Source: a virus
Lineage: Duplodnaviria > Caudoviricetes
Reading direction: 5' to 3' (one strand)
Length of the DNA: 64,000 nucleotides
IMG/VR virus record: IMGVR_UViG_3300035180_001680
Shown here: positions 1 through 64,000 of the stretch, in pieces
Numbering within the stretch: position 1 is the first letter of the stretch
How the letters are laid out: every line of letters begins with the position of its first letter
Made by a program: the position numbers and the translations under genes
Notes under the pieces: generated by a model
Database searches by the model: none
Seen by the model: only the letters and a program-made list of their open reading frames with translations
What the model was told of the DNA's origin: nothing

Positions 1-548
1 GCTTCAGGAAATCTTCCTTTGATGACAGAACGAGCATAATATGAAGCCCACTGTGGATCTCTTGCAATAGCAGGTTCTCCTTCAGTCCATCTTCCTTTGA
101 TGACATCACTAGCATACCAATAAGCCCAACGTGGATCTTTTGCAATAACAGATTCTGCTTCAGGAAATCTTCCTTTGATGACATCACGAGCATAATATGA
201 AGCCCACTCTGGATGTTTTGCAATAACAGATTCTGCTTCAGGAAATCTTCCTTTGATGACTTGTTGAGCATACACATAAGCCCAATCTGCTTTTTTTGCA
301 ATAACAGGTTCTGCTTCAGTAAATCTTCTTTCGATGACTTGTTGAGCATACCTATAAGCCCACCGTGGATCTTTTGCAACAACAGACTCTGCTTCTTTTT
401 TCTGTTGTGCATTTAATTTTCCACTCTTTAATGCTTCAAAAGCCATCTCAGGCGTGGCCATGTGTTTTTTATCATATCCATGCAATTTTTCTGGGTTTGA
501 ATGATATTTGTATAAATCCATTGCTTCGAATAGATCACGCAATTTCAT
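1..548 (-). CDS. 26-aa repeat protein, array member, 3' end outside window
   Basis: ATG at 548 overlaps the TGA of 545..1165; manual translation gives the MKLRDLFEAM leader and repeats, with no stop before base 1. Confidence 0.92.
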   Translation of the reverse strand, partial: MKLRDLFEAMDLYKYHSNPEKLHGYDKKHMATPEMAFEALKSGKLNAQQKKEAESVVAKDPRWAYRYAQQVIERRFTEAEPVIAKKADWAYVYAQQVIKGRFPEAESVIAKHPEWASYYARDVIKGRFPEAESVIAKDPRWAYWYASDVIKGRWTEGEPAIARDPQWASYYARSVIKGRFPE

Positions 549-1165
549 TTCGAAAGTCCTTTAATAAATTCGTTGTATTTTTTAGCCCACTCTGGATTTT
601 TTGCAATAGCAGGTTCTGCTTCAGGCCATCTTCCTTTGATGACATCACGAGCATACCAATAAGCATACTGTGGATCTTTTGCAATAGCAGGTTCTCCTTC
701 AGGCCATCTTCCTTTGATGCTATCATCAGCATACTCATAAGCCCATTCTGGATCTTTTGCAATAGCAGGTTCTGCTTCAGGCCATCTTCCTTTGATGACA
801 TTATGAGCATAATATGTGGCCCACTCTGGATGTTTTGCAATAACAGGTTCTGCTTTAGGCCATCTTCCTTCAATGATATCATCAGCATACCAATAAGCCC
901 ACTGTGGGTTTTTTGCAATAACAGGTTCTGCCTCAGGCCATCTTCCTTGGATGATAGAACGAGCATACCAACAAGCAAACTTTGGATCTGTTGCAACAAC
1001 AGACTCTGCTTCTTTTTTCTGTTGCGCATTCAGTTTTCCACTCTCTAGTGCCTGATATGCCATCTCAGGCGTAGCCATGTGCTTTTTATCATATCCATGT
1101 AACTTCTCTGGATTTGAGTGGTATTTGTATAAATCCATCGCTTCGAATAAGTCACGTAGTTTCAT
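545..1165 (-). CDS. 26-aa repeat protein, 206 aa, 5 repeats
   Basis: ORF track; shared leader, repeats and cap. Confidence 0.93.
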   Translation of the reverse strand: MKLRDLFEAMDLYKYHSNPEKLHGYDKKHMATPEMAYQALESGKLNAQQKKEAESVVATDPKFACWYARSIIQGRWPEAEPVIAKNPQWAYWYADDIIEGRWPKAEPVIAKHPEWATYYAHNVIKGRWPEAEPAIAKDPEWAYEYADDSIKGRWPEGEPAIAKDPQYAYWYARDVIKGRWPEAEPAIAKNPEWAKKYNEFIKGLSK

Positions 1166-1782
1166 TTTGAAAGTCCTTTGATGAATTCGTTGTATTTTTT
1201 AGCCCACTTTGGATCTTTTGCAATAACAGGTTCTCCTTCAGGCCATCTTCCTTTGATGACATAACGAGCATACTCATAAGCCCAACCTGGATCTTTTGCA
1301 ATAACAGGTTCTGCTTCAGTCCATCTTCCTTTGATGACATAACGAGCATACCAATAAGCCCACCTTGGGTCTTTTACAATAGCAGGTTCTGCCTTAGGCC
1401 ATCTTCCTTGGATGATAGAGCGAGCATATTCATAAGCCCAATCTGCTTTTTTTGCAATAACAGGTTCTGCTTCAGGCCATCTTCCTTTGATGACTTGTTG
1501 AGCATACACACAAGCCCAATCTGCTTTTTTTGCAATAACAGGTTCTGCTTCAGGAAATCTTCTTTCGATGACTTGTTGGGCGTACTCATAAGCCCACCGT
1601 GGATCTGTTGCAACAACAGATTCTGCTTCTTTCTTTTGTTGTGCATTTAATTTTCCACTCTTTAGTGCCTCATAAGCCATCTCAGGAGTAGCCATGTGTT
1701 TTTTATCATATCCATGTAACTTCTCTGGATTTGAATGATATTTGTATAAATCCATTGCTTCGAATAGATCACGTAATTTCAT
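1162..1782 (-). CDS. 26-aa repeat protein, 206 aa, 5 repeats
   Basis: ORF track; shared leader, repeats and cap. Confidence 0.93.
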   Translation of the reverse strand: MKLRDLFEAMDLYKYHSNPEKLHGYDKKHMATPEMAYEALKSGKLNAQQKKEAESVVATDPRWAYEYAQQVIERRFPEAEPVIAKKADWACVYAQQVIKGRWPEAEPVIAKKADWAYEYARSIIQGRWPKAEPAIVKDPRWAYWYARYVIKGRWTEAEPVIAKDPGWAYEYARYVIKGRWPEGEPVIAKDPKWAKKYNEFIKGLSK

Positions 1783-2399
1783 TTTGAAAGTCCTTTGATG
1801 TCTTGTTTATACCGTTTAGCATATGTTGGGTCTTTTGCAATAGCAGGTTCTCCTTCAATCCATCTTCCTTTGATGACATCACTAGCATACCAATAAGCCC
1901 AACGTGGATCTTTTGCAATAACAGATTCTGCTTCAGGAAATCTTCCTTTGATGACATCGCGAGCATACAACCAAGCCCATTCTGGATCTTTTACAATAAC
2001 AGATTCTGCTTCAGGAAATCTTCCTTTAATGACATCATGAGCGTACATATAAGCCGTCCGTGGATTTTTTGCAATAACAGATTCTGCTTCAGGAAATCTT
2101 CCTTTGATGAAATCACGAGCATACAAAAAAGCCCATTCTGGATCTTTTGCAATAACAGATTCTGCTTCAGGCCATCTTCCTTTGATGATATCATCAACAT
2201 ACCTATAAGCCCAACGTGGATCTTTTGCGATAACAGACTCTGCTTCTTTTTTCTGTTGTGCATTTAATTTTCCACCTTTTAATGCTCCAAAAGCCATCTC
2301 AGGCGTAGCCATGTGTTTTTTATCAAACCCATGCAATTTTTCTGGGTTTGAATGATATTTGTATAAATTCATCGCTTCGAATAAGTCGCGTAGTTTCAT
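1779..2399 (-). CDS. 26-aa repeat protein, 206 aa, 5 repeats
   Basis: ORF track; shared leader, repeats and cap. Confidence 0.93.
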   Translation of the reverse strand: MKLRDLFEAMNLYKYHSNPEKLHGFDKKHMATPEMAFGALKGGKLNAQQKKEAESVIAKDPRWAYRYVDDIIKGRWPEAESVIAKDPEWAFLYARDFIKGRFPEAESVIAKNPRTAYMYAHDVIKGRFPEAESVIVKDPEWAWLYARDVIKGRFPEAESVIAKDPRWAYWYASDVIKGRWIEGEPAIAKDPTYAKRYKQDIKGLSK

Positions 2400-3094
2400 T
2401 TCGAAAGTCCTTTGATGAATTCGTTGTATTTTTTAGCCCACCTTGGATCTTTTACAATAGCAGGTTCTCCTTTAGGAAATCTTCCGTTGATGACATCATG
2501 AGCATACCAATAAGCCGTCCGTGGATTTTTTGCAACAGCAGGTTCTCCCTTAGGAAATCTTTCCTCGATGACATCACGAGCATACCAATAAGCATACTCT
2601 GGATCTTTTGCAATAACAGGTTCTGCTTCAGGCCATCTTCCTTTGATGACATTACGAACATACTCATAAGCCCATTCTGGATCTTTTGCAATAACAGGTT
2701 CCGCTTTAGGCCACCTTCCCTTAATGACATCATGAGCATACCAATAAGCATACTCTGGATCTTTTGCAATAACAGGTTCCGCTTTAGGCCACCTTCCCTT
2801 AATGACATCATGAGCATACCAATAAGCATACTCTGGATCTTTTGTAATAACAGGTTCCGCTTTAGGAAATCTTCCTTCAATGACATCACGAGCATACCAA
2901 TAAGCCCACTTTATATCTGTTGCAACAACAGATTCTGCTTCTTTTTTCTGTGGTGTATTTAATTTTCCACTCTTTAGTGCCTCATATGCCATCTGTGGAG
3001 TAGCCATGTGCTTTTTATCATATCCATGCAATTTCTCTGGATTCGAGTGATATTTGTATAAATCCATCGCTTCGAATAGATCACGTAGTTTCAT
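2396..3094 (-). CDS. 26-aa repeat protein, 232 aa, 6 repeats
   Basis: ORF track; contains an exact 78-nt tandem duplication near 2700-2855. Confidence 0.93.
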   Translation of the reverse strand: MKLRDLFEAMDLYKYHSNPEKLHGYDKKHMATPQMAYEALKSGKLNTPQKKEAESVVATDIKWAYWYARDVIEGRFPKAEPVITKDPEYAYWYAHDVIKGRWPKAEPVIAKDPEYAYWYAHDVIKGRWPKAEPVIAKDPEWAYEYVRNVIKGRWPEAEPVIAKDPEYAYWYARDVIEERFPKGEPAVAKNPRTAYWYAHDVINGRFPKGEPAIVKDPRWAKKYNEFIKGLSK

Positions 3095-3789
3095 TTTGAA
3101 AGTTCTTTGATGTATTGTTTATAATATTTAGCATACTCTGGATCTTTTGCAATAACAGATTCTCCTTTAGGAAATCTTTCTTTGATGACATCATGAGCGT
3201 ACATATAAGCCGTCCGTGGATTTTTTGCAATAGCAGGTTCTCCTTCAGGCCATCTTCCTTTGATGACATCACGAGCATACCAAAAAGCATAATCTGGATC
3301 TTTTGCAATGACAGATTCTCCTTTAGGAAATCTTTCTTTAATGATATAACGAGCATACTCATAAGCCCAATCTGCTTTTTTTGCAACAGCAGGTTCTCCT
3401 TTAGGAAATCTTTCTTTGATGATATCATGAGCGTACATATAAGCCATCCGTGGATCTTTTGCAATAACAGATTCTGCTTCAGGAAATCTTCCTTTGATGA
3501 AATCACGAGCATACAAAAAAGCCCATTCTGGATCTTTTGCAATAGCAGGTTCTCCTTTAGGAAATCTTTCTTTGATGACATTACTGACATACCAATAAGC
3601 CCACTTTGTATCTGTTGCAACAACAGACTCTGCTTCTTTTTTCTGTTGTGCATTTAGTTTTCCACTCTTTAGTGCCTCATATGCCATCTCAGGCGTAGCC
3701 ATGTGCTTTTTATCATATCCATGCAATTTCTCTGGATTTGAGTGGTATTTGTATAAGTTCATCGCTTCGAATAAGTCACGTAATTTCAT
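3091..3789 (-). CDS. 26-aa repeat protein, 232 aa, 6 repeats
   Basis: ORF track; ends KELSK instead of KGLSK/KGISK. Confidence 0.93.
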   Translation of the reverse strand: MKLRDLFEAMNLYKYHSNPEKLHGYDKKHMATPEMAYEALKSGKLNAQQKKEAESVVATDTKWAYWYVSNVIKERFPKGEPAIAKDPEWAFLYARDFIKGRFPEAESVIAKDPRMAYMYAHDIIKERFPKGEPAVAKKADWAYEYARYIIKERFPKGESVIAKDPDYAFWYARDVIKGRWPEGEPAIAKNPRTAYMYAHDVIKERFPKGESVIAKDPEYAKYYKQYIKELSK

Positions 3790-4484
3790 TTTGAAAGTCC
3801 TTTGATGAATTCTTTGTAATTTTTAGCCAGGTGTGGATCTTTTGCAATGACAGATTCTGCTTCAGGAAATCTTTCCTTGATGACATCACGAGCATACCCA
3901 TAAGCATAATCTGGATCTTTTGCAATAGCAGGTTCTCCTTTGGGAAATCTTTCTTTAATGACATCACGAGCATAACTATAAGCCCACCGTGGATCTTTTG
4001 CAATAACAGGTTCTGCTTCAGGAAATCTTCCTTTGATGACAGAATGAGCATACCAATAAGCATACTCTGGATCTTTTGCAATAACAGGTTCTCCTTTAGG
4101 AAATCTTCCTTTGATGACATCACGAGCATAATATGAAGCCCACCGTGGATCTTTTGCAATAACAGACTCTGCTTCAGGAAAGCTTCCTTTGATGACATCA
4201 CGAGCATAATATGAAGCAAACTTTGGATCTGTTGCAACAACAGGTTCTCCTTCAGGAAATCTTCCTTTGATGACATCACGAGCATAATATGAAGCAAACT
4301 TTGGATCTGTTGCAACAACAGATTCTGCTTCTTTCTTTTGTTGTGCATTCAGTTTTCCACTCTCTAGTGCCTCATAGGCCATCTCAGGAGTAGCCATGTG
4401 TTTTTTATCATATCCATGTAACTTCTCTGGATTCGAGTGGTATTTGTATAAATCCATTGCTTCGAGTAGATCACGCAATTTCAT
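3786..4484 (-). CDS. 26-aa repeat protein, 232 aa, 6 repeats
   Basis: ORF track; LLEAM leader variant. Confidence 0.93.
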   Translation of the reverse strand: MKLRDLLEAMDLYKYHSNPEKLHGYDKKHMATPEMAYEALESGKLNAQQKKEAESVVATDPKFASYYARDVIKGRFPEGEPVVATDPKFASYYARDVIKGSFPEAESVIAKDPRWASYYARDVIKGRFPKGEPVIAKDPEYAYWYAHSVIKGRFPEAEPVIAKDPRWAYSYARDVIKERFPKGEPAIAKDPDYAYGYARDVIKERFPEAESVIAKDPHLAKNYKEFIKGLSK

Positions 4485-5179
4485 TTTGAAATTCCTTTAA
4501 TAAATTCTTTGTATTTTTTGGTCCATTCTGAATCTTTTGCAATAATAGGTTCTGCTTCAGGAAATCTTCCTTTGATGACATAACGAGCATACCAATAAGC
4601 CCAACCTGAATCTTTTGCAATAATAGGTTCTGCTTCAGGAAATCTTCCTTTGATGACATTACGAGCATACCAATAAGCCCACTGTGGGTTTTTTGCAATA
4701 ACCGGTTCTGCTTCAGACCATCTTCCTTTAGTGACATCACGAGCATAATCATAAGCCCATTTTGGATGTTTTGCAATAGCAGGTTCTGCTTCAGGCCATC
4801 TTCCTTTGATGACATCACGAGCGTACGTATAAGCCGACCGTGGATCTTTTGCAATGACAGATTCTCCTTTAGGAAATCTTTCTTTGATGACATTACAAGC
4901 ATACCAATAAGCCCATTCAGGATCTTTTGCAATAACAGGTTCTGCCTTAGGCCATCTTCCTTGGATGACATCACGAGCATAATATGAAGCAAACTCTGGA
5001 TCTGTTACAACAACAGATTCTGCTTCTTTCTTTTGTTGTGCATTTAATTTTCCACTCTTTAGTGCCTCATAAGCCATCTCAGGCGTAGCCATGTGTTTTT
5101 TATCAAACCCATGCAATTTTTCTGGGTTTGAATGATATTTGTATAAATCCATTGCTTCGAGTAGATCACGCAATTTCAT
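4481..5179 (-). CDS. 26-aa repeat protein, 232 aa, 6 repeats
   Basis: ORF track; LLEAM leader variant. Confidence 0.93.
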   Translation of the reverse strand: MKLRDLLEAMDLYKYHSNPEKLHGFDKKHMATPEMAYEALKSGKLNAQQKKEAESVVVTDPEFASYYARDVIQGRWPKAEPVIAKDPEWAYWYACNVIKERFPKGESVIAKDPRSAYTYARDVIKGRWPEAEPAIAKHPKWAYDYARDVTKGRWSEAEPVIAKNPQWAYWYARNVIKGRFPEAEPIIAKDSGWAYWYARYVIKGRFPEAEPIIAKDSEWTKKYKEFIKGISK

Positions 5180-5718
5180 TTTGAAATTCCTTTAATAAAT
5201 TCTTTGTATTTTTTGGTCCATTTTGGATGTTTTGCAATAGCAGGTTCTGCTTCAGGAAATCTTCCTTTGATGACAGAACGAGCATACCAACAAGCCCATT
5301 CTGGATCTTTTGCAATAGCAGGTTCTCCTTTAGGAAATCTTTCTTTGATGACACTACAAGCATACCAATAAGCCCATTCAGGATCTTTTGCAATAGCAGG
5401 TTCTCCTTTAGGAAATCTTCCTTTGATGACATCACGAGCATAACTATAAGCCCACTGTGGATCTGTTGCAATAACAGGTTCTGCCTTAGGCCATCTTCTT
5501 TGGATGACAGAACGAGCATACCAATAAGCAAACTCTGGATCTGTTACAATAACAGATTCTGCTTCTTTCTTTTGTTGTGCATTCAGTTTTCCGCTCTCTA
5601 GTGCCTGATATGCCATCTGTGGAGTAGCCATGTGCTTTTTATCAAACCCATGCAATTTCTCTGGATTCGAGTGATATTTGTATAAATCCATTGCTTCGAG
5701 TAAGTCACGTAATTTCAT
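5176..5718 (-). CDS. 26-aa repeat protein, 180 aa, 4 repeats (shortest)
   Basis: ORF track; LLEAM leader variant. Confidence 0.93.
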   Translation of the reverse strand: MKLRDLLEAMDLYKYHSNPEKLHGFDKKHMATPQMAYQALESGKLNAQQKKEAESVIVTDPEFAYWYARSVIQRRWPKAEPVIATDPQWAYSYARDVIKGRFPKGEPAIAKDPEWAYWYACSVIKERFPKGEPAIAKDPEWACWYARSVIKGRFPEAEPAIAKHPKWTKKYKEFIKGISK

Positions 5719-6335
5719 TTCGAAAGTCCTTTGATGAATTCGTTGTAATTTTTAGCCAGGTGTGGATCTTTTGCAATAGCAGATTCTGCTTCAGGAAATC
5801 TTCCTTTAATGACATAACGAGCATACGTATAAGCCCACTGTGGATCTTTTGCAATGACAGATTCTCCTTTAGGAAATCTTTCTTTGATGACTTGTTGAGC
5901 ATACACATAAGCCCAATCTGCTTTTTTTGCAATAGCAGGTTCTCCTTTAGGAAACCTTCCTTCGATAACATTACGAGCATACAAACAAGCCCACTCTGGA
6001 TCTTTTGCAATGACAGATTCTCCTTTAGGAAATCTTTCTCCAATGACATCTATAGCATACTCATAAGCCAACTCTGGATCTTTTGCAATAATAGGTTCTC
6101 CTTTAGGAAACCTTCCTTTGATGACATTACGAGCATACTCATAAGCAAACTTTGGATCTGTTGCAACAACAGATTCTGCTTCTTTTTTCTGTGGTACATT
6201 TAATTTTCCACTCTTTAGTGCCTCATAGGCCATCTCAGGAGTAGCCATGTGCTTTTTATCATATCCATGTAACTTCTCTGGATTTGAATGATATTTGTAT
6301 AAATCCATCGCTTCGAATAGATCACGTAATTTCAT
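5715..6335 (-). CDS. 26-aa repeat protein, 206 aa, 5 repeats
   Basis: ORF track; shared leader, repeats and cap. Confidence 0.93.
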   Translation of the reverse strand: MKLRDLFEAMDLYKYHSNPEKLHGYDKKHMATPEMAYEALKSGKLNVPQKKEAESVVATDPKFAYEYARNVIKGRFPKGEPIIAKDPELAYEYAIDVIGERFPKGESVIAKDPEWACLYARNVIEGRFPKGEPAIAKKADWAYVYAQQVIKERFPKGESVIAKDPQWAYTYARYVIKGRFPEAESAIAKDPHLAKNYNEFIKGLSK

Positions 6336-6952
6336 TTTGAAAGTCCTTTGATGAATTCGTTGTATGGCTTAGCCCACTGTGGATCTTTTGCAATAACAGG
6401 TTCTGCTTCAGGCCATCTTCCTTTGATGACATGACGAGCATACCAATAAGCCCAACCTGGATCTTTTGCAATAACAGGTTCTGCTTCAGGCCATCTTCCC
6501 CTGATGACATCACGAGCATACGGACAAGCCCGCGTTGGATCTGTTGCAATAGCAGGTTCTCCTTTAGGAAATCTTCCTTTGATGATATCATCAGCATAAT
6601 TATAAGCCCAACGTGGATCTTTTGCAATAACAGGTTCTGCTTCAGGAAATCTTTCTTTGATGACATCACGAGCATACAAAAAAGCCCATTCTGGATCTTT
6701 TGCAATAGCAGGTTCTCCTTTAGGAAATCTTTCTTTGATGACATTACAAGCATACCAATAAGCCCACTGTGGGTTTTTTGCAACAACAGACTCTGCTTCT
6801 TTTTTCTGTTGTGCGTTTAATTTTCCATCTTTTAATGCTCCACAAGCCATCTCAGGCGTAGCTATGTGCTTTTTATCATATCCAGGTAACGTCTCTGGAT
6901 TCGAGTGATATTTGTATAAATCCATCGCTTCGAATAGATCACGTAATTTCAT
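6332..6952 (-). CDS. 26-aa repeat protein, 206 aa, 5 repeats
   Basis: ORF track; PETLPGYDKKHI leader variant. Confidence 0.93.
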   Translation of the reverse strand: MKLRDLFEAMDLYKYHSNPETLPGYDKKHIATPEMACGALKDGKLNAQQKKEAESVVAKNPQWAYWYACNVIKERFPKGEPAIAKDPEWAFLYARDVIKERFPEAEPVIAKDPRWAYNYADDIIKGRFPKGEPAIATDPTRACPYARDVIRGRWPEAEPVIAKDPGWAYWYARHVIKGRWPEAEPVIAKDPQWAKPYNEFIKGLSK

Positions 6953-7645
6953 TTTGAAAGTCCTTTGATGAATTCGTTGTATTTTTTAGCCCATCTTAGA
7001 TCTTTTACAATAGCAGGTTCTCCTTCAGGCCATCTTCCTTCGATGAAATCACGAGCATACCAATAAGCATACTGTGGGTTTTTTGCAATAGCCGGTTCTC
7101 CTTCAGGCCATTTTCCTTTGATGATATCATCAACATATATAAGCCCAATTTGCTTTTTTTGCAATAACAGATTCTGCTTCAGGAAATCTTCCTTTGATGA
7201 CATTATAAGCATACTCATAAGCCCACCGTGGATCTTTTGCAATAGCAGGTTCTCCTTCAGGCCATCTTCCTTTAATGAAATCGCGAGCATAATTATAAGC
7301 CCAATGTGGATCTTTTGCAATAACAGGTTCTACTTCAGGCCATCTTCCTTTGATGACATAACGAGCATACCAATAAGCCCATTCTGGATCTTTTGCAATA
7401 ACAGATTCTGCTTTAGGCCATCTTCCTTTAATGACATAATGAGCATACTCATAAGCCCATTCTGGATCTTTTGCAACAACAGATTCTGCTTCTTTTTTCT
7501 GTTGTGCATTCAGTTTTCCACTCTTTAGTGCCTCATATGCCATCTGTGGAGTAGCCATGTGTTTTTTATCATATCCATGTAACTTCTCTGGATTCGAGTG
7601 GTATTTGTATAAATCCATTGCTTCGAATAGATCACGTAGTTTCAT
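6949..7645 (-). pseudogene. Frameshifted array member (6 repeats; 2-nt deletion near 7135-7141)
   Basis: Unit is 697 nt versus 699 nt for intact 6-repeat genes; 7130..7645 stops at ...WAYIC*, and the other frame continues YVDDIIKGKWP...KGLSK to 6949. Confidence 0.85.
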
Positions 7646-8262
7646 TTCGAAAGTCCTTTGATGTCTTGTTTATACCGTTTAGCATATGTTGGATCTTTTG
7701 CAATAACAGGTTCTGCTTCAGGAAATCTTCCTTTGATGACATCACGAGCATACCCATAAGCAAACTCTGGATCTTTTGCAATAACAGGTTCTGCTTTAGG
7801 CCATCTTCCTTTGATGACATCATGAGTATACCAATAAGCCGACTTTGGATATTTTGCAATAACAGATTCTGCTTCAGAAAATCTTCCTTTGATGACATCA
7901 CGAGCATAATATGAAGCCCAACCTGGATCTTTTGCAATAACAGGTTCTGCTTCAGGCCATCTTCCTTTGATGACATCACGAGCATACAAACAAGCCCACT
8001 GTGGATTTTTTGCAATAGCAGGTTCTCCTTTAGGAAATCTTCTTTCGGTGACATCACGAGCATAATAATGAGCCAACTCTGGAACTTTTGCAATAACAGA
8101 CTCTGCTTCTTTTTTCTGTTGTGCGTTTAATTTTCCACTCTTTAGTGCCTCATAGGCCATCTCAGGAGAAACCATGTGCCTTTTATCATATCCATGTAAC
8201 TTCTCTGGATTTGAGTGGTATTTGTATAAATTCATTGCTTCGAATAAGTCACGTAGTTTCAT
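7642..8262 (-). CDS. 26-aa repeat protein, 206 aa, 5 repeats
   Basis: ORF track; shared leader, repeats and cap. Confidence 0.93.
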   Translation of the reverse strand: MKLRDLFEAMNLYKYHSNPEKLHGYDKRHMVSPEMAYEALKSGKLNAQQKKEAESVIAKVPELAHYYARDVTERRFPKGEPAIAKNPQWACLYARDVIKGRWPEAEPVIAKDPGWASYYARDVIKGRFSEAESVIAKYPKSAYWYTHDVIKGRWPKAEPVIAKDPEFAYGYARDVIKGRFPEAEPVIAKDPTYAKRYKQDIKGLSK

Positions 8263-8879
8263 TTCGAAAGTCCTTTAATAAATTCGTTGTAATTTTTAGT
8301 CGACTGTAGGTTTTTTGCAATAGCAGGTTCTCCTTCAGGCCATCTTCCTTTGATGACATGACGAGCATAATATGAAGCCCACCGTGGAGCTTTTGCAATA
8401 GCAGGTTCTCCTTCAGGCCATCTTCCTTTGATGACATCACGAGCATACCCATAAGCATACTCTGGGTGTTTTGCAATGACAGATTCTCCTTTAGGAAATC
8501 TTTCTTCGATGACATAACGAGCATAATATGAAGCCCATTGTGGATCTTTTGCAATAGCAGGTTCTCCTTCAGGCCATCTTCCTTTAATGACACCATGAGC
8601 ATACCAATAAGCATACTCTGGGTGTTTTGCAATGATAGATTCTCCTTTAGGAAATCTTTCTTTGATGACTCGTTGAGCATACTCATAAGCCCACTGTGGA
8701 TCTGTTGCAACAACAGACTCTGCTTCTTTTTTCTGTTGTGCATTCAGTTTTCCACTCTCTAGTGCCTCATAAGCCATCTCAGGAGTAGCCATGTGCTTTT
8801 TATCAAACCCATGCAATTTTTCTGGGTTTGAATGATATTTGTATAAATCCATTGCTTCGAATAAGTCACGTAATTTCAT
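8259..8879 (-). CDS. 26-aa repeat protein, 206 aa, 5 repeats
   Basis: ORF track; shared leader, repeats and cap. Confidence 0.93.
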   Translation of the reverse strand: MKLRDLFEAMDLYKYHSNPEKLHGFDKKHMATPEMAYEALESGKLNAQQKKEAESVVATDPQWAYEYAQRVIKERFPKGESIIAKHPEYAYWYAHGVIKGRWPEGEPAIAKDPQWASYYARYVIEERFPKGESVIAKHPEYAYGYARDVIKGRWPEGEPAIAKAPRWASYYARHVIKGRWPEGEPAIAKNLQSTKNYNEFIKGLSK

Positions 8880-9730
8880 TTTGAAATTCCTTTAATAAAT
8901 TCGTTGTATTTTTTAGCCCACTTTGGATGTTTTGCAATAACAGATTCTGCTTCAGGAAATCTTCCCCTGATGACATTATGAGCATACCAATAAGCCCAAC
9001 GTGGATCTTTTGCAATAACAGGTTCTGCTTCAGGCCATCTTCCTTTAATGAAATCACGAGCATACGTATAAGCCCAATCTGCTTTTTTTGCAATAGCAGG
9101 TTCTGCTTCAGGCCATCTTCCTTTGATGACATCACGAGCATACAAAAAAGCCCGTTCTGGATCTTTTGCAATAGCAGGTTCTCCTTTAGGAAATCTTTCT
9201 TTGATGACAAAATGAGCGTAATATGAAGCCCACTGTGGATCTGTTGCAATAGCAGGTTCTCCTTTAGGCCATCTTCCTTTAATGACATCACGAGCATAAC
9301 TATAAGCATACCCTGGAACTTTTGCAATAGCAGGTTCTGCTTCAGGCCATCTTTCTTTGATGACATCACGAGCGTACCAATAAGCCGACTCTGGAACTTT
9401 TGCAAAGACAGATTCTCCTTCAGGCCATCTTCCTTTGATGACATCACGAGCATACCAATAAGCCAACTCTAGATCTTTTGCAATAACAGGTTCTCCTTTA
9501 GGAAACCTTCCTTTGATGAAATCACGAGCGTACTCATAAGCCCATCTTGGATCTTTTGCAACAACAGATTCTGCTTCTTTTTTCTGTTGTGCATTTAATT
9601 TTCCACCTTTTAATGCTTCAAAAGCCATCTCAGGAGTAGCCATGTGTTTTTTATCAAACCCATGCAATTTCTCTGGATTCGAGTGATATTTGTATAAATC
9701 CATTGCTTCGAATAAGTCACGTAGTTTCAT
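8876..9730 (-). CDS. 26-aa repeat protein, 284 aa, 8 repeats
   Basis: ORF track; shared leader, repeats and cap. Confidence 0.93.
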   Translation of the reverse strand: MKLRDLFEAMDLYKYHSNPEKLHGFDKKHMATPEMAFEALKGGKLNAQQKKEAESVVAKDPRWAYEYARDFIKGRFPKGEPVIAKDLELAYWYARDVIKGRWPEGESVFAKVPESAYWYARDVIKERWPEAEPAIAKVPGYAYSYARDVIKGRWPKGEPAIATDPQWASYYAHFVIKERFPKGEPAIAKDPERAFLYARDVIKGRWPEAEPAIAKKADWAYTYARDFIKGRWPEAEPVIAKDPRWAYWYAHNVIRGRFPEAESVIAKHPKWAKKYNEFIKGISK

Positions 9731-10815
9731 TTCGAAAGTCCTTTGATGAATTCGTTGTATTTTTTAGTCCATCTTGGATCTTTTGCAATAACAGATTCTG
9801 CTTCAGGCCATCTTCCTTTAATGACATGACGAGCATACCAATAAGCATACTCTGGATGTTTTACAATAGCAGGTTCTCCTTCAGACCATCTTCCTTTGAT
9901 GACATAACGAGCATACTCATAAGCCCACCGTGGGTTTTTTGCAATAACAGGTTCTCCTTCAGGCCATCTTCCTTTGATGACATAATGAGCATACACACAA
10001 GCCCACTGTGGATCTTTTGCAATAACAGGTTCTCCTTTAGGAAACCTTCCTTTGATGACATTGAGAGCATACTCATAAGCCAACTCTGGATCTTTTGCAA
10101 TAACAGGTTCTCCTTTAGGAAACCTTCCTTTGATGACATTGAGAGCATACGCATAAGCCCAATATGCTTTTTTTGCAATAGCAGGTTCTCCTTCAGGCCA
10201 TCTTCCTTTAATGAAATCACGAGCATACATATAAGCCCAACCTGGATCTTTTGCAATAACATGTTCTACTTCAGGCCATCTTCCTTTGATGACATAACGA
10301 GCATACTCACAAGCCCAATGTGGATCTTTTGCAATAGCAGGTTCTCCTTTAGGAAACCTTCCTTTAATGAAATCATGAGCATACGTATAAGCCCAATCTG
10401 CTTTTTTTGCAATAGCGGGTTCTCCTTCAGGCCATCTTCCTTTGATGAAATTACGAGCATACGCATAAGCCCACTTTGGATCTTTTGCAATAACAGGTTC
10501 TCCTTTAGTAAACCTTCCTTTGATGACATCTGTAGCATACTCATAAGCCAACTCTGGAACTTTTGCAATGACAGATTCTGCTTTAGGCCATCTTCCTTTG
10601 ATGACATTACGAGCATACCTATAAGCCCACGTTGTATCTGTTGCAACAACAGATTCTGCTTCTTTCTTTTGTTGTGCATTTAATTTTCCACTCTTTAGTG
10701 CCTCATAGGCCATCTCAGGAGTAGCCATGTGTTTTTTATCAAACCCATGCAATTTTTCTGGATTCGAGTGGTATTTGTATAAATCCATTGCTTCGAATAA
10801 GTCACGTAGTTTCAT
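9727..10815 (-). CDS. 26-aa repeat protein, 362 aa, 11 repeats (longest)
   Basis: ORF track; shared leader, repeats and cap. Confidence 0.93.
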   Translation of the reverse strand: MKLRDLFEAMDLYKYHSNPEKLHGFDKKHMATPEMAYEALKSGKLNAQQKKEAESVVATDTTWAYRYARNVIKGRWPKAESVIAKVPELAYEYATDVIKGRFTKGEPVIAKDPKWAYAYARNFIKGRWPEGEPAIAKKADWAYTYAHDFIKGRFPKGEPAIAKDPHWACEYARYVIKGRWPEVEHVIAKDPGWAYMYARDFIKGRWPEGEPAIAKKAYWAYAYALNVIKGRFPKGEPVIAKDPELAYEYALNVIKGRFPKGEPVIAKDPQWACVYAHYVIKGRWPEGEPVIAKNPRWAYEYARYVIKGRWSEGEPAIVKHPEYAYWYARHVIKGRWPEAESVIAKDPRWTKKYNEFIKGLSK

Positions 10816-11585
10816 TTCGAAAGTCCTTTGATGAATTCGTTGTATTTTTTAGCCCACTGTGGATCTTTTGCAATAGCAGGTTCTCCTTCAGGCCATCTTC
10901 CTTTGATGACATCACGAACATACAAAAAAGCCAACTCTGGATTTTTTGCAATAACAGGTTCTGCTTCATGCCATCTTCCTTTGATGACATAACGAGCATA
11001 CGCATAAGCATACTCTGGAACTTTTGCAATAGCAGGTTCTCCTTTAGGAAACCTTCCTTTGATAACATTATGAGCATACAAATAAGCCAACTCTGGATCT
11101 TTTGCAAAGACATATTCTCCTTTAGGAAATCTTTCTTTAATGACATCTTCAGCATACTCATAAGCCCACTGTGGATTTTTTGCAATAGCAGGTTCTCCTT
11201 CAGGCCATCTTCCTTTGATGACACCACGAGCATACCAATAAGCATACTTTGGATCTTTTGCAATAGCAGGTTCTCCTTCAGGCCATCTTCCTTTGATGAC
11301 ATAATGATACTCATAAGCCCACTTTGGATCTTTTGCAATAACAGGTTCTGCTTCAGGCCATCTTCCTTTGATGACATTACAAGCATACTCATAAGCCCAC
11401 CGTGGATCTGTTGCAACAACAGATTCTGCTTCTTTCTTTTGTTGTGCATTCAGTTTTCCACTCTCTAGTGCCCCATAGGCCATCTCAGGCGTAGCCATGT
11501 GTTTTTTATCATATCCATGCAATTTTTCTGGATTTGAGTGGTATTTGTATAAATCCATTGCTTCAAATAAGTCACGTAATTTCAT
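10812..11585 (-). CDS. 26-aa repeat protein, 257 aa, 7 repeats (one lacks a codon)
   Basis: ORF track; AYEY-HYVIKG lacks the conserved Ala (3-nt deletion at about 11306/11307). Confidence 0.92.
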   Translation of the reverse strand: MKLRDLFEAMDLYKYHSNPEKLHGYDKKHMATPEMAYGALESGKLNAQQKKEAESVVATDPRWAYEYACNVIKGRWPEAEPVIAKDPKWAYEYHYVIKGRWPEGEPAIAKDPKYAYWYARGVIKGRWPEGEPAIAKNPQWAYEYAEDVIKERFPKGEYVFAKDPELAYLYAHNVIKGRFPKGEPAIAKVPEYAYAYARYVIKGRWHEAEPVIAKNPELAFLYVRDVIKGRWPEGEPAIAKDPQWAKKYNEFIKGLSK

Positions 11586-12358
11586 TTTGAAATTCCTTTG
11601 ATGAATTGGTTATACTGTTTAGCATATGTTGGGTCTTTTGCAATAACAGGTTCTGCTTCAGGAAATCTTCCTTTGATGACATCACGAGCATACTCATAAG
11701 CCCACCGTGGATCTTTTGCAATAGCAGGTTCTCCTTCAGGCCATCTTCCTTTAATGACAGAACGAGCATAGTATAAAGCCCAATCTGCTTTTTTTGCAAT
11801 AACAGGTTCTCCTTCAGACCATCTTCCTTTGATGACATCACGAGCATAACCATAAGCCCAATCTGGATCTTTTGCAATAGCAGGTTCTCCTTTAGGCCAT
11901 CTTCCTTTGATGATATTACGAGCATACTCATAAGCCCACTGTGGACCTGTTGCAATAGCAGGTTCTCCTTTAGGCCATCTTCCTTTGATGACATCACGAG
12001 CATACCAATAAGCCAACCGTGGATCTTTTGCAATAACAGGTTCTGCTTCAGGCCATCTTCCTTTGATGGCATCGCGAGCATACCAATAAGCCAACTCTGG
12101 ATCTTTTGCAATAACAGGTTCTGCTTCAGGCCATCTTCTTTTGATGACAGAACGAGCATACCAATGAGCATACTCTGGATCTGTTACAATAACAGATTCT
12201 GCTTCTTTCTTTTGTTGTGCGTTTAATTTTCTACTCTTTAGTGCTTTAAAAGCCATCTCAGGCGTAGCCATGTGCTTTTTATCAAACCCATGCAATTTTT
12301 CTGGGTTTGAATGATATTTGTATAAATCCATCGCTTCGAATAAGTCACGTAGTTTCAT
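11582..12358 (-). CDS. 26-aa repeat protein, 258 aa, 7 repeats
   Basis: ORF track; shared leader, repeats and cap. Confidence 0.93.
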   Translation of the reverse strand: MKLRDLFEAMDLYKYHSNPEKLHGFDKKHMATPEMAFKALKSRKLNAQQKKEAESVIVTDPEYAHWYARSVIKRRWPEAEPVIAKDPELAYWYARDAIKGRWPEAEPVIAKDPRLAYWYARDVIKGRWPKGEPAIATGPQWAYEYARNIIKGRWPKGEPAIAKDPDWAYGYARDVIKGRWSEGEPVIAKKADWALYYARSVIKGRWPEGEPAIAKDPRWAYEYARDVIKGRFPEAEPVIAKDPTYAKQYNQFIKGISK

Positions 12359-13209
12359 TTTGAAATTCCTTTGATGTATTGTTTATAATATTTAGCATAC
12401 TCTGGATGTTTTGCAATAACAGGTTCTCCTTCAGGAAATCTTCCTTTGATGACATCACGAGCATACCAATAAGCATACTCTGGATGTTTTGCAATAACAG
12501 GTTCTCCTTCAGGAAATCTTCCTTTGATGACATCACGAGCATACCAATATGCTGACCCTGACTCTTTTGCAATAGCAGGTTCTCCTTCAGTCCATCTTCC
12601 TTTAATTACAGAACGAGCATAATGTAAAGCCCACCGTGGATCTTTTGCAATAGCAGGTTCTGCTCCAGGCCATCTTCCTTTGATGACATAACAAGCATAC
12701 TCATAAGCCCACTCTAGATCTTTTACAATAGCAGGTTCTCCTTCAGGCCATCTTCCTTCGACGACATCGTGAGCGTACATATAAGCCATCCGTGGATCTT
12801 TTGCAATAACAGGTTCTGCTTTAGGCCATCTTCCCTTGATGACATCACGAGCATAAATATAAGCCCACTTTGGATCTTTTGCAATAACAGGTTCTGTTTT
12901 AGGCCATCTTCCTTTGATGACATAACGAGCATACCTATAAGCCCACTCTGGAACTTTTGCAAAGACAGATTCTCCTTCAGGCCATCTTCCTTTGATGACA
13001 TCACGAGCATAAATGTAAACCAACTCTGGATCTGTTGCAACAACAGATTCTGCTTCTTTTCTCTGTTGTGCGTTTAATTTTCCACCTTTTAATGCTTCAA
13101 AAGCCATCTCAGGAGTAGCCATGTGTTTTTTATCAAACCCATGCAATTTTTTTGGATTCGAGTGATATTTGTATAAATCCATTGCTTCGAATAAGTCGCG
13201 TAGTTTCAT
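12355..13209 (-). CDS. 26-aa repeat protein, 284 aa, 8 repeats
   Basis: ORF track; shared leader, repeats and cap. Confidence 0.93.
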   Translation of the reverse strand: MKLRDLFEAMDLYKYHSNPKKLHGFDKKHMATPEMAFEALKGGKLNAQQRKEAESVVATDPELVYIYARDVIKGRWPEGESVFAKVPEWAYRYARYVIKGRWPKTEPVIAKDPKWAYIYARDVIKGRWPKAEPVIAKDPRMAYMYAHDVVEGRWPEGEPAIVKDLEWAYEYACYVIKGRWPGAEPAIAKDPRWALHYARSVIKGRWTEGEPAIAKESGSAYWYARDVIKGRFPEGEPVIAKHPEYAYWYARDVIKGRFPEGEPVIAKHPEYAKYYKQYIKGISK

Positions 13210-13904
13210 TTCGAAAGTCCTTTGATGAATTCGTTGTATTTGTTAGCCCATTCTGGATCTTTTGCAATAGCAGGTTCTCCTTCAGGCCATCTTCCTTTAA
13301 TGACATGACGAGCATACACATAAGCCCACTTTGGATCTTTTGCAATAGCAGGTTCTGCTTCAGGAAATCTTTCTTTAATGACATAATAAGCATAATATGA
13401 AGCCGACTGTAGATCTTTTACAATAGCAGGTTCTCCTTCAGGCCATCTTCCTTTAATGACATGACGAGCATACAACCAAGCCCATTCTGGATCTTTTGCA
13501 ATAACAGGTTCTGCTTTAGTCCATCTTCCTTTAATGACATGATGAGCATACCAACAAGCCCACTCTGGATCTTTTGCAATAACAGGTTCTGCTTTAGGCC
13601 ATCTTCCTTTGATGACATAACGAGCATAACTATAAGCCCACTCTGAATCTTCTGCAATAACAGGTTCTACTTTAGGCCATCTTCCTTTGATGACATAACG
13701 AGCATACCTATAAGCCCATCGTGGATCTGTTGCAATAACAGACTCCGCTTCTTTTTTCTGTTGTGCGTTTAGTTTTCCACTCTTTAGTGCCTCATAGGCC
13801 ATCTCAAGAGTAATTATGTGCTTTTTATCATATCCAGGTAACGTCTCTGGATTCGAGTGATATTTGTATAAGTCCATTGCTTCAAATAAGTCACGTAATT
13901 TCAT
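13206..13904 (-). CDS. 26-aa repeat protein, 232 aa, 6 repeats
   Basis: ORF track; PETLPGYDKKHI leader variant. Confidence 0.93.
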   Translation of the reverse strand: MKLRDLFEAMDLYKYHSNPETLPGYDKKHIITLEMAYEALKSGKLNAQQKKEAESVIATDPRWAYRYARYVIKGRWPKVEPVIAEDSEWAYSYARYVIKGRWPKAEPVIAKDPEWACWYAHHVIKGRWTKAEPVIAKDPEWAWLYARHVIKGRWPEGEPAIVKDLQSASYYAYYVIKERFPEAEPAIAKDPKWAYVYARHVIKGRWPEGEPAIAKDPEWANKYNEFIKGLSK

Positions 13905-14521
13905 TTTGAAAGTCCTTTAATAAATTCGTTGTATTTGTTAGCCCACTGTGGATCTTTTGCAATAGCAGGTTCTCCTTTAGGAAACCTTCCTTTGATGACA
14001 TGACGAGCATACGCATAAGCCCAATATGCTTTTTTTGCAATAGCAGGTTCTGCTTCAGGCCATCTTCCTTTAATGACATAACGAGCATACCCACAAGCAT
14101 ACTCTGGATCTTTTGCAATAGCAGGTTCTCCTTTAGGAAACCTTCCTTTGATGACATTGAGAGCATACGCATAAGCCCAATATGCTTTTTTTGCAATAGC
14201 AGGTTCTGCTTCAGGCCATCTTCCTTTGATGACATCACGAGCATACGCATGAACCCACAGTAGATCTTTTGCAATAACAGGTTCCGCTTTAGGCCATCTT
14301 CCCTTAATGACATAATGAGCATACCAATAAGCCCACTGTGGATCTGTTGCAACAACAGACTCTGCTTCTTTTTTCTGTTGTGCGTTTAATTTTCCACCTT
14401 TTAATGCTCTAAAAGCCATCTCAGGCGTAGCTATGTGTTTTTTATCATATCCATGTAACTTCTCTGGGTTTGAATGATATTTGTATAAATCCATTGCTTC
14501 GAATAAGTCGCGCAATTTCAT
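13901..14521 (-). CDS. 26-aa repeat protein, 206 aa, 5 repeats (first gene of array)
   Basis: ORF track; starts 6 nt after the stop of 14528..16108. Confidence 0.93.
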   Translation of the reverse strand: MKLRDLFEAMDLYKYHSNPEKLHGYDKKHIATPEMAFRALKGGKLNAQQKKEAESVVATDPQWAYWYAHYVIKGRWPKAEPVIAKDLLWVHAYARDVIKGRWPEAEPAIAKKAYWAYAYALNVIKGRFPKGEPAIAKDPEYACGYARYVIKGRWPEAEPAIAKKAYWAYAYARHVIKGRFPKGEPAIAKDPQWANKYNEFIKGLSK

Positions 14522-14527
14522 TTTGAT

Positions 14528-16108
14528 TCACTTCTGTGACATGCTCATATATTTGTCTTTAATTATTTTTTCTAGGAACTTACTCCATTCTGGATATGAT
14601 GAAAGAAGTTTTATTTCTGTCTTGGTGATTTCTTGGTCTCGTTCGTTCATTAGCTGTCCTGATTCGTAATGAAATTGAAATTTACGTTGTCGACCCTGAG
14701 CGTCCTTCTCTGCTATTATAATCACGAAGAGTGGATCATTTTTAGAATAATAATCGAAGTTGCTTTTATTTACAGTACACCATTTTGTACCTGATGCATA
14801 ATAGCATGCTGCTTCGTGTGTCAGTAACCTCACAGCGAGGAACTTATCTGTTTTGATTAGCACTTCAACACCAGTCTGTTTGGTTTCTTTTTTAACGGAA
14901 CGATTACTTTTATGCTCTTTTGTTCCTTCAACTGCATCATACAATTGGTCCAAATTTGCAAATCTGTTTATGTCTTTTTGTTCTGGAGGCAACGAATTTT
15001 TCTTTTTGATAAACTCCGATAACGTATCCTTTATGCGTTCAACGTCCTCAACACGAAATTGTCTCAATGAATACATTCGTAAAATAAATGTTATAAAAGC
15101 TCCACGCTCTCCTGATGGGTCGGCTTGACTTAGTGTCGTGATGATGTGTTTGACATTTTGTGCCGGTTCGTGATCTTTTAATAAAGATTTCGCAGAACCA
15201 TCCTTGTCTGCTGCATCGAGTAATTTCGTTCCAAACTGTTTTGTTAATAATTCCATTTTTTGTTCAATACCTTCACTTAACAAAAATTGTAAAAGCGTTA
15301 TTTTTTTCATTTTATTTTCTTTCAACCGTGGATTTTCTTTTTTATGTGATAACACTTTTTCGTCACTTGTTGGCCACGAATATACATATTTCCCTGCAAA
15401 ATCTTTCACTAACATAAAAGTATATCCAAGAGTTTTGAAAATTTTAATATCAGCTGAGTAATCTGGAATTCTGTCATGAAAAATTAACTCTGCTTCTGTA
15501 TCACGACGCCCGTGATGTAGTACATAATTCGCGACTGCGTTAATTTCTTTATCTGTATTTGGTCCTTGACCCCCAAGACTTGCCAACACTTGGATGTCTT
15601 CTATTTTTGTATCAGTGAAAGGTTTAAAAACTGCGCGACCGATAGAGCGAATACCCGATGCCAAATAACCAGGTAGGTGTTTAACCATGTGCCACTCTGG
15701 GATGATTTTGTTGTCATTCGTAGATAATGCTTTCGACATTAATTTAGGTAAATTTTGTGGTGTAACAAGATCTGTTGATGGTTTTGTTTTAGGTGAGGAA
15801 GTTCTCCCCCCTGCATTTCTTGCAGCTTGTTCATCAGATATTTCATCTTGATGTGACAAATCTGCTTTGCTTAATTTTTTAGTAGCCTCGTGTGAAGACA
15901 AAGATCGTGTTTTGGCTGCTGTGGCTTCACGTGATGCTGTCTTCAATTTATTTGCAGACAGTTTTTCTTTTTCTTTTTCTTCTTTTGTTTTATATTCTTT
16001 TTTGTCAGTAGTAGATGGAAACTGATCCTGTTCATGGTCCAAACGAATTTGGTCAAATTTATCTTTTATTGATGAATGTGTTTTGGTATTAGTTTGTTGT
16101 TTTTTCAT
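14528..16108 (-). CDS. Two-part hypothetical protein; C-terminal half has a GTKWCT motif domain (PcfJ-like, tentative)
   Basis: 526-aa ORF; charged N-terminus, globular middle, internal start-like MKKITLLQFLLSE at 15310, and AACYYASGTKWCT...KFQFHYESGQLMNERD; family call from memory only. Confidence 0.75.
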   Translation of the reverse strand: MKKQQTNTKTHSSIKDKFDQIRLDHEQDQFPSTTDKKEYKTKEEKEKEKLSANKLKTASREATAAKTRSLSSHEATKKLSKADLSHQDEISDEQAARNAGGRTSSPKTKPSTDLVTPQNLPKLMSKALSTNDNKIIPEWHMVKHLPGYLASGIRSIGRAVFKPFTDTKIEDIQVLASLGGQGPNTDKEINAVANYVLHHGRRDTEAELIFHDRIPDYSADIKIFKTLGYTFMLVKDFAGKYVYSWPTSDEKVLSHKKENPRLKENKMKKITLLQFLLSEGIEQKMELLTKQFGTKLLDAADKDGSAKSLLKDHEPAQNVKHIITTLSQADPSGERGAFITFILRMYSLRQFRVEDVERIKDTLSEFIKKKNSLPPEQKDINRFANLDQLYDAVEGTKEHKSNRSVKKETKQTGVEVLIKTDKFLAVRLLTHEAACYYASGTKWCTVNKSNFDYYSKNDPLFVIIIAEKDAQGRQRKFQFHYESGQLMNERDQEITKTEIKLLSSYPEWSKFLEKIIKDKYMSMSQK

Positions 16109-16132
16109 GATAAACCCTCATAATATAAGATG

Positions 16133-16140
16133 TATTTATA
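16133..16140 (-). promoter_or_regulatory. T4-type late promoter TATAAATA heading the 526-aa gene and the array
   Basis: Exact TATAAATA on the minus strand, 24 nt upstream of the ATG at 16108; same motif precedes capsid and tail genes; gp55 homolog in window. Confidence 0.75.
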
Positions 16141-16529
16141 ACAAGATTGGTTTTGTTATCAATCTTACAGATAATATCAAAAGGGTGGTGTAAATGTGAA
16201 TACCTCACTCGTTCCAATTTGTTCTTTATCTGAAAAATCAGAGAGTGTGTAACGTTTTGATTATTGGTCAGGGACGAGAAATATTTCAGACAATTTCATT
16301 TAAATTTTGATTCAAGAGAAAACACAAATTCGTCCCAACCTACCTTGATCCACCTTGGAAGTTTTTCCAATCATGAGCAGAATGTTGATACTTTATTACA
16401 CCCTTCGAGTAAAGAGGGTAAATCGTGACATCGAGTTTTGAATGAATGTATAAGTGCAGTCGTTTGTGTTACCCCATCAGTTAAGTTATACACTTAAACA
16501 CAAAACATAGTTGGGGTCAACAATTATTT

Positions 16530-16925
16530 TCAAAATTCCACTAAATCGTTTAACATTTCTTCTTTTTTAATATCTTCTTCGCTTGTCCACTCTGGGATAA
16601 TCACTCCAATACTATCTTCTATCCATTTAGCAAGCACTCTCCTATGACAAAACTCTCCTGCACTTTCATAACAAAGCAGTCGAGTGTTATCCGGTAATGC
16701 ATCAACAATTTTTTGAGGATCATATTTACGAGATATCAAAAGATTGATATATCTGGTGGAATATTCTTCTTCAGTAATAATTCCACGTTTTATACCTGTT
16801 ACAAGTTCCCATGTTGGAGCGAGTTGTGGTAAACACTTCCCTTCATACCAATCAGGTGGTTTAACGCTGATTGCATACGAAAGAGAGTATTTTCCAGAAC
16901 GAGTGTAGTTAGATGTGTAAATCAA
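16530..16925 (-). CDS. DUF488-family protein
   Basis: IYTSNY...AISVKPPDWY...LAP...LLCYE...FCHRRVLA motif pattern; TTG start. Confidence 0.7.
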   Translation of the reverse strand: MIYTSNYTRSGKYSLSYAISVKPPDWYEGKCLPQLAPTWELVTGIKRGIITEEEYSTRYINLLISRKYDPQKIVDALPDNTRLLCYESAGEFCHRRVLAKWIEDSIGVIIPEWTSEEDIKKEEMLNDLVEF

Positions 16926-17065
16926 CGTTTTATTTGTAATCTGTTTGAGATTTTAAGAAATCAACATATAATTTGGGTGGTGCTACTTCTTTCCAAATTT
17001 CAGAACAATTGGTTGTTTAAGTTGTTGTAATTTGCTTGTTGATATAATCGTTTAACTTTCCTTAA

Positions 17066-20000
17066 TTAAAATTCCACTTCTTCTTCGATGAATACGCTTT
17101 GGGGGCTTGGTACTTCTAAATTGATAACAACAAAGATTTTACGAAGTGTTTCATCAACCAATTTTTCAATTTGAACCTTTTTGTCAATAATCGGTTCAAA
17201 CTCTTCCAAAAACCATTGTGGTATAATAGTCAAATCGGTAGGGATTGCGATTGCTTTAAATCTACCAAACATGCGTTTTAAATAAAAGACTTTGATCTTC
17301 ATATTTGATGTTATCGACAGGCTCTCTTTATCTCCGTATTCCTGTAACATATTATTCCAAAATATCCCTGCTGCGACGTGTCCAGGTAATCTTGTCTTCT
17401 CATTCAACTTCCAGGCTGCAGTATATTCCTCGATCCCCTTTATCCCTTTAGGAAGTCCAATTGACATCACATCAACAGACTCGTTGAGTTCTGTTTTGAA
17501 ATCTACGATATCTCTCGACAACACATCCCAACTTTCACCTTTCAATAACCGTTCAACATACAAAGACAGTTTTTTTGCAATTGGTTTCGGTAAAGTAGTC
17601 TTTTTCAATTCAAGACCCATAATTTTCATCTTATCAACGTGATGACCATCTAAGTCAACCAAATGAAGAACATAACGCTTCTTATCGACGAATATACCAC
17701 GATCGGAAACGACTTCGCGACCACACTTGATGATATCGTCGTATCCTGGATTGCATAAGAATGCTTCTTGCATAAATCCTTGGAATGACTTGTTAACTTG
17801 GTTTGCAACAGCGTCTGCAATCAACGTAGCTTCTTCTTGATCTCTTCCGTGAGTATTAAAGTATACGGAATCTGTGTTATGAACTAAGATATTATTTGCA
17901 AAGAATGTATGAGTGTTGTCAACTTCGATATCATACACATAATCACAATATTGTATTTCTTCTATCTTATAAACATTTACTAATTCAAAATCATACTTTG
18001 AAATTTCAGATTTTCTTTTTCCGTTTTTAACTAAATGCATTTTATCTTGTTTTCTGTTTTGAACAAACCCAACCACATTAAAAAAATCATTTGCATTCTT
18101 AACTGTAAGCCGTTTTGTGAATGTTCCGGAGAATGTCCCTTTATACGAATTTTCGGTTTGTTCGGAGAACCAAGTGGATGAAATCCCGCAACGAAATAAT
18201 AACTTTTGTGCACCAACGATTAACTGTTCATCGATATTACACAATCCGACGGTTCCGTTCATATTAACAAACCCATCTACTGAGAACCATCCTTTCATAA
18301 AAGACGATATGTTGCTTGGAATTTCATTGAACATCCAAGCAGGGATTTGTTTATTTCCAGTTGAATACAACTCTCTTCGTAAAAACTTTTTCAGTTGGGT
18401 TCCACTGATTTGAATATCGTGGACGTTAGGTTTAACTGTGTAGGAAGACAACCAACCTTGTTGTTTTAGTGGGACTATCAGTTTAGAAACAACTTCGTCT
18501 AAATCTTGTTTACCTAACGATAACAGAACTCCACCTGTGTCTGTTGTATCTACATACCCATCTCCCAACACATATCCCATTAACACGTACATCTCAGTTG
18601 AAAGTTCTTTTGATTCAATGATTGTTTGAGGGAGAGTTTTTTGGTATATCAGAGTCTTGATTTCTGTTCCCAAATCCGTCGGTTTAACTTTAGATATGTG
18701 AGCATTGTTGTATTTTTTCCTAAATTTCGAATTTACGTATCCCATGAGAGAATGGTCTTCAGTAACATTAATGTATTGACTGTTTGTAATCCACACTCGA
18801 TACATTTTTTTATTACACCTGTGTCTCATCACGTAATTGATTTGTGAATATTCGGTTTTGTTTAATTCTTCATTATACGTTAACACCTGTGGTAAATCTG
18901 TAATACAATATTCTTTGTTTCCACGAACATAATCAACCTTCGTGAAAAGTGTTTGTATTTCAATCTCTTTCATTGCTGTATTGATAACGGAATCACCAGA
19001 CACAGAATCACCGTAGATGATTGATTCTGCAGGAAATATTCCTTTGAATTCGGATCCATCGAGTGCATATGTTGGATCGTTTCCGTCCTTTTCAGCACTT
19101 TTCACAGAACTATATAATGGAAAGTTTGTGTCGTATTCCTCGTCATCAAGAATCTCGGCTGTTTTACGAACCTGGTGACGTAGAATGGCTCTTCCAGTTC
19201 CGGTCGTTGATTCACCCATTCTTAAATCAAAGAATCGGAAGTAGTAATTTGTTAATGCTCCATAAAAACTGTTCAATTTAATCTTAAACACATACTGCAA
19301 TCTATCATAGTATGCTGATTGTTCCATCAACTCTTCTTTTTCTGTTTCGTCAGAAGCGAGTTGAGCTTTTTCGTAATATTCATTCTTTAACTTTTGGTAT
19401 TCTTTTCTCTGCTTATACCACTTTGCAAGAATAGTTGGAACAATCCCTGGTTTATTTTGATCAAACACAGTTCCAAAACCACTAACAACCCACTTCTTCT
19501 GTTTTAGATATTGTCTCCACTCACTTGCAGTTCCTTCTTGTAATTCTCCGTTGTCGTATTCCAGCGTTATTGTATTATCAGAGTTTGCAACGATCTCTTC
19601 CCAATCAGATATATTTCCTGTGAACTGCCCAATCAACGTTTCCGGGCTGATATTAATGCTTCGTATTGAACTTGGATACAGACTATTTATATCAATAGAA
19701 CCAATCCACTCATGCATTCCAATCTGTGGTAATAGAACATATGCTCCCTGAATCCTTCCGTCTGGTTTTTCAGTCCAATCAGGAACTTTAACGTCAAGTT
19801 CGTAATGACAGTAATTTACCACAGCGAAATCAGATAATTTTAATGTTCCAAACACATCTTTAAATTGAGACGTTGATGTGTGACACATCACATTTGCAAG
19901 TGCAATATATCCTAATTTCTGTTCAAATCCTTTCAGAATTTCTGTATCTCGAATGTTATATCGAATGAAATGATTGAAATCATTTTTATACAATTCAGCT

Positions 20001-20860
20001 AAAGAACCTTCATATTCTAATTTAGGCAAATGTGGGAGAATCTCTTCTGCAATTGACTCTAATTTGTAAGATGGGCGTTCAGCAACTTCATATTTTCTGA
20101 ATAAATTCATATAATCTAAATGAACACGCCCAGATAAGTCACAAGTTATTGCCTGTTGTTTGAACACTTCAACTTCACGGTATCTCGGTAAATTAGCACC
20201 ATCAAACGATAAACGACGTAATGCACTTTTTCCTAAGGTTTTTTCGATTCGTTTTGCAATATATGGTATATCGAAGAAATCACTGTTCCAACCGGATAAA
20301 ATATCAGAATCTTCAATCTCTTCTAGTAATATATTAATTAATTCTTTTTCGTTTGGAACTATGACAATTTCCGATAATTCTTCCAAAGCTGTATCAAACG
20401 TAGTTGGGTCCCATCCTGGTGGTGGTATCGCAATGACAATAGAACGATTCGTGTGAATATGGTGTAGTGCTATTGCGTTTATTGGTGCATATGGATTTTT
20501 CGCTGAAGAGAATCCAATTTTTGGATTGTAATCAACCTCAATATCCAATAAAGTTATATTTGGAGTTGGGGGTGTAACATTATAATAATGCTCAGATAAC
20601 ACCTTAATATCTGGCATTATATCAGATTCATACAGTGTTGTACGTGTTAATTTTCTTTTTGTTTCTGAAAATTGTGCATATGTGTCAAAGTCATGCCTCA
20701 TTAACTTCTTACCAAAAATACTTGTATAATTCCCATTCTCGGCTTCTGTATAGAAATACAACGGAGCTGGGTAAGTCTTTACTTCCCGAACCCCGTTGTT
20801 TCTTTCCCATACTACAACTTCATTTTCGTTTTTATTAAATAATGCTGAAATATAACTCAT
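17066..20860 (-). CDS. gp43: Family B DNA polymerase (gp43-like) containing an intein
   Basis: Exonuclease motifs LLDIEVD, GWNSDFFDIPY, YNIRDT; polymerase motifs SIDINSLYPS, KIKLNSFYGAL, YGD/TDS split by an insertion. Confidence 0.95.
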   Translation of the reverse strand: MSYISALFNKNENEVVVWERNNGVREVKTYPAPLYFYTEAENGNYTSIFGKKLMRHDFDTYAQFSETKRKLTRTTLYESDIMPDIKVLSEHYYNVTPPTPNITLLDIEVDYNPKIGFSSAKNPYAPINAIALHHIHTNRSIVIAIPPPGWDPTTFDTALEELSEIVIVPNEKELINILLEEIEDSDILSGWNSDFFDIPYIAKRIEKTLGKSALRRLSFDGANLPRYREVEVFKQQAITCDLSGRVHLDYMNLFRKYEVAERPSYKLESIAEEILPHLPKLEYEGSLAELYKNDFNHFIRYNIRDTEILKGFEQKLGYIALANVMCHTSTSQFKDVFGTLKLSDFAVVNYCHYELDVKVPDWTEKPDGRIQGAYVLLPQIGMHEWIGSIDINSLYPSSIRSINISPETLIGQFTGNISDWEEIVANSDNTITLEYDNGELQEGTASEWRQYLKQKKWVVSGFGTVFDQNKPGIVPTILAKWYKQRKEYQKLKNEYYEKAQLASDETEKEELMEQSAYYDRLQYVFKIKLNSFYGALTNYYFRFFDLRMGESTTGTGRAILRHQVRKTAEILDDEEYDTNFPLYSSVKSAEKDGNDPTYALDGSEFKGIFPAESIIYGDSVSGDSVINTAMKEIEIQTLFTKVDYVRGNKEYCITDLPQVLTYNEELNKTEYSQINYVMRHRCNKKMYRVWITNSQYINVTEDHSLMGYVNSKFRKKYNNAHISKVKPTDLGTEIKTLIYQKTLPQTIIESKELSTEMYVLMGYVLGDGYVDTTDTGGVLLSLGKQDLDEVVSKLIVPLKQQGWLSSYTVKPNVHDIQISGTQLKKFLRRELYSTGNKQIPAWMFNEIPSNISSFMKGWFSVDGFVNMNGTVGLCNIDEQLIVGAQKLLFRCGISSTWFSEQTENSYKGTFSGTFTKRLTVKNANDFFNVVGFVQNRKQDKMHLVKNGKRKSEISKYDFELVNVYKIEEIQYCDYVYDIEVDNTHTFFANNILVHNTDSVYFNTHGRDQEEATLIADAVANQVNKSFQGFMQEAFLCNPGYDDIIKCGREVVSDRGIFVDKKRYVLHLVDLDGHHVDKMKIMGLELKKTTLPKPIAKKLSLYVERLLKGESWDVLSRDIVDFKTELNESVDVMSIGLPKGIKGIEEYTAAWKLNEKTRLPGHVAAGIFWNNMLQEYGDKESLSITSNMKIKVFYLKRMFGRFKAIAIPTDLTIIPQWFLEEFEPIIDKKVQIEKLVDETLRKIFVVINLEVPSPQSVFIEEEVEF
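17876..19006 (-). mobile_element. Intein (377 aa, Ser1...His-Asn, +1 Thr) with LAGLIDADG-type endonuclease
   Basis: YGD|SVSGDSVI...YVYDIEVDNTHTFFANNILVHN|TDSVYF; internal LMGYVLGDGY and FMKGWFSVDGFV motifs. Confidence 0.92.
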
Positions 20861-20867
20861 TCTTTCC

Positions 20868-21188
20868 CTATTTTGTTTTTATACCTACGTTTAATCTGGG
20901 TCCTTTTAATGAAGAACAACAGGTGGGATATTGCAATCCTGCAATACCATAAAACTCTATTGGACGATGAATCATATTACACTCTGGACACATCCAAGCA
21001 TTTAATGAATAGTTACCACCAGACATCTTATATGGATCATATTCATGTCTGTAAGTATATCTGTTATTAAATGCTTTTGCTATATGTTTCCTTTCACAAA
21101 CATCTTTTCTGATTTCGCAAGATGAACACAACAAAACATATTTTTGTTTGACGTATTCCAAAAATTGTTGGAACATTTTAGTCCTCAT
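20868..21188 (-). CDS. Cys-rich hypothetical protein (possible Zn binder)
   Basis: 106 aa; CSSC, CPEC, CC motifs; 7 nt upstream of the polymerase and overlaps the dsbA-like gene. Confidence 0.6.
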   Translation of the reverse strand: MRTKMFQQFLEYVKQKYVLLCSSCEIRKDVCERKHIAKAFNNRYTYRHEYDPYKMSGGNYSLNAWMCPECNMIHRPIEFYGIAGLQYPTCCSSLKGPRLNVGIKTK

Positions 21189-21492
21189 CAGAATGTTCTA
21201 CTCCACCGACAATCTGTTCGTATAGTTCTTCAAATTCACTATTTTCAGCCTTAACTTCATCAAAAGCATGTTTATACATTGTCTTGGCCATTTTTCCCGA
21301 ATACTTCGGAGCGATACCAAACTGCTTTTTAATCTCATCTTTAATTTCTTTGATAGAAATTTTCTCATCATCAGCTCGTCTTAATGCGTGAACGATTTCT
21401 TCCAACATTGTCCGAAGCTTGTCACGATCAGCGGGTGATGATGGGGCAGAATTATTTACCGGGGCTGTTTCTTTTTCTTTTTTAATACGCAT
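21178..21492 (-). CDS. dsbA: T4 DsbA-like dsDNA-binding protein
   Basis: IKEIKDEIKKQFGI...KMAKTMYK...EVKAENSEFEELYEQIV parallels the T4 DsbA pattern; AAGGGAG Shine-Dalgarno. Confidence 0.7.
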   Translation of the reverse strand: MRIKKEKETAPVNNSAPSSPADRDKLRTMLEEIVHALRRADDEKISIKEIKDEIKKQFGIAPKYSGKMAKTMYKHAFDEVKAENSEFEELYEQIVGGVEHSDED

Positions 21493-21530
21493 AATAGTAT
21501 CTCCCTTTAGTTGTTTTAATTTATCTAATA

Positions 21531-21559
21531 ATTATAAATTACTAAAAAGGGTATGACAA
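21531..21559 (-). promoter_or_regulatory. Sigma70-type promoter TTGTCA-N17-TATAAT for the dsbA/polymerase operon
   Basis: -35 at 21559-21554 and -10 at 21536-21531 on the minus strand, 17-nt spacer. Confidence 0.7.
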
Positions 21560-21564
21560 CAATA

Positions 21565-24180
21565 TTATTGGGGTGTAAATAACCCACCATTTAACTGATA
21601 TTCAGCCTTTAACTGTTCAAGACAAATATATCCCTGTCCAGATGCTGGACCAAGAGAAGCCCATGTTTTGTTGAGTTTTTGAATTGCTGAATCTATATTT
21701 CCATTTTTAATGTCTGTCAACGCATTATGTTCTGAAAATAGGATTGTAGCGGCACGTTCCTGTTCTTGAACTGTGAATGTTTTAAATAACGAAGGATAGT
21801 TTTTCTGTAAACCTTTCCACGTTGAATATGTTATTTGAAATGCCCCTGCTGCTGAAGATGGTAATGACACATCTTTTTTATATTTTACATATACTTGAGG
21901 GTGTTTTGAGAAGTCTGAAAAATGCATGTTTGTAAAGGAACCAAGACTCGTTAGCGTTCCTGTCACTCCTAATTTTGATAATAAAAGTTTAGGGTCAATT
22001 GGGAATACCCAAGTTCCTGGTGATTCTGCTGCACCAATTCCGGCCCACATAACAACGAATCCGTCGACTATTCTCGTCCAGCCATCTGATTGGTAAGTTC
22101 CTTCAGCATATCTCAACATTTTAAGGAACGCTTGAACGTTTTTACTTCCAGTTTGACCATCACCACCATCGTTGATTTTGATTAATGGTCTACTCTTAAC
22201 ACAGCCCCCTGTTTGTTTTGTTCCTTTTGCAGCAGACGATTTTGCTTGGTGTCCTGTTCTGTTTTCTGCTGTTCCGGTTGTTTTTCCACTATCCGTCGTT
22301 GCCACGGGTGACTCATCGGTTAAACTATCAACATTAGAAACCTGAACAAGGTGCAATTTTTGTGTAAAAATACCATTATTAAAAGAATTATCCACAGACA
22401 TTACAAAAAATATACCATTAAACCAAAATGGATTTTGAAATGCTTTTTGATCCGGATAATTACCATTTTTAAAATCAACGAAACCAGTAGTCAAATCAAC
22501 GTAAGGCATATACACGTTGATTTTAACGTAATATGGGGTAGCTGCAACACCCGAAGGTTGAAACTTTTGTATTTCAGACGCAAACAATCTTGGGTTTCCT
22601 GTTATTGTAAGCTCTGCTGTTATTGCTTGAATTGCTGAATATTTTCGAAGTGCATCTTGGAACGCATCGTATTCAACTGCATCTTTTAAAGGAGATGACC
22701 TCGAAAACGGAATACTGGGAAGTAATGAATCAGTAGTGGTATCCGTAGTTGTTCTTGGTGGAACAGCAGATAACACATTTGTTTTCGTTTGTCCAGTTTG
22801 TGTTTTTTGGGCTGTTGCTTGCTCGGTTACTGTTTTTGCATATAACAATCCTTGCCCGATATGATCGAAATGAATTCCAAAATCAATAACATCATCATTT
22901 TTTCCAGAAAACATATAATCATATTGTAACAATTTACCCTCTGTCAATTGTTTCTGTAAAAACGAATTAAACTGTTCTGGATCTAAAGCTTTTGTCACAG
23001 AGGTTTGATTTGCATCTGTTTGTCCTGTTTTGGATGTGTAACTTTTAAAAACTGCAACAGGAATTCGAACAAGTTTATACACGTTCGTTGAAGTTACTTT
23101 ATTATTTTTATCTGTTGTCTGACGAACAGTTGTATGAACCTCGGGACGATACACATAAAATACATTGGGGTCATCAGTGGGTTGAGGAATTTTGATTTCA
23201 TCTCTAATCTGTTTACAGAAACCAACTAGATTGTATAAAGTTCTAACTATTGTTGCGCCAAGAGTGGGTGAAAAAACCCATTCATTTTTTGTAGTTTTTA
23301 AGTAATCGTTTATTCCGCTCTCCAGCGAATATTCACTACCTTGGTACGTTGGATCTAAAACAATTTCATATGTTGGAACAATTTGGTTGGTTATTTTATT
23401 ATCAACAAGTGTCTGGATTGTTTTGGAACCAAGTTCATTTAAGTTTTTGTTATATGAATCAGCAAACGATTTTAAGGTAAATCCTTGTACAACAAACGGG
23501 TGGCCACCTGCAGTTCCTGTTATTGGGGAATTTGCACTACCATCAGAGATTGGAAGAGCCTGAATTACATATGTTGTTCCTGTATTTGTGAATTCAAAAT
23601 CAATGTTTATTATTTTTAAAGGATACGGAGCAATATCAGATATTGTTTCTATGGAACCGTCATATCTGTGCCCCACAAATATAGTTTTTAACACATACTG
23701 AATAGTTGTTTGAGTCGCACCTAAAGCATTTTGAGCAGCTAATAAGAATTCAATAAAGCGTGTCCCAAATGGTTCTGTTATAGTCAAAGACGTGACTGCA
23801 CCAAAAAGACCTGGAGAAGCTGTTTTGGTTTCAACGTCATGAAGATTTCCTGGAGGTTCTCCACCAATAACATATGTTGTCATTTCAAGGTTTACTATTT
23901 GGAGATAAGAATCTGTCATTGAATTTAAAATAACAACATATGGTTTAGAACCATTAGCAGTATCAATCGAACGTGTAGTGTATCGCTCTTGACCAGTTCC
24001 TAACATATCAGGGTGTTGGTATACGTCAACGTTAGTCCCAAGAGGAGAATTCAGTGCGTCAATAACTGAACTATCATTAACACCCAACAATATGTGATGA
24101 TAAGAATAGGACCTAAAATCTTTTAATCGGTTAGCTTTAGGGTTGAGTGTTGGATCATTAAGTGTTTCGTCGTAAATCAT
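21565..24180 (-). CDS. Baseplate hub-like protein with C-terminal lambda R-type lysozyme/transglycosylase domain
   Basis: C-terminus NVQAFLKMLRYAEGT...SSAAGAFQI...WASLG...GQ matches the lambda endolysin pattern; lies in an operon with gp53-like and tube-like genes; hub call is from context. Confidence 0.7.
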   Translation of the reverse strand: MIYDETLNDPTLNPKANRLKDFRSYSYHHILLGVNDSSVIDALNSPLGTNVDVYQHPDMLGTGQERYTTRSIDTANGSKPYVVILNSMTDSYLQIVNLEMTTYVIGGEPPGNLHDVETKTASPGLFGAVTSLTITEPFGTRFIEFLLAAQNALGATQTTIQYVLKTIFVGHRYDGSIETISDIAPYPLKIINIDFEFTNTGTTYVIQALPISDGSANSPITGTAGGHPFVVQGFTLKSFADSYNKNLNELGSKTIQTLVDNKITNQIVPTYEIVLDPTYQGSEYSLESGINDYLKTTKNEWVFSPTLGATIVRTLYNLVGFCKQIRDEIKIPQPTDDPNVFYVYRPEVHTTVRQTTDKNNKVTSTNVYKLVRIPVAVFKSYTSKTGQTDANQTSVTKALDPEQFNSFLQKQLTEGKLLQYDYMFSGKNDDVIDFGIHFDHIGQGLLYAKTVTEQATAQKTQTGQTKTNVLSAVPPRTTTDTTTDSLLPSIPFSRSSPLKDAVEYDAFQDALRKYSAIQAITAELTITGNPRLFASEIQKFQPSGVAATPYYVKINVYMPYVDLTTGFVDFKNGNYPDQKAFQNPFWFNGIFFVMSVDNSFNNGIFTQKLHLVQVSNVDSLTDESPVATTDSGKTTGTAENRTGHQAKSSAAKGTKQTGGCVKSRPLIKINDGGDGQTGSKNVQAFLKMLRYAEGTYQSDGWTRIVDGFVVMWAGIGAAESPGTWVFPIDPKLLLSKLGVTGTLTSLGSFTNMHFSDFSKHPQVYVKYKKDVSLPSSAAGAFQITYSTWKGLQKNYPSLFKTFTVQEQERAATILFSEHNALTDIKNGNIDSAIQKLNKTWASLGPASGQGYICLEQLKAEYQLNGGLFTPQ

Positions 24181-24488
24181 TATATTATTTCAGTATTAAC
24201 TCGTGTTGGGGTTGGAATAACAATGTTCATTCCTTCAACAAATTCCGTATTAATATCTAGTATATTGTTGTATTGAAGAATAACCCACATATATGATGGG
24301 GAACCATATGCATCAAATGCCAGTAAATCAGGGCGAAGATGATATTTTGAATTTATTGTGAGCAAAATATCATCTTTGCTTTGTGTAAAAACAATACGTT
24401 CCCACCACCCCAAACGGGTTGGGAACTGTTCGGTGATTCCACCTCTAACATATCTTGATTTTAAATTTTTAGTTGAATTTGTTGACAT
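24180..24488 (-). CDS. gp53: Baseplate wedge gp53-like (LysM-related) protein
   Basis: RPDLLAFDAYGSPSYMWVILQYNNI...GMNIVIPT motif. Confidence 0.75.
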   Translation of the reverse strand: MSTNSTKNLKSRYVRGGITEQFPTRLGWWERIVFTQSKDDILLTINSKYHLRPDLLAFDAYGSPSYMWVILQYNNILDINTEFVEGMNIVIPTPTRVNTEII

Positions 24489-25261
24489 TAAAATCCGTCC
24501 AATATTCCGCTTGTGTATTTAGCGAGGTTGAATTGATTGACTTCTTGGGGTGCATGAGATTCTGTTAAATCAATACTAACCGACATTATAACAGGGAAAG
24601 GGACACCTCCTAAGGCGTCAATTTGCCCTCTCATTGCTGTTGGAATATACGTAACATCATTTGGATAGGTTATTGATAAATTAGATAATACAACAGGGAC
24701 TCGGTTTATGTTTCCCATATAAGTTTTAGATTCTTGTTTGGATTGATTTCCACTTACTTGGGTGTATGCAGAAAAATAGAGAATTTCTGGTGGAGCACCC
24801 AATCGTTTCTTTAATGATTTGGTTTCTGCTTGCAATCTTGAATAAGGATCTAAATTCAATGTTTCACCTGATTGAATTTGAGTGAAAAATGCGTTGAGTT
24901 GTGATTGGTCAAATTCAGTTTGACCATAATAAGGCATTCTCCAAGAACGTAAGATGTTTAATGTTTGAATGTTATCTCGAGCTTCTGATGGTGTTCTTGA
25001 TATCAATTTTACATCGTTCATATTATATGTTCTTGATGGTGTACCCTTATACATTTGAAATGATGTAGGGCCATGAAGAACTTGGATAGCATCATACAAA
25101 ACTTGACCATTTTCTGCAATTTGAGGAGATACGTTTAATACCACAACCTTTTGTGAATATTGTGTCTTATCAGAATAAACTGATTGATCAATCGCTGAAA
25201 TTAGTTTAACTTTAAAATCTTCTGTTGTTGGTGGTTGAACAATTGGCATATATGGTTCCAT
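24488..25261 (-). CDS. Baseplate tail-tube-like protein (gp48/gp54-type, tentative)
   Basis: APPEILYF...VPVVLSNLSITYPNDV...PVIMSVSIDLTE pattern; baseplate operon context. Confidence 0.55.
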   Translation of the reverse strand: MEPYMPIVQPPTTEDFKVKLISAIDQSVYSDKTQYSQKVVVLNVSPQIAENGQVLYDAIQVLHGPTSFQMYKGTPSRTYNMNDVKLISRTPSEARDNIQTLNILRSWRMPYYGQTEFDQSQLNAFFTQIQSGETLNLDPYSRLQAETKSLKKRLGAPPEILYFSAYTQVSGNQSKQESKTYMGNINRVPVVLSNLSITYPNDVTYIPTAMRGQIDALGGVPFPVIMSVSIDLTESHAPQEVNQFNLAKYTSGILDGF

Positions 25262-25332
25262 TAAAACATAAATATGTTGTTATATGAGTAAAGTCTGTTC
25301 TTACTTATGTGACTGTGTTGATATTTATGTTG

Positions 25333-25361
25333 TTGTCACGTGATACAAAAAATTGTATAAT
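25333..25361 (+). promoter_or_regulatory. Sigma70-type promoter TTGTCA-N17-TATAAT for the gp55-gp47-gp46 operon
   Basis: -35 at 25333-25338, -10 at 25356-25361. Confidence 0.7.
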
Positions 25362-25395
25362 ATACATCTATAATAATTATAATAAAGGACCGCCA

Positions 25396-25965
25396 ATGAG
25401 CAATCCAATAACTGAAACACCAGTAACAACCGAAGTAGTAGCACCAACCTCTCCAAAGAAAAATTACCTCAACAACAAAGATTTACTTTTTCAAGTAGTT
25501 ACAAGCAAGAAAAGGGGTATCATGTCAAATGAATTAGCCAATATGTTACTAACTTTGACTAGTCGTTACGCAAAAAAAGGCAATTTCGCGAACTATTCTT
25601 ATAACGATGACATGCAGGCTTATGCTATGTTAATGCTTTGTAAAACTTGGTCGGCATTCGATGAAAACAAGAGTTCAAACCCCTTTGCTTTTTTTACCCA
25701 ATGTATTAAACATTCTTTTATTCAATACTTAAACCAAGAACGTAGAGTTCGAGACATCAAAAACAAATCACTAATAGAAAACGGGTTTAATCCATCTTTG
25801 AGTTACACTCTTGACCATGAAGAAGAATTTCATGAACGGCGAGAAGCAATGATAAACGGTAATTTAGATGAATATGCGAGGAATAACGTAACGATCGTTG
25901 AAGATACAGAATTCAGTGATCCTGATGAAGTTAAAACAGAGACAGATACTCCTACAGAAGAATAA
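25396..25965 (+). CDS. gp55: Late-transcription sigma factor (gp55-like)
   Basis: NYLNNKDL...FANYSYNDDMQ...FDENKSSNPFAFFTQCIKHSFIQYL; start moved to ATG 25396 (AAGGA SD); precedes gp47/gp46 as in T4. Confidence 0.9.
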   Translation: MSNPITETPVTTEVVAPTSPKKNYLNNKDLLFQVVTSKKRGIMSNELANMLLTLTSRYAKKGNFANYSYNDDMQAYAMLMLCKTWSAFDENKSSNPFAFFTQCIKHSFIQYLNQERRVRDIKNKSLIENGFNPSLSYTLDHEEEFHERREAMINGNLDEYARNNVTIVEDTEFSDPDEVKTETDTPTEE

Positions 25966-25973
25966 AATCTTTT

Positions 25974-27026
25974 ATGAACAAACAAAATAAACTGAAAAAA
26001 GCCGCAGTTTTCACCGATCTTCACTATGGTCGGAAATCTAACTCCGATCAACATAATCAAGATTGTATCAATTTTCTGGAGTGGTTTTGTTCAGAAGTTA
26101 AAAAAGATCCTGAAATTGATCATATTATTTTCATGGGAGATTGGCATGAAAACAGAAGTGCTTTGAATATTTCAACGATGTTGTATTCCTTTAAGGGTGC
26201 AAAAATAATAAACAATCTCGGCCTACCAGTTTATTTTATAGTTGGAAATCATGATTTGTATTATAGACACACAAGAGATATTCATTCTTTGTTTCACTTT
26301 TCATCACTGTCTAATTTTAATATAATTGACGAACCGACTGTATGTGAAGATACTTACAAACCAATTTTATTATGTCCATATTTGTTTCATCATGAATACG
26401 TTGAATTATCACAGTACTTAAAACTTCCAATTTGGTTTGGTCATTTTGAATTCCAGGGATTTATGATAACAGGATATAATAATGTTATGCCAACTGGTCC
26501 CAATTGTGATGACTTTAAAGAGCCGAAGCATATATTTTCGGGACATTTTCATAAAAGGCAAGCAAACAAAAACGTAGTTTATATTGGAAATACTTTTCCA
26601 ATGGATTTCAGTGATGCAGGTGATACTTCTCGTGGAATGACAACATATGACTATGTGAATGATAAAATTGAATTTATTGATTGGGGTAATTGTCCAAAGT
26701 ACACAAAAACATCACTCTCGTCTTTGGTAGATGGGAAAACTATTTTATTACCTGAATCGCGAGTGAAGTGTGTAGCTGATATTGCTTTATCGTATGAAGA
26801 AGTTAGTGTGTTAAGGCAGACGTTTATTGAATCTTATAAACTACGAGAATTAGTTATTGAAGATTCTGATGAAATTGCAAATGTTATCAGTGGAACAGAA
26901 ATTGATATCGACACAAATGAATTAATGACAATAAGTGATATGATGCTTCAACTATTAAGTAGTATTGATACAGAACATATTGATAATGAAATGTTAATCG
27001 AAATATACAAATCTTTGAAGGTATAA
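25974..27026 (+). CDS. gp47: Recombination nuclease, Mre11/SbcD-like (gp47)
   Basis: Metallophosphoesterase motifs DLHYG, MGDWHE, VGNHD, SGHFH. Confidence 0.92.
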   Translation: MNKQNKLKKAAVFTDLHYGRKSNSDQHNQDCINFLEWFCSEVKKDPEIDHIIFMGDWHENRSALNISTMLYSFKGAKIINNLGLPVYFIVGNHDLYYRHTRDIHSLFHFSSLSNFNIIDEPTVCEDTYKPILLCPYLFHHEYVELSQYLKLPIWFGHFEFQGFMITGYNNVMPTGPNCDDFKEPKHIFSGHFHKRQANKNVVYIGNTFPMDFSDAGDTSRGMTTYDYVNDKIEFIDWGNCPKYTKTSLSSLVDGKTILLPESRVKCVADIALSYEEVSVLRQTFIESYKLRELVIEDSDEIANVISGTEIDIDTNELMTISDMMLQLLSSIDTEHIDNEMLIEIYKSLKV

Positions 27027-27028
27027 AA

Positions 27029-28807
27029 ATGGAAATTAGATTTAAAACATTAACTTTAACGAATTTTATGTCTTATGGAAAAGTTAAAACAGTTATTGAC
27101 TTACAAAGAACCGGAACAACTTTAATCCTTGGTGAAGATTTAGATAATACTACCGAAGGACAAAGTAGTAACGGTGTTGGGAAAACGACTGTTATGAATG
27201 CTTTAACATATGCTTTATACGATAGACCAATTTCAGATATTAAAATCGATGAGCTTATTAATAATGTTAATAAAACTCATATGGAAGTTATTGTAGAATT
27301 TGTAAAAGGTGGTATTCCGTATCGTGTGGAACGAAGAAGAAAATCAGGAAAAAGTGGAAGAGATAACACTGTTCATTTGTTTATTGATGGAAAAGATAAG
27401 ACAAGAGGTGGTCCACACATTATGGATAAAGTAATTCTTGATATCATTGGAATGCCTTATGATATGTTCGTTCGTATTGTTGTTATTTCTGCAACACACT
27501 CTCCATTCCTTGATATGCCTGTTAATTCTCACTACCAAGCAAATCAGACTGATTTTATAGAACGACTATTTAATCTTACTGTATTATCTGAACAAGCTGT
27601 TATGTTAAAAGATTTGATTAAAAATACAGAAGATTCTATGAATATCAACAAAATGCGGATAGAACAGCTTGAAAAAGAACACATGCGTTTTGTAGAACAA
27701 ATCAAATCAGCAAAAATGAGAGTTGAGAATTGGAACAGTTCAAACTCTAAAACAATATTAACGTACGAACGCCAGTTAACAGAAGCTGAAGGAATTAATG
27801 TCGATGAAGAGCAAAAACTTCATCACGAGATTGATGAATTGGAAAGAAAATCTCGGGAAATTTTACAAGAAAAGAAACAAACCAAATCAATGATTGAAAA
27901 GTATAAAAAGATGATTGATGAGAGTACTCATGAACTTAAACACTTAACAGATCAACGATGTCCATATTGTTTACAACAATATGCTGATGCCGACTCTAAA
28001 ATCGACTCGTGTAAAGAAAGAATTGAAACATCAAATACACAACACGAAAAACTCATGAAAGAACTTGGTTTTATAGAAGAGGACGAACATGACCTTCAGC
28101 AGTTGTTAAAAGTATTAAAAAAGAGGCGACAGGTTAATGACGTAGACCAATTATTGGAAATACATTCACATAAACAAACTATACATCAAAAAGTTCAAGA
28201 CTTAAAAAATGCTGAAAATCCATTTTTAGAACCGCTTAAGGAATTAGAAGATTATCATCTTGACACAATTGATTATTCTGACTTGAATAAGTTGAAGAAA
28301 ACTCAAGACCATCAACAATTCTTACTAAAACTCTTAACGAAAAAAGACAGTTTTGTTCGTAAAGCGTTGTTAAATAAGAACTTACCATTCTTGAATACAC
28401 GACTTCACCACAATTTAACACAGTTGGGTTTAACACACAAAGTTGAATTCACTCATGAAATGACTGCCAATATTAGTTTGTTTGGAAGGCCGTTGAGTTT
28501 TGGCAACCTGTCTAATGGGCAACGCGCGAGAGTAAATTTGGCTCTCGCGTTAGCTTTTAGAGACGTTCTCCAAAAATTACATACTCCAATTAACATATGT
28601 TTACTTGATGAAGTTCTTGATGTTGGGTTAGACGCGGTTGGTGTTCAATCTGCTGGAAGAATGCTAAAAAAGAAAGCTCGAGATGAAAATCTGAACATCT
28701 TTATCATTTCACACAGAGATGAGATTGGGAATATCTTTGATAGGACAATGATGGTTCAAATGCAAAAAGGATTTAGTTCTATCAAAGATGTAACGGAACA
28801 AATTTAA
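27029..28807 (+). CDS. gp46: Recombination ATPase, Rad50/SbcC-like (gp46)
   Basis: Walker A NGVGKT, coiled coil with CPYC zinc hook, signature LSNGQ, Walker B LLDE. Confidence 0.93.
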   Translation: MEIRFKTLTLTNFMSYGKVKTVIDLQRTGTTLILGEDLDNTTEGQSSNGVGKTTVMNALTYALYDRPISDIKIDELINNVNKTHMEVIVEFVKGGIPYRVERRRKSGKSGRDNTVHLFIDGKDKTRGGPHIMDKVILDIIGMPYDMFVRIVVISATHSPFLDMPVNSHYQANQTDFIERLFNLTVLSEQAVMLKDLIKNTEDSMNINKMRIEQLEKEHMRFVEQIKSAKMRVENWNSSNSKTILTYERQLTEAEGINVDEEQKLHHEIDELERKSREILQEKKQTKSMIEKYKKMIDESTHELKHLTDQRCPYCLQQYADADSKIDSCKERIETSNTQHEKLMKELGFIEEDEHDLQQLLKVLKKRRQVNDVDQLLEIHSHKQTIHQKVQDLKNAENPFLEPLKELEDYHLDTIDYSDLNKLKKTQDHQQFLLKLLTKKDSFVRKALLNKNLPFLNTRLHHNLTQLGLTHKVEFTHEMTANISLFGRPLSFGNLSNGQRARVNLALALAFRDVLQKLHTPINICLLDEVLDVGLDAVGVQSAGRMLKKKARDENLNIFIISHRDEIGNIFDRTMMVQMQKGFSSIKDVTEQI

Positions 28808-29157
28808 AGTTTTATTACTCTGTCTGACAATACTTGGTTGAGAGCAGTTGGTGTGTTCCCTCTTCGGGCAACTTCTGTTCTAACACTATGTTGGATATTA
28901 TCTGGTAAACCCTTAATTGTATCCATTACAATTTTTGTAGCTTGGTTAATCTGTCCAGAATGATCATCATTCTTTGGTTTTTTTCTTTTCCGGTTCTTCT
29001 TCTCTTGAACCAAATAATGCCGACATTTTTTGGAATAAGTATTAACCGAGGAATCTAATCTGTTGGCTTGTGTCCTATAACCTTTGTTTTTTAACACTGG
29101 AATTAAGTGTTTGATAACAGTCAATAAACTACCACATTGTTCAATGGGGTAGTTCAC
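28804..29157 (-). CDS. Hypothetical basic protein
   Basis: 117-aa ORF, GTG start, fills the gap between gp46 and ruvC, convergent 4-nt overlap with gp46. Confidence 0.5.
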   Translation of the reverse strand: MNYPIEQCGSLLTVIKHLIPVLKNKGYRTQANRLDSSVNTYSKKCRHYLVQEKKNRKRKKPKNDDHSGQINQATKIVMDTIKGLPDNIQHSVRTEVARRGNTPTALNQVLSDRVIKL

Positions 29158-29211
29158 TCAGGTAACTATTTGAAATATTAACGTAAATATTCTCAACTTT
29201 TGGGGTATTTT

Positions 29212-29700
29212 ATGTTTCTGGGACTCGATCAATCATACAAATCTTTTGGGTATTGTCTTTTAGATAATAACAGCAATCTTATTGATTTTGGAACCATTAA
29301 AACTACCGATAAAGACGGTGATAAGGTTGATCGCTGCACTATCATTACAAAACAAATCATCCAGTATGTTGAAAAACATAGGCCAGTAAATATCACAATA
29401 GAAGGATTGGCATTTGGGATGAGAGGAGACGCTACCCGTGATTTGGCTGGGTTATTTTTTGTATTAGTAACTTCGCTACGCAATTACGGGTTTAATCCTG
29501 TAGTAGTAACTCCTCTTTCATTAAAAAAATTTGCAACTGGAAGTGGGAAATCTGAAAAAGCACAAATGGTAGATGCCCTACCACAAGAAGTTAAAGACAA
29601 GTTCATCGATGCTGGATACAAAAAAACCACCGGTCTTACAGATTTAGCGGATGCTTATTTTTTGTCTAAATATGCGTCTACTATAAATACTACAAAATAG
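29212..29700 (+). CDS. ruvC: RuvC-like Holliday junction resolvase
   Basis: LGLDQS, ITIEG, TPLSLKKFATGSGKSEK, DLADAY catalytic pattern; start moved to ATG 29212. Confidence 0.82.
   Translation: MFLGLDQSYKSFGYCLLDNNSNLIDFGTIKTTDKDGDKVDRCTIITKQIIQYVEKHRPVNITIEGLAFGMRGDATRDLAGLFFVLVTSLRNYGFNPVVVTPLSLKKFATGSGKSEKAQMVDALPQEVKDKFIDAGYKKTTGLTDLADAYFLSKYASTINTTK
29682..29689 (+). promoter_or_regulatory. Late promoter TATAAATA
   Basis: Exact motif 21 nt upstream of 29711. Confidence 0.7.
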
Positions 29701-29710
29701 GAGAGATTAA

Positions 29711-30100
29711 ATGTCTTTTAAATTACTTAAAGAAATGATGGATGGGGAATTTTCATTTGATACATCCATGGGGCAAGGTGGAGATAATCAAGAACCGAAT
29801 CCAGCCGCTAATATATTTTCAAAACAAACACAAGACCATCCTGATGTAATCGCTATGGATGTTCCTACTTTAATTCGTATCATGGAATGGGCACACGAAG
29901 ACTGCAAAGACGATGTAATGCTTCATCAGTTCGCAAATGCTTTAATTCTTACAAGTTTTAGACATTCACCTTTGGATATTGATGATTATCAAGAGGTTGT
30001 TGATTCACTTACAACAGAACCGAACGGTGGTGGTAGTGGAACAACGGAACCAAGTCAACCAACAATGAGTAGAGAACCTGTAGCTATTTTCAATAATTAA
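29711..30100 (+). CDS. Hypothetical late protein
   Basis: 129 aa; GGAG SD; own late promoter and terminator. Confidence 0.75.
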   Translation: MSFKLLKEMMDGEFSFDTSMGQGGDNQEPNPAANIFSKQTQDHPDVIAMDVPTLIRIMEWAHEDCKDDVMLHQFANALILTSFRHSPLDIDDYQEVVDSLTTEPNGGGSGTTEPSQPTMSREPVAIFNN

Positions 30101-30117
30101 AAACATTCAATCAAGAG

Positions 30118-30143
30118 AAAAGGTCAATTCGTTGACCTTTTTT
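30118..30143 (+). terminator. Rho-independent terminator with UUCG loop
   Basis: AAAAGGTCAA-TTCG-TTGACCTTTT followed by TT. Confidence 0.8.
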
Positions 30144-30160
30144 CTATTTTGGGGTATAGT
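30132..30160 (+). promoter_or_regulatory. Sigma70-type promoter TTGACC-N17-TATAGT
   Basis: -35 lies in the 3' arm of the terminator; upstream of 30192. Confidence 0.6.
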
Positions 30161-30191
30161 TAAATTGTTTTCAACTTTTTAAGGGCCTACA

Positions 30192-30692
30192 ATGTCTGAC
30201 GAACTAGAACCTGAAATTATATACGTTAATCAATTAAACGCCGCGTTGCTGAATGAAGTTAACCAACCAACTAACGAGTTCCCGGAATTTTTTGCTGGAT
30301 GGTACATTGATGGTTTGTTTGCTGGTGGTTCCTTAACTCACCGAGCTGTCTGGACTTGGTATATTTGGCTGTTCGATGCAAAAGCACTTGCACTTGCTGC
30401 CTCAATTGGTGTTATCACGAGTGATTCGTTTAAACCTCGTGATATAACAGGAAATGTGTTGATGAATTTGTTTATATTCTTTCTAACATCAATCATTGGT
30501 TTTGTTGTTCCCGTCACTTTGGGAATATTGCATGACGTATTTTTACTACCAATTGAGTTCTTAGGAAATTTCCGAATAGCTTGTAAGTTGAGAGAACAAG
30601 GAAATCAGTGGCAATGGACGAACGGAAAAACTAACGTAGAAAGAGTTGAGTTTATTAAAAACACACTTCAATATTCACCGTTTAACAACTAA
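30192..30692 (+). CDS. Hypothetical membrane protein
   Basis: 166 aa with hydrophobic stretches (VWTWYIWLF..., LMNLFIFFLTSIIGFVVPVTLGIL). Confidence 0.65.
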   Translation: MSDELEPEIIYVNQLNAALLNEVNQPTNEFPEFFAGWYIDGLFAGGSLTHRAVWTWYIWLFDAKALALAASIGVITSDSFKPRDITGNVLMNLFIFFLTSIIGFVVPVTLGILHDVFLLPIEFLGNFRIACKLREQGNQWQWTNGKTNVERVEFIKNTLQYSPFNN

Positions 30693-30708
30693 TTAGGCTG
30701 TGTGATTG

Positions 30709-30743
30709 TTGAATAGTATACAGGAATAACGTATACTATTCGA
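30709..30743. promoter_or_regulatory. 11-bp inverted repeat overlapping a TTGAAT-N17-TATACT promoter
   Basis: GAATAGTATAC (30711-21), 9-nt spacer, GTATACTATTC (30731-41). Confidence 0.55.
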
Positions 30744-30766
30744 AATCCTCATAAAAAGAACTGTCA

Positions 30767-32374
30767 ATGACAATATTAAATTACTTTACTCCAAATACAC
30801 ACAAACCCAGAGAATCTCAAATTACAGCACTCGAGTGGATAGAAAAACAAAGTGCAAAGTATATCATATGTGAAATTCCAGTCGGTGGAGGTAAATCTGA
30901 TATTGCCTTAACATTCGCAGAATACTTAAACAATGGAAAGAACCTTCCTAATGGTTCCTACATTCTTACACCACAAAAAGTTTTACAACACCAATACGAA
31001 AAAACATTTGAACACATTTCACCTCCAATTCTCGCAACGTTATATGGAAAAGGTAACTATAAATGTGCATCAAGAAATACAACTTGTGACATTGGAGGTA
31101 TTCTAAAACCAAAATGTTCTGCTTGTCCACACGAATACGCGAAGACTTTAGCTAAAGTAAGACCCCATGTTGTTTTAAACTATAAGCTCGCATTGTTATT
31201 ATTGGGTTTTACAACAATATTTAAAAGTACACGAAAGTTGATGATATTTGACGAGTGTCATAACATGGAACAAGAATTAACAGAATTTGATTCTGTTTTA
31301 ATTTCAAAAAAACGATGCGAGAAATACAATCTCCCATATAAAGAATTCCCGAATATAACATTGGCCTTTAAATGGTTACAATACACGTATCTAGAAGCAT
31401 TGTTACATCTCGTTGATGAAATGACGGAAGAATATTCATACATGCTTGATTCAGCTTATTCTGTTGAATCCAATGAAGATATTAAAAAAATTCGGGAATT
31501 GAACTCACTGTCGGAACACGCTGGAACCATTGAAGCTCTTATAACTGGGAGTGATGTAGAACAAATTGAAGATTTGTATGTTCTTATAAAAGACCCGAAT
31601 TTTATTAAATTTAAGAGATTGTCTGCTGCTCACAGTTTTCAATCAATATTAGAGCCACGTGCAGAAAAATTCTTATTTCTATCATCTACTGTTCTTGATT
31701 ATAAACAATTCTGTGCTGATTTAGGTATAAATGAAAAAGAAACAGCTTTTCTTTCGTTGGATTCTGAATTTCCCAAAGAACATCGTCCAATCTTTTACAT
31801 GCCAGTTATGAAAATGAACGCTTCGTGGAAAGAAGATCAAAACAGAACAGGTAGAAAAGAATTAAGTTCAACACTTATTAAACTGTTAAACGATCACCAT
31901 TCAAGTGAATCGGGTATTATTCATACTGCAAATTTCGCAATTTCAAAGTGGATAATAGGAGAGTTAACAGACAAAATTCCTCATAAAATCTTTCATCACA
32001 ATCCTGACAGTGGGATGGAGAGAGGAATGATAATTGATGGTTTTCAAAAAAACGATAAACCTGGACTACTAATATCACCAAGTATAACAGAAGGATTGGA
32101 TTTATTTGATGACTTGTCACGTTTTGCCATATTCGCAAAGGTTCCGTTTGGGTTTTTGGGGGATGAGTGGATTAAACGGAAAATGGAACTATCCCAACAA
32201 TGGTATATGAGACAAGCACTAATTGAAATCATCCAAGGGTCCGGACGAGTCGTTAGATCCAAGAATGATTGGGGTACTGTATACATTTTAGATAGTTCTT
32301 TTGGTTATCTTATGAACAAAACGAGGTATATGATCCCAAAATGGTGGTTAGAGGCGTTCCAACAAGTGTATTAA
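30767..32374 (+). CDS. DinG/XPD-like SF2 helicase
   Basis: Q motif RESQ, Walker A PVGGGKS, DECH, Cys cluster (C..C..C..C), TEGLDL, QGSGRVVRS. Confidence 0.85.
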   Translation: MTILNYFTPNTHKPRESQITALEWIEKQSAKYIICEIPVGGGKSDIALTFAEYLNNGKNLPNGSYILTPQKVLQHQYEKTFEHISPPILATLYGKGNYKCASRNTTCDIGGILKPKCSACPHEYAKTLAKVRPHVVLNYKLALLLLGFTTIFKSTRKLMIFDECHNMEQELTEFDSVLISKKRCEKYNLPYKEFPNITLAFKWLQYTYLEALLHLVDEMTEEYSYMLDSAYSVESNEDIKKIRELNSLSEHAGTIEALITGSDVEQIEDLYVLIKDPNFIKFKRLSAAHSFQSILEPRAEKFLFLSSTVLDYKQFCADLGINEKETAFLSLDSEFPKEHRPIFYMPVMKMNASWKEDQNRTGRKELSSTLIKLLNDHHSSESGIIHTANFAISKWIIGELTDKIPHKIFHHNPDSGMERGMIIDGFQKNDKPGLLISPSITEGLDLFDDLSRFAIFAKVPFGFLGDEWIKRKMELSQQWYMRQALIEIIQGSGRVVRSKNDWGTVYILDSSFGYLMNKTRYMIPKWWLEAFQQVY

Positions 32375-32601
32375 TAGATTGGTGTTGGGCGCTTTGATTC
32401 TTGTTCGAATCTCTTTTTTAAAAAATTATCAATGATTCGACGTTCAGGATATGTCATATACATAGCTTCAGTGTATTGTACACTCCCACGCATGAAATAA
32501 ATCATATTGACAATATTTTCAATTATTGCCTCTGCTTCACGTTGAAGTTGTTTAATGTGATTTATTTTTTCTTCAGTAGAACCCCACCGAAGAATTACAT
32601 A
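32371..32601 (-). CDS. -1 frame extension of the gp26-like chaperone (76 codons, gp51/GT-like)
   Basis: Manual translation YVILRWGSTEEKINHIKQLQREAEAIIENIVNMIYFMRGSVQYTEAMYMTYPERRIIDNFLKKRFEQESKRPTPIY*; no ATG/GTG/TTG between the upstream in-frame stop and an internal Met near 32507; not in the ORF track. Confidence 0.65.
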   Translation of the reverse strand, partial: YVILRWGSTEEKINHIKQLQREAEAIIENIVNMIYFMRGSVQYTEAMYMTYPERRIIDNFLKKRFEQESKRPTPIY

Positions 32602-32607
32602 AAAAAA
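32569..32607 (-). promoter_or_regulatory. Putative programmed -1 ribosomal frameshift signal
   Basis: U UUU UUU heptamer (32607-32601), 6-nt spacer, 11-bp hairpin UUCUUCGGUGG-GGUU-CUACUGAAGAA (32594-32569). Confidence 0.7.
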
Positions 32608-33389
32608 GTTAGCGGGTTGAGTGTAACCGACAACTCTACCTCCTGCCCGCAGTCAACACATTCAGCCGTATAATGAAAATCTGGACCCCATTCACTACCT
32701 TTTTCAATTGTTTTTGATATATCGTTGAACCATGCAACTGGAATAGATTTTAACCAATCGATTATCATATCACTATCTGTTATTTCATCAACAGCAACAA
32801 TCATAAATGCTACTGACCGTATTAACTGATCTCCTAAACCATCATCTTGTTGTTGATCGTTAATAGATTGCATTATATTAATAATGTTATTAAATCTCAT
32901 CGGTTGAAGCTTGACGACTTGATAATTAGGCATTGTCATTGAAAAATCAACGTTGAGTTGTGTTGGATCTATTGGTTTAGAAGCAGCTAGAATTTTTGAT
33001 AAGGAGATTGAATATGCATGACTTTTAGCATCCTTGCAATTATGTGTGTAATTTACGTCGATAACATCGCCATAAGTAACTTTTCGAATTGCCGTCATAA
33101 TATAGTCAATGTCTTTTGATAACATATTCATTGGGTTTTTAATTTGAGGAGCACATTGAGCAAACACTTCAAGAAGTGCATCTCCATTTAACATCTTATC
33201 AGGACTCCGTAACAGAATTTCACTCATCGCTGTTAAAGGATATAAGTGGATTTCTCCATTTCGAACATCATCACTCAATTCACCATTTTTGTAAAATAAC
33301 CCATTTGATGGTAACCGAACTGTTTCTCCTGGGATTTTAATTCGTTCTAAAAGTGGATTGGATTTGATTTCTTGTGATTGTACATCCAT
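32595..33389 (-). CDS. Baseplate hub/tail assembly chaperone (gp26-like)
   Basis: VRLPSNGLFY...HLYPLTAMSEILL...DIDYIM..IRKVTYG...CVDCG...LTFF; AAGGAG SD; divergent from the tape measure gene. Confidence 0.7.
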   Translation of the reverse strand: MDVQSQEIKSNPLLERIKIPGETVRLPSNGLFYKNGELSDDVRNGEIHLYPLTAMSEILLRSPDKMLNGDALLEVFAQCAPQIKNPMNMLSKDIDYIMTAIRKVTYGDVIDVNYTHNCKDAKSHAYSISLSKILAASKPIDPTQLNVDFSMTMPNYQVVKLQPMRFNNIINIMQSINDQQQDDGLGDQLIRSVAFMIVAVDEITDSDMIIDWLKSIPVAWFNDISKTIEKGSEWGPDFHYTAECVDCGQEVELSVTLNPLTFFM

Positions 33390-33476
33390 GATATCTCCTT
33401 GTTTATTTTAATATATATAGTGGATTATTAGACCCTATCATATCATTGTAAATATGTATACTTATTAGGACTTTTT

Positions 33477-36380
33477 ATGGCTACTCTAAACCAATCTGAT
33501 GTTCAACAAATTGCTTCAAGTTTGTTGAGTTCTTTACAGTCGGCAGCAGGACAAAGTGCTTCTTTTTCGAGAGCTTATGGTACTACGTCGGGTACTACAG
33601 GTGGTGTAAACAGAGCAAGAAATTCTGAAACAAACGCCGATTTTCGAAATTTAACAAAAGCTGCTGATTCGTTATCAGCAAGATTTTTTGGTGTTATTAA
33701 ATCATCTGGAACTTTTGTTAAATCGATGGATTCTTTCAATAAAGTTCAAGTAGACAATATAACAAAAGCACGACTTCAAAGCAAGTACGCATCGGAAGTT
33801 GTTGCAAATTTTTACGAAACAGTTAGTGATCTTAAAAAAGCCAATAAAGAGCTCCCAGAAGCGTTTGACAAATTAAAAGATGGAATTTCTTCGGGAAATA
33901 AATTTATTGAAGCTGCTTTGAAAGGTGTTAGCGTAAAAACTGTTGAAGATTTTGATAATGTGTTTCGAGCTTTAAGGGGTGCTAGTGTTGAACTCGGACA
34001 GTCGAGAAGAGCAATTGCTTCCAATGTGGCTGAATTAGATAGATTAAAAGAAGAGATTGCTAAATCTAACCCAATGGATGTTGAAACATATAAACTTCAA
34101 AAACAATATGACCAAATTCTTGAAAAAACGGTTAGTGAAATGCAAAAGCATGGTGCATTGACTAGTGTAACTGCTGAACAACAGAAGAAAGAAGGACATC
34201 TTGTATTAGATATGATCAAGAGTGATACCACACTCAAAGATCTGAAAGCAGACGAAATTAAGGGAACGAAAGCATTAAACAAAGGAACTATTAATTTAGT
34301 TTCTGATTTTGAAAAAGCGGATAAAAGTATTAAAAGTTTTAAAGACAAACTAAAAGAAAGTTTGTTTGACAAAGCTATTGGGAAAATGGGAGGAAATGCT
34401 GCCGAGGCTGCTTTAATGAGAAACCAAGGTTCGTCTATGTTGGGTGCATTGGCGAAACAACTCCCAGCGGCAATTGTGAAGATTGGAATTGATGTTTCAA
34501 AAGAACTTGCTAGTGAAGCCATGGACCAAGCAAAAACAGCTTTTGAGACTGGTGTTGGACCTATGGCTGCATTTGCCCTTCAGTTGAGAATGACTGCCCC
34601 AGAATTACAAAAAATTATGGCATTAAACAAAAGTGCAGCATTTTTCGGTAAAGAGGGGATTGAACAAACAACTAAAAATTTAAAAGAGCTAGAAGATCAC
34701 AGTAATGCATTTTTAGAACTTACAGGTAGTGCTGGTGGTGCAGCTCAATTGATGTTGTCAACCCAACATTTCACCAAAGCGTTTTCGGATGGAACTCAAA
34801 CGATATCTCAAGGGACAACAACGTGGGGAAAACATCTTTCGCAGATGAATTTGTTGACGGGTGAAAGTGCTCAATCAATAATGGATAGCACTAATGCGAT
34901 GATGGGTGATTCGGATATTCAGTTGAAGTTACAGGGTTTGCGAGGGAAAGAGGCAGATGCGTTAATGGAGAGTATTAGGTCTCGTCAGTTAGAATTCGGT
35001 GCTGTAGGAATGTCAACAGAACAAGCAAATGCTTATACTAAAGCTCTTGCAGGATTACAAGCAGAAACTATTCCAGATTCAGCTAAGCATGCTGGAATGG
35101 TTGCAGTAGAATTGTCTCAAGCTGGGATGTCTGGAACGGGTGTTATGAAAGAAATTCAACAGATAATGTTGGGCAGAGAAATGTCCAATGAAGCTGTTGC
35201 GTTGTTAGCTAAACATCAAACAGGTTTATTGAAAACGCAAATGATGGGCTCTGATAATCAAGCTGCTTTTGTTGCGAGAGCTTTAAGAGAACAGTTTGTG
35301 CCAGGTCAAGGTTCAAATGTTGGAACTATGGTAGGATTGACGAAAGAGAAGCAACGTCTCGCTGCTACTGGAAATTTGGCTACTAAAGAACAAATTGCTG
35401 CGGCAGGTGGAGAAGGGATTGGTGGAAAAATGGGTGGTCTTGTTAAGATGGGTGAAGAATTTATCAAGACTGTTGAAGTTGCAACTGCATCAAAAGGAAA
35501 CATGTATGCGTATGTTGAGGATTTTGGAAAAAGTGTAAAAATGTTTGCCGATACAGTTGCTGGTGGGGCGGAGGCTGCAGGAGGTTTAGTGAAGAAAGTT
35601 GGAAGTACTGGGGCTGGAGCAACTATGATGGCATTATTTGGAGGTACATTAGCTGGGTCATTATTGTTAAGTCCTGGGTTGGGGTTAGGAAAAATGTTAG
35701 CCACAAAGGGGATTGGTCAATCTTTGGGTTCTATTTTTGGCGGAGGTGGTGGACCAACTCCCGTTTCAGGGGCTGGAAGTAGTAGACTTGGAAAAGTGTT
35801 ATCCAATGGAAAATATTTAAACACAAAAACTATGTTAAAAGGAATGGGAAAAGGTGGACTTGGTTGGATTGGATCTGCAGCTTTAGGTGGTTTGTCGGAT
35901 TATGCTGGGAGAGATACGAAAACAGGAGCTTTTGCAGATATAGGTAGTGATGCCTTGAATATGGCTGGAACAGGAGCAATGTTAGGAAGTTTGGTTGGAC
36001 CTGCAGGAACTGCGATAGGTGGAGCGATAGGTGGAATAGTTGGTGGTGCCTATGGATTGTATGATAACTGGGGGACTTTAACTGGAAAAAACCAAACTTC
36101 AACCCCAACAATTCCAACTGGTTCAGCACCAAAAGCATTCCAAAGTATGAACGATGTTCAACAACAAACTTCTTCACAATTGGATATGATGGTAACACAG
36201 TTGCAGATTATTTCAAATACATTGGGAGTAAATGTGAAACATTCAGAAAAAACTAGTATTGCAACTCAAAATTTGAATCAAGCATACCAAACAGTTGAAA
36301 ATGAAAAAATTATACAAGAACGCACGAAGATGGGAAAATTGGCAGCGATTTTACCAATTAACAATCCATCCGCTGTATGA
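33477..36380 (+). CDS. Tape measure protein (probable)
   Basis: 967 aa, Ala/Gly-rich, helical, C-terminal glycine-zipper hydrophobic segments; adjacent to the chaperone gene. Confidence 0.65.
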   Translation: MATLNQSDVQQIASSLLSSLQSAAGQSASFSRAYGTTSGTTGGVNRARNSETNADFRNLTKAADSLSARFFGVIKSSGTFVKSMDSFNKVQVDNITKARLQSKYASEVVANFYETVSDLKKANKELPEAFDKLKDGISSGNKFIEAALKGVSVKTVEDFDNVFRALRGASVELGQSRRAIASNVAELDRLKEEIAKSNPMDVETYKLQKQYDQILEKTVSEMQKHGALTSVTAEQQKKEGHLVLDMIKSDTTLKDLKADEIKGTKALNKGTINLVSDFEKADKSIKSFKDKLKESLFDKAIGKMGGNAAEAALMRNQGSSMLGALAKQLPAAIVKIGIDVSKELASEAMDQAKTAFETGVGPMAAFALQLRMTAPELQKIMALNKSAAFFGKEGIEQTTKNLKELEDHSNAFLELTGSAGGAAQLMLSTQHFTKAFSDGTQTISQGTTTWGKHLSQMNLLTGESAQSIMDSTNAMMGDSDIQLKLQGLRGKEADALMESIRSRQLEFGAVGMSTEQANAYTKALAGLQAETIPDSAKHAGMVAVELSQAGMSGTGVMKEIQQIMLGREMSNEAVALLAKHQTGLLKTQMMGSDNQAAFVARALREQFVPGQGSNVGTMVGLTKEKQRLAATGNLATKEQIAAAGGEGIGGKMGGLVKMGEEFIKTVEVATASKGNMYAYVEDFGKSVKMFADTVAGGAEAAGGLVKKVGSTGAGATMMALFGGTLAGSLLLSPGLGLGKMLATKGIGQSLGSIFGGGGGPTPVSGAGSSRLGKVLSNGKYLNTKTMLKGMGKGGLGWIGSAALGGLSDYAGRDTKTGAFADIGSDALNMAGTGAMLGSLVGPAGTAIGGAIGGIVGGAYGLYDNWGTLTGKNQTSTPTIPTGSAPKAFQSMNDVQQQTSSQLDMMVTQLQIISNTLGVNVKHSEKTSIATQNLNQAYQTVENEKIIQERTKMGKLAAILPINNPSAV

Positions 36381-36437
36381 TAAGAATTCCTCCGGATATT
36401 TAACAATAAATACTTATTAACAACAAAGAAGAAAATT

Positions 36438-38204
36438 ATGGGAAAATTTGTAGATTATTTCAAGTTTGTATCTCCAAACCAAGAAACATCTGTAGTTCAG
36501 GACAGCCAGGGGGTGGATGGACAATATGCTACATACGGAAATTATACATGGTATCAAAGACTCGTTCAAGGTTCAGCCACACGGTTAACACGATATCGTG
36601 AATATGATATTATGGACAACGATATTGAAATTACTCGAGCGTTGGATACCATTGCCGAAGAAATGACAACAAAAAATGCGGCAACTAATTTACCGTTAGA
36701 TGTTGAAATTGAAACAGAAGAAGGTTTATTAGTTGATGATACTTTAGTTATGACGATAAGAGCTGCTTTACGTCATTGGTCTGGAATTCATAATTGGAAA
36801 ACAAGATTGTTTAAAATTTCTCGTAATACAATCAAATATGGTGATTGTTTTTTCCGAAAACGTTCTCCTCATACTCCATGGGAATGGATACCAGCAGCAA
36901 ATGTGATAGCGGCTTATGTTGACGCAGACGATGTAACTAAAGTTAAGGGTTTTGTAATCAGAACAGATACAAAACGACCGAGAACTGCAGGTGGTGCGCC
37001 TGGAGATGGAACTCCCGGAATGAACACTGTTTCCGTTGGTGAGCCGTATGAAACAGAATATGTGATGATGCAAGATCTTGTTAGATTTTCTTTGAATGAC
37101 GATATGTCTGAATCTGCTCCTTTTGGTGATTCTGTTCTTCGTAGTGTGTATCGTTCACACAAACAAAAAGAGTTACTTGAAGATGCAATTATAATTTACC
37201 GAATCGTTAGAGCCCCGGAACGTCGTGTGTTTTATATGGATGTCGGGAAAATGCCACCCCACCGCGTTAAACAGTATCTTGAAACAGTAAAGAATGAAAT
37301 TAGACAAAAGAAAATCCCATCTCAAATGGGTGGAAAAGAATCTATTGATTCAGTATATAACCCTCAATCTATGACAGAGGATTTCTTTTTTGCTTCCCAT
37401 CCAGATGGTCGTGGGTCAAAAGTAGAAACACTTCCAGGTGGACAAGGTTTGGGAGAATTAACAGATTTGGATTATTTTGTTGATAAAGTATTACGTGGAT
37501 TGCGTGTTCCAAAATCTTGGATGAAACCAGGGGCAGAGGGTGGTATATTTAATGATGGTAAAGTTGGGGCAGCTTACATAGAGGAACTGCAATTTGCTCG
37601 TTTTGTGGAACGACTTCAATCTCCTATTGAAAATGTTATTGACAAAGAATTTAAATTATATCTCCGTAATTGTAACATCAATATTGATGAATCTACATAC
37701 AGAATTAGAATTCCAGCACCAAATAATTATGAACAACACAGAAGAGCTGACTTAGATTCTAATCTAATCAATAATATGGCATCAGCTGAAAGTATTCCTT
37801 ACTTATCCAAACGATTTGCTCTTTCACGTTATTTGCAATTGACAGATGACGAGATAGTTCAGAATGAAATGTTATTAAGACAAGAGAAGAAAGTTAAACA
37901 ATCACCAGATGGTTCTGACATTGCACTTCTTTATGGTAGCGAAGAGATTGGTCTTGACGGTGGAATGGGAGGCGGCTTCGGTGGTGGAATGGGAGGCGGC
38001 TTCGGAGGCGGAATGGGTGGTGATTTCGGTGGTGGAGTGGGTGGTGATTTCGGTGGTGGAATGGGTGGTGAAGAACAACTTCCTCCAGGAAAGGGTGGAT
38101 TAGATTTGGGGGGTGGAATTCCACCAGTCGGAGGACAACAACCTCCTAACCAAGGAGTTGGAACCCAACCACCACCAGGTGGAACTAAACAGCCGGCCAT
38201 TTAA
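36438..38204 (+). CDS. gp20: Portal protein (gp20-like)
   Basis: LEDAIIIYRIVRAPERRVFYMDVGKMP, EDFFF...GRGSKVETLPGGQ, LRVPKS motifs; AATAAATA at 36405-36412 upstream. Confidence 0.95.
   Translation: MGKFVDYFKFVSPNQETSVVQDSQGVDGQYATYGNYTWYQRLVQGSATRLTRYREYDIMDNDIEITRALDTIAEEMTTKNAATNLPLDVEIETEEGLLVDDTLVMTIRAALRHWSGIHNWKTRLFKISRNTIKYGDCFFRKRSPHTPWEWIPAANVIAAYVDADDVTKVKGFVIRTDTKRPRTAGGAPGDGTPGMNTVSVGEPYETEYVMMQDLVRFSLNDDMSESAPFGDSVLRSVYRSHKQKELLEDAIIIYRIVRAPERRVFYMDVGKMPPHRVKQYLETVKNEIRQKKIPSQMGGKESIDSVYNPQSMTEDFFFASHPDGRGSKVETLPGGQGLGELTDLDYFVDKVLRGLRVPKSWMKPGAEGGIFNDGKVGAAYIEELQFARFVERLQSPIENVIDKEFKLYLRNCNINIDESTYRIRIPAPNNYEQHRRADLDSNLINNMASAESIPYLSKRFALSRYLQLTDDEIVQNEMLLRQEKKVKQSPDGSDIALLYGSEEIGLDGGMGGGFGGGMGGGFGGGMGGDFGGGVGGDFGGGMGGEEQLPPGKGGLDLGGGIPPVGGQQPPNQGVGTQPPPGGTKQPAI
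37959..38069 (+). repeat. 24-nt (GGMGGGFG) repeat, about 4.6 copies, in the portal C-terminal tail
   Basis: GGMGGGFG GGMGGGFG GGMGGDFG GGVGGDFG GGMGG. Confidence 0.9.
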
Positions 38205-38233
38205 TTTCCAAAGTTATTTCAATAATAATCAAT

Positions 38234-38267
38234 AAAAACAAGGGGTTACTACTTACCCTTTGTTTTT
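38234..38267 (+). terminator. Putative terminator after portal
   Basis: AAAAACAAGGGGT / ACCCTTTGTTTTT stem-loop. Confidence 0.55.
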
Positions 38268-38355
38268 AATACGTTTTTCTGTAAATATCAGTGTAAAGCT
38301 GGGTGTTGTATTATTATCAGCTTTCCAAAAACCAATAACAACAAGGAGGAATACT

Positions 38356-38667
38356 ATGTTTAAAGAACAATTAAAGACTCTCGTCAACGCTCTTATTAAC
38401 GAAGATGAGGATACAGCTCGTGAAGTTTTTCGTAGCTATGTAGTCGAAAGAAGCAAAACCATCATTGAAGTCGGTGATGAAGATGATGAAGATGATGAAG
38501 ATGAGGGTGATTTAGAAGACAAAGAAGACTCCGATGAGGATGAAGAAAAGAAAGAAAAGAAGGACAACGACGACAAAAAGAAATATGACAAAAAAGTCGA
38601 CAAAGACATCGAAAGGTTAGCCAAGGACCAGAAAAAGGATGACGAAGAAGGTGAGGATGACGATTAA
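38356..38667 (+). CDS. Acidic prohead core protein (gp67-like)
   Basis: Start moved to ATG 38356 (AGGAGG SD); D/E/K-rich; lies between portal and protease as in T4. Confidence 0.65.
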   Translation: MFKEQLKTLVNALINEDEDTAREVFRSYVVERSKTIIEVGDEDDEDDEDEGDLEDKEDSDEDEEKKEKKDNDDKKKYDKKVDKDIERLAKDQKKDDEEGEDDD

Positions 38668-38685
38668 TCGTAAAGGAGAATTAAA

Positions 38686-39321
38686 ATGAGCACACAACTC
38701 TTAATAGAGGAACTCTCTCCTGCACAAAGTGGAATTATCCAGGAATCGTCTTCTGATGGGAAAAATGTTTGGTTGTCTGGTATCTTTATGCAGGCTGATA
38801 TCAAAAACCGGAATAATCGGATTTACCCATTAGATGAAATTTCTCGTGCTGTAACTGAAGCATCTTTAAAAATTCAAGAGATGAATGGTATTTTTGGAGA
38901 ACTTGATCATCCACAAACTCTGTCTATTAATTTGGATCGCATTTCACATGCTATTACGGATTTGAGAATGGAAGGTTCTAATGCATATGGTCGCGCAAAA
39001 CTTCTTCCTACTCCAATGGGAAACATCGCAAAAACTTTGGTTGAAAGTGGTGTTCGTTTGGGAGTTAGTTCAAGAGGTGCCGGCGAAGTTGGGGATAGTG
39101 GAACAGTCAAATTGTTTTCATTTGTTACTGTTGATATTGTTGCTACTCCATCTGCACCAGGAGCAATGCCTACATCAATATATGAGTCTTTGGAAATGAT
39201 GAAGAGTGGTCGGAACGTCTTAACTTTAGCAGAACAAGTACAACACGATCCAGCTGCACAAAAGTACTTAAAACAGGAAATTATGAAGTTTCTAGGTGAA
39301 AATTTATTCGCCAAGAGGTAA
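38686..39321 (+). CDS. gp21: Prohead protease (gp21-like)
   Basis: LSGIFMQADIKNRNNRIYP, GELDHP, GVSSRGAG, DIVATPSAPGA. Confidence 0.93.
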   Translation: MSTQLLIEELSPAQSGIIQESSSDGKNVWLSGIFMQADIKNRNNRIYPLDEISRAVTEASLKIQEMNGIFGELDHPQTLSINLDRISHAITDLRMEGSNAYGRAKLLPTPMGNIAKTLVESGVRLGVSSRGAGEVGDSGTVKLFSFVTVDIVATPSAPGAMPTSIYESLEMMKSGRNVLTLAEQVQHDPAAQKYLKQEIMKFLGENLFAKR

Positions 39322-39423
39322 CAATTTTCAAATATTTTGGAAAAAAATTGGATTGTAACTCATTGTTTTTTCAGGGAAAAATAAACTACGTAACTACGTA
39401 GAATCCCTTTAAACACAGTAGGT

Positions 39424-39431
39424 TATAAATA
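39424..39431 (+). promoter_or_regulatory. Late promoter TATAAATA
   Basis: Exact motif upstream of the scaffold and capsid genes. Confidence 0.75.
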
Positions 39432-39461
39432 TATACAACAAAGAAAACAAGGAGATACAAA

Positions 39462-40394
39462 ATGAATGAACTTCTTAAAAAGCTACTTGAAGCTGACATT
39501 CTTTCTGAAGATACCAGAAAGGAACTTGAAGAAGCAATGAGCGTACAGATTCAAGAAGCTGTAGAAGCGGCAAAATTGGAAGCAACAAACCAAGTACGTG
39601 TTGAGCTTACAGAACAGTGGATTACAGAACGTGATGCTTTAATTGAAGCAATTGATGATAAGGTTGAGGAATTTTTAAAAGAAGAATTCAAGGAACTTTA
39701 TGAGGACGTGTCGGCTTACCGTGATCTTGAAGCTGATTATGCTGAACATTTGGTTGAAGCAAAAACAGAAATGGCTGAAGAATTACAAAATGATTTGGCT
39801 GAATTAGTTGAAAAGTTAGATTCCTTCTTGGAAATTCGTTTAAATGCAGAATTTGAAGAATTAAAAGAGGAAATTAATGAAAGTAAAAAACTTCAGTTTG
39901 GTCGTAAGGTCTTTGAATCATTTGTAACTGAATATCGTAAAAACTTCGTTAATGAAGATTCTACTGAAGCTGAACTTCGTGAAGTTCGTGAACAGTATGA
40001 AGAAAAAGCACAACAAGTTAAAACTCTTGAAGAAAGTATCAATTTGGTAGAACGTAAACTTAAGATGGACAAAATTCTTGCTCCGTTGAATGGTAAAACT
40101 CGTGAAATCATGGAAACTATTTTGAAGAGTGTTCCAACTGAAGGGTTGGAAGAAGCATACAAGACCTTTATTGGTCGAGTGTTAAAGGAGTCTGGGGACA
40201 ATAGATCAGAGAAGGAAAAGTCAGTACTTGCTGAAAGTAAGTCCAAAAACGCTGAAAAGCCTAAATTGAGTGATGCCTTTTTAAGAACAGGTGATCCAAT
40301 TTACGAAAGCACCAAAGAAGAAGACGGAATGGATGTTTCTGAAAAATCCCGTAAGGTAACAGAATCATTTAAACGTTTAGCTGGTTTGGAATAA
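39462..40394 (+). CDS. gp22: Prohead scaffold (gp22-like)
   Basis: Glu-rich coiled coil between protease and major capsid genes. Confidence 0.8.
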   Translation: MNELLKKLLEADILSEDTRKELEEAMSVQIQEAVEAAKLEATNQVRVELTEQWITERDALIEAIDDKVEEFLKEEFKELYEDVSAYRDLEADYAEHLVEAKTEMAEELQNDLAELVEKLDSFLEIRLNAEFEELKEEINESKKLQFGRKVFESFVTEYRKNFVNEDSTEAELREVREQYEEKAQQVKTLEESINLVERKLKMDKILAPLNGKTREIMETILKSVPTEGLEEAYKTFIGRVLKESGDNRSEKEKSVLAESKSKNAEKPKLSDAFLRTGDPIYESTKEEDGMDVSEKSRKVTESFKRLAGLE

Positions 40395-40425
40395 TTTACA
40401 ACAACTTACTTACAGGGAGTTTAAA

Positions 40426-41775
40426 ATGAATGAACTTTTAGAAAACTGGGGCGAAATTAAGGAAGCCCTTTTAGAAGGTCTTGATGGTTCAAAGAAAGAG
40501 ATCACAGGAACTCTTCTTGAAAATCAGAAGACACAGGTTTTAACAGAAACCGCAGCAGCAGGATCTACAGATGCAGCATCTATTGCTGGTTTCCGTAAGA
40601 TCATCATCCCAATGATCCGTCGTATTATTCCTAGCACTATTGCTACGGAAATTGTTGGTGTTCAACCTATGCAAGGTCCAGTTGGTCTTGTGTATTCTTT
40701 ACGTTACAAATATGCTGATAGTATCACTACAAGTGTTACTCCAGAAGGTGATATTCCAAATGCTGGTGACCCAACAGACTTTGAAGCTTTTGGTAACTTG
40801 AATGCAATGCGTCGTTTCTATTCTGGCACAACAGGTGCTTCCCAAGTTGCAGGTGCTGATGGTATGGGTGCTCCAGCTCCAGGATCAATTACTGGTGTTG
40901 CACAAGGAAAATCTTGGGGTGCTAATGCAGGTTTCTCATCTTTGGATGGTTGTACTGTTGGTGGTTCGGGTGGTACTATTGAAGCTTCTGGTGGTCGTCG
41001 TATGACTGTGCAAGTTATGTCACAAGCTGTTGAAGCTGGTTCACGTAAGTTGCAAGCAGGTTGGACAATTGAAGCTATGCAAGATTTACAAGCACAGCAC
41101 GGTCTTGATCTTGAAAACGAAATGACAAAGGCTCTTTCAGCAGAAATCGTTCAAGAAATCGACAACGAAATTATTACTGACCTTTTAGGTCTTGCTGGAA
41201 CAGTTGCAACATTTGATGGTTCATTACCAGCAGCTCCAGGTTACTATCGTCCAACATTCGTTGGTGATCGTTTGGCTAACCTTGGTGTTATGATCAACTA
41301 CGTCGCTAACGAGATTGCTCGTAAGACTCGTCGTGGACAGGGTAACTTCATCGTTGTATCACCAATGATTGTTTCAGTTCTTCAATCAGCTGCAAAGAGC
41401 GTTTTTGCTCCTGCTGTTCAGGGTTCTTTCAAGGGTCCTAACAACACAATGCTTGCCGGAACTTTGAATTCAACTATCAAGGTTTACACATATTTGTGGA
41501 ACCAAGTTGATTCAACAGATTTTGGTGGAACTGGTAACGACAGTATTCTTGTTGGTTACAAGGGTGGAAATGGTGAAACTGATTCTGGTTACTTCTACTG
41601 CCCATACATCCCATTAATGTCTTCTGGTGTTGTTATTAACCCAGTTACTTTCCAACCAGTCGTTTCATTAATGACTCGTTATGGTAAGACCACATTTACC
41701 AACAAAGCAACATCTCTTGGAAATAGTGCGGATTATTATGGTAAAATTAATGTCACAGGAATGTCCTTGGCTTAA
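40426..41775 (+). CDS. gp23: Major capsid protein (gp23-like)
   Basis: VGVQPMQGPVGLVYSLRY, SRKLQAGWTIEAMQDL, AEIVQEIDNEII, YCPYIPL, LMTRYG. Confidence 0.96.
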   Translation: MNELLENWGEIKEALLEGLDGSKKEITGTLLENQKTQVLTETAAAGSTDAASIAGFRKIIIPMIRRIIPSTIATEIVGVQPMQGPVGLVYSLRYKYADSITTSVTPEGDIPNAGDPTDFEAFGNLNAMRRFYSGTTGASQVAGADGMGAPAPGSITGVAQGKSWGANAGFSSLDGCTVGGSGGTIEASGGRRMTVQVMSQAVEAGSRKLQAGWTIEAMQDLQAQHGLDLENEMTKALSAEIVQEIDNEIITDLLGLAGTVATFDGSLPAAPGYYRPTFVGDRLANLGVMINYVANEIARKTRRGQGNFIVVSPMIVSVLQSAAKSVFAPAVQGSFKGPNNTMLAGTLNSTIKVYTYLWNQVDSTDFGGTGNDSILVGYKGGNGETDSGYFYCPYIPLMSSGVVINPVTFQPVVSLMTRYGKTTFTNKATSLGNSADYYGKINVTGMSLA

Positions 41776-41794
41776 TTGTTTCCAAATAGTACAG

Positions 41795-41822
41795 AAAAAC
41801 CGGCGTTATGCGCCGGTTTTTT
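41795..41822 (+). terminator. Rho-independent terminator after major capsid gene
   Basis: AAAAACCGGCG-TTATG-CGCCGGTTTTT plus T tract. Confidence 0.85.
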
Positions 41823-41931
41823 ATTTGCTGTAGGCAACTCACCTCATCATTATGGTGTTAAGTTATCTTCAAAAATCTGGCTTTTTTTTAATATTTAAAC
41901 CCCGTTACATTCAACACTGTTTCCTCAAATG

Positions 41932-41939
41932 TATAAATA
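41932..41939 (+). promoter_or_regulatory. Late promoter TATAAATA
   Basis: Exact motif upstream of ATG 41971. Confidence 0.65.
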
Positions 41940-41970
41940 TATTATAATATCCCTCAAAGAGGAGGTTAGT

Positions 41971-43593
41971 ATGAATGACTATGCAAAATCATTAGAACAG
42001 AACAATAAAATCAAACTACTCGAACCGCTGAAGAATGTAAAACAACACCACAAAATGCAGTGTTTGGTGTGCAAACATGAATGGTCTGCTACACCATTAT
42101 CAAAACAACAAACATTTAAAAAATATGGAGTGGGTGGTTGTCCTGTATGTAATAAACAACGTAAACATACAACATATGATATTTCGCGGCAAAAAACACT
42201 GGAAAGATTAAAAGTTAGAGGAATTGTAGTTCTAACAGATTGGTATGATGGACGACACACATCCGAAAAGATTAAAGTAACTAATACCAGATGTGGACAC
42301 ACATTTTGGATTTCTGCTAATAATTTGATACAAGCAGAAGTTGATTGTTCTGTTTGCGGCCCTCAAAAACGGATTGCGCCTCTTACAGCTTGGTCGAAAG
42401 AGAATTCACGAAAGTGGAAAGAGACAGCTTCTGAATGGCAGTTATATAAAGCAGAGGTCACTTCTCAAACAGAACAAACGTATAAAAAATACAAGAAATA
42501 CATAAACCCAGAAAACTTACCCAGAGGCAAAGCCGGTGTTGATGGAGCATATCATTTGGATCACATCGTTCCTAAACGATTTTGTTTCGAAAATGATGTA
42601 CCAGTTAGTGCATGTTCCGATAAATCAAATTTACAAATGATTGGGTGGCGAGAGAATGTAGGATCACGAAATCACATTAAAGGAACTATACCTCCTTTAT
42701 TTTTTCAATATATTCCATCATATGATAGAATAAAGCGTTATGTGGAAACTATACAAACGTTTTTACCAAACAGTCAATCTTTTGTATCTATAGCTGATAT
42801 AATTGTAACATTATACAATCAAACAACGAATAGGGCTATCATAATAGTTCCAATTGATCAAATACACGCTAATCAGAAAAATGGTTATAACGCATATAAA
42901 ACATTGATGGCATTGGGTATCAACACAACTATTATTTTTGAAGATGAATTATTCAACACTAAATTGATACAGGCAAAATTGCGTCATTATACAAACCAAA
43001 ATCAAAACCTCGAACGCATCCATTCTCGTGCGTGTATTATACGAGAATGTTCAAAAGAGGAGAAAAAAGTTTTATTAGACGCCAACCACTTACAAGGAAA
43101 TGATATTGCTCAATTTAATTATGGAGCTTATTTTAATGGTCAATTGGTGGCTGTTATGACTTTTTCACGTCCAAGAGTCGCGTTGGGGCAAAAAGGAAAA
43201 AAAGATAGAGAGGGTCAGTGGGAACTTAGTCGATTTTGCACTGATGTTAATTTTCGTATTCCTGGCATAGCTTCTCGTTTGTTAAAATATTTTCAACGTC
43301 ATCATCCCAATTGGGTGGAGATTTACAGTTACGCTGATAAGCGGTGGAGTAAGGGGAACATGTATTATCAACTTGGATTCGAATTGGTTATCGATAACCC
43401 TCCAGATTATTTTTATGTTATTGAAGGAGTACGAAAACACAGATGGAATTACCGAAAAGACATATTAAAGAATACATTACCGAACTACGATGTTAAACTA
43501 ACAGAATATCAAAACATGACAAACCATGGATATTATAGAGTTTGGGATTGTGGAACCCTAAAATTTTCCATGAAAAACAACACCCAATTTTAA
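41971..43593 (+). CDS. Homing-endonuclease-like multidomain protein (Zn ribbons, HNH-like, Hef/Mom-like C-terminus)
   Basis: CLVC/CPVC/CSVC; YHLDHIVPK...NLQMI; NHLQG...WELSRFC...SYADKRWSKGNMYYQLGF; start moved to 41971 (GAGGAGG SD). Confidence 0.65.
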   Translation: MNDYAKSLEQNNKIKLLEPLKNVKQHHKMQCLVCKHEWSATPLSKQQTFKKYGVGGCPVCNKQRKHTTYDISRQKTLERLKVRGIVVLTDWYDGRHTSEKIKVTNTRCGHTFWISANNLIQAEVDCSVCGPQKRIAPLTAWSKENSRKWKETASEWQLYKAEVTSQTEQTYKKYKKYINPENLPRGKAGVDGAYHLDHIVPKRFCFENDVPVSACSDKSNLQMIGWRENVGSRNHIKGTIPPLFFQYIPSYDRIKRYVETIQTFLPNSQSFVSIADIIVTLYNQTTNRAIIIVPIDQIHANQKNGYNAYKTLMALGINTTIIFEDELFNTKLIQAKLRHYTNQNQNLERIHSRACIIRECSKEEKKVLLDANHLQGNDIAQFNYGAYFNGQLVAVMTFSRPRVALGQKGKKDREGQWELSRFCTDVNFRIPGIASRLLKYFQRHHPNWVEIYSYADKRWSKGNMYYQLGFELVIDNPPDYFYVIEGVRKHRWNYRKDILKNTLPNYDVKLTEYQNMTNHGYYRVWDCGTLKFSMKNNTQF

Positions 43594-43609
43594 TTTACAA
43601 TCAAGTACC

Positions 43610-43617
43610 TATAAATA
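43610..43617 (+). promoter_or_regulatory. Late promoter TATAAATA
   Basis: Exact motif upstream of ATG 43651. Confidence 0.7.
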
Positions 43618-43650
43618 CTCTACAACAAAAACATCTTTTTATTGGTGATC

Positions 43651-43986
43651 ATGAAATTAACATTTAAAGAATATTTGGATTCAAAAAATAGGCTGTTAGA
43701 AGCAATACAAAAATCGCCTGTTCAACGATCTGTTTATGATATTTCTCGATATTGTAAACTTGCTGTGTATGGAGAAGATGACAGTAAGATTACGTTGTTG
43801 TTAAAACCAAAACAACAAGTGGTTGTGGAATGGAAATATGAAGATGTGAACGATCCAACACCTGTTCATATTCGGTTTGAAGATGAAAAAAATCCAACTT
43901 TAAATGAAACTGATTATTTTACGAACTGGAAAGGTTCTAAATTAAAGAGTTGGTTATCAAAAAATACTAATGAAGTAACACCGTGA
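43651..43986 (+). CDS. Small late hypothetical protein (MKLTFKEYL...)
   Basis: Start moved to 43651; own late promoter. Confidence 0.7.
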   Translation: MKLTFKEYLDSKNRLLEAIQKSPVQRSVYDISRYCKLAVYGEDDSKITLLLKPKQQVVVEWKYEDVNDPTPVHIRFEDEKNPTLNETDYFTNWKGSKLKSWLSKNTNEVTP

Positions 43987-44007
43987 AGTAAATCAATACC
44001 TACTTTG

Positions 44008-44015
44008 TATAAATA
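44008..44015 (+). promoter_or_regulatory. Late promoter TATAAATA
   Basis: Exact motif upstream of 44045. Confidence 0.7.
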
Positions 44016-44044
44016 AATGTTGAACTATACAAAAGAGGTTATTA

Positions 44045-47000
44045 ATGTCAACACTAGGTTTTTACACTGACGCTCCTGGAAAAATTTCCAGCGAAGGGCG
44101 TGAAATAACTCTAAAATTACAAAAAACAAGTCCATCAACGGCAAAGGTTAGTTGGACCCTTCCAAAAGGTGCACCAGGGTGTTCTGTTGATGATTTATCA
44201 TATAATGGAATTTTGGTTGTCGCAGACACAGTTCCTATAAAACAAGAACAAACTCCAACCAATCAAAAGTATTACACTGGAGATCCAACTGTGGATCGCA
44301 ATCTACATGCTGGAAGTAAAATAGGAACAGGGTTAGTAATTGGTGCTTTTTATGACGATAAAACAACCACTTCTTTAGATATTTCAGGTTTACAATTAAA
44401 CACACCATATTATATCACGGGTTTTGCTGTAGATAATGTTGGAACGTATGATTTAGAAGGAGCACATTCATATTCACAAGATTATCAGGAAACCCCTCAT
44501 GATCCTGATACGGCAGGATGTCAAACAATAAAACTTGGAGTTCTGTCATCAGATAGTACTGGACTCGTTTCAACAAACACTTATACTTTCAATGTTTCTG
44601 TAGATTACCCAGGCTTTGATAATATGGATTTGAATAGTGTGTATGATCAATTTGATGGTTTTAATGATGGATTTTTAAATACACTAAATCAGAGTACGTT
44701 ATTAAGTCAAAATTTTAAAGGTCCACTAATTTCAATTAGTGGAAGTCAGGCTCAGACATATCAACAATTAATAGATTTAATTAATTTTAATTTATCAACA
44801 TTGAATAACCCATTTCAGGGTCCTAACGCCCCTGGAACTGGAACAATTTATGTAAATCAACTAACGAACGAAGCATATATTTGGAATGGAACACACAACG
44901 TATTACAAAACACTCTAACGAGTATCAGTGATCCAACTTCACCGACTGTTAACGATTTTTGGTTAAATTCAACTACTCAAACAATGAGTAAATGGAATGG
45001 AACGTCCTGGGTTTTACAAAAATCGATTAATTTTGCTTCTGATCCTTCTGTTCCAGAGTGTGGAACATATTGGTTTAACGGAACGACATGTTTTCAGTGG
45101 GATGGAACTATTTGGAAACCACAAATAACAATAAACCAAATATCAGATCCTTCAAGTGCTCCAGTTCTTCCATGTGGGATGTTCTGGTTAAACTCAACAA
45201 CAAATCAAATGTTCCAATGGATAACTTCAAATGGTTCATGTAAAAATGGGGAATTAACAGAAGGAATCTGGACACAAGTTAATGTTTTGGATTGGAATGA
45301 AGATCCAAGAACTATTTTAGATGGAGTATATTGGTTTAATACTTCTGTGAATAAATTACAGGTAAGGAATGTTAATACTTGGAGTGTTCCATCTTACCAA
45401 GTTGTTGTTAGTGATGTTACTCCTCCTTCAAGTTATGTTATTTCAACGTTGTGGGTGAACACATCTACTGATACGTTATATGAGTGGGATGGAGTTAATT
45501 GGGTTATTTCATCAAATGAAATGATCGTATGGGCAACAGATCCTACTACCCCTTCTGCAGGAGAATTATTATGGAATGATAACTTATTTGTGTGGGACCA
45601 AGTAAGTCAACAATGGAAATTAGTTAACAATTTTGTGGAAAGTTCACTTGATCCTTCAGAAAAAGTCGTTATTGAAAAAAATGTTTGCTGGAATGATGGA
45701 ACAACCTTAAGATGTTGGGATGGAATGCAGTGGGTTGTAATTTCGGCAATATCATTTGCAAATGATCCCGCAACTATTAGTGACGGGATTTTGTGGAATA
45801 ATACACTAACAAATTCCTGGAGTATTCATCAAAGCGGAAGTTGGGTAATAATTCCTTATGCAGAATTTAACATACCTCCAACTTCTATATTACCTGGACA
45901 ATATTGGTACAATCCTCAACTTAATTCTTTGTATGTTTGGAATGGGATTGCTTGGATTTCACTTATATTTCAAACACAACCAGTTTCTTATTCTACTGGT
46001 TCGTTGTGGTATAATACAACTGAAAAATCTTTGTATAGTTGGAATGGTAGTTCGTGGGTAGTTGCGAGTGTTCCTCGTGTTTCCTTGAATGAATTAGGAA
46101 ATTTGGTATTTACAAGTGGAACGACTGGTTCCAAATCTACGATTATTGTAACAGATGGAGTATCACCAAATGGTTTATTTGCGAATTTGATTCCAAGAGG
46201 TGCGATTAACCCACCAACGAGAGGAACAGACGGACTTCTTCCAACACCTTCTTATCTTCAACAAGGCGTGGGAACAGATGGTACTTCCGAAGAACGTAGG
46301 GAAATGATTGAGACGATTTTAATTCAATTTGGATATCCCGTCGTTCAGGTTGAATTAACAAAAGAACATTTAAACTTCTGTGTCGATCAAGGTTTGCAAA
46401 CATTAAGGAGAATGGGCTCTTCAGGATATGAACGAGCATTTTTCTTTATGGATATGAAAGCTGGACAACAAACTTACAAATTAACAGATAAAACAGTTGG
46501 TTTCCATAAAATTGTTAACATCATGGGAATTTATAGAATGACTGCTGCTATTCTCGGTTCTGCTGAAGGACAGGGTGTATATGGTCAATTGGTGTTACAA
46601 CATTTGTATCAAATGGGAACGTTTGATTTAGTGAGTTATCACATTATTAATGAATATACAGAATTAATGGAGAAATTATTTGCTGCAAACATCATGTATA
46701 CGTGGAGAGAAAAACCAAGATTATTATCAATTCACCAAAATTTGTTTAGAGATGAACGAGTATTAATGGATGTAATGATAGAACGAACAGAACAAGATAT
46801 TATGGCAGATCGTTTTTTAAATAACTGGATTCAAACCTGGGCGACTGGTGAAGCTTGTTTGATATTGGCTGAAATTCGTGGCAAGTTCGGCAATTTACCA
46901 GGAGCAGGTGGTGGTGTTACATTAAATGCTGTTGATTTAAGAGCAAGAGCGGAAAAGGAATTTCAACAGTGTATTGATGAGCTTGATAACTACATCGCGA

Positions 47001-47050
47001 ATAGCAATTTTGAAGACATTGGATTAGGATCACAGATTATCATGGGTTAA
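44045..47050 (+). CDS. Enlarged neck protein (gp13-like C-terminus) with Trp-rich repeats
   Basis: C-terminal GYPVVQVELTKEHLNFCVDQGL...EIRGKFGNLPGAGGGVTLN; about 10 W-x-N...W-x-G-x-x-W repeats upstream. Confidence 0.7.
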   Translation: MSTLGFYTDAPGKISSEGREITLKLQKTSPSTAKVSWTLPKGAPGCSVDDLSYNGILVVADTVPIKQEQTPTNQKYYTGDPTVDRNLHAGSKIGTGLVIGAFYDDKTTTSLDISGLQLNTPYYITGFAVDNVGTYDLEGAHSYSQDYQETPHDPDTAGCQTIKLGVLSSDSTGLVSTNTYTFNVSVDYPGFDNMDLNSVYDQFDGFNDGFLNTLNQSTLLSQNFKGPLISISGSQAQTYQQLIDLINFNLSTLNNPFQGPNAPGTGTIYVNQLTNEAYIWNGTHNVLQNTLTSISDPTSPTVNDFWLNSTTQTMSKWNGTSWVLQKSINFASDPSVPECGTYWFNGTTCFQWDGTIWKPQITINQISDPSSAPVLPCGMFWLNSTTNQMFQWITSNGSCKNGELTEGIWTQVNVLDWNEDPRTILDGVYWFNTSVNKLQVRNVNTWSVPSYQVVVSDVTPPSSYVISTLWVNTSTDTLYEWDGVNWVISSNEMIVWATDPTTPSAGELLWNDNLFVWDQVSQQWKLVNNFVESSLDPSEKVVIEKNVCWNDGTTLRCWDGMQWVVISAISFANDPATISDGILWNNTLTNSWSIHQSGSWVIIPYAEFNIPPTSILPGQYWYNPQLNSLYVWNGIAWISLIFQTQPVSYSTGSLWYNTTEKSLYSWNGSSWVVASVPRVSLNELGNLVFTSGTTGSKSTIIVTDGVSPNGLFANLIPRGAINPPTRGTDGLLPTPSYLQQGVGTDGTSEERREMIETILIQFGYPVVQVELTKEHLNFCVDQGLQTLRRMGSSGYERAFFFMDMKAGQQTYKLTDKTVGFHKIVNIMGIYRMTAAILGSAEGQGVYGQLVLQHLYQMGTFDLVSYHIINEYTELMEKLFAANIMYTWREKPRLLSIHQNLFRDERVLMDVMIERTEQDIMADRFLNNWIQTWATGEACLILAEIRGKFGNLPGAGGGVTLNAVDLRARAEKEFQQCIDELDNYIANSNFEDIGLGSQIIMG

Positions 47051-47154
47051 GCCATAAAATATTGGAACAACGAATACTTCAAAGTTTAAAAACGAATACA
47101 AATAATACAATGAAGTATTAGAATGATAAATAATTAGAATTAGTGTGAGATCTT

Positions 47155-48708
47155 ATGTCAACGTGTGGAAGTGTTAACAATTTAGCGACTGATTGCAACT
47201 CCGAATCGGTGTGCTCTCCTTATGATTTAAGTTCAGATCCAGCGAATTGTTATATTCAAGATTTGGTAGCGGAAGCGTTAAATCTTGCATCTGCTCCTGT
47301 TAATGTGTTTAAGTTATTAGGAGTACACGAACAAGGTCAATTGATCGATTTAACGGGATCCGGTACACCAATCTCGAGTGGAGAATATAAAGATTACCCA
47401 GCTTCATTTGCATTTAATAAAAATTTTGATGAATGGCGGTCAACACAAAAAGGTTCACTAGTTGTCACAGCATCATATATTGGTTACGATTTTGGGCCGA
47501 TTAGGTTGGACAACGGTCGCTTACGTTATTCAGTCGACACACAAGTTAAACACCATATAACATCGATACAGATACAACAAGGTTGTGAAAGTAATAACCG
47601 GGTCGTTAAAGCACGAATTGAACGATCAAATGATGGGGTTCAGTGGTTTGGTGTTGATGTCGTTACCTTACCAGATACCTTTAACCTTGAATTAATTTCT
47701 TTCAGACAATCGGCTGCTTCAAGGTATTGGAGAATTAGACCAATCACATTTAATGGTGGGACACAAGATTATTGGGCTGTAAAACAACTCACCTTAACTG
47801 ATTTAACTGCCACGCAGTTATCAAATATTCAAGATGAATTGGGGTTTTTGGAAAATCGTGATAGATCATATTCAGCTGATAGTATCCAAATTAAAGGATA
47901 TTATGATTTACAAGAATATTTAACAAACTTATCAAGATTCGGAATTGATATGAGTTCTACTCAAACGTATGTATTTAAAATTGCTTTTAGTACTGCTGTT
48001 AAAATGATTGGAAGACCAATTGTTATAGGTGACATATTTGAAGTTCCAAGTGAAACACAATATTCTCCCACTTTAAAACCTATAAAGAAATATCTCGAAG
48101 TAACAGATGTGGGTTGGGCAACAGAAGGATTTACTCCAGGATGGAAACCAACTTTACTTCGTGTTGCTGCTATGCCTATGTTGGCGAGCCAAGAAACAAT
48201 GGATATTATTGGAGACATAAATCCACCGTCTAACCTAAACGATTTTCTTGGTATTGAACAGTCAGCATTTAATCCTGAAGCGTTTGTTTCAAATATAAGA
48301 GCATCAGCTGCAGCAAACACTCAAGTTCCAGAAGGTGGTGAAGATACTGCCAACATACGAGTGTTTACAGATGAAGAAATTAAAAGTGCTGCATCACAAG
48401 GTGTCGATCTTGGTAAGTTCAATTTTAATCAACGTGGAGTTTATGTTGAAGACGGGCTTCCACCAAATGGAGAACCTTATACTGAAGGAACATCATTTCC
48501 TACACATCCGAAGGATGGAGATTATCATCGTTTGACGTATGAAGCAAAATTTAATATTCCAGTTAGATTGCACAAATATAGTGTGTTGAAGAATCGGTGG
48601 ATTTTCGTTGAAGAGGATCGACGTTCGTTATTGGTTAACCCTAAACCACAATTACAATCGTTACTTCAGGATCCTAACAAAGTAAACAACAATGAAATCA
48701 CGTCGTGA
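47155..48708 (+). CDS. Neck/head-completion protein (gp14-like) with inserted discoidin-like domain
   Basis: QDLVAEALNL..PVNVFKL start; ASRYWRIRP...WAVKQL discoidin-type motif; lies between gp13-like and gp15. Confidence 0.6.
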   Translation: MSTCGSVNNLATDCNSESVCSPYDLSSDPANCYIQDLVAEALNLASAPVNVFKLLGVHEQGQLIDLTGSGTPISSGEYKDYPASFAFNKNFDEWRSTQKGSLVVTASYIGYDFGPIRLDNGRLRYSVDTQVKHHITSIQIQQGCESNNRVVKARIERSNDGVQWFGVDVVTLPDTFNLELISFRQSAASRYWRIRPITFNGGTQDYWAVKQLTLTDLTATQLSNIQDELGFLENRDRSYSADSIQIKGYYDLQEYLTNLSRFGIDMSSTQTYVFKIAFSTAVKMIGRPIVIGDIFEVPSETQYSPTLKPIKKYLEVTDVGWATEGFTPGWKPTLLRVAAMPMLASQETMDIIGDINPPSNLNDFLGIEQSAFNPEAFVSNIRASAAANTQVPEGGEDTANIRVFTDEEIKSAASQGVDLGKFNFNQRGVYVEDGLPPNGEPYTEGTSFPTHPKDGDYHRLTYEAKFNIPVRLHKYSVLKNRWIFVEEDRRSLLVNPKPQLQSLLQDPNKVNNNEITS

Positions 48709-48822
48709 GAAGAAGTTAAACGTATCATATAAATGAACAAACGACAAAGAGATAGTAAATAGTGTGTACATATATGGAGATTGTAATGAGATTTAAGAAT
48801 AATTCTTTTGGAATACAAAATT

Positions 48823-49581
48823 ATGATTAATACATATTACTTTAACAGTCAATTTGCAAGATATATTGTTCAATTTATGAATATTTTTAATGGCTTAACA
48901 GTTATGACAGGAAAAGCTGCAAATGGAACTGAACAATCTTTACTTGTTCCGATTCAGTATGGTAGTAAAGACCGTGTAGCATCTTCTATATTAAATGATA
49001 ACACTCAAAACAAACCGTTAAGGTTACCTGTAATGAGTTGTTTTCTTTCTGGAATCACATACGCAGATAACAGAAAAAAAGGGGTTGGGACAATGAGAAC
49101 TACTCCATATGTTCCACGTGGTGGATTATTACCCGAAGACGCAAAAGTGGTTCATCAACTAATGCCAAATCCATATGACATAACGATGTCTTTGTCAATC
49201 TTTACGAGTAATATTAATACTCAACATCAAATCTTGGAACAAATTTTTATGTTATTTGATCCTATTTTACAAATTCAAATCTCTGATTCGGCTTTTGATT
49301 GGACAAAATTGACAACTGTGTTTCTCCGAAATATAAATTATGAAGAAAATTATCCTGCTGGTACGGATAGACGAATGATTGTCACAACTATCACATTTGA
49401 TATTCCGATTTATATTTCAGCTCCTGCTAATTTAAAAAATCAACTCATTCAACAAATATACGCCAGAATAGGAATTGTTGAAGGCCAAAATCTTTCAAAT
49501 GAAGAAATCATTGATCAACTAGATAAACAGAATATTAACTATGAGTTAATTGTTTCCACTGACGATTTGATCGTTAAGTAA
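48823..49581 (+). CDS. gp15: Tail terminator/sheath stabiliser (gp15-like)
   Basis: YYFNSQFARYIVQFMNIF, VPIQYGSK, RLPVMS, PNPYDITMSLSI, QILEQI..FDP; start moved to 48823. Confidence 0.85.
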   Translation: MINTYYFNSQFARYIVQFMNIFNGLTVMTGKAANGTEQSLLVPIQYGSKDRVASSILNDNTQNKPLRLPVMSCFLSGITYADNRKKGVGTMRTTPYVPRGGLLPEDAKVVHQLMPNPYDITMSLSIFTSNINTQHQILEQIFMLFDPILQIQISDSAFDWTKLTTVFLRNINYEENYPAGTDRRMIVTTITFDIPIYISAPANLKNQLIQQIYARIGIVEGQNLSNEEIIDQLDKQNINYELIVSTDDLIVK

Positions 49582-49684
49582 ACACCATATCATAGATAGA
49601 CCCTCAAACCTAGTGGTTTATAAAATTTAACGTCAAATAACATCTCTAACTTTTTCATTAACTTCGGGGATTTATGGAGTTTTT

Positions 49685-49692
49685 TATAAATA
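49685..49692 (+). promoter_or_regulatory. Late promoter TATAAATA
   Basis: Exact motif upstream of the sheath gene. Confidence 0.7.
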
Positions 49693-49771
49693 CTATTATA
49701 GAACACTCACATATGATCTAAAACAACGAGTATTGTGAGTTTATCATGATACACTAAAAGGAGATTTTATT

Positions 49772-51535
49772 ATGGCTATGTTAGTTTCCCCTGGAGTTTC
49801 AGTAACTGTTACTGATGAATCTTTCTTCATTCCAGCAACAGCACCAACGGTTCCATTACTGTTTATTGCAACAGCAGATCAAAAGTTTAGACCAGATGGC
49901 GTTACGCCAGCAACTGGAACGTACGAACATGACGTTATTGAAACAGTTACGTCAGTAACACAAAGCACTCAATTGTACGGTGTTCCACGCTTTATTGTAA
50001 ATTCCCAAGGGAATCCACAACACGGCGATTGCCGTAATGAGTATGGTGTGTTTGCGCTTAATCAGTTCCTTGGGATTGGAAGTAAAGCATATGTTATTCG
50101 CGCTAATGTGAATTTGGATGATGATCCAAGTAACATTATGACGATGTGGGATAGTGCTATTCAAAATGCAAGTAATGTTATGGAACAATTAATTGCTGCA
50201 CGTCTTCAAGAATATAACAGCACAAACCTATATATTCCAAGCAATCCTTTATATAAAACAACAGTGACAAAAACAGAGTTTATTTCTGATGCAACTTCTG
50301 CGTTACAAGCTGTGTATGATATGTATTCGTTCCGAAATTTGGAGCCATTGTTTCAAAACGATCATTCAACTGCTGTGTGTTCTGCCACAATTCCTGGATT
50401 TTGTGTATATGCGAATGGTTTTGCTTTACCAGCATCAGGTGGTTACATTGGTCTTGCAGGATTAGCTGCGGAATGGGTTGCAAATAATTCAGGTTCAACA
50501 ACAGGACACGAGACTGAATGGACGGCGACTGAAGCATCTGCATTATTAATAGAAGCAGCAACTTCATTCAAGTTTACAGTTGAGTTCTTGAATTCAACGA
50601 TGTTAGGTGCAAACGATGCCGCCCGCCGCGTTGCAATCGTTCAAGCGTTGCAAGCTTCAATTAACAGTAATCAAGCAATTCGTTCTGATCAGTATGAATT
50701 CAACTTGATTCTCTGCCCAGGTTATCCTGAAGTTGTAGATGAAATGATTGCTTTGTCGATCGACATCAACGAAGAAGCTTTTGTTATTGGTGAAACTCCT
50801 ATGAATGTGGATCCTGATGCTCTTGTTTCTGCTTGGGGAGATTCATTAACAAGTTCAAGACAGCATAGTAACAACGTTGCTTATTACTACCCACATGGTT
50901 TAGCTTCCAACTTGGATGGTGCTGATGTTATGGTAGCAGCATCTGGAATCGCTTTAAGGACATATGCATACAGTGATAATATTTCACAACTTTGGTTTGC
51001 ACCTGCAGGAACCAATCGTGGTTTGGTGTCTGGTGTTAGTCAAATAGGTTATGTTGTGGGAACTTTAGGTTCTGCAACTACTTTTGTCCCTACGGCTTTG
51101 AATCAAGGTCAACGTGACAATATGTACAAATATTTCACAAACATTAATCCTATTGCTAATCTCCCAGGAAGAGGAATTCTTGTGTTTGGTCAGAAGACGT
51201 CTCAAGGTACTGCAAGTGCAATGGATAGAGTTAACGTTTCCCGCTTAATCAAGTATATCAAACGTCAACTTCGTAAAAACACGGTTCCTTTCTTATTTGA
51301 ACCGAATGATACGATAACTCAAAACAATGTGAAGGCTGTTGTTGATGCGTTTTTACAAGACATTCTCGTTAAACGTGGTTTATACGACTTTGCTGTGTTG
51401 TGTGATTCAACCAACAATACTCCAGATCGTATTGATCGTAATGAGTTGTATGTTGACATCGCGTTGAAACCAACTAAAGCAATAGAATTTATTTACATTC
51501 CTATTCGTATCTTGGCAACTGGTGCATCAATGTAA
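49772..51535 (+). CDS. gp18: Contractile tail sheath protein (gp18-like)
   Basis: LVSPGVSV, WFAPAG.NRG, INPI, FGQKT, RVNVSRL, FEPND, LKPTKAIEFI. Confidence 0.95.
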   Translation: MAMLVSPGVSVTVTDESFFIPATAPTVPLLFIATADQKFRPDGVTPATGTYEHDVIETVTSVTQSTQLYGVPRFIVNSQGNPQHGDCRNEYGVFALNQFLGIGSKAYVIRANVNLDDDPSNIMTMWDSAIQNASNVMEQLIAARLQEYNSTNLYIPSNPLYKTTVTKTEFISDATSALQAVYDMYSFRNLEPLFQNDHSTAVCSATIPGFCVYANGFALPASGGYIGLAGLAAEWVANNSGSTTGHETEWTATEASALLIEAATSFKFTVEFLNSTMLGANDAARRVAIVQALQASINSNQAIRSDQYEFNLILCPGYPEVVDEMIALSIDINEEAFVIGETPMNVDPDALVSAWGDSLTSSRQHSNNVAYYYPHGLASNLDGADVMVAASGIALRTYAYSDNISQLWFAPAGTNRGLVSGVSQIGYVVGTLGSATTFVPTALNQGQRDNMYKYFTNINPIANLPGRGILVFGQKTSQGTASAMDRVNVSRLIKYIKRQLRKNTVPFLFEPNDTITQNNVKAVVDAFLQDILVKRGLYDFAVLCDSTNNTPDRIDRNELYVDIALKPTKAIEFIYIPIRILATGASM

Positions 51536-51545
51536 TCAAAAGATC

Positions 51546-51572
51546 GCAAGGGGTATTAATACCCCTTGCTTT
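51546..51572 (+). terminator. Perfect 24-bp palindrome, probable terminator between sheath and tube genes
   Basis: GCAAGGGGTATTAATACCCCTTGC followed by TTT. Confidence 0.65.
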
Positions 51573-51613
51573 CACTAAAACAAACGATTTTTTTGGTATT
51601 TTCAATAGCATAT

Positions 51614-51621
51614 TATAAATA
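51614..51621 (+). promoter_or_regulatory. Late promoter TATAAATA
   Basis: Exact motif upstream of the tube gene. Confidence 0.7.
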
Positions 51622-51652
51622 CCTCCATATATGATTAAACAGGAGTAAGTGT

Positions 51653-52258
51653 ATGTCTACAATTTCAGATTTTGGTATTCCGGGTGTTGGTTCAGGTGGT
51701 CTTTTACAACCTAAACTCCAAGACCGTTGGCGTGTTATTTTTAATAATATAGGTGGTAGTGGAGTTGATTCCAAGAATTTATCATTTCAAGCAGTAAAAG
51801 TATCTCGCCCAAACTTGTCTTTTGAAGAAATCGAGCTTCATCGTTACAATTCAAGAGCATGGATTGCTGGAAAACACACATGGGCTGAATGTGAGATGAC
51901 TATTGAAGACGATGTTACAGGCTCTGCGACAAAAATTCTTCAAACGCAACTTCAAAGACAAAAGTGGTTAATTGGTGCTGATGGTCCATGGTTACAATCT
52001 GCACCTGAAGGTTCTGCTTATAAGTTCTCGCTTCAAATTGAAATGCTTGACGGAGCATCATTCGTGTTAGAGCGTTGGTATCTTGAAGGTGCTTGGATTA
52101 AGAATTCAAATTTCGGTGAACTTGATTATGGTGCAAACGAAAAAGTAACAATTGCACTGACAATCCGGTTTGATAATGCTCGTCAAGAAATTTATCAATA
52201 TCCAGATGGACAGGGTGTTGCAACTGGTGGTGCTGCTGGTTCTGCAGGTGGAATTTAA
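51653..52258 (+). CDS. gp19: Tail tube protein (gp19-like)
   Basis: Follows sheath; VSRPNLSFEEIELHRYNS..W.AGK.TW...L.GAWI....GELDY...TI.LTIRFD. Confidence 0.9.
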   Translation: MSTISDFGIPGVGSGGLLQPKLQDRWRVIFNNIGGSGVDSKNLSFQAVKVSRPNLSFEEIELHRYNSRAWIAGKHTWAECEMTIEDDVTGSATKILQTQLQRQKWLIGADGPWLQSAPEGSAYKFSLQIEMLDGASFVLERWYLEGAWIKNSNFGELDYGANEKVTIALTIRFDNARQEIYQYPDGQGVATGGAAGSAGGI

Positions 52259-52278
52259 TTCAAAACATTTCAAAACAT

Positions 52279-52306
52279 AAGGGGAGATTGTTCTCCCCTT
52301 TCTTTT
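52279..52306 (+). terminator. Rho-independent terminator after tube gene
   Basis: AAGGGGAGA-TTGT-TCTCCCCTT plus TCTTTT; TATAAATA follows at 52307-52314. Confidence 0.8.
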
Positions 52307-52335
52307 TATAAATAGTTCCATAGTAAGGAGCTATT

Positions 52336-53781
52336 ATGACTTTCGATTTTTCGGGTTTAATCACACGTGAAGTAAATTCAACCGTCAATAACGGAGTATC
52401 TAGTGTGCTTAAAACTTTTAGTACTGCTGTTAATACAAATTTAAATGGCTTCATCACCAAAGGAAGTGAACAAATTCTGTCTTCTATTGGTGCTCCACAG
52501 GCAATACGAGCTGCTGTAATGAATATTAACGCTGGAATAGTTAATGCTGGTGTAAATGCTGCAGGAAGTATGTTTAATAATATTTTAAGTGGGGCATTTA
52601 ATTCAGGGACTTTAGCTCAATTTAGTACAATGGATTCAGTTATTGCAGGTATGTCTGCTAACAATCCTCATGCTACAGATTTATTTCACTTAAACACATT
52701 ATCAGGACTTGTCAGCTCTCTGAATGGCATGGTTTCAAATGCATTGCGCCAAAATAATTTTGACCCATCATATGATTCTCCGTATGCAACAGATATTGCA
52801 AATGTGTATACACCAAAATATGGTTTCATGTTTATGGTTCAATTTGTTCCTAATGCGACAGCTTCGGGAGAATTTGTCAAATTATTTCAAAACGAAATGA
52901 ATCTTGTAGTTCATAAATTTGATCGTCCGAAAGTTGAAATAGAACACGAAGAAGTTAATTTGTATAATTTTAGAACACAAGTTCCAAAAAATGTTAAATA
53001 CGGACCAGCCTCGTTTACAGTTCATGATGATATAAAAAGTGACACTCTTTCTGTTATAGTTGGTTATTTAAGAACTATTAGCCCAATCTTTAATTTTCCT
53101 ACTAATACAGCAGAGGGAACAGGGGGTATGGAATTTGATTCAATTAATGGTGCTAATTTTGGAACAATTCAGCAAAGACAAAGCAATGCATACGGTTTGT
53201 ATGAAACAGATGGACCTGATGATAGTTTAAAAACAATTTTTAAAGAAATCATTGTTTATCATGTTTATGATTTTGGTAGTTATACTGATGTGTATCATTT
53301 CTACAATCCAAAATTTACAAGTATCACTATGGATGGATTTGATATGGAGGTTACTAAAGGTAACATTGTAAATTTTGAATTTGTATTTGATGGATATTAT
53401 ATTGAAGTTCAAAAGCAAACCAATTCTTTTGGACCGAATTTTGGTCGAGGAATTATGCCAAGCGCTCAATACAATATTGTTAGTAGAAAATATTCAGAAC
53501 CAACAGGTTTGACTAACTTAAGTATATCAACGGCTCCTAAAACAAGCTCCCAAGGAGTAAACTTTACATCATTCATTCAACAAAATTCAATTACCTCACT
53601 AGCTTCTACACCAAATGGTTCTGGATATACAAGTCTATTCCCTCCTGGATTACCAACAACGGAGTCTTTTGTTAATACTTCTTTAAACACATATATCCCC
53701 ACATCAGTTTCCACATTAAATTCACAACCTTCCTCAGTTGTTGTAACAGGTTTGAAATATTCCCTTACTCCATTTAAATAA
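52336..53781 (+). CDS. Tube-fold baseplate protein (gp54/gp48-like, tentative)
   Basis: Central KFDRPKVEIEHEEVNLYNFRTQVPKNVKYGPASFTVHDD resembles the adjacent tube protein. Confidence 0.6.
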   Translation: MTFDFSGLITREVNSTVNNGVSSVLKTFSTAVNTNLNGFITKGSEQILSSIGAPQAIRAAVMNINAGIVNAGVNAAGSMFNNILSGAFNSGTLAQFSTMDSVIAGMSANNPHATDLFHLNTLSGLVSSLNGMVSNALRQNNFDPSYDSPYATDIANVYTPKYGFMFMVQFVPNATASGEFVKLFQNEMNLVVHKFDRPKVEIEHEEVNLYNFRTQVPKNVKYGPASFTVHDDIKSDTLSVIVGYLRTISPIFNFPTNTAEGTGGMEFDSINGANFGTIQQRQSNAYGLYETDGPDDSLKTIFKEIIVYHVYDFGSYTDVYHFYNPKFTSITMDGFDMEVTKGNIVNFEFVFDGYYIEVQKQTNSFGPNFGRGIMPSAQYNIVSRKYSEPTGLTNLSISTAPKTSSQGVNFTSFIQQNSITSLASTPNGSGYTSLFPPGLPTTESFVNTSLNTYIPTSVSTLNSQPSSVVVTGLKYSLTPFK

Positions 53782-54209
53782 TGGCTAAAAGTAATTTCTC
53801 TCAAGGATTTTTTAAACCAAGATATCCAGAAAAGTATGTTGGGGATGTTAATCGAATAATTTATCGGTCTTCTTGGGAACTCAATTTTAACATTTCTTTG
53901 GATGGAAATCCTAATGTTATCAAGTGGGGTTCAGAATGTGTCGCGATCCCTTATGTTAAACCGACTGATCAAAAAGTGCATAAATATTATCCAGATTACT
54001 TTGTTATGTATAAGGACGTTGATGGTTTTATCCACAAAGAGATTATTGAAATTAAACCATCAACTCAAACAGCATTATCGAAACGTGCAAATCTATATGA
54101 ACAACTAACCTATGCAGTCAACACAGCTAAATGGGAAAGCGCTAAAAAATGGTGTGAACGTTTCGGAGTAACTTTTCGCATTATTACTGAAAAGGAATTG
54201 TTTAAATGA
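53781..54209 (+). CDS. gp4: Head completion nuclease (gp4-like, TnsA fold)
   Basis: IIYRSSWE, WGSE, YYPDYF, EIKP, NTAKWESA, FRIITEKELF. Confidence 0.88.
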   Translation: MAKSNFSQGFFKPRYPEKYVGDVNRIIYRSSWELNFNISLDGNPNVIKWGSECVAIPYVKPTDQKVHKYYPDYFVMYKDVDGFIHKEIIEIKPSTQTALSKRANLYEQLTYAVNTAKWESAKKWCERFGVTFRIITEKELFK

Positions 54210-54625
54210 AAACCATAACCGAAATTAAAACTATAGAACATCCAATGGAAGCAATTTTTAATATTGAACCTGGAACGACTGAAGTTGTTGTGGAGGAAGT
54301 TGTGTCCGGTGAATTAGTTACATTGGATTCATACGATGAAAAAGATCGTGAAATTGAAAGCCAGTTCCAAGAAGTGTATGACACTGCGATGACTTCTTTT
54401 GCAGACCAAGCTGGTTTATTACTTCAATCTGACCCAAAATATCGTTCAAGAAATATGGAAGTTGCCAATGCTTTTTTGAATACTGCTCTTTCAGCTGCCA
54501 GAGAAAAATCTCTTTTGAAACTCGGTAAGGAAAAAATTCTCAAAGGTGTTCCATCTACAGTTAACAACAATCTGATTATGGATAGAAATGAATTATTAAA
54601 AATGTTAAAAGACGTAGATATATGA
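54206..54625 (+). CDS. Terminase small subunit (probable)
   Basis: 139 aa helical protein with VNNNLIMDRNELLKML C-terminus, upstream of terL. Confidence 0.55.
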   Translation: MKTITEIKTIEHPMEAIFNIEPGTTEVVVEEVVSGELVTLDSYDEKDREIESQFQEVYDTAMTSFADQAGLLLQSDPKYRSRNMEVANAFLNTALSAAREKSLLKLGKEKILKGVPSTVNNNLIMDRNELLKMLKDVDI

Positions 54626-54628
54626 TAT

Positions 54629-55519
54629 ATGATAAATGAAGTTATTAAAGATTTAGAATCATTTGGTTATACAAATTATAAAAAAAAGTCTAAAAAGACA
54701 CTAATAGTTTTTACAGATAATAAGAGATTGGATGTTATAAATGATATTACATCCAAATTGATACACTCTGTTTATGATAGAACTCCTACATCAACATCAA
54801 GTCTTGGTTTAATTAAAGACGTCCGAGGAATTTCTATTATAGTTAAACCAAATGGAAAACAAGGGGTTTGTTCGGCTGGTATAGAAAATGAACAAACTCT
54901 TGTTGATAATATCAACAAATATACAACCAATAATCCAATCAATATCCGTTTTTTTGATAATAACATTGAATATATTATCACGAACGTTATTAGTGCTTCT
55001 AGTGTTGGAACTTCTACTGCTGGTAGAAAGAAAGCTGATGTAAAAATTCACACTTTATATGGTGAATATAATATATCTCTTAAAAAGGATAATGCTGAAT
55101 ATTGGGAATCAGCTGATACGTTATTTCGAACACAAGCTGAACACCATATTAACGAATTAAAGAATTCTAACAAGATTGAAATCAAACAACACGAACTTGG
55201 ATATTTTACAATAACCCCCAATATTGCAATTAAAGCTACACCAGAGCAAGTCAAAGATGTTGTTTTTGGTTCAGATATTTTAAATTGTGGTGCTGTTATT
55301 ACTAGAACATTTAATTCAAACGATTTTCTTTTTCTCGATAATCAGTTAACAATTTCATGTTCATCGATTATAACATCACCTGATAATATTCCCGAGGATA
55401 AACAAGTGTGGTTCTTAATCCGAAATGACAAAACACGAACTTCTGGAGTTTATAGAGGATTACGAGTTCTTGCATCTTATGAGAAGCGATTGAATCCAAA
55501 TGTGTTGAGAGTATTTTAA
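54629..55519 (+). CDS. PD-(D/E)xK-like nuclease-fold hypothetical protein
   Basis: GIENE...RKKADVKI...NISLKK motif pattern; inserted between putative terS and terL. Confidence 0.5.
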   Translation: MINEVIKDLESFGYTNYKKKSKKTLIVFTDNKRLDVINDITSKLIHSVYDRTPTSTSSLGLIKDVRGISIIVKPNGKQGVCSAGIENEQTLVDNINKYTTNNPINIRFFDNNIEYIITNVISASSVGTSTAGRKKADVKIHTLYGEYNISLKKDNAEYWESADTLFRTQAEHHINELKNSNKIEIKQHELGYFTITPNIAIKATPEQVKDVVFGSDILNCGAVITRTFNSNDFLFLDNQLTISCSSIITSPDNIPEDKQVWFLIRNDKTRTSGVYRGLRVLASYEKRLNPNVLRVF

Positions 55520-55570
55520 GGTAACACTTAAAATATACGAACTAAATATTTCAACTATTGGAATGTTTAA

Positions 55571-57190
55571 ATGGCAAAAAAGAATCCTTTAATAAAACGG
55601 GCCCATCAACCCGTCGAATATACACCCAATTTGGTTCAAGAACTATTAAGGTGTTCTCATGATCCAATATATTTCATTGAAAAATATGTAAAAATCCAAC
55701 ACCCAGTTAAAGGAACAATTGATTTCGTTCTCTACCCCTATCAAAAGAGATTAATTAAGAGTTTTCAAAACAATAGGTTCAATATCGTATTATCTGCGAG
55801 ACAGACAGGTAAATCTACAACATCTGCTGCATACTTACTTTGGTTTGCTACATTTCACGAAGATAAGACAGTATTGATTGTTTCTAATAAGAATGACAAT
55901 GCTATGGAAATGATCTCTCGTATTCGTTTCGCATATGAAAGTCTTCCACTTTGGTTAAAACCTGGTATTACAGACGATGGATGGAATAAACATAATGTTG
56001 GGTTTGATAACGGAAGTAGAATCGTATCACAAGCAACATCTGAAAGTTCCGGCCGTGGTTTATCTATATCGTTGTTATTTTGTGATGAATTTGCATTTGT
56101 TCAGCCTGGAATTCAAGAAGAATTTTGGGCATCTATATCTCCTACATTGGCAACTGGTGGATCGTGCATTATTGCATCTACTCCAAATGGTGATTCAAAC
56201 TTATTTGCACAACTTTGGCGTGGAGCAGAGTTGGAAATTAATGGTTTTACATCTACGTGGGTTAAATGGGATGAACCTCCTGGCAGAGACGAGGAATTTA
56301 AACAAAAAGAAATTGGTAAAATTGGTGAACTTCGTTGGCGACAAGAATACGAATGTGAGTTCTTATCGTCTGATGCTCTACTCATTAGCTCAATCGTATT
56401 AAACAATATTGTTGTTCCTGCATTACCTGAACCAGACTTTCAGGGAATTCATTGGTTTTCTGAATTACAAGAAAACCAAACATTGTTAATTGGAATTGAC
56501 CCTGCAACAGGTTCAGGTAGTGATATGAGTTCAATAGAAATTTATGACTTTCCAAGTCTAATTCAAGTTGGTGAATTTAGATCAAATACCACTTCTTCTG
56601 TGGATTTATACAAAACACTCAAGAGTGTAATTAAAAATTTAGAGAAACGAAAAATAATGTCTTATTTTTCTGTTGAGAATAATGGGGTGGGGGAAGGTAT
56701 TATTGCTCTCTATCAGAACGACGAGAATCCACCCGAATCAAACTTCATATCAGAGGCAGGAAAGGGTCGATTGGGAATGACAACGACCGGCAAATCGAAG
56801 ATTAAAGCGTGTATGAACTTGAAAGAGTTGGTGACTAAAGGAAAAATAAAAATAAAATCGAAACTATTGTTAACAGAGCTTAAGGGTTTTGTTAGGAAGT
56901 TGGGTTCGTATTCAGCTCAATATGGTTCCACAGATGATTCAATATCAGCAACATTAATTGTGATTCGATTATTGGAAGAAATATCAACATATGAAGACAA
57001 AGCTTTTGAGATGTTGTATAATTTGGGAGATGAAGAATTCATTGATGATAATGGAGAAACTTCAGAATATGACGAAAACGCACAACCTACAGGAGCGTTG
57101 TTTGGAGGAAGTCAATATGGATACAAACAAACTGGGTCATTTTCTGATCCGAACGACCCAAACAGCTTTGATCCCTTTGGTGGAACATGA
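55571..57190 (+). CDS. gp17: Terminase large subunit (gp17-like)
   Basis: LYPYQ, SARQTGKST, LLFCDEFAF, STPNG, QEYECEF, GIDPATG, VENNGVG, DDSI. Confidence 0.96.
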   Translation: MAKKNPLIKRAHQPVEYTPNLVQELLRCSHDPIYFIEKYVKIQHPVKGTIDFVLYPYQKRLIKSFQNNRFNIVLSARQTGKSTTSAAYLLWFATFHEDKTVLIVSNKNDNAMEMISRIRFAYESLPLWLKPGITDDGWNKHNVGFDNGSRIVSQATSESSGRGLSISLLFCDEFAFVQPGIQEEFWASISPTLATGGSCIIASTPNGDSNLFAQLWRGAELEINGFTSTWVKWDEPPGRDEEFKQKEIGKIGELRWRQEYECEFLSSDALLISSIVLNNIVVPALPEPDFQGIHWFSELQENQTLLIGIDPATGSGSDMSSIEIYDFPSLIQVGEFRSNTTSSVDLYKTLKSVIKNLEKRKIMSYFSVENNGVGEGIIALYQNDENPPESNFISEAGKGRLGMTTTGKSKIKACMNLKELVTKGKIKIKSKLLLTELKGFVRKLGSYSAQYGSTDDSISATLIVIRLLEEISTYEDKAFEMLYNLGDEEFIDDNGETSEYDENAQPTGALFGGSQYGYKQTGSFSDPNDPNSFDPFGGT

Positions 57191-57347
57191 CCCTAAAACG
57201 AATAGTAAAAATATAGTAAAAATATAGTATAAAATAGTAACACAACAATTAGAACCAGTTTCTATATGGCCGGGGGACAGTAATATTGTCTACTATAAAA
57301 AATGTTTTGTCAACAGGATAAATAAAATAAAAAGAAAGAGTTTAAAA

Positions 57348-57860
57348 ATGGCATCATTACTAGAGATTACCCTTCAAAAATTGCAACAATCTACACAAAG
57401 TTCATTTCCTGATACTGAAAAACGTCAACATGCGGTAGCTACAATCGGGATATCGAATATCAAATATGTTCCGTATCAAGATTCAAATTTGTTAAAAGTT
57501 AATGCAACAGCAGTCAGTGGTCCAAAGAGATACGAATGTTCTATGTTATTTGAAGATGTATATTACGAGCAAGCACCTTCTAATCAATTAGTGACGTTTG
57601 AGGGAGTTGATGGAGTTGAACATAACATTCACCCGTTAAATACAAAAGTGAATGATGTTAAAGTTAAGTGTTCGTGTATGGATTTTTATTATAGGTTTGC
57701 ACAAGCGAATTATCAAAATGATGGATTAGATGGTGAACCACCTCCACCATATGTAAAGAAAACGGATAGACCTTCTGTCAATCCAACGAATGCCCCTGGA
57801 ATGTGTAAACACTTACATAAACTTGAAGAACAACTAGAGACGGTCGGATTACTTCGCTAA
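57348..57860 (+). CDS. SWIM-like Zn-finger hypothetical protein
   Basis: VKCSCMDF...GMCKHL; GATAAATA upstream at 57317-57324. Confidence 0.65.
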   Translation: MASLLEITLQKLQQSTQSSFPDTEKRQHAVATIGISNIKYVPYQDSNLLKVNATAVSGPKRYECSMLFEDVYYEQAPSNQLVTFEGVDGVEHNIHPLNTKVNDVKVKCSCMDFYYRFAQANYQNDGLDGEPPPPYVKKTDRPSVNPTNAPGMCKHLHKLEEQLETVGLLR

Positions 57861-58421
57861 TCTTTTACTTTCTGTTATATTTTTAAGAGAGCGTGGTTTT
57901 GTTCTAGGCTTTTTAATTGGAACAATTTGCATTTCCTCGAGGATTTCACGAACCTTTTTATCTTTTACATTTTCTGATACTTCTTCGTGTTCATCAGCAA
58001 CATCTCTATTTTGCAAATACTTTGCAAGTGCAAACGGACTTAATGACGATTTGGGTTCTCCATCAAAAGGAGGAACTTGTTTTATTTCTTCTGCTTCTTC
58101 AGATTTCTCTTTGGGTTTTTCTGTCGAAACTTCCACTTTAATATTATCCACAATCGTTGCGTTTCCCTTTAATGGTTTAAATAATTGTCCATTGACGACA
58201 ACTTCTACTGAACAATCATGAACACCTTTTTGTAAAAAAGTAATTGCTGGAATATGCGTTGTAAACGTATATTGAGATGTGTGTTTACAATCAAAACGAA
58301 TATCAAATTCGTCACAATGAATAACAAATTTTGCATCAGCTTCATCTGTTGATGCACCATCAATTCTCATATCGAATTCCACTTCTGTTGGTTTAGAGCG
58401 ATTAACTGTAATTGTATCCAT
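57849..58421 (-). CDS. Hypothetical late protein
   Basis: Start moved to ATG 58421 (GATAAATA at 58448-58441 and AAAAGG upstream). Confidence 0.6.
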   Translation of the reverse strand: MDTITVNRSKPTEVEFDMRIDGASTDEADAKFVIHCDEFDIRFDCKHTSQYTFTTHIPAITFLQKGVHDCSVEVVVNGQLFKPLKGNATIVDNIKVEVSTEKPKEKSEEAEEIKQVPPFDGEPKSSLSPFALAKYLQNRDVADEHEEVSENVKDKKVREILEEMQIVPIKKPRTKPRSLKNITESKRLAK

Positions 58422-58443
58422 TATAATAAGCCTTTTTATGTAT

Positions 58444-58911
58444 TTATCTCTTTCGTAACTTCTCGGCGAACACACGAATTCTGTTTTCGGTTTTAGTTTT
58501 CAGGTTGGATGTAGTAACACTTACTATTCCAAATGAACTTGCTACGAATCTTGTAATATTTATTAGCACCTTTGATTTATATTTTGGAACAAAATATTCT
58601 TTTAATAATGGTTCATCTCTATCTTTTACCTTGAGCGTTATTGATATTTTTTCAATTTCTCTTGGGGCTGCAACTGGAGTAAGATAAGGTAATGGTGTTA
58701 ATTTGTTTGATGATGTTCCATCAGGATTAACAGGTGAATAAAAATTCTGAATTTGTCCAGGAGCTAATGGTAGAGAACCACCATCATATTGTGCTGGGGT
58801 TACAGTTACTGTATATTGACAACATTTAGCTAAATTGAATTGGGCAATAATCAATCCACAACAAGCCGGTCCACCTAAACCTTTTGTTAAAATACCACCC
58901 ATGTAATCCAT
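58444..58911 (-). CDS. Hypothetical protein (probable virion protein)
   Basis: 155 aa; AAGGA SD; operon with 58923..59657. Confidence 0.6.
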   Translation of the reverse strand: MDYMGGILTKGLGGPACCGLIIAQFNLAKCCQYTVTVTPAQYDGGSLPLAPGQIQNFYSPVNPDGTSSNKLTPLPYLTPVAAPREIEKISITLKVKDRDEPLLKEYFVPKYKSKVLINITRFVASSFGIVSVTTSNLKTKTENRIRVFAEKLRKR

Positions 58912-58922
58912 TTAATAATCCT

Positions 58923-59657
58923 TTATATTGGGCGTCGTTCACAAACTTCTGTAACACTGGAAGCACCAGTGCTATCTTTTAAACTAAAAACTTTCAAGGG
59001 TGTTACTCCATCATCGTCATACACTGTGAGTGTCATTGCTATTTTATCAATTTTAGTTCTATTCGTTTCATATTTCAATAAGGTAGCAAGTAAACTCAAT
59101 GCTGTTGTAACATCTATTCGTAATTGTTGTGCGTCGGCGTGGGTTTCATTTTGAAAAACACCCACACTCCCTGGTATTAAGTGTGTAGAAGCCGGTTCAT
59201 CCCATACAGCTGATGCAATTTGTGATAGTGTGGGGTATGCACCAATGTTAACAACTTGAGCTAATCCCATAGTTCCACTAGATGTGTGAGAAGCAGTTGG
59301 TTCATTCCAAACTCCATCAACAATAGCAGTAATATCAGCTGTAGTTATTGTTGTAGTGTTACTTGTGTTTTCAGTTAAATCAATCGAAGAGGTTTGATAT
59401 CTACCATCGGTTATAGATAAGGAGGAACCACCATCTGTTCTTGTTACATATGTTTTTAATGGATCAAAACCCAGAGTTGTAGTAAATACAAAGTTATAAA
59501 AACCATCACCCACTTCACTCATTATTGGATCTGGTCCAGATGATGGAACTATTAAAGTGTTTGATGTATCTTCAACGTTCCAAATGCGAATTGTGGGGGT
59601 TAATCCTGTTGCTGGGTTCCCACTTTGTGTAAAGAATGAAGTTATGATTACGTTCAT
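58923..59657 (-). CDS. Hypothetical virion structural protein
   Basis: 244 aa; Thr/Ser-rich; repeated A-V-W-N/D-E-P motif. Confidence 0.65.
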   Translation of the reverse strand: MNVIITSFFTQSGNPATGLTPTIRIWNVEDTSNTLIVPSSGPDPIMSEVGDGFYNFVFTTTLGFDPLKTYVTRTDGGSSLSITDGRYQTSSIDLTENTSNTTTITTADITAIVDGVWNEPTASHTSSGTMGLAQVVNIGAYPTLSQIASAVWDEPASTHLIPGSVGVFQNETHADAQQLRIDVTTALSLLATLLKYETNRTKIDKIAMTLTVYDDDGVTPLKVFSLKDSTGASSVTEVCERRPI

Positions 59658-59778
59658 TGTTGTAATTACCTTTGTTATTATGTGTTTATTTATTGTTTTG
59701 TTTGATTCAAAGATTTTAATTTCATAAATACCTCTAAATATTTATAAATCTAACTTTGAGTTGACTGGAAAGGATGTC

Positions 59779-60123
59779 ATGGCCCTTGTTTTAACCAATC
59801 CGAGTATAACCAGCAGTACTGTACAAACAATTGCTAATAACATTACAATTCCTGTTACCCAAAATTTGTTTGTTGACACTGCAAAAGGTGTATCAATTAA
59901 ATGGATTATAACGATAAGTAATGCAGATTCTTCTATTGTCTCAGCTACAGAAATAATGGCAATTAAAAAAGGAACTGAAGCAATTTACTCAATTTATGGT
60001 CAAGTTGGTGATAACATTCAATTTGGTTTAGACATAAGCATTATAAATGATGAAATTGTATTGAACGTAATTAACCTTGATACTTTTGATTTTTTTGTCA
60101 CGATTGTTCACATAGGGTTATAA
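59779..60123 (+). CDS. Small beta-rich virion protein, paralogous to the C-terminus of 60193..61293
   Basis: Start moved to ATG 59779 (AAGGA SD); VDT...SIKWII...EIMAI..GT...YG pattern. Confidence 0.65.
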   Translation: MALVLTNPSITSSTVQTIANNITIPVTQNLFVDTAKGVSIKWIITISNADSSIVSATEIMAIKKGTEAIYSIYGQVGDNIQFGLDISIINDEIVLNVINLDTFDFFVTIVHIGL

Positions 60124-60192
60124 ATTATAAAATTATAATAAATAATATTATGAATAGAATTTCAACTTTTAACTACATTAAAGGAACATATC

Positions 60193-61293
60193 ATGGCATT
60201 ATCAATGTTTAAAATTACAAAAGGTCTCCAATTAGACGATATTCAAATCTTAGAAGGAGCGGGAGCTCCAGGAGCTTCAGGTGATCCAAGTCTTGCACCT
60301 GTAGGTTCGTTTTATTTAGATAATACAAACGGGGATTCATATACAAAGATTTTATCTGGTGTTGGTACAAATAAATGGTCCAAATTAGCAAAATCGTCAG
60401 ATATTACTAGTTTAGGTAATGCTTTTGTTTATTATGGGACAGTTGTTGGTGGAGTAGATAATACACACGCTTTAGATGTAACAACTCTTTCAAATACACA
60501 CGCCGGTGACTATTATAAAGTCTCAACTGCTGGATGGTTTCGAGTAGGAACAGGAACACCATTCTATGCAAACGTCAATGATGGTTTAGTATTTAACACA
60601 GCAAGCGGTGTTGATATTATAGACAACACAAATTCAACAGTTACCGGTACTGCAAATGAAATTTCTGTTTCAGGTTCTACAGATACAGGTTATACAATTG
60701 GGATTGACTCTGCTTTTGTAACTCGTGTTTCTGATCTTGAAACTTCTACTGGAAATTTGCAAACAGAAGTTAATAATATTGAAGCATCAGCGGGTCCATT
60801 AGTTAAGTCTGATGGTACATTTAATGTAGCAGGGGCAACATTTCACAACGTCACAAGCCCAACTAGCATAACAAACGTATTAACTCAGTTGGATAGTGCT
60901 ATTGGTTCTGGTGTTACAACTGATTCTATTATTACTTCTACAAATTCGGTTGATGCAAATATTCAAGCAATTTCTACTTATGTTGAATCATTAACACAAA
61001 CAACTTCTGGTACAGGTGGAACATCTGCTGTAACTGACACCGTCGCCGCTGTTATGGTAAAGTGGTTAGTTTATGTACAAGATAATACAACAGCTGCTGA
61101 TGTGTCTGCTTTTGAAGTGTTTGCAGCAACAAATGGAACAGACGTTGATTTTAACCAATACGGCATTTTAAGTCTTGGTGCTGCAATTGATGGACTTACA
61201 GTTGATGTTTCGTTATCAACTGCAGATTTAGTTCTTTCTGTTAGTACAACAAACGCAACAACGATTAAAATTAAACGTTTAACAGCAATTTAA
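60193..61293 (+). CDS. Fibre/virion structural protein
   Basis: 366 aa, G/T/S-rich; AAGGA SD. Confidence 0.7.
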   Translation: MALSMFKITKGLQLDDIQILEGAGAPGASGDPSLAPVGSFYLDNTNGDSYTKILSGVGTNKWSKLAKSSDITSLGNAFVYYGTVVGGVDNTHALDVTTLSNTHAGDYYKVSTAGWFRVGTGTPFYANVNDGLVFNTASGVDIIDNTNSTVTGTANEISVSGSTDTGYTIGIDSAFVTRVSDLETSTGNLQTEVNNIEASAGPLVKSDGTFNVAGATFHNVTSPTSITNVLTQLDSAIGSGVTTDSIITSTNSVDANIQAISTYVESLTQTTSGTGGTSAVTDTVAAVMVKWLVYVQDNTTAADVSAFEVFAATNGTDVDFNQYGILSLGAAIDGLTVDVSLSTADLVLSVSTTNATTIKIKRLTAI

Positions 61294-61315
61294 TATATAA
61301 AAGGGGAAGTTAGTC

Positions 61316-61939
61316 TTGGCTCATATAGACAAAGCATTTAGAATTAGTACATTATCACTTTCTGATGCTACTTTAATTACACAAGGCACGATTGATCCTT
61401 CTGGGGTAGGGTTTGAAGCCCCAGAAGGTTCTCTTTTTCTTCGTTCTTCAGGAACGAACAGTGGGGTATATGTAAAAACTGGCCCGTTGGATACTAATTG
61501 GATGTTATTAACAACAACATCTGTTATTTTATCAAGACATAATGGAAACGTTTCACAAACATTTTCAACAACACTAACAACATTGTTGTTTGGGACAAAT
61601 GTTCGTACTGACAGCAATTATACATATAATTCTGGTGTTGTAACTATTAACAATACAGGAAATTATTTAATCAATTTTGATGTCTCATTTGCATCAACAA
61701 CCAACAACGTAACAGCAAGTCAAACAGGGATTTACAAAAATAATGTTATTGTTCCTGGTTCTTTATCATACAGTAATCATTCAGCTTCATCTAATGGAGT
61801 TTTTACTGTTTCTTCTTCTATTATGGTTCCTGCTTCTTCTGGAGACACGATAAAGGTTGCGAGTTCTCGGTTTAGCGGGAGTGGCTCTCTTGTAACACAA
61901 GCAAATGGGTGTAGGCTAAATATTGTGATGGAAAGGTAA
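61316..61939 (+). CDS. Fibre-like protein with C1q/TNF-like C-terminal domain (tentative)
   Basis: TTG start with AAGGGGA SD; YNSGVVTINNTGNYLINFDVSF pattern. Confidence 0.55.
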   Translation: MAHIDKAFRISTLSLSDATLITQGTIDPSGVGFEAPEGSLFLRSSGTNSGVYVKTGPLDTNWMLLTTTSVILSRHNGNVSQTFSTTLTTLLFGTNVRTDSNYTYNSGVVTINNTGNYLINFDVSFASTTNNVTASQTGIYKNNVIVPGSLSYSNHSASSNGVFTVSSSIMVPASSGDTIKVASSRFSGSGSLVTQANGCRLNIVMER

Positions 61940-61944
61940 ATTAA

Positions 61945-62496
61945 ATGTCAACAATATATAGTCCAACATATTATACAACGTGCGTTGGGGCATTGCTTGA
62001 TGCAATCAACAATACACCAACAATTGGTATATTACTCGAACAGATTGTGGATGATGGTTCTCCACAACTTCAATTTTATTTTGAAACCACACTAGATACA
62101 GAACAACAAACAGCATTCGAAGATTTACTATCTACGTTTGTTTGCCCTGTTGTTACAGACATATCGTCAAACGAGACAGTTGTAGACGATTCATCTACTG
62201 GAACCAATATTCTGTGGTCATCTACACAGATTAATAATGCAATTTCAACTGGATCAGTTGCAGAAGCTGTAAAGCTTGCAACTCCTGTCAATATTTCACT
62301 TACTAATGATGTAATAGGTAACACATCATTTGATGGTTCTACTAATGTTAGTATAAATACAACGTTAAAGGACAATGGAGTAACTCCAGGAATATATGGA
62401 ACTGTAAGTTCTGTTGGACAGTTTACCGTAGACAGTACTGGAAGAGTAACATCAGCACAAGATTTAGAAATATCATTAGATGCAGGAACATTTTAA
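61945..62496 (+). CDS. Fibre-associated hypothetical protein
   Basis: 183 aa; GVTPGIYG...FTVDSTGRVTSA and C-terminal LDAGTF fibre-type motifs. Confidence 0.6.
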   Translation: MSTIYSPTYYTTCVGALLDAINNTPTIGILLEQIVDDGSPQLQFYFETTLDTEQQTAFEDLLSTFVCPVVTDISSNETVVDDSSTGTNILWSSTQINNAISTGSVAEAVKLATPVNISLTNDVIGNTSFDGSTNVSINTTLKDNGVTPGIYGTVSSVGQFTVDSTGRVTSAQDLEISLDAGTF

Positions 62497-62517
62497 ATAT
62501 AACAACAGGAAAAATAT

Positions 62518-64000
62518 ATGTCAAATCAAATTCTCTTAAAAAGAACAGCAACACAAGGTAAAGTTCCAACAACATCCGATATCGCGATTGGTGAAGTTGG
62601 ATTAAATACGTATGACGGTAAAATGTATATGCACATCAACAACGGTGTTGATAGTATTATTCAGGTTGGAGCATATACTTACTCTGGTGACGTATCCGGT
62701 TCAGTAAGTGGTGACGCTGTTACTCTTACGTTAGCAACAGTTAATTCAAATACAGGTTCTTTTGGAGATAGTACTCATGTTGGAGCATTTACAGTAAATG
62801 GAAAAGGTTTAGTTACAACAGCCTCTTCAGTTGCAATTGCATTCCCAGTCACTTCAGTATTTGGGAGAACAGGTGCCATAACATTATTATCGTCTGATAT
62901 TAGTACAGCTCTTGGGTACACTCCTCTTTCTGGAAACGAAACAATTACATTATCTGGAGACGTCTCTGGTTCGGGTACAACAGCAATTACAACAACACTT
63001 GCAACTATTGTTGACAGTGGTTCGGGAACATTCTTAAAATTTACAAGAAGTTCCAAAGGTTTAGTTACTGGAACCACAGCAGTTGGTTCTAGTGATATTA
63101 CAACAGCGTTAGGATATACACCAGTCAACAAGGCTGGAGACACAATGACTGGTTTATTGGTTCTTTCTGGAGATCCAACAGTTGCTCTTGGTGCTGCAAC
63201 AAAACAATATGTTGATAATGCTATTGCTGGTTTGTCTTGGAAAGAAGCCGTTACGTGTGCAACTACAGCAAATATTACCCTTTCGGGTCTCCAATCTATT
63301 GATGGCCACACAACAGTTGCTGGTGAACGTGTTCTTGTTAAAAATCAAACAAATGCAACTCAAAATGGTATTTATGTTGCTGGGACAGGTACTTGGACAC
63401 GTTCAATAGATGCAGATGCAAATGCTGAATTCCAAGGGTTGACAGTATACGTTGACCAAGGAACAACTCAAGCAAATACGGGTTGGACACAAACAACGTC
63501 AGGTGCAATTGTAGTTGGAACTACAAATATCGTGTTTTCACAATTTACAGGTGCTGGAACATATACTGCCGGAACAGGTTTAACATTAACTGGAAATGCT
63601 TTTAGTATTACAAACACTGCAGTAACAGCCGGTTCCGGTTACAATACTTTCAGTGTTAATGCCCAGGGTCAGGTCACACTAGCTTCTACGACAGCATATT
63701 TAACTGGAAATCAAACGATTACGTGTTCAGGGGATGTCACAGGTTCAGGTACAACTGCTATTACGTTAACTCTTGCAAACTCTGGAGTTACAGCAGGCAC
63801 GTATAATAATAGTGCAACAGCAGTTACACCATTTACGGTTGATGCAAAAGGACGTGTAACAGCAACTGGTGCTGCAGTCACAATTACTCCATCCTTTAGT
63901 TCAATTACAATGAAACCAACAACGGTTGCGGGATATGGTATTACAGACATAAACTCTGTATATGCTCCTACATTAACTGGTACAGGAGCTTCTGGAACTT
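62518..64000 (+). CDS. Tail-fibre-like structural protein, 3' end outside window
   Basis: Manual translation MSNQILLKRTATQGKVPTTSDIAIGEVGLNTYDGKMY...WKEAVTCATTANITLSGLQSIDG...RVLVKNQTNATQNGIYV; absent from the ORF track, which appears to omit edge-truncated ORFs. Confidence 0.75.
   Translation, partial: MSNQILLKRTATQGKVPTTSDIAIGEVGLNTYDGKMYMHINNGVDSIIQVGAYTYSGDVSGSVSGDAVTLTLATVNSNTGSFGDSTHVGAFTVNGKGLVTTASSVAIAFPVTSVFGRTGAITLLSSDISTALGYTPLSGNETITLSGDVSGSGTTAITTTLATIVDSGSGTFLKFTRSSKGLVTGTTAVGSSDITTALGYTPVNKAGDTMTGLLVLSGDPTVALGAATKQYVDNAIAGLSWKEAVTCATTANITLSGLQSIDGHTTVAGERVLVKNQTNATQNGIYVAGTGTWTRSIDADANAEFQGLTVYVDQGTTQANTGWTQTTSGAIVVGTTNIVFSQFTGAGTYTAGTGLTLTGNAFSITNTAVTAGSGYNTFSVNAQGQVTLASTTAYLTGNQTITCSGDVTGSGTTAITLTLANSGVTAGTYNNSATAVTPFTVDAKGRVTATGAAVTITPSFSSITMKPTTVAGYGITDINSVYAPTLTGTGASGT

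What the first reader, a model, noticed from the sequence alone, without database searches (positions are those of the whole stretch)
1..14521. Array of >=21 paralogous 26-aa-repeat protein genes: candidate diversified effector/binder system
Seen: at least 14.5 kb holds 20 complete units plus one partial; each has a 57-aa leader, n x 26-aa repeats (n = 4, 5, 6, 7, 8 or 11; 121 repeats in total) and a 19-aa cap. No two copies are identical, 19 of 20 complete units are intact, and the array continues past the left edge. Knowledge: phage genomes are compact, so long paralog arrays usually reflect diversifying selection in host conflicts (for example the polymorphic T4 ip1 locus). Inference: a repertoire of same-scaffold, different-specificity proteins, such as anti-defence binders, host-protein sponges or receptor variants. 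I do not recognise a characterised family.
Basis: partly seen in the sequence, partly recalled or inferred. Interest (0 to 1): 0.95.

Follow-up and report, generated by a model that had tools for sequence, protein, structure and literature searches.

The report
Phage array of diversified solenoid binders
A large T4-like phage devotes at least 14.5 kb to about two dozen back-to-back genes for small helical-repeat proteins that share a rigid scaffold but differ at a few surface positions, which looks like a natural binder library that works with one constant partner protein encoded just upstream.

Summary
On the minus strand, 3-14521 holds 19 intact genes, one frameshifted gene and one partial gene. 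Each has a 57-aa leader, 4-11 repeats of 26 aa (121 in all) and a 19-aa cap.

The array is real and under selection. Its sequences occur in four metagenomes at the depth of the flanks. In the leader, nearly all differences are silent (pN/pS 0.10). In the repeats they are mostly amino-acid changes (about 1.4), concentrated at positions 5, 6, 8, 9, 12 and 13 on one helix face. Segments are shuffled between paralogs.

The fold is an alpha-solenoid (pLDDT 90). The family is phage-specific, unnamed and large (5194 clusters).

New here: the array is one operon behind a T4-type late promoter motif and a PcfJ-like protein. In most relatives that domain is fused to the same repeats. In several loci a stand-alone copy sits beside leader-type arrays. 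A PA5oct homologue is a virion protein.

Best reading: interchangeable recognition subunits for a constant, possibly virion-borne partner. Targets are unknown.

Earlier scan notes describe comparable phage arrays on other DNA (e1-1940937, e1-3506089).

The parts
3..548 (-). partial unit (leader + 4 repeats + 21 aa), runs off the left edge
545..1165 (-). paralog, 206 aa, 5 repeats
1162..1782 (-). paralog, 206 aa, 5 repeats
1779..2399 (-). paralog, 206 aa, 5 repeats
2396..3094 (-). paralog, 232 aa, 6 repeats
3091..3789 (-). paralog, 232 aa, 6 repeats
3786..4484 (-). paralog, 232 aa, 6 repeats
4481..5179 (-). paralog, 232 aa, 6 repeats
5176..5718 (-). paralog, 180 aa, 4 repeats
5715..6335 (-). 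paralog, 206 aa, 5 repeats
6332..6952 (-). paralog, 206 aa, 5 repeats
6949..7645 (-). frameshifted unit (6 repeats); 2 nt lost in a TATATAT run near 7135
   Evidence: a run X1 contig covers 7014-7184 without difference
7642..8262 (-). paralog, 206 aa, 5 repeats
8259..8879 (-). paralog, 206 aa, 5 repeats
8876..9730 (-). paralog, 284 aa, 8 repeats
9727..10815 (-). longest paralog, 362 aa, 11 repeats
10812..11585 (-). paralog, 257 aa, 7 repeats, one of them a residue short
11582..12358 (-). paralog, 258 aa, 7 repeats
12355..13209 (-). paralog, 284 aa, 8 repeats
13206..13904 (-). paralog, 232 aa, 6 repeats
13901..14521 (-). first gene of the array, 206 aa, 5 repeats; folded as an alpha-solenoid, pLDDT 89.8
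14528..16108 (-). P0121, 526 aa. Residues 266-526 form a PcfJ-like 'GTKWCT' domain followed by a cap-like C-terminus without repeats. Its stop codon lies 6 nt before the array.
16133..16140 (-). TATAAATA, the T4-type late-promoter motif, 24 nt before the P0121 start codon
16171..16200 (-). sigma-70-like promoter match (TTCACA, 18 nt, TATTAT, with TG)
   Evidence: a consensus match only
38686..39321 (+). gp21-type prohead protease (Peptidase_S77), the candidate enzyme for the L-F-E|A site in each leader (inferred)

Best explanation
The array is a genuine polycistronic operon of a jumbo T4-like (XacN1-related) myophage. It encodes a repertoire of small, basic alpha-solenoid proteins built on one scaffold.

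Shown:
- Each gene ends in ...AAAGGAnTTTCnAAATGA. The cap codons therefore carry the ribosome-binding site, and the stop overlaps the next start, which couples translation along the array.
- Leader and caps are held constant at the protein level. Six positions on one face of helix A of every repeat (5, 6, 8, 9, 12, 13; rich in Tyr, Trp, Arg, Asp) are diversified.
- Segments are shuffled among paralogs and repeat slots.

Inferred:
- The proteins are recognition modules, not effectors by themselves.
- They act with the PcfJ-like protein P0121 encoded at the head of the operon. The conserved leader stands in for the covalent link seen in relatives, where this domain and these repeats form one polypeptide.
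- One constant subunit could thus be paired with any of about 27 specificities.

More tentative:
- The operon is expressed late.
- The proteins are virion-associated and are delivered to, or act early in, the next host.
- There they bind variable host proteins, for counter-defence or takeover.
For: Scaffold and diversification:
- Column entropies and codon tables.
- Nei-Gojobori values: leader pS 0.41 and pN 0.043; repeats pS 0.13 and pN 0.19, the same within genes and between genes.
- 87 distinct residue combinations at positions 5/9/12/13 among 108 repeats.
- The distance matrices of leader, cap, first repeat and last repeat are uncorrelated (rho about 0.1). Exact 60-88-nt blocks are shared at different repeat slots.

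Fold: AlphaFold2 pLDDT 89.8, with helix pairs every 26 residues.

Operon:
- ATGA overlaps and an AAAGGA site before every start codon.
- No minus-strand terminator-like site and no TATAAATA inside the array.

Link to the PcfJ-like domain:
- phrog_28193 matches both P0121 and the repeat proteins.
- Fused relatives P0157 and P0161.
- 24 of 43 PcfJ-core ORFs in fetched loci are fused to these repeats, and none carries the leader.
- Stand-alone cores lie within 3 kb of leader-type arrays in L014, L062, L044/L045, L009, L034, L035, L039 and L070.
- The same N-domain is fused elsewhere to LRR, ankyrin, LRV, DUF4116 and WG repeats.
- Complex prediction of P0121(266-526) with a paralog (1-109): score 0.54, best control 0.19. 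This is weak support. The runs agree in at least 0% of their contacts and partner pLDDT is at least 72. The mark was reached by 58 of 80 solved complexes and 2 of 110 mismatched pairs, and passes at 0.60 or under are weak.

Late or virion link:
- TATAAATA lies 24 nt before P0121. 7 of the 12 copies in the window lie 21-31 nt before start codons, including the gp22-like scaffold gene.
- P0121 is 34% identical (E 3e-25) to PA5oct EST35_0205, annotated 'structural protein, ESI-MS/MS' (93 virion proteins by mass spectrometry in PMC7318152).
Against: - No target, no expression data (no RNA run was listed) and no proteomics for this phage.
- The predicted complex is only weak support, with no reproducible interface.
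- The function of the PcfJ-like domain is unknown. Its candidate His is not conserved (21 of 36), so no catalytic triad is evident.
- Two loci with adequate flanks (L049, L010) have leader-type genes but no PcfJ core within 3 kb.
- The pN/pS values come from shuffled, non-orthologous repeats. They indicate diversifying selection but are not a formal site test.
- The late-promoter call is a motif match. A sigma-70-like match lies upstream as well.
Confidence: 0.55

Rival explanations
1. Head-internal, ejected proteins of the T4 IP type. This overlaps with the best explanation. The first 8 residues (MKLRDLFE) would be a capsid-targeting propeptide, cut after Glu by the gp21-type protease. The mature basic solenoids would be packed with the DNA and injected as first-strike binders, with or without P0121.
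For: - The leader has L-F-E|A at residues 6-9. T4 IPII and IPIII begin MKTYQEFIAE|A, read from the T4 record.
- gp21 cuts after Glu in L/I-X-E (PMC9026906). T4 targeting propeptides are 10-20 residues long (PMC5694885).
- The window has a Peptidase_S77 protease.
- The close relatives P0017 and P0034 start MKLHE|M and MKLSE|M.
- In fused polyprotein relatives, 33 of 36 unit junctions have E-[ATSG] just before the leader motif, and 20 of 36 fit [LIVM]-x-E-[ATSG].
- Late-promoter motif, pI about 9, and a virion homologue of the partner.
Against: - Most single-unit relatives start directly at the M-(D/N)-L-Y motif, with no propeptide.
- The similarity to the T4 tag is 4 of 10 residues. L-x-E tripeptides are common by chance.
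- Many polyprotein junctions have Thr at P3.
- There are no virion data for any repeat protein.
Confidence: 0.3
2. Modular nucleic-acid readers of the TALE, PUF or PPR kind. Each 26-aa repeat would read one base through positions 12/13 (and 5/9), so each paralog would recognise a different 4-11-nt site in host or phage DNA or RNA.
For: - Repeats are nearly identical at silent sites, with hypervariable residues at 12/13, as in TALE repeats.
- The proteins are basic, pI 8.7-9.6 for all but one.
- Aromatic residues lie on the variable face.
Against: - The partner N-domain is fused in other viruses to LRR, ankyrin and WG repeats, which typically bind proteins or ligands.
- 24 different 12/13 pairs and 87 four-residue combinations are far more states than a four-letter code needs.
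- The only DNA-binding label (HTH_35) is a partial, cumulative match.
- No fold match to TALE, PUF or PPR proteins.
Confidence: 0.07
3. Exposed virion components, such as fibre, whisker or decoration adaptors, that widen host range by binding different cell-surface structures.
For: - Late-promoter motif.
- The PA5oct homologue of the partner is a virion protein encoded beside the terminase and head genes.
- A weak match of the repeat to a PHROG called 'virion structural protein'.
Against: - The operon lies beside the DNA polymerase, not in the tail or fibre module of the window.
- The proteins have no signal, no trimerisation motif and no fibre-like domain.
- I know of no described alpha-solenoid receptor-binding protein (own knowledge).
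Confidence: 0.1
4. No repertoire function: a recombination-driven expansion drifting neutrally, or a mis-assembled repeat region.
For: - One unit is frameshifted.
- Short-read contigs break up inside the array, and a few alternative joints appear in runs X2-X4.
Against: - 19 of 20 complete units are intact, over 13.4 kb of open frame.
- Leader pN/pS is 0.10.
- Unique sequences are present at flank depth in independent samples.
- The family is large and conserved: 5194 clusters.
Confidence: 0.04

Closest known systems
PcfJ-like-domain proteins of phages fused to repeat domains, e.g. Pseudomonas phage PA5oct EST35_0205 (virion protein by ESI-MS/MS)
   Same: P0121 residues 266-526 share the 'GTxWCT ... 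LY ... KxQFH ... MDxxD' domain: 34% identity, E 3e-25 by tblastn, and Foldseek E 5e-15. Most relatives of the array proteins carry this domain at the N-terminus of the same 26-aa repeats.
   Different: Here the domain and the repeats are separate genes, one domain gene against about 27 repeat genes, and the repeats have a dedicated leader. The function of the domain is unknown. The relation to Pfam PcfJ (PF14284) is only remote.
T4 internal proteins IPI, IPII and IPIII and the polymorphic ip loci
   Same: Both are small proteins of a T4-type phage. Both show N-terminal MK...E|A resembling the capsid-targeting propeptide and the gp21 site. The setting is an arms race: IPI blocks a restriction enzyme (PMC9026906). 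A late-promoter motif is present.
   Different: There is no sequence or fold relation beyond the first 10 residues. T4 has three unrelated IPs, not a 27-member family on one scaffold. Packaging is unproven here.
Multigene families of ankyrin, F-box (PRANC) and similar repeat proteins in poxviruses and giant viruses
   Same: A constant adaptor domain is combined with a diversified repeat domain, expanded into many paralogs. The same N-domain is found on an ankyrin-repeat protein of a metagenomic Marseillevirus.
   Different: The host domain differs (bacteria), the repeat type differs (26-aa helix pair), and adaptor and repeat are split into separate genes in one operon.
LRV (PF01816), DUF4116 (PF13475) and HEAT-like alpha-solenoids, and engineered binder libraries built on such scaffolds (alphaRep, DARPin)
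   Same: Short helix-turn-helix repeats stack into a solenoid. Weak Foldseek matches to LRV, HEAT and DUF4116 entries. Variability is confined to one helix face, with Tyr, Trp, Arg, Asp and Ser enriched, as in synthetic libraries (the comparison with synthetic libraries is own knowledge).
   Different: No Pfam model matches at E up to 1. No solved structure matches. The library is natural and encoded as separate genes.
TALE repeat arrays
   Same: Near-identical repeats at the nucleotide level, with hypervariable residues 12 and 13.
   Different: 26-aa rather than 34-aa repeats. Six variable positions and far more residue combinations. No evidence of nucleic-acid binding.

Membership tests
Pfam HTH_35 (PF13693), the label that automatic pipelines give to relatives | a match over the whole 75-position winged-helix profile that passes the domain threshold | tested here: not met
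   Only profile positions 32-50 match, no stretch passes on its own, and the 37.9 bits are summed over repeats. Only 11-28% of members of related Atlas clusters carry the label.
LRV / DUF4116 / HEAT repeat families | sequence match to the Pfam repeat models | tested here: not met
   None is listed at E up to 1 for the 362-aa and 206-aa proteins.
LRV / DUF4116 / HEAT repeat families | alpha-solenoid fold of short helix pairs | tested here: inconclusive
   The model is a confident helix-pair solenoid. Matches to named LRV, HEAT and DUF4116 entries are weak: E 4e-3 to 0.3, TM 0.25-0.64. No PDB match at E below 0.1.
PcfJ-like protein (PF14284), for the upstream gene P0121 | match to the Pfam model | tested here: not met
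   P0121 has no hit at E up to 10. Only 2 of 36 relatives match, best E 0.014.
PcfJ-like protein (PF14284), for the upstream gene P0121 | shared fold with annotated PcfJ-like proteins | tested here: inconclusive
   Foldseek against entries named PcfJ-like gives E 6e-4 to 1.6e-2 in AFDB and about 1.4e-3 to 8.4e-2 in BFVD, with TM 0.2-0.3. Atlas feature hits include clusters in which a third of members carry PF14284.
T4-type internal (ejected) head proteins | N-terminal 10-20-residue targeting propeptide ending at a gp21 site (L/I-X-E) | tested here: inconclusive
   MKLRDLFE|A is invariant or nearly so in all paralogs and fits L-x-E. Most wider relatives lack the propeptide.
T4-type internal (ejected) head proteins | presence in the mature head and processing by the prohead protease | not testable with these tools
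   There is no cultured phage and no proteome. The protease gene is present.
Diversity-generating retroelement (DGR) targets | variation confined to sites that are adenine in a template repeat | tested here: not met
   Variable codons change at first and second positions from consensus GAT, TGG, GAG, CGT and TAT to many alternatives, with no adenine specificity. The window was not searched exhaustively for a reverse transcriptase.
Known anti-phage defence or curated prokaryotic families | match to PADLOC or NCBIfam models | tested here: not met
   No hit at E up to 0.01.

The most novel reading that the evidence does not exclude
A split, combinatorial targeting system in a phage. One constant PcfJ-like subunit, carried in or made with the virion, docks through a conserved leader peptide onto any of about 27 genome-encoded solenoid adaptors. 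The recognition faces of these adaptors are kept diverse by selection and cassette shuffling. This would give the phage an anticipatory repertoire against variable host proteins such as defence systems. The same unit also exists as 16-unit polyproteins in another jumbo phage, which implies proteolytic release of binders.
Probability: 0.25. Interest if true: 0.9.

Novelty: new variant of a known kind. Interest (0 to 1): 0.78.

Why it matters
Viruses of eukaryotes are known to expand repeat-protein families to meet host variation. In phages, arrays of this size are hardly described.

This case has several features of interest:
- An uncharacterised, phage-specific repeat family with thousands of members reaches its extreme form: about 18 kb, several per cent of a jumbo genome.
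- It shows a textbook signature of a conserved scaffold with diversified contact sites.
- It is tied by gene fusion and gene order to a second uncharacterised viral domain, PcfJ-like, which is a virion protein in a cultured phage.

That gives a concrete, testable handle on two large families of unknown function. It also offers a natural library of small, stable binders whose design rules can be read from 121 repeats.

Tried and rejected
- Megablast of the flank and tblastn of a paralog against 50,697 phage records found nothing.
- Pfam matches to Tachylectin, FF, CdsD and Complex1_51K, and a PDB match to an antibody VH framework (...YYADSVKGRFT), are short chance or cumulative matches.
- The profile of the N-domain matched designer PPR proteins only through a short helical stretch. 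I rejected it.
- VIA-align gave GNAT-like matches to the beta-rich half of the PcfJ-like domain at Z 5-6, below the level that means more than a common arrangement. A Cys-His-Asp triad was considered and dropped because the His is only 21 of 36 conserved.
- No other ORF of the window starts with a similar tag.
- No whole genome is held for the window, and the 323-kb relative could not be searched whole.
- No RNA run was listed.
- The N-terminal 265 residues of P0121 gave no usable Atlas hit.
- The complex prediction gave only weak support. It is reported as such.

Full report
**1. The observation**

On the minus strand of 3-14521 the window carries a head-to-tail series of genes. There are 19 intact complete units, one complete unit with a frameshift (6949-7645) and one partial unit that runs off the left edge (3-548).

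Every unit is a 57-aa leader, n repeats of exactly 26 aa and a 19-aa cap. The values of n are 4, 5, 6, 7, 8 or 11, giving 121 repeats in the 20 complete units. Tandem Repeats Finder sees the 78-nt period across the whole stretch.

All 19 intact proteins differ. Same-length pairs average 73% aa identity but 84% nt identity.

The frameshifted unit has lost 2 nt in a TATATAT run. A contig of run X1 reproduces that stretch exactly.

I could not check the part outside my window.

**2. Is it an assembly artefact?**

Probably not.
- The longest exact block shared by two paralogs is 88 nt, shorter than a usual read.
- Contigs from four runs of four studies (sediment and microbial-mat metagenomes) cover the array at 95-100% identity.
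- In run X1, the bins made of unique sequence have depth 65-70 against 67 for the single-copy flank.
- A few alternative joints with short sides appear in other runs. They may be population variants or graph noise.
- The order of units still needs long reads.

**3. The genome**

The window encodes:
- a T4-type portal (36438-38204);
- a prohead protease (38686-39321, Peptidase_S77);
- a major capsid protein (40426-41775);
- a tail sheath and a large terminase;
- a family-B DNA polymerase that carries an intein.

The capsid protein is closest to the jumbo phages XacN1 (63%), Xoo-sp13, Stenotrophomonas CM1/RAS14 and Ralstonia RsoM2USA. No cultured phage matches at the DNA level.

**4. Anatomy of the operon**

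Each gene's stop overlaps the next start (ATGA). The last cap codons...ATCAAAGGAnTTTCnAAATGA, place an AAAGGA Shine-Dalgarno site 8 nt before that start. The cap therefore serves two purposes, and translation is probably coupled along the array.

The array contains no minus-strand terminator-like site and no TATAAATA.

The first gene starts 6 nt after the stop of a 526-aa gene, P0121 (14528-16108). 24 nt upstream of P0121 lies TATAAATA, the T4 late-promoter motif. The window has 12 copies against 5.7 expected, and 0 of 100 shuffles reach 12. Seven of them lie 21-31 nt before start codons, among them the gp22-like scaffold gene. A sigma-70-like match lies further upstream.

I infer one long, at least partly late, transcription unit of P0121 plus the array.

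**5. Selection**

*Variable sites.* Column entropy in the repeat is concentrated at positions 5, 9, 13, 6, 12, 3 and 8. Positions 7, 10, 11, 15, 18, 23 and 26 are nearly fixed. The variable set (5, 9, 12/13, with 6 and 8) and the fixed set (7, 10/11, 14, 18) follow i, i+4, i+7 spacing.

*Substitution rates* (Nei-Gojobori):

| Segment | pS | pN | pN/pS |
|---|---|---|---|
| Leader | 0.41 | 0.043 | 0.10 |
| Cap | 0.31 | 0.15 | 0.48 |
| Repeats within a gene | 0.130 | 0.188 | 1.45 |
| Repeats between genes | 0.136 | 0.195 | 1.43 |

Third codon positions in the repeats are almost frozen: GCA 99 of 108 at position 1, GCT 104 at position 7, CCT 98 at position 20. First and second positions vary freely at the variable codons.

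Variable sites are rich in Tyr, Trp, Arg, Asp, Glu, Ser and His. 87 different 5/9/12/13 combinations occur among 108 repeats.

*Shuffling.* The distance matrices of leader, cap, first repeat and last repeat are uncorrelated (Spearman rho -0.16 to 0.13). So are the two halves of the leader (rho 0.09). Eight of ten exact blocks of 60 nt or more in the repeat region lie at different repeat slots.

Together this means a purified scaffold, rapid turnover and shuffling of repeat cassettes, and retention of amino-acid diversity on one face. Two caveats apply: the repeats are not orthologous, and no formal site model was run.

The variation is not adenine-specific, so a diversity-generating retroelement is not the source.

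**6. Fold and family**

AlphaFold2 on an alignment of eight paralogs gives pLDDT 89.8. Helix pairs recur every 26 residues. Residues 32-57 form a degenerate first repeat (N-cap), and residues 1-30 have low confidence.

No solved structure matches. In AlphaFold DB the best matches are unnamed relatives, followed by weak HEAT, LRV and DUF4116 entries. Atlas shape matches are clusters that are 80-100% viral.

Pfam, NCBIfam and PADLOC give no true match. The HTH_35 score is a sum of 19-residue partial matches.

The family is nevertheless large: 5194 cluster representatives at E up to 1e-3 and 379 at 1e-30. More than 477 metagenome stretches were confirmed in one capped scan.

**7. The partner**

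Most relatives of 400-600 aa carry the repeats behind an N-terminal domain of about 230 residues with the motifs GTxWCT, LY, KxQFH and MDxxD (P0157, P0161).

P0121 residues 266-526 are this domain, followed directly by a cap-like end (...YPEWSKFLEKIIKDKY...) and no repeats. One PHROG profile (28193) matches P0121 with its first part and the array proteins with a later part.

The domain folds confidently (pLDDT 92.2). It matches:
- the PA5oct protein EST35_0205 (tblastn 34%, E 3e-25; Foldseek E 5e-15);
- uncultured phage proteins that carry LRR or other repeats;
- an ankyrin-repeat protein of a metagenomic Marseillevirus;
- more weakly, proteins named PcfJ-like.

Atlas structure neighbours carry DUF4116, WG, LRV, LRR or ankyrin repeats. 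A survey of diversity-generating retroelements lists a PcfJ-like motif upstream of the variable region in some target genes (PMC5758913).

The recurring theme is this constant domain plus a variable binding domain. Its own activity is unknown. Trp178, Cys179 and Tyr189 are nearly invariant, but the candidate His is not.

**8. Gene order elsewhere**

In the loci fetched, 24 of 43 ORFs with the domain core are fused to these repeats, and none of them has the leader. Stand-alone cores lie within 3 kb of leader-type genes in:
- L014 (core, then three leader genes);
- L062 (core, then three);
- L044/L045 (five leader genes, the core, then one more);
- L009, L034, L035, L039 and L070.

Of six loci with at least 1.5 kb on both sides, four show this arrangement.

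Fusion in some genomes and adjacency in others is the classical sign of a functional, often physical, link. A complex prediction of P0121(266-526) with a paralog (1-109) scored 0.54 against a best control of 0.19. This is weak support: the runs agree in at least 0% of their contacts, and partner pLDDT is at least 72. The mark was reached by 58 of 80 solved complexes and 2 of 110 mismatched pairs, but passes at 0.60 or under are more often wrong than right unless the guess was likely beforehand.

I therefore hold the docking role of the leader as likely but unproven.

**9. The leader, and a second reading of it**

The core motif M-(D/N)-L-Y-K-(L/Y)-H-S-x-P-E-x-L-x-G-Y-D is conserved far beyond this phage.

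In another jumbo phage (a 323-kb JGI contig; L009, L010) the same leader-repeat-cap unit is fused in frame into giant proteins. P0136 has 2253 aa, with 16 matched stretches in the search and 13-14 units by my own leader motif and profile. P0138 has 1464 aa. The units are joined by poly-Lys linkers.

Of 36 unit junctions in six such proteins, 33 have Glu-(Ala/Thr/Ser/Gly) immediately before the leader motif. 20 of them fit [LIVM]-x-E-[ATSG].

In this window each leader has 9 extra residues, MKLRDLFEA, giving L-F-E|A. The close relatives P0017 and P0034 begin MKLHE|M and MKLSE|M. T4 IPII and IPIII begin MKTYQEFIAE|A. gp21 cuts after Glu in L/I-X-E (PMC9026906). Such 10-20-residue propeptides target proteins into the T4 head (PMC5694885).

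Several observations point the same way:
- the late-promoter motif;
- the basic pI, 8.7-9.6 for all but one paralog;
- the protease gene in the window;
- the virion status of the PA5oct homologue, annotated from ESI-MS/MS, with 93 virion proteins reported in PMC7318152.

Together they make packaging and ejection a serious possibility, at about 0.3. It is compatible with the main model. It remains weak because most single-unit relatives lack the propeptide and the resemblance to the T4 tag is short.

That is a parallel, not evidence.

**10. Rivals**

- *A TALE- or PUF-like nucleic-acid code.* This is suggested by the hypervariable 12/13 pair and the basic charge. It is disfavoured by the number of residue states and by the protein-binding repeat types that replace these repeats on the same N-domain elsewhere.
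- *An external virion adaptor role.* This is possible but has no specific support.
- *Neutral expansion or artefact.* The selection and depth data contradict this.

**11. Verdict**

The array is real, and its scaffold-plus-diversified-face design is demonstrated at the sequence level. The family is uncharacterised and phage-specific.

This analysis adds:
- the operon structure;
- the partner domain and its fusion and adjacency pattern;
- the polyprotein relatives;
- the late and virion hints.

Function and targets are still unknown. I class it as a new variant of a known kind, namely viral multigene families of repeat-protein adaptors. It is of high interest because of its scale, its clean signature and its testability.

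Noticed in passing
window 17066-20860 (-): The family-B DNA polymerase (1264 aa) is interrupted by an intein with a LAGLIDADG homing-endonuclease domain (Intein_splicing over residues 658-995).
   Followed up: no
window 41929-43593 (+): A 554-aa HNH or homing-endonuclease-like ORF with a weak Mom-family match sits directly after the major capsid gene. A TATAAATA overlaps its annotated start.
   Followed up: no
window, 12 sites (e.g. 39424, 43610, 44008, 51614, 52307, 29682, 16133): TATAAATA is enriched (12 against 5.7 expected). Seven copies lie 21-31 nt before start codons, which suggests that this phage uses the T4-type late promoter.
   Followed up: partly
window 16372 (upstream of P0121): Contigs of three runs (X1-X3) leave the window sequence at the same point and continue with the same unrelated letters. 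This is a strain-level alternative in the intergenic region between P0121 and the DUF488 gene.
   Followed up: no
window 1601-1623, 4303-4325, 6154-6176, 11404-11426, 13028-13050 and five more: The codons for ...ESVVATD... at the junction of leader and first repeat form a perfect 10-bp-stem hairpin in about half of the paralogs. The scan flags it as terminator-like on the antisense strand. It could be a recombination or RNA-processing site, or a by-product of the codons.
   Followed up: no
L009 and L010 (JGI 3300071653, contig Ga0620611_000075, 323 kb): Another jumbo phage carries the same unit as in-frame polyproteins at two or more separate places (2253 aa, 1464 aa and a three-unit ORF), with poly-Lys linkers. 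A stand-alone PcfJ-like core gene lies just downstream of the largest one.
   Followed up: partly
protein P0146 (1061 aa, metagenome): A three-unit polyprotein of the family ends in an extra domain of about 200 aa, not identified, that contains an ...HEGRNR... motif. This shows that the units can be fused to other modules.
   Followed up: no
window 16530-16925 (-): A DUF488-N3a family protein lies between the polymerase and the P0121 operon.
   Followed up: no
L011 (PA5oct 126587-135159): The PA5oct homologue of P0121 lies between a gene that looked like a large terminase on reading its sequence (not searched) and further virion proteins confirmed by mass spectrometry, that is, inside a run of virion-protein genes.
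   Followed up: partly

What the first reader, a model, noticed from the sequence alone, without database searches (positions are those of the whole stretch)
545..14350. Repeat variability is confined to positions 5/6, 8/9, 12/13: one helical face, like a natural alphaRep/DARPin library
Seen: consensus A-K-D-P-x-x-A-x-x-Y-A-x-x-V-I-K-G-R-[WF]-P-[EK]-[AG]-E-[PS]-[VA]-I. P4, A7, Y10, A11, I15, R18, P20 and E23 are nearly fixed. Position 5 (E/Q/R/K/G/H/D), 6 (W/Y/F/L/S/T/M), 8 (Y/S/F/C/L), 9 (W/E/Y/A/L/M/R/N/G/T/V), 12 (R/H/Q/D/C/L) and 13 (D/N/Y/S/H/Q/G) vary widely. Equivalent sites also vary in the leader (AYEA/AFGA/ACGA/AFKA/AFRA/AYQA) and cap (WAKKY/YAKRY/LAKNY/STKNY). The i, i+3/4, i+7/8 spacing maps to one face of an alpha-helix. 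Knowledge: engineered HEAT-like and ankyrin binders randomise such a face. Inference: stacked repeats form a solenoid with an aromatic-rich, variable binding surface for proteins or, in TALE/PPR fashion, nucleic acids.
Basis: partly seen in the sequence, partly recalled or inferred. Interest (0 to 1): 0.88.

Follow-up and report, generated by a model that had tools for sequence, protein, structure and literature searches.

The report
Phage array of hypervariable solenoid proteins
A giant bacteriophage from sediment carries at least 22 back-to-back genes for small helical-repeat proteins that keep an identical scaffold but differ almost everywhere on one exposed stripe, which looks like a natural library of binding proteins, possibly packed into the virus head and injected into the host.

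Summary
Window 1-14521 (minus strand) holds 21 paralogous genes, one of them frameshifted and one cut by the window edge. Together they carry 123 complete 26-residue repeats. "Confined" is overstated, because positions 3, 19, 21, 22, 24 and 25 also vary, mostly between two states.

An AlphaFold model (pLDDT 93) is a two-helix solenoid. The variable residues fall on one face of helix A (helical moment p = 0.002). Replacement diversity there is about 3 times the synonymous diversity of the repeats. The 58-residue leader of the same genes has a ratio of 0.10.

New context:
- The family is phage-specific, large (about 5,300 clusters) and has no Pfam model.
- Relatives fuse the repeats to a "GTKWCT" head domain, which here is the gene just upstream. 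Its PA5oct homologue is a virion protein by mass spectrometry.
- Other relatives are polyproteins whose units join at a conserved x-x-Glu-Ala site. Every array gene starts with that site (MKLRDLFE-A).
- A T4-type late promoter motif precedes the operon.

Best reading: a diversified binder repertoire, perhaps capsid-targeted and ejected like T4 internal proteins. The ligand is unknown. Other first-stage notes of this scan describe the same stretch.

The parts
3..548 (-). Array gene cut by the window edge: leader, 4 full repeats and a partial fifth. The array continues beyond base 1.
545..1165 (-). Array gene, 206 aa, 5 repeats. This is the protein that was modelled.
1162..1782 (-). Array gene, 206 aa, 5 repeats
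1779..2399 (-). Array gene, 206 aa, 5 repeats
2396..3094 (-). Array gene, 232 aa, 6 repeats (two adjacent repeats have identical DNA)
3091..3789 (-). Array gene, 232 aa, 6 repeats (one repeat has the same DNA as a repeat of gene 1779-2399)
3786..4484 (-). Array gene, 232 aa, 6 repeats
4481..5179 (-). Array gene, 232 aa, 6 repeats
5176..5718 (-). Array gene, 180 aa, 4 repeats
5715..6335 (-). Array gene, 206 aa, 5 repeats
6332..6952 (-). Array gene, 206 aa, 5 repeats
6949..7645 (-). Array gene broken by a frameshift near 7140 (2 nt missing in a TATATA run). Leader and 4 repeats are in one frame; 2-3 repeats and the cap are in another.
7642..8262 (-). Array gene, 206 aa, 5 repeats
8259..8879 (-). 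Array gene, 206 aa, 5 repeats
8876..9730 (-). Array gene, 284 aa, 8 repeats
9727..10815 (-). Array gene, 362 aa, 11 repeats (the longest)
10812..11585 (-). Array gene, 257 aa, 7 repeats, one of them 25 aa long (in-frame loss of one codon)
11582..12358 (-). Array gene, 258 aa, 7 repeats
12355..13209 (-). Array gene, 284 aa, 8 repeats
13206..13904 (-). Array gene, 232 aa, 6 repeats
13901..14521 (-). First gene of the array, 206 aa, 5 repeats. It starts 6 nt after the stop of the head-domain gene.
14528..16108 (-). Head-domain gene, 526 aa. Residues 1-276 are a low-complexity part plus an unknown part. Residues 277-526 are the alpha+beta 'GTKWCT' head domain and end in a cap-like motif without repeats. 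In relatives this domain is fused to the repeats.
16133..16140 (-). TATAAATA, a T4-type late-promoter-like motif 25 nt upstream of the head-gene ATG. None lies inside the array.

Best explanation
The stretch is most of a late operon of a jumbo T4-like phage. A 'GTKWCT' head-domain gene comes first, followed by at least 21 (reportedly 27) translationally coupled paralogues of an uncharacterised, phage-specific alpha-solenoid family.

Each protein has four parts: an 8-9-residue N-terminal peptide (MKLRDLFE-A), an N-cap, 4-11 repeats of 26 residues (a 12-residue helix A and a short helix B) and a C-cap.

Shown:
- The scaffold residues are fixed.
- Their codons are more uniform than those of the leader.
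- Six residues per repeat on the outward face of helix A are hypervariable with an excess of replacement change, and the matching cap residues also vary (the replacement excess was measured on the repeats only).

Inferred: this stripe is a ligand-binding surface kept diverse by selection, so the array is a repertoire of about 27 different binders on one scaffold.

Inferred with less confidence (about 40%): the N-terminal peptide is a capsid-targeting propeptide removed by the phage's head maturation protease after Glu8. On that reading the binders are packed into the head and ejected into the host, like T4 internal proteins, to bind variable host factors such as defence proteins. They would act together with, or docked to, the head-domain protein.
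For: Anatomy and variability. Of the 123 repeats, 111 have distinct six-residue codes.

Fold: pLDDT 93.2 and pTM 0.84, with two helices per repeat. The variable face has helical periodicity, p = 0.002, and the same face is the most variable in 674 repeats from 76 IMG/VR loci.

Selection:
- Codon-position diversity in the repeats is 0.18/0.21/0.15. In the leader it is 0.08/0.05/0.20.
- pN at the six sites over repeat-wide pS is 3.05 (2.68-3.48). Leader omega is 0.10.

The repeats behave as an exchangeable binding module:
- They are fused to the head domain in many phage contigs.
- By structure, the same head is joined in other phage proteins to LRR, ankyrin, LRV, DUF4116 or WG-beta repeats.
- A PcfJ-like motif lies upstream of the variable region in some DGR targets (PMC5758913).

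Link to the virion:
- TATAAATA lies 25 nt before the head gene, as it does before the tail sheath, tail tube and adaptor genes.
- A gp55-like late sigma factor and a head maturation protease are in the window.
- The PA5oct homologue of the head (34% identity, E 6e-32) is annotated as a structural protein by ESI-MS/MS.

Propeptide idea:
- Polyprotein relatives join their units at [V/T]-x-E-[A/S], with E in 40 of 43 junctions. This is collinear with L-[F/L]-E-A at residues 6-9 of all 21 array genes.
- Codons 2-9 carry six synonymous polymorphisms and one replacement.
- Among 39 other ORFs in the window, only the major head protein and the scaffold-like gene before it have such a motif in the first 20 residues.
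- Eighteen of 19 head domains have L/I-x-E with an invariant Glu near the N-terminus.
- T4 and giant-phage prohead proteases cut after Glu, and T4 internal proteins share only a 10-residue targeting peptide (PMC9026906, PMC5694885, PMC3012670).

Docking of an array protein on the head domain has weak support only. ipSAE was 0.49 against a best control of 0.02. The mark was reached by 58 of 80 solved complexes and 2 of 110 mismatches, but scores of 0.60 or under were seen in only 7 of those 80 solved complexes and in both mismatches that passed. The runs share at least 43% of their contacts and partner pLDDT is at least 84. My own alignments were used.
Against: - No ligand is known and no binding was measured.
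- Solvent exposure was inferred from a helical wheel, because the model's coordinates could not be read.
- Pairwise pN/pS among repeats that recombine is a crude statistic. With the sites' own pS the ratio is only 1.4-1.7, and the low repeat-wide pS may reflect homogenisation.
- The propeptide and capsid idea rests on short motifs, a promoter consensus and a homologue's proteomics. None of the array proteins themselves has been seen in a virion.
- Most family members start directly at M-N-L-Y without the extra peptide.
- The conserved Glu-Ala could simply be part of the N-cap fold.
- The head gene of this window lacks an N-terminal motif. Its L-S-E-G lies at residue 277.
- The array comes from a metagenome assembly. 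Public short contigs cover it only in pieces of 100-180 nt, so gene order and leader-to-repeat joins are unverified.
Confidence: 0.6

Rival explanations
1. External virion adhesins. The head domain anchors to the particle, and the repeat proteins, fused to it or docked through their leader, display variable surfaces that bind cell-surface or matrix molecules. This would give a multi-specific receptor-binding repertoire.
For: - A conserved N-terminal module with a variable C-terminal binding module is the usual build of phage receptor-binding proteins (general knowledge).
- The head homologue is a virion protein in PA5oct, and its neighbours are also virion proteins.
- The operon has a late promoter motif.
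- The stripe is rich in aromatic residues (14% W+Y+F), which suits sugar binding.
- PcfJ-like heads occur in DGR targets.
- Head-to-repeat docking has weak support: 0.49 against a best control of 0.02, with the calibration counts (58 of 80 solved complexes, 2 of 110 mismatches) and caveats given under the best explanation.
Against: - The Glu-Ala junction shared with polyproteins, the scaffold-like protein and the major head protein points to processing inside the prohead, not on the outside.
- Small monomeric helical solenoids are not a usual receptor-binding fold.
- No tail or baseplate gene lies next to the array.
Confidence: 0.15
2. Modular nucleic-acid readers. Each repeat would contact one or a few bases through positions 5, 9, 12 and 13, as in PUF, PPR or TALE proteins. 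The paralogues would then recognise different DNA or RNA sequences.
For: - The proteins are basic (mean pI 9.0, net charge up to +19).
- The variable residues are rich in E, R, Q, K, N, D, H, S and Y plus aromatics, as at base-contacting sites.
- Pumilio domains appear among the weak structural matches (Z 5.0 and 4.0).
- If packed in the capsid, the proteins would lie against DNA.
Against: - There is no specific similarity to any nucleic-acid-binding repeat. The structural matches are generic (best Z 6.8 to HEAT proteins).
- The same head domain carries LRR and ankyrin repeats in other phages, and these are typically protein binders.
- Four to eleven repeats with 111 different codes show no recurrent 'code' classes.
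- The weak Pfam HTH_35 score is summed over repeats and no single stretch passes.
Confidence: 0.12
3. No specific binding. The proteins are bulk structural or packing material (inner-body, scaffold or DNA-condensing proteins), and the exposed face varies only because it is unconstrained.
For: - Exposed helix faces vary in most helical proteins.
- The proteins are basic, as T4 internal proteins are.
- The same positions are variable across the whole family.
Against: - Relaxed constraint gives pN/pS near 1, not 3.
- Scaffold codons are homogenised while the six codons stay different in 111 of 123 repeats. This calls for selection that preserves the differences.
- Keeping about 27 intact paralogues, with only one frameshift, is costly for filler.
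Confidence: 0.08
4. Artefact or targeted mutagenesis. Either the array is a mis-assembly of population variants of a few genes, or the variation is written by a diversity-generating retroelement.
For: - The source is a metagenome. In four public runs the array is covered only by 100-180-nt contigs, many of which fit several places.
- PcfJ-like heads occur in some DGR targets.
Against: - Of 463 contig pieces from the likely source run, 419 are at least 99% identical to the window.
- All but one gene are intact, with regular 4-nt overlaps.
- Small arrays and polyproteins of the same family occur in many unrelated contigs.
- Variable codons change at T, G and C as well as A, and at all three codon positions, unlike adenine-specific DGR mutagenesis.
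- No reverse transcriptase was seen among the window ORFs that were scanned.
Confidence: 0.05

Closest known systems
Natural HEAT-like repeats behind the alphaRep library, and DARPins
   Same: - Short two-helix repeats stack into a solenoid.
- Pairs of adjacent variable positions spaced by a helical turn (alphaRep 18/19, 22/23, 26) form one continuous face. The N-cap takes part in that face too (PMC3754942).
   Different: - The repeat is 26 residues, not 31 or 33.
- There is no sequence match to PBS_HEAT or ankyrin models.
- The diversity here is natural and sits in about 27 tandem genes of one phage, not in a synthetic library.
T4 internal proteins (IPI, IPII, IPIII) and giant-phage ejection-protein paralogues (such as SPN3US gp53/gp54)
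   Same: - The proteins differ widely but share a short conserved N-terminal peptide ending in hydrophobic-x-Glu.
- They are basic.
- The genome encodes a T4-type head maturation protease and uses late expression.
- The proposed role is to counter variable host factors (PMC3012670, PMC9026906, PMC5694885).
   Different: - There is no sequence or fold relation to the T4 internal proteins.
- Packaging and cleavage are not shown for this family.
- The diversity here lies on one scaffold, not in unrelated folds.
- The copy number is far higher.
TALE, PUF and PPR modular repeat proteins
   Same: - The repeats are near-identical, with variation concentrated in a few residues per repeat.
- DNA-level homogenisation of the scaffold is marked, as in TALE genes.
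   Different: - Six variable positions per 26-residue repeat, not two or three.
- No recognisable code classes.
- Only generic structural likeness (Pumilio Z 5.0).
- Nucleic-acid binding is untested.
PcfJ-like / DUF4116 / LRV-type phage proteins with a 'GTKWCT' head
   Same: - The head domain of the upstream gene groups with viral clusters in which about a third of members carry PF14284.
- By structure it also groups with phage proteins that join the head to DUF4116, LRV, LRR, ankyrin or WG repeats.
- AlphaFold DB matches include DUF4116 and LRV proteins.
   Different: - No head sequence reaches any Pfam model.
- The 26-residue repeat matches neither DUF4116 nor LRV models.
- The function of all these heads is unknown.

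Membership tests
Alpha-solenoid (HEAT/ARM-like) repeat proteins | Tandem two-helix repeats stacked into an elongated superhelix | tested here: met
   The AlphaFold model has pLDDT 93.2, with alternating 12-residue and 5-7-residue helices in each 26-aa unit. The best PDB matches are HEAT/ARM-type solenoids at Z 6.8-5.0, which is not discriminating.
Pfam HEAT / PBS_HEAT / ankyrin / TPR / LRV / DUF4116 sequence families | Score above the family's gathering threshold | tested here: not met
   hmmscan of two array proteins lists none of these at E <= 0.1. NCBIfam gives nothing. PHROGs gives only weak hits to families of unknown function.
Pfam HTH_35 (PF13693) | A domain-level match to the winged-helix model | tested here: not met
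   The whole-protein score of 37.9 bits is the sum of fragments of about 19 residues over the repeats. No single stretch passes.
TALE/PUF/PPR-type nucleic-acid readers | Specific sequence or fold similarity and a recurrent residue code | tested here: inconclusive
   Pumilio domains match at Z 5.0 and 4.0 among generic solenoids. There are 111 distinct codes in 123 repeats with no classes. Binding was not testable.
Repeat families under diversifying selection on a binding face | Replacement diversity above synonymous diversity at surface sites, with the opposite pattern elsewhere in the same genes | tested here: met
   pN at the six sites over repeat-wide pS is 3.05 (2.68-3.48), or 1.38-1.71 with their own pS. 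The leader ratio is 0.10. Codon-position diversity is reversed between repeats and leader. These are pairwise counts without a recombination-aware model.
Capsid-targeted, protease-processed internal (ejection) proteins of T4-like and giant phages | Short conserved N-terminal propeptide ending in hydrophobic-x-Glu | tested here: met
   L-[F/L]-E-A sits at residues 6-9 in 21 of 21 genes and is under purifying selection. The same junction occurs in polyprotein relatives, with E in 40 of 43. Only the major head protein and the scaffold-like gene share the motif among 39 other ORFs.
Capsid-targeted, protease-processed internal (ejection) proteins of T4-like and giant phages | Presence in the virion and cleavage by the prohead protease | not testable with these tools
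   The only evidence is indirect. The PA5oct homologue of the neighbouring head domain is a virion protein by ESI-MS/MS, and a late promoter motif precedes the operon.
PcfJ-like (PF14284) domain, for the upstream head gene | Match to the Pfam model | tested here: not met
   There was no hit for 19 head sequences at E <= 1 or for further heads. The only leads are that 32-33% of members of the nearest Atlas clusters carry PF14284, and weak Foldseek rows at E 0.04-0.08.
Diversity-generating retroelement target | Variation restricted to adenine positions of a template repeat, with a reverse transcriptase nearby | tested here: not met
   Variable codons change at T, G and C and at all codon positions. 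No reverse transcriptase was found among the annotated window ORFs. The rest of the genome is not held.

The most novel reading that the evidence does not exclude
Jumbo phages carry a natural combinatorial library of binders on one scaffold. The binders are encoded either as tandem gene arrays or as polyproteins. They would be loaded into the prohead through a short targeting peptide, cut into single units by the head maturation protease at x-x-Glu-Ala junctions, and injected with the DNA. Inside the host they would neutralise a wide, variable set of defence or other host proteins. This would be a phage counterpart of an innate 'antibody-like' repertoire, built on a previously undescribed 26-residue solenoid family.
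Probability: 0.3. Interest if true: 0.9.

Novelty: new variant of a known kind. Interest (0 to 1): 0.72.

Why it matters
If the reading holds, this is a large phage-specific repeat family that has no Pfam or NCBIfam model and matches only weakly to PHROGs families of unknown function. It comprises about 5,300 clusters at 50% identity. In it, nature has done what the alphaRep and DARPin engineers do: hold a small, stable scaffold fixed and vary one face.

Three consequences follow:
- It would offer a compact natural scaffold (26-residue repeats with defined caps) and a ready-made map of tolerated substitutions for binder design.
- The links to a virion-associated head domain, to polyprotein forms and to a propeptide-like N-terminus make a concrete question testable. 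Do jumbo phages inject whole repertoires of binders, and what host factors do they hit?
- The targets of such binders could point to unknown defence systems or host-takeover nodes in uncultured sediment bacteria.

Tried and rejected
- Own genome: none is held for this window.
- Cultured relatives of the array: megablast of the neighbouring 9.6 kb and tblastn of an array protein against 50,697 phage records gave no match at E 1e-5. Only the head domain finds cultured relatives.
- Close relative's contig: the look-up of encoding contigs for the closest homologue (P0001) found nothing on record.
- Repeat model, structure searches: Foldseek against the PDB gave nothing at E <= 0.001. The wide VIA search gave only generic solenoids.
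- Head model, structure searches: no PDB match. The GNAT-like and polo-box-like rows at Z 4-5.8 cover only a beta-sheet part and sit within the noise range the tool states.
- Head versus the different head of L066: the profile comparison showed no relation (probability 0.8%).
- N-terminal part of the head gene (residues 110-276): no usable Atlas hit.
- Laying public runs on the array to get strain-level orthologues: only short contigs that fit several places, so it could not be used for site-wise tests or to confirm gene order.
- Expression: no RNA holder is listed among the runs.
- Literature: searches for DUF4116, PcfJ and repeat arrays in jumbo phages found no description of this family. 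No supplementary tables of the PA5oct paper are held.
- Sigma-70 promoter and terminator scans of 1-17100 were at or below shuffle expectation.
- Tree-based site models were not attempted. A 78-nt alignment with evident cassette exchange gives no reliable tree.

Full report
**What is in the sequence**

Tandem Repeats Finder reports a 78-nt period from base 1 to 14368. All of it is coding on the minus strand. There are 21 open reading frames of 180-362 codons, and each start overlaps the previous stop by ATGA. One gene (6949-7645) is split by a 2-nt loss in a TATATA run. One gene (3-548) is cut by the window edge.

Every product has the same plan:
- a 58-residue leader,
- 4-11 repeats of 26 residues,
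- an 18-residue cap.

I counted 123 complete repeats. An earlier first-stage note of this scan puts the whole array at 27 genes over 18.3 kb, reaching beyond the window. I could not check this.

**The observation**

Reader positions 9 (3.25 bits), 5 (2.64), 13 (2.25), 12 (1.94), 6 (1.84) and 8 (1.52) are the variable ones. Y10 and E23 never change. A7, A11, I15 and R18 are fixed in 117-122 of 123 repeats.

"Confined" is too strong in three respects:
- Position 3 has 1.65 bits.
- Positions 19, 21, 22, 24 and 25 each switch between two states that look like a few ancestral repeat types.
- Positions 6 and 8 are mostly W and Y.

The truly free sites are therefore 5, 9, 12 and 13, flanked by an aromatic border. 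Of the 123 repeats, 111 carry a different six-residue combination. Repeats within a gene are no more alike than repeats of different genes (13.6 against 14.0 differences per 78 nt). A few repeats have identical DNA in non-adjacent genes, which points to cassette exchange. Variable residues of the leader (34, 37, 38, 41, 42) and of the cap fall on the same register. Residues 33-58 of the leader are thus a degenerate N-cap repeat.

**Structure**

The 206-residue protein was modelled with AlphaFold2 on an alignment of 8 paralogues and 10 metagenomic homologues. The model has pLDDT 93.2 and pTM 0.84. Each repeat gives a 12-residue helix A (reader positions 4-15) and a 5-7-residue helix B (positions 20-26), stacked as a solenoid.

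The coordinates are not exposed to the scripting box, so I could not compute accessibility. On a helical wheel the variable positions occupy 80-240 degrees, and P4, A7, Y10, A11, V14 and I15 occupy the opposite arc. The entropy moment peaks at 90-100 degrees per residue, and 0.2% of permutations reach it. The same face is the most variable in 674 distinct repeats taken from 76 IMG/VR loci.

Structure searches give only generic solenoid likeness:
- Symplekin and PP2A-A HEAT repeats at Z 6.8-6.2, and Pumilio at Z 5.0.
- Nothing by Foldseek in the PDB.
- Weak DUF4116, LRV and HEAT rows in AlphaFold DB.
- Clusters of unnamed Uroviricota proteins at TM 0.74-0.79 in the ESM Atlas.

**Selection**

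Within the same genes the two parts behave in opposite ways.

| Part | Diversity at codon positions 1/2/3 | pS | pN | Ratio |
|---|---|---|---|---|
| Leader (58 codons) | 0.08 / 0.05 / 0.20 | 0.40 | 0.041 | 0.10 |
| All 26 repeat codons | 0.18 / 0.21 / 0.15 | 0.129 | 0.193 | 1.49 |
| Six hypervariable codons | 0.39 / 0.45 / 0.29 | 0.286 (own sites) | 0.395 | 3.05 against repeat-wide pS |

- The bootstrap range for the 3.05 is 2.68-3.48. With the sites' own pS the ratio is 1.38, or 1.71 for positions 5, 9, 12 and 13 alone.
- The other 20 repeat codons sit near 1.
- Many scaffold codons are almost monomorphic. For example, one codon fills 119, 116 and 117 of 123 repeats at positions 7, 11 and 26.

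So the scaffold is homogenised more than the leader, and the stripe is kept different. This fits diversifying selection acting against concerted evolution.

The statistic is pairwise (Nei-Gojobori) over recombining paralogous repeats, so it is indicative and not a formal site test. The changes are not adenine-specific, so a diversity-generating retroelement is not indicated.

**Where it sits**

The window is part of a jumbo T4-like myovirus:
- A family-B polymerase with an intein is 46% identical to that of Xanthomonas phages XacN1 and Xoo-sp13.
- Portal, head maturation protease, major head protein, adaptor, tail sheath, tail tube and terminase genes are present.
- A gp55-like late sigma factor is also present.

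The DNA is found in sediment and microbial-mat metagenomes. The motif TATAAATA, the T4 late-promoter consensus (my knowledge), occurs 12 times against 5.7 expected. Six of the 12 copies lie 22-32 nt upstream of an ATG and two more about 80 nt upstream. These include the adaptor, tail sheath and both tail-tube genes, and the 526-codon gene that precedes the array by 6 nt. None lies inside the array. The 526-codon gene and the array therefore look like one late operon.

**The family and its partner domain**

The family is large and unnamed. There are 1,762 hits in the 90%-identity collection and 5,308 cluster representatives at E <= 1e-3, of which 3,244 are at E <= 1e-10. No Pfam or NCBIfam model matches.

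In IMG/VR it occurs on many contigs, including ones of 190-480 kb, usually as one to six adjacent genes. Three architectures appear:
- The leader-plus-repeats form seen here.
- Repeats fused behind a head domain of about 235 residues with an invariant W-C-T in a G-T-K-W-C-T motif.
- Giant polyproteins of 800-2,250 residues (P0121, P0122, P0123, P0129, P0130, P0132) that concatenate whole [leader, repeats, cap] units. P0141 (1,438 residues) and P0145 (1,501 residues) concatenate [head + repeats] units instead.

The window's upstream gene carries the head domain at residues 277-526 and ends with a cap-like motif but no repeats. Head-only genes next to repeat-only genes recur in L001, L005 and L045.

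The head model (pLDDT 87) has no convincing solved relative. In the Atlas its nearest clusters are viral, and about a third of their members carry PF14284 (PcfJ). By structure the same head is joined in other phage proteins to WG-beta, DUF4116, LRV, LRR or ankyrin repeats. No head reaches the Pfam model itself, so "PcfJ-like" is a lead only.

A constant head with interchangeable repeat modules argues that the repeats are a generic ligand-binding part. This is the main reason I favour a protein or other macromolecular ligand over a nucleic-acid code. The basic charge of the proteins (mean pI 9.0) keeps the nucleic-acid option open.

A joint fold of the head domain with an array protein gave weak support only. 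The score was 0.49 against a best control of 0.02. The tool's mark was reached by 58 of 80 solved complexes and 2 of 110 mismatches. Scores of 0.60 or under were seen in only 7 of those 80 solved complexes and in both passing mismatches. The runs agree in at least 43% of contacts and partner pLDDT is at least 84. My own alignments were used.

**A link to the virion**

The head domain has cultured relatives. The closest is PA5oct EST35_0205, at 34% identity to the window's head over 240 residues (E 6e-32). It is annotated "structural protein, ESI-MS/MS", as are four of its neighbours. The PA5oct paper reports 93 virion-associated proteins found by that method (PMC7318152).

In the polyproteins every unit is preceded by [V/T]-[T/D/K]-E-[A/S] and then [M/I/L]-[D/N]-L. 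Glu is present in 40 of 43 junctions and a small residue follows in 39 of 43. The array genes are collinear with this. Their first nine residues, M-K-L-R-D-L-[F/L]-E-A, precede the M-D-L-Y that starts most homologues.

These nine codons are translated and constrained: six of them show synonymous variants and only one shows a replacement. Among 39 other ORFs of the window, a [LIVF]-x-E-[AGST] motif within the first 20 residues occurs in only two. Those two are the major head protein and the 310-residue acidic protein just before it, which carries 13 such sites and looks like the scaffold. They are the expected substrates of a T4-type head protease (my knowledge). Eighteen of 19 head domains also carry L/I-x-E with an invariant Glu near their N-terminus.

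The published record supports the analogy:
- T4 and giant-phage prohead proteases all cut after Glu within minimal motifs (A-X-E, S/A/G-X-E, S/A/G/T-X-E).
- T4 internal proteins are targeted to the prohead by a 10-residue N-terminal peptide, with residues 8 and 10 needed for processing.
- The internal proteins are otherwise a diverse set of anti-restriction proteins that share only that peptide (PMC5694885, PMC9026906, PMC3012670).

**Reading**

I therefore read the array as a repertoire of binders on one scaffold (about 0.6-0.7). With less confidence (about 0.4) I read it as capsid-targeted, protease-trimmed proteins that are ejected into the host, acting with the head-domain protein.

Steps shown:
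- the gene anatomy,
- the solenoid prediction,
- the helical-face variability,
- the replacement excess,
- the fusion and polyprotein relatives,
- the promoter motif,
- the junction motif,
- the virion status of a head homologue.

Steps inferred:
- exposure of the stripe,
- binding,
- packaging,
- cleavage,
- ejection,
- the target.

Rivals are external adhesins anchored by the head, nucleic-acid readers, unconstrained filler proteins, and assembly or mutagenesis artefacts. They are set out with their tests in the rival section.

**Caveats**

- The assembly of the array cannot be verified from public short contigs. In four runs it is covered by pieces of 100-180 nt that often fit several places. 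However, 419 of 463 pieces from the likely source run are at least 99% identical to the window.
- Chimeric joins at the near-identical leaders would not affect the per-repeat statistics. They could affect gene order and repeat counts per gene.

**Novelty**

Hypervariable faces on repeat scaffolds and tandem paralogue expansions are known kinds of thing. The following appear to be new:
- this 26-residue family,
- its size and phage specificity,
- the extreme expansion in one phage,
- the array-to-polyprotein correspondence,
- the propeptide-like junction that ties the family to head maturation.

I found no paper describing any of these.

Noticed in passing
17066-20860 (-): The family-B DNA polymerase is interrupted by an intein with a LAGLIDADG homing-endonuclease domain (Intein_splicing 2.7e-14, LAGLIDADG_3 2.2e-6).
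   Followed up: no
41929-43593 (+): An HNH/homing-endonuclease gene sits between the major head protein and the head-tail adaptor genes. A TATAAATA motif overlaps its start (41932-41939).
   Followed up: no
16530-16925 (-): A small gene of the 'active DUF488-N3' subclade (PF22751, 4.8e-8) lies between the polymerase and the head-domain gene. Its function is unknown.
   Followed up: no
About ten leader/first-repeat boundaries, e.g. 1601-1623, 4303-4325, 6154-6176, 11404-11426, 13028-13050: The codons for E-S-V-V-A-T-D-P form a perfect 10-bp inverted repeat (a hairpin on either strand). It recurs at the same place in about ten genes. It could be a recombination or RNA-structure hotspot, or chance.
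   Followed up: no
6949-7645 (-), near 7140: One array gene is frameshifted by a 2-nt loss in a TATATA run. This could be a pseudogene, an assembly error or slippage.
   Followed up: partly
P0121, P0122, P0123, P0129 (polyprotein relatives): The linkers between units are often runs of 4-8 lysines before T-T-E-A, which would be poly(A) tracts if the lysines are AAA codons (the DNA was not looked at). Such runs are prone to transcriptional or translational slippage and might regulate how many units are made.
   Followed up: no
39462-40394 (+): A 310-residue acidic helical protein lies just before the major head protein. It has 13 [LIV]-x-E-[AS] sites and an N-terminus (M-N-E-L-L-K-K-L-L-E-A) like that of the array proteins. 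It is probably the scaffold/core protein and a protease substrate.
   Followed up: partly
14528-16108 (-), residues 1-276: The head-domain gene has a 276-residue N-terminal extension (K/E/S/T-rich, followed by an unknown domain) that is absent from homologues. An internal M-K-K-I-T-L-L-Q-F-L-L-S-E-G at about residue 267 looks like the ancestral N-terminus.
   Followed up: partly
Window 1129 and 8255 (leader regions), runs X1-X4: Public contigs match a leader for about 100 nt and then continue into unrelated sequence; the loose ends reported at these two places are up to 255 nt (table 7), and one 1,996-nt contig from run X3 lies on 1129-1233 only (table 8). Leader-bearing genes may therefore also lie elsewhere in this phage or in related ones.
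   Followed up: no

What the first reader, a model, noticed from the sequence alone, without database searches (positions are those of the whole stretch)
1779..14300. Repeat modules are shuffled between non-adjacent paralogs (recombinational mosaicism, no DGR signature)
Seen: distinctive modules recur in distant genes. AKDPEWAFLYARDFIKGRFPEAESVI is in the 1779 and 3091 genes; AKKAYWAYAYALNVIKGRFPKGEP in 9727 and 13901; ESVFAKVPE in 8876 and 12355; leader PETLPGYDKKHI in 6332 and 13206; cap TYAKRYKQDIKGLSK in 1779 and 7642; cap EYAKYYKQYIK in 3091 and 12355. Local duplications also occur: an exact 78-nt tandem duplicate near 2700-2855 and the LLEAM leader in three adjacent genes (3786-5718). 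Inference: unequal crossover and gene conversion between 78-nt units generate new combinations, conceptually like lamprey VLR cassette assembly. The phage's gp46/gp47 and RuvC-like enzymes could contribute.
Basis: partly seen in the sequence, partly recalled or inferred. Interest (0 to 1): 0.78.

Follow-up and report, generated by a model that had tools for sequence, protein, structure and literature searches.

The report
Recombination-scrambled binder gene array in phage
An uncultured giant T4-like phage carries at least 21 back-to-back genes for helical-repeat proteins, and recombination has cut and re-pasted their DNA so thoroughly that each gene is a patchwork of pieces shared with distant copies and with a related phage.

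Summary
Window 1-14521 (minus strand) holds at least 21 translationally coupled paralogs. Each has a 58-aa leader, 4-11 repeats of 26 aa (78 nt) and an 18-aa cap.

- Shared tracts are far more frequent than in column-shuffled arrays: 31 of 60 nt or more, against 1-6.
- Synonymous sites in the leader show all four allele combinations in 38% of pairs within 9 nt, rising to about 90% beyond 30 nt.
- The three thirds of the leader give conflicting trees. Mean deltaLnL is 133, against 49 (maximum 76) in 70 no-recombination simulations.
- A related phage contig (flank 95% identical) has 12 genes instead of at least 21, and only one clear ortholog. Its variants are fully intermixed with the window's.

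Exchange tracts are short (about 90 nt) and ignore unit and gene borders. Nothing suggests a programmed, VLR-like or DGR-like process. Diversity concentrates on one face of the first helix of each repeat, where piN exceeds piS. The leader is under strong purifying selection.

The proteins' function is unknown; a binder repertoire is the likeliest reading. Other windows of this scan had already noted the same array.

The parts
13901..14521 (-). g01, first array gene (leader + 5 units + cap)
   Evidence: units 2-3 share an 86-nt exact tract with g06 units 6-7
13206..13904 (-). g02 (6 units); leader variant PETLPGYDKKHI
   Evidence: 57-nt exact tract with the g11 leader
12355..13209 (-). g03 (8 units); cap EYAKYYKQYIK
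11582..12358 (-). g04 (7 units)
10812..11585 (-). g05 (7 units; unit 2 lacks one codon near 11306)
9727..10815 (-). g06, longest gene (11 units)
8876..9730 (-). g07 (8 units); ESVFAKVPE junction shared with g03
8259..8879 (-). g08 (5 units)
7642..8262 (-). g09 (5 units); cap TYAKRYKQDIKGLSK shared with g18
6949..7645 (-). g10 (6 units), broken by a 2-nt loss in a TA run near 7138; otherwise intact
   Evidence: a run X1 contig covering 7014-7184 shows the same letters
6332..6952 (-). g11 (5 units)
5715..6335 (-). g12 (5 units)
5176..5718 (-). g13 (4 units); the only clear ortholog of a gene in the related array (L001 gene 197-739, 94.5% over 543 nt)
4481..5179 (-). g14 (6 units)
3786..4484 (-). 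g15 (6 units; units 1-2 form a local duplication that includes the leader-unit junction)
3091..3789 (-). g16 (6 units)
2396..3094 (-). g17 (6 units) with an exact 78-nt tandem duplication (2676-2766 = 2754-2844)
1779..2399 (-). g18 (5 units)
1162..1782 (-). g19 (5 units)
545..1165 (-). g20 (5 units)
3..548 (-). g21, cut by the window start (leader + 4 units + part of a fifth)
   Evidence: 100-nt exact tract 86-185 = 1859-1958 with g18
14528..16108 (-). 526-aa ORF heading the same operon, 6 nt upstream of g01; conserved flank used to anchor the comparison with L001
16133..16140 (-). T4-type late-promoter-like TATAAATA about 25 nt upstream of the 526-aa ORF; none lies inside the array
25974..28807 (+). 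gp47/gp46-like (SbcD/SbcC) recombination nuclease genes
29200..29700 (+). RuvC-like junction resolvase gene
   Evidence: PF02075, 30 bits, cut-off 22.2

Best explanation
The array is a multigene family in a late operon of a XacN1-related jumbo myovirus. Each gene encodes an alpha-solenoid protein: a constant leader, n two-helix repeats and a cap.

The genes evolve by pervasive in-register ectopic homologous recombination.
- Unequal crossing-over changes the number of 78-nt units per gene and the number of genes per array.
- Repeated short-tract gene conversion, or double crossovers, moves pieces of about 50-120 nt between any two copies, near or far.

Over time this has brought variable sites close to linkage equilibrium. 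Every gene is therefore a unique mosaic drawn from a pool of site variants, and related phages share that pool.

Purifying selection holds the leader and the structural core of the repeat. Diversity is kept, or favoured, at five or so positions on one face of the first helix. The outcome is a repertoire of differently surfaced binders.

Shown: the mosaic structure, its statistical excess, the incongruence along the gene, copy-number change between relatives, and the selection contrast.

Inferred: the enzymology (the phage's own recombination machinery), whether exchange is mainly within one genome or between co-infecting genomes, and the function. The likeliest function is binding of host or competitor proteins, perhaps after packaging into the capsid.
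For: Anatomy:
- 21 genes with ATGA overlaps, and an AAAGGA Shine-Dalgarno-like motif inside each cap 8 nt before the next ATG.
- The AlphaFold model has pLDDT 88 and shows a helix-turn-helix solenoid.

Recombination:
- In the leader, 63% of informative site pairs are incompatible. PHI is 0.36 against 0.66 +/- 0.04 in permutations (0 of 2000 reach it). r2 falls from 0.39 at 1-5 nt to about 0.06 beyond 30 nt.
- Among 29 synonymous leader sites, the four-gamete fraction is 0.375 at 9 nt or less, 0.70 at 10-30 nt, and 0.83-0.90 beyond.
- The thirds of the leader reject each other's maximum-likelihood trees. Mean deltaLnL is 133, against 49 (maximum 76) in 70 simulations without recombination.
- Mantel correlations between the leader halves, units and cap are about 0, and there is no correlation with gene distance.
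- Long exact tracts are in excess.
- In a copying-model painting, each gene needs 4-10 donors and the median tract is 86-95 nt. Observed cost is 591 against 687-800 for shuffled donors. Donor distances are close to random.

Comparative:
- L001/L002 share both flanks with the window's phage: 95% over 260 nt upstream, and a downstream junction seen in run X1.
- L001 has 12 genes with 3-6 units. Only one whole-gene ortholog exists, and it is 1st in L001 but 13th here.
- Identity between arrays equals identity within arrays: 0.827 against 0.82-0.84 for units, 0.892 against 0.890-0.895 for leaders.
- 32 of 45 leader polymorphisms are shared, and there are no fixed differences.
- Nearest-neighbour units do not cluster by phage (p = 0.25), and 9% fall in the same gene against 2.7% expected.
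- Both arrays end in a truncated leader remnant, the scar of tandem duplication.

Selection:
- Leader piS is 0.40 and piN 0.04. Units have piS 0.13 and piN 0.19.
- The most variable positions are 4, 5, 8, 11 and 12 of the repeat, spaced as one face of helix A.
- 159 distinct helix-A haplotypes occur among 177 units.

Machinery: gp46/47-like and RuvC-like genes are present.
Against: - No recombination event was observed directly. Everything rests on two assembled arrays plus fragments.
- The long-range order of the window's array cannot be verified from the public contigs, which are 171 nt or shorter inside the array.
- With sites near linkage equilibrium and only 78 nt per unit, most individual donor assignments are uncertain.
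- The low synonymous diversity of units (0.13, against 0.40 in leaders) is unexplained. It inflates piN/piS.
- The 95% flank identity may itself result from recombination, so it is a weak clock for how fast the arrays were reshuffled.
- The function is unsupported by any family match.
Confidence: 0.82

Rival explanations
1. Exchange happens mainly between genomes. Related phages co-infect one cell and recombine their misaligned arrays, so the array behaves as one population-wide gene pool. Intragenomic gene conversion would then be minor.
For: - Variants are fully intermixed between the window and L001, with no fixed differences.
- At least three strain types co-occur in related sediment and mat samples.
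- Contigs in runs X2-X4 join parts of different window genes in register, for example 5280 to 6593. The flanking matches are only 22-37 nt.
Against: - This is not exclusive of the best explanation. Both are ectopic homologous recombination.
- Exact tandem duplications inside single genes need no second genome.
- The joints are short-sided and weak by the tool's own warning.
Confidence: 0.35
2. No recombination. The family arose by whole-gene and unit duplication followed by divergence. Shared motifs reflect convergent substitutions among a few allowed states.
For: - Most variable sites have only two common states, and many unit pairs at 90-94% identity are expected by chance.
- Selection clearly acts on the protein.
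Against: - Four-gamete violations at synonymous sites rise with distance.
- The PHI and linkage-decay results point the same way.
- Tree conflict exceeds a simulated no-recombination null.
- Long exact tracts are in excess.
- Only one ortholog exists between arrays whose flanks are 95% identical.
Confidence: 0.03
3. Assembly artefact. The metagenome assembler threaded wrongly through near-identical repeats and created chimeric genes.
For: - This is a repetitive 14.5-kb region from a metagenome.
- Strain variants are present in the same kind of samples.
- The long-range order is not independently confirmed.
Against: - The longest exact repeat is 100 nt. That is shorter than the largest k-mers of common assemblers (my knowledge of the usual pipelines, not tested).
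- Linkage decays within 30 nt, far below any k-mer, so the fine mosaic cannot come from mis-joins.
- The related array was assembled identically (1 mismatch in 5203 nt) from two samples.
- Run X1 contigs match the window at 99% or more in 420 of 452 pieces and cover all bins.
Confidence: 0.05
4. Programmed diversification. A dedicated mechanism (VLR-like copy choice, cassette switching into an expression site, or a DGR) rewrites the genes during each infection or lineage.
For: The protein architecture (caps plus variable-surface modules) resembles VLRs and designed repeat libraries. The scrambling is extreme.
Against: - Every copy is a complete ORF with its own start, ribosome-binding motif and stop, in one operon. 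There are no silent cassettes.
- Arrays are stable between samples: 99.98% identity over 5.2 kb.
- Substitutions are not adenine-specific.
- No reverse transcriptase was found among the larger ORFs examined.
Confidence: 0.03

Closest known systems
Clustered plant NLR / LRR resistance genes (e.g. the RPP8 family) and parasite var / VSG families evolving by intergenic exchange
   Same: - Tandem or clustered paralogs with variable copy number.
- Short-tract exchange between non-allelic copies that makes mosaics.
- Polymorphisms shared across lineages.
- Diversity concentrated on the binding surface of a repeat scaffold.

The RPP8 preprint 10.1101/694240 appeared in the search. The rest is from my own knowledge.
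   Different: - This array is in a virus of bacteria.
- All copies sit in one translationally coupled operon and are presumably made together.
- There is no expression-site switching and no silent archive.
- The scaffold is a 26-aa helical hairpin with no named family.
T4 internal proteins IPI-III and the variable internal-protein loci of T-even phages
   Same: A conserved short N-terminal targeting sequence is joined to highly diverse bodies that counter host defences (review PMC3012670). Here a constant leader starts MKLRDLFE-A. A late-type promoter lies upstream, and the phage has a T4-type head protease and late sigma factor.
   Different: - T4 has a few unrelated small proteins, not 21 or more paralogs built from repeats.
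- Cleavage and packaging are untested here.
- Recombination between repeat modules is not a feature of the T4 loci.
Lamprey variable lymphocyte receptors
   Same: Capped repeat proteins whose diversity comes from combining sequence-similar modules with variable surface residues.
   Different: VLRs are assembled somatically from silent cassettes into an incomplete gene by a deaminase-linked copy-choice process. Here all genes are complete, and the arrays are stable between samples. The shuffling is evolutionary, not developmental.
Designed helical-repeat binder libraries (alphaRep, DARPin-type design)
   Same: An N-terminal part, n near-identical two-helix repeats and a C-cap. Variation is restricted to a handful of positions on one helix face. 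The best structural match is a designed helical repeat protein (Z 7.7).
   Different: This is a natural family of phages: the Atlas clusters are 80-100% viral. It has no sequence relationship to HEAT, ARM, ANK or TPR models. The structural Z scores are in the range expected for any helical repeat.
Gene 'accordions' and repeat-protein expansions in large DNA viruses (poxvirus K3L amplification, ankyrin families of giant viruses)
   Same: Recombination-driven tandem expansion and contraction of a host-interaction gene in a large virus. Copy number differs between close relatives: 3, 12 and at least 21 in L010, L001 and the window.
   Different: Accordion copies are near-identical and transient. 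Here the copies are old (leader piS 0.40), diversified and recombined into mosaics.

Membership tests
Multigene family evolving by ectopic recombination / gene conversion | Tandem paralogs whose copy number differs between close relatives | tested here: met
   At least 21 genes with 4-11 units here, against 12 genes with 3-6 units in L001, between conserved flanks.
Multigene family evolving by ectopic recombination / gene conversion | Four-gamete violations and linkage decay with distance, including at synonymous sites | tested here: met
   PHI: 0 of 2000 permutations reach the observed value. r2 falls from 0.39 to 0.06 within 30 nt. The synonymous-only four-gamete fraction rises from 0.375 to 0.90.
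Multigene family evolving by ectopic recombination / gene conversion | Conflicting phylogenies along the gene beyond what a single tree gives | tested here: met
   Mean deltaLnL is 133, against a simulated 49 (maximum 76, 70 replicates). Mantel r is about 0 between gene parts.
Multigene family evolving by ectopic recombination / gene conversion | Identical tracts between non-adjacent copies, longer and more frequent than chance | tested here: met
   31 tracts of 60 nt or more and 7 of 80 nt or more, against 1-6 and 0-0.45 in shuffles. Donor distances are near random.
Multigene family evolving by ectopic recombination / gene conversion | Recombination events observed directly in a lineage | not testable with these tools
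   This needs a cultured phage or long-read population data.
Diversity-generating retroelement | Template/variable repeat pair differing only at template adenines | tested here: not met
   44 common dimorphic unit sites involve all bases (24 transitions, 20 transversions). Variation extends to leaders and synonymous sites.
Diversity-generating retroelement | Reverse transcriptase gene nearby | tested here: inconclusive
   None was found among the ORFs of 150 aa or more scanned with PHROGs or Pfam. Not every ORF of the window was scanned, and the rest of the genome is not held.
VLR-type programmed cassette assembly | Incomplete expressed gene flanked by silent donor cassettes | tested here: not met
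   All copies have an ATG, a ribosome-binding motif, leader, cap and stop. One (g10) carries a simple 2-nt frameshift.
VLR-type programmed cassette assembly | Array differs from cell to cell or generation to generation | tested here: not met
   L001 and L002, from two samples, differ at 1 of 5203 nt. Run X1 contigs match the window exactly.
T4-type internal (capsid-packaged) proteins | Short N-terminal targeting sequence ending in a L/I-x-E protease site | tested here: inconclusive
   All 21 leaders begin MKLRDL[FL]E-A, and a T4-type head protease gene is present. The rule for the motif is recalled from the literature, and cleavage is untested.
T4-type internal (capsid-packaged) proteins | Late expression | tested here: inconclusive
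   TATAAATA lies 25 nt upstream of the operon's first ORF, and the same motif precedes structural genes. A gp55-like sigma factor is present. There are no RNA data.
T4-type internal (capsid-packaged) proteins | Presence inside the virion | not testable with these tools
   This needs virion proteomics.
Named helical-repeat families (HEAT, ARM, ANK, TPR, Sel1) | Significant match to the family's sequence model | tested here: not met
   Pfam gives no repeat-family hit. NCBIfam gives none. A profile search of PDB sequences gives none.
Named helical-repeat families (HEAT, ARM, ANK, TPR, Sel1) | Specific structural match | tested here: inconclusive
   Foldseek against the PDB gives no hit at E of 0.001 or better. 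The best VIA-align Z is 7.7, to a designed repeat protein, and Z is 4-6 for HEAT, Sel1 and TPR. That is within the generic range for helical repeats.

The most novel reading that the evidence does not exclude
The array is a phage-borne combinatorial library of binder proteins, made late, packaged through the constant leader and injected. Its diversity is generated and maintained by unusually frequent recombination among 78-nt modules, and it is pooled across co-circulating phages. This would be a population-level counterpart of an immune repertoire, aimed at variable host defences.
Probability: 0.2. Interest if true: 0.85.

Novelty: new variant of a known kind. Interest (0 to 1): 0.62.

Why it matters
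Mosaic multigene families shaped by ectopic recombination and surface-directed diversification are classic in eukaryotic parasites and in plant and animal immunity. I found no description of one on this scale in a bacteriophage, either in the paper library or among named protein families.

If the proteins are binders of host factors, the array would show that a phage can carry a broad, recombining repertoire rather than single dedicated inhibitors. It would also offer a natural library of small, stable helical-repeat binders.

The data give a rare look at how fast recombination remodels repeats in T4-like phages. Two phages with 95%-identical flanks share only one recognisable ortholog out of 12 and at least 21 genes.

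Tried and rejected
- Known phages: megablast of the array and of 19.5 kb of neighbouring DNA against INPHARED found nothing. tblastn of an array protein also found nothing, probably because of low-complexity masking.
- The search for related loci: it rejected all pattern matches at its tblastn step (2 in the viral collection, 71 in the metagenome collection). The flank protein also found nothing in metagenomes.
- IMG/VR: a degenerate leader DNA pattern found nothing.
- Whole genome: none is held.
- The 211-kb JGI contig: it carries a 99%-identical flank protein but could not be fetched. Only an 1860-nt Logan contig was returned.
- Pfam HTH_35: it passes its whole-protein cut-off (37.9 bits) only by summing weak partial hits over 11 repeats. 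No single stretch passes, so I rejected it as a repeat artefact. The model is a solenoid, not a winged helix.
- Foldseek and VIA-align: only generic helical-repeat matches.
- No RNA holder was listed for the stretch.
- Public contigs inside the array are 171 nt or shorter, so they cannot confirm gene order. The three joints have short sides and are only weak hints.
- AU-test p-values (1e-5 to 1e-78) are overconfident for trees inferred from 58 nt. A no-recombination simulation already gives a mean deltaLnL of 49. I therefore rely on the calibrated comparison, not on the p-values.
- Whole-gene orthology or sister pairs within the window were considered and rejected. The best collinear matches are only 88-92% identical, even with free choice of units.
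- Concerted evolution in the strict sense (homogenisation within a genome) is rejected, because identity within arrays is no higher than between arrays.

Full report
**What is there.**
Window 1-14521, minus strand, is one uninterrupted array of at least 21 paralogous genes.
- I number them g01 (13901-14521) to g21 (3-548, cut by the window start).
- Each gene has a 58-aa leader (MKLRDLFEAMDLYKYHSNPEKLHGYDKKHMATPEMAYEALKSGKLNAQQKKEAESVVA with few changes), then 4-11 copies of a 26-aa (78-nt) repeat, then an 18-aa cap ending in IKGLSK.
- Neighbours overlap by ATGA. The cap's K-G codons form an AAAGGA ribosome-binding motif 8 nt before the next ATG.
- Tandem Repeats Finder sees the 78/156-nt period across 1-14368.
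- g10 carries a 2-nt loss in a TA run near 7138, and the same letters stand in a public contig. One unit of g05 lacks a codon.

**Operon and phage.**
- The array follows a 526-aa ORF (14528-16108), 6 nt upstream of g01. That ORF is preceded by TATAAATA, the motif that also precedes structural genes in the window.
- The phage has T4-type portal, head protease, major head protein, late sigma factor, sheath, DNA polymerase and gp46/47 homologs, plus a RuvC-like gene.
- Its portal is 45-50% identical to those of the jumbo phages XacN1, CM1, Xoo-sp13 and RsoM2USA.
- No close relative exists in the phage record collection.

**The protein.**
- An AlphaFold model (pLDDT 88) is a helix-turn-helix solenoid. 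Repeat positions 3-14 form helix A and positions 19-25 form helix B.
- No named family matches, and structural matches are generic.
- The nearest Atlas clusters are unnamed and 80-100% viral. More than 870 metagenomic proteins share the repeat.
- Elsewhere they occur as single genes in phage-like contigs.

**Checking the observation.**
- At DNA level they lie in exact tracts of 57-100 nt. The coordinates are in the observation check.
- The 125 units are on average 82% identical (sd 4.7%) and the leaders 89%.
- Because the variable sites have few states, I asked what random assortment would give. I shuffled columns among units, leaders and caps in blocks of 1, 3 or 9 nt.
 - Exact matches of 45/60/80 nt or more: 25-80 / 1.2-6 / 0-0.45 in shuffles, against 179 / 31 / 7 observed.
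 - Unit pairs at 95% identity or more: 0.2-1.05 in shuffles, against 8 observed.
- The long shared modules are therefore real. The many 90-94% 'nearest neighbours' are not individually meaningful.

**Recombination or homoplasy.**
- The leader alignment shows blocks of linked, mostly two-state differences that re-assort among genes.
- 63% of informative site pairs are incompatible with a single tree. The PHI statistic is 0.36 against 0.66 +/- 0.04 in site permutations (0 of 2000 reach it). r2 falls from 0.39 at 1-5 nt to about 0.06 beyond 30 nt.
- I restricted the test to 29 synonymous sites, where convergence by selection on the protein is not an option. Pairs showing all four combinations rise from 0.375 (9 nt or less) to 0.70 (10-30 nt) and 0.83-0.90 (beyond).
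- Maximum-likelihood trees of the three 58-nt thirds of the leader (33 leaders from two arrays) reject each other.
 - Such short data inflate these tests, so I simulated 70 alignments on the single best tree.
 - The simulated mean deltaLnL is 49 (maximum 76), against 133 observed.
- Distance matrices of the leader halves, first, second and last units and cap are uncorrelated with each other and with gene spacing (Mantel r -0.23 to 0.21).
- Units show the same signal more weakly: PHI 0 of 1000, r2 0.13 falling to 0.01.

**Shape of the exchange.**
- Exact tracts begin and end at any phase. They cross unit borders, and they cross gene borders from a cap into the next leader, for example 4441-4527 = 5136-5222.
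- I ran a copying-model painting with a switch cost of 4 mismatches.
 - Each window gene is explained by 5-10 donor segments from other genes (2 for the truncated g21). The median tract is 95 nt and identity is 93-96%.
 - Donor genes lie at distances close to random expectation, with a slight excess at close range.
- Nearest-neighbour units fall in the same gene 9.3% of the time, against 2.7% expected. So local duplication exists, but about 90% of closest relatives are in other genes.
- Examples of local duplication are the exact 78-nt repeat in g17 and the duplication in g15 that includes the leader-unit junction.
- The pieces are thus not 78-nt cassettes. The pattern is ordinary homologous exchange in register among very similar repeats.

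**A related array.**
- Contigs L001 and L002, from two JGI samples, differ at 1 of 5203 nt.
- They carry the end of the same 526-aa ORF (95.0% identical over 260 nt) with the same 6-nt spacer. Then come 12 array genes with 3-6 units, a truncated leader remnant and a 113-aa gene.
- A contig in run X1 otherwise matches the window exactly. It joins a leader start to that same downstream sequence, so the window's phage shares both flanks.
- Between these flanks the arrays differ completely.
 - Only L001's first gene has a whole-gene ortholog: g13, 94.5% over 543 nt, 13th in the window. There is partial orthology between L001's last gene and g15.
 - Every other L001 gene is painted from 4-7 window donors.
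- Identity between arrays equals identity within arrays, for units and for leaders.
- 32 of 45 leader polymorphisms are shared with the same two alleles, and there are no fixed differences.
- Units do not cluster by phage (p = 0.25).
- So the site variants are older than the split, or are exchanged between phages, while their combinations were reshuffled since. This is shuffling of a shared pool, not homogenisation within a genome.
- A more distant T4-like contig (L010) has three such genes beside its head module. A homolog of the C-terminal half of the 526-aa ORF sits between them. Copy number in the lineage thus runs 3, 12 and at least 21.

**Selection.**
- Leaders: piS 0.40, piN 0.04. Units: piS 0.13, piN 0.19. 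Caps are intermediate.
- Amino-acid entropy and piN peak at repeat positions 4, 5, 8, 11 and 12 (and 2, 7). This spacing is that of one face of helix A.
- A6, Y9, A10, I14, R17, E22, I25 and A26 are nearly invariant.
- Associations between positions are short-range only. 159 of 177 units have a unique helix-A half.
- This is the pattern of a scaffold with a diversified binding face.
- The low synonymous diversity of units relative to leaders is unexplained. More frequent conversion among about 125 templates is one possibility.

**What it is not.**
- Not a DGR. Substitutions involve all bases (24 transitions, 20 transversions among common dimorphic sites). They occur in leaders and at synonymous sites. 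No reverse transcriptase was seen among the scanned ORFs.
- No sign of programmed assembly. All copies are complete and coupled in one operon, and arrays are stable across samples.
- Not plausibly an assembly artefact. The longest exact repeat is 100 nt, linkage decays below any k-mer length, and the related array assembled identically twice. Long-range order in the window remains unconfirmed.

**Mechanism and function.**
- The best-supported account is pervasive in-register ectopic homologous recombination: unequal crossing-over plus short-tract conversion. T4-like phages are known to perform this at high frequency (established knowledge). The gp46/47-like and RuvC-like genes are present for it, but their involvement is inferred.
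- Whether exchange is mainly within a genome or between co-infecting genomes cannot be told.
- For function I commit, at modest confidence, to a repertoire of binders of host or competitor proteins.
- The constant leader begins MKLRDLFE-A. Together with the late-type promoter and the T4-type head protease, it recalls the capsid targeting sequence of T4 internal proteins (PMC3012670). This agrees with earlier notes of this scan but is untested.

**Verdict.**
- The VLR analogy holds only for protein architecture.
- This is a new variant of a known kind of system, unusual for a phage. Other windows of this scan had already flagged the same array.

Noticed in passing
window 14528-16108 (-); L010 8690-9448: The C-terminal half of the 526-aa ORF that heads the operon has a homolog sitting between the repeat genes in the distant contig L010. 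PHROG 28193 (681 positions) is hit by both this ORF (profile 37-212) and the repeat proteins (profile 228-290). This suggests the two are fused in other phages and work together.
   Followed up: partly
L001 7137-7175; L010 10001-10624 (3' end): Both related arrays end in a decayed fragment of a further leader: about 38 nt in L001, and a fused remnant in the last L010 gene. A run X1 contig shows the same terminal junction for the window's phage. This is a scar of tandem duplication.
   Followed up: yes
window 8255 (runs X1 and X3): Contigs match a cap plus the first 7 nt of a leader, then continue for 255 nt into sequence found neither in the window nor in L001. This could be another junction of the family elsewhere in the genome or in a co-occurring strain.
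   Followed up: partly
window 16372 (runs X1-X3): Contigs from three runs agree with the window up to 16372 and then continue into unlike sequence. This suggests a structural variant just upstream of the operon's promoter region.
   Followed up: no
window 17066-20860 (-): The DNA polymerase ORF has 1264 aa. PHROG polymerase matches cover residues 9-573 and 991-1250, leaving about 400 residues unmatched in between. This may be an intein or another insertion.
   Followed up: no
window 41929-43593 (+): A 554-aa HNH/homing-endonuclease-like ORF sits directly after the major head protein gene (40426-41775).
   Followed up: no
window, whole: TATAAATA occurs 12 times against 5.7 expected. Most copies lie just upstream of structural genes (39424, 44008, 49685, 51614, 52307), consistent with T4-type late promoters.
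   Followed up: partly
tool behaviour: the search for related loci rejected all 71 metagenome stretches matching MKLRDLFE or AM[DN]LYKYH at its tblastn step, probably because the repeats are masked. Blanks from that tool are unreliable for this family.
   Followed up: no
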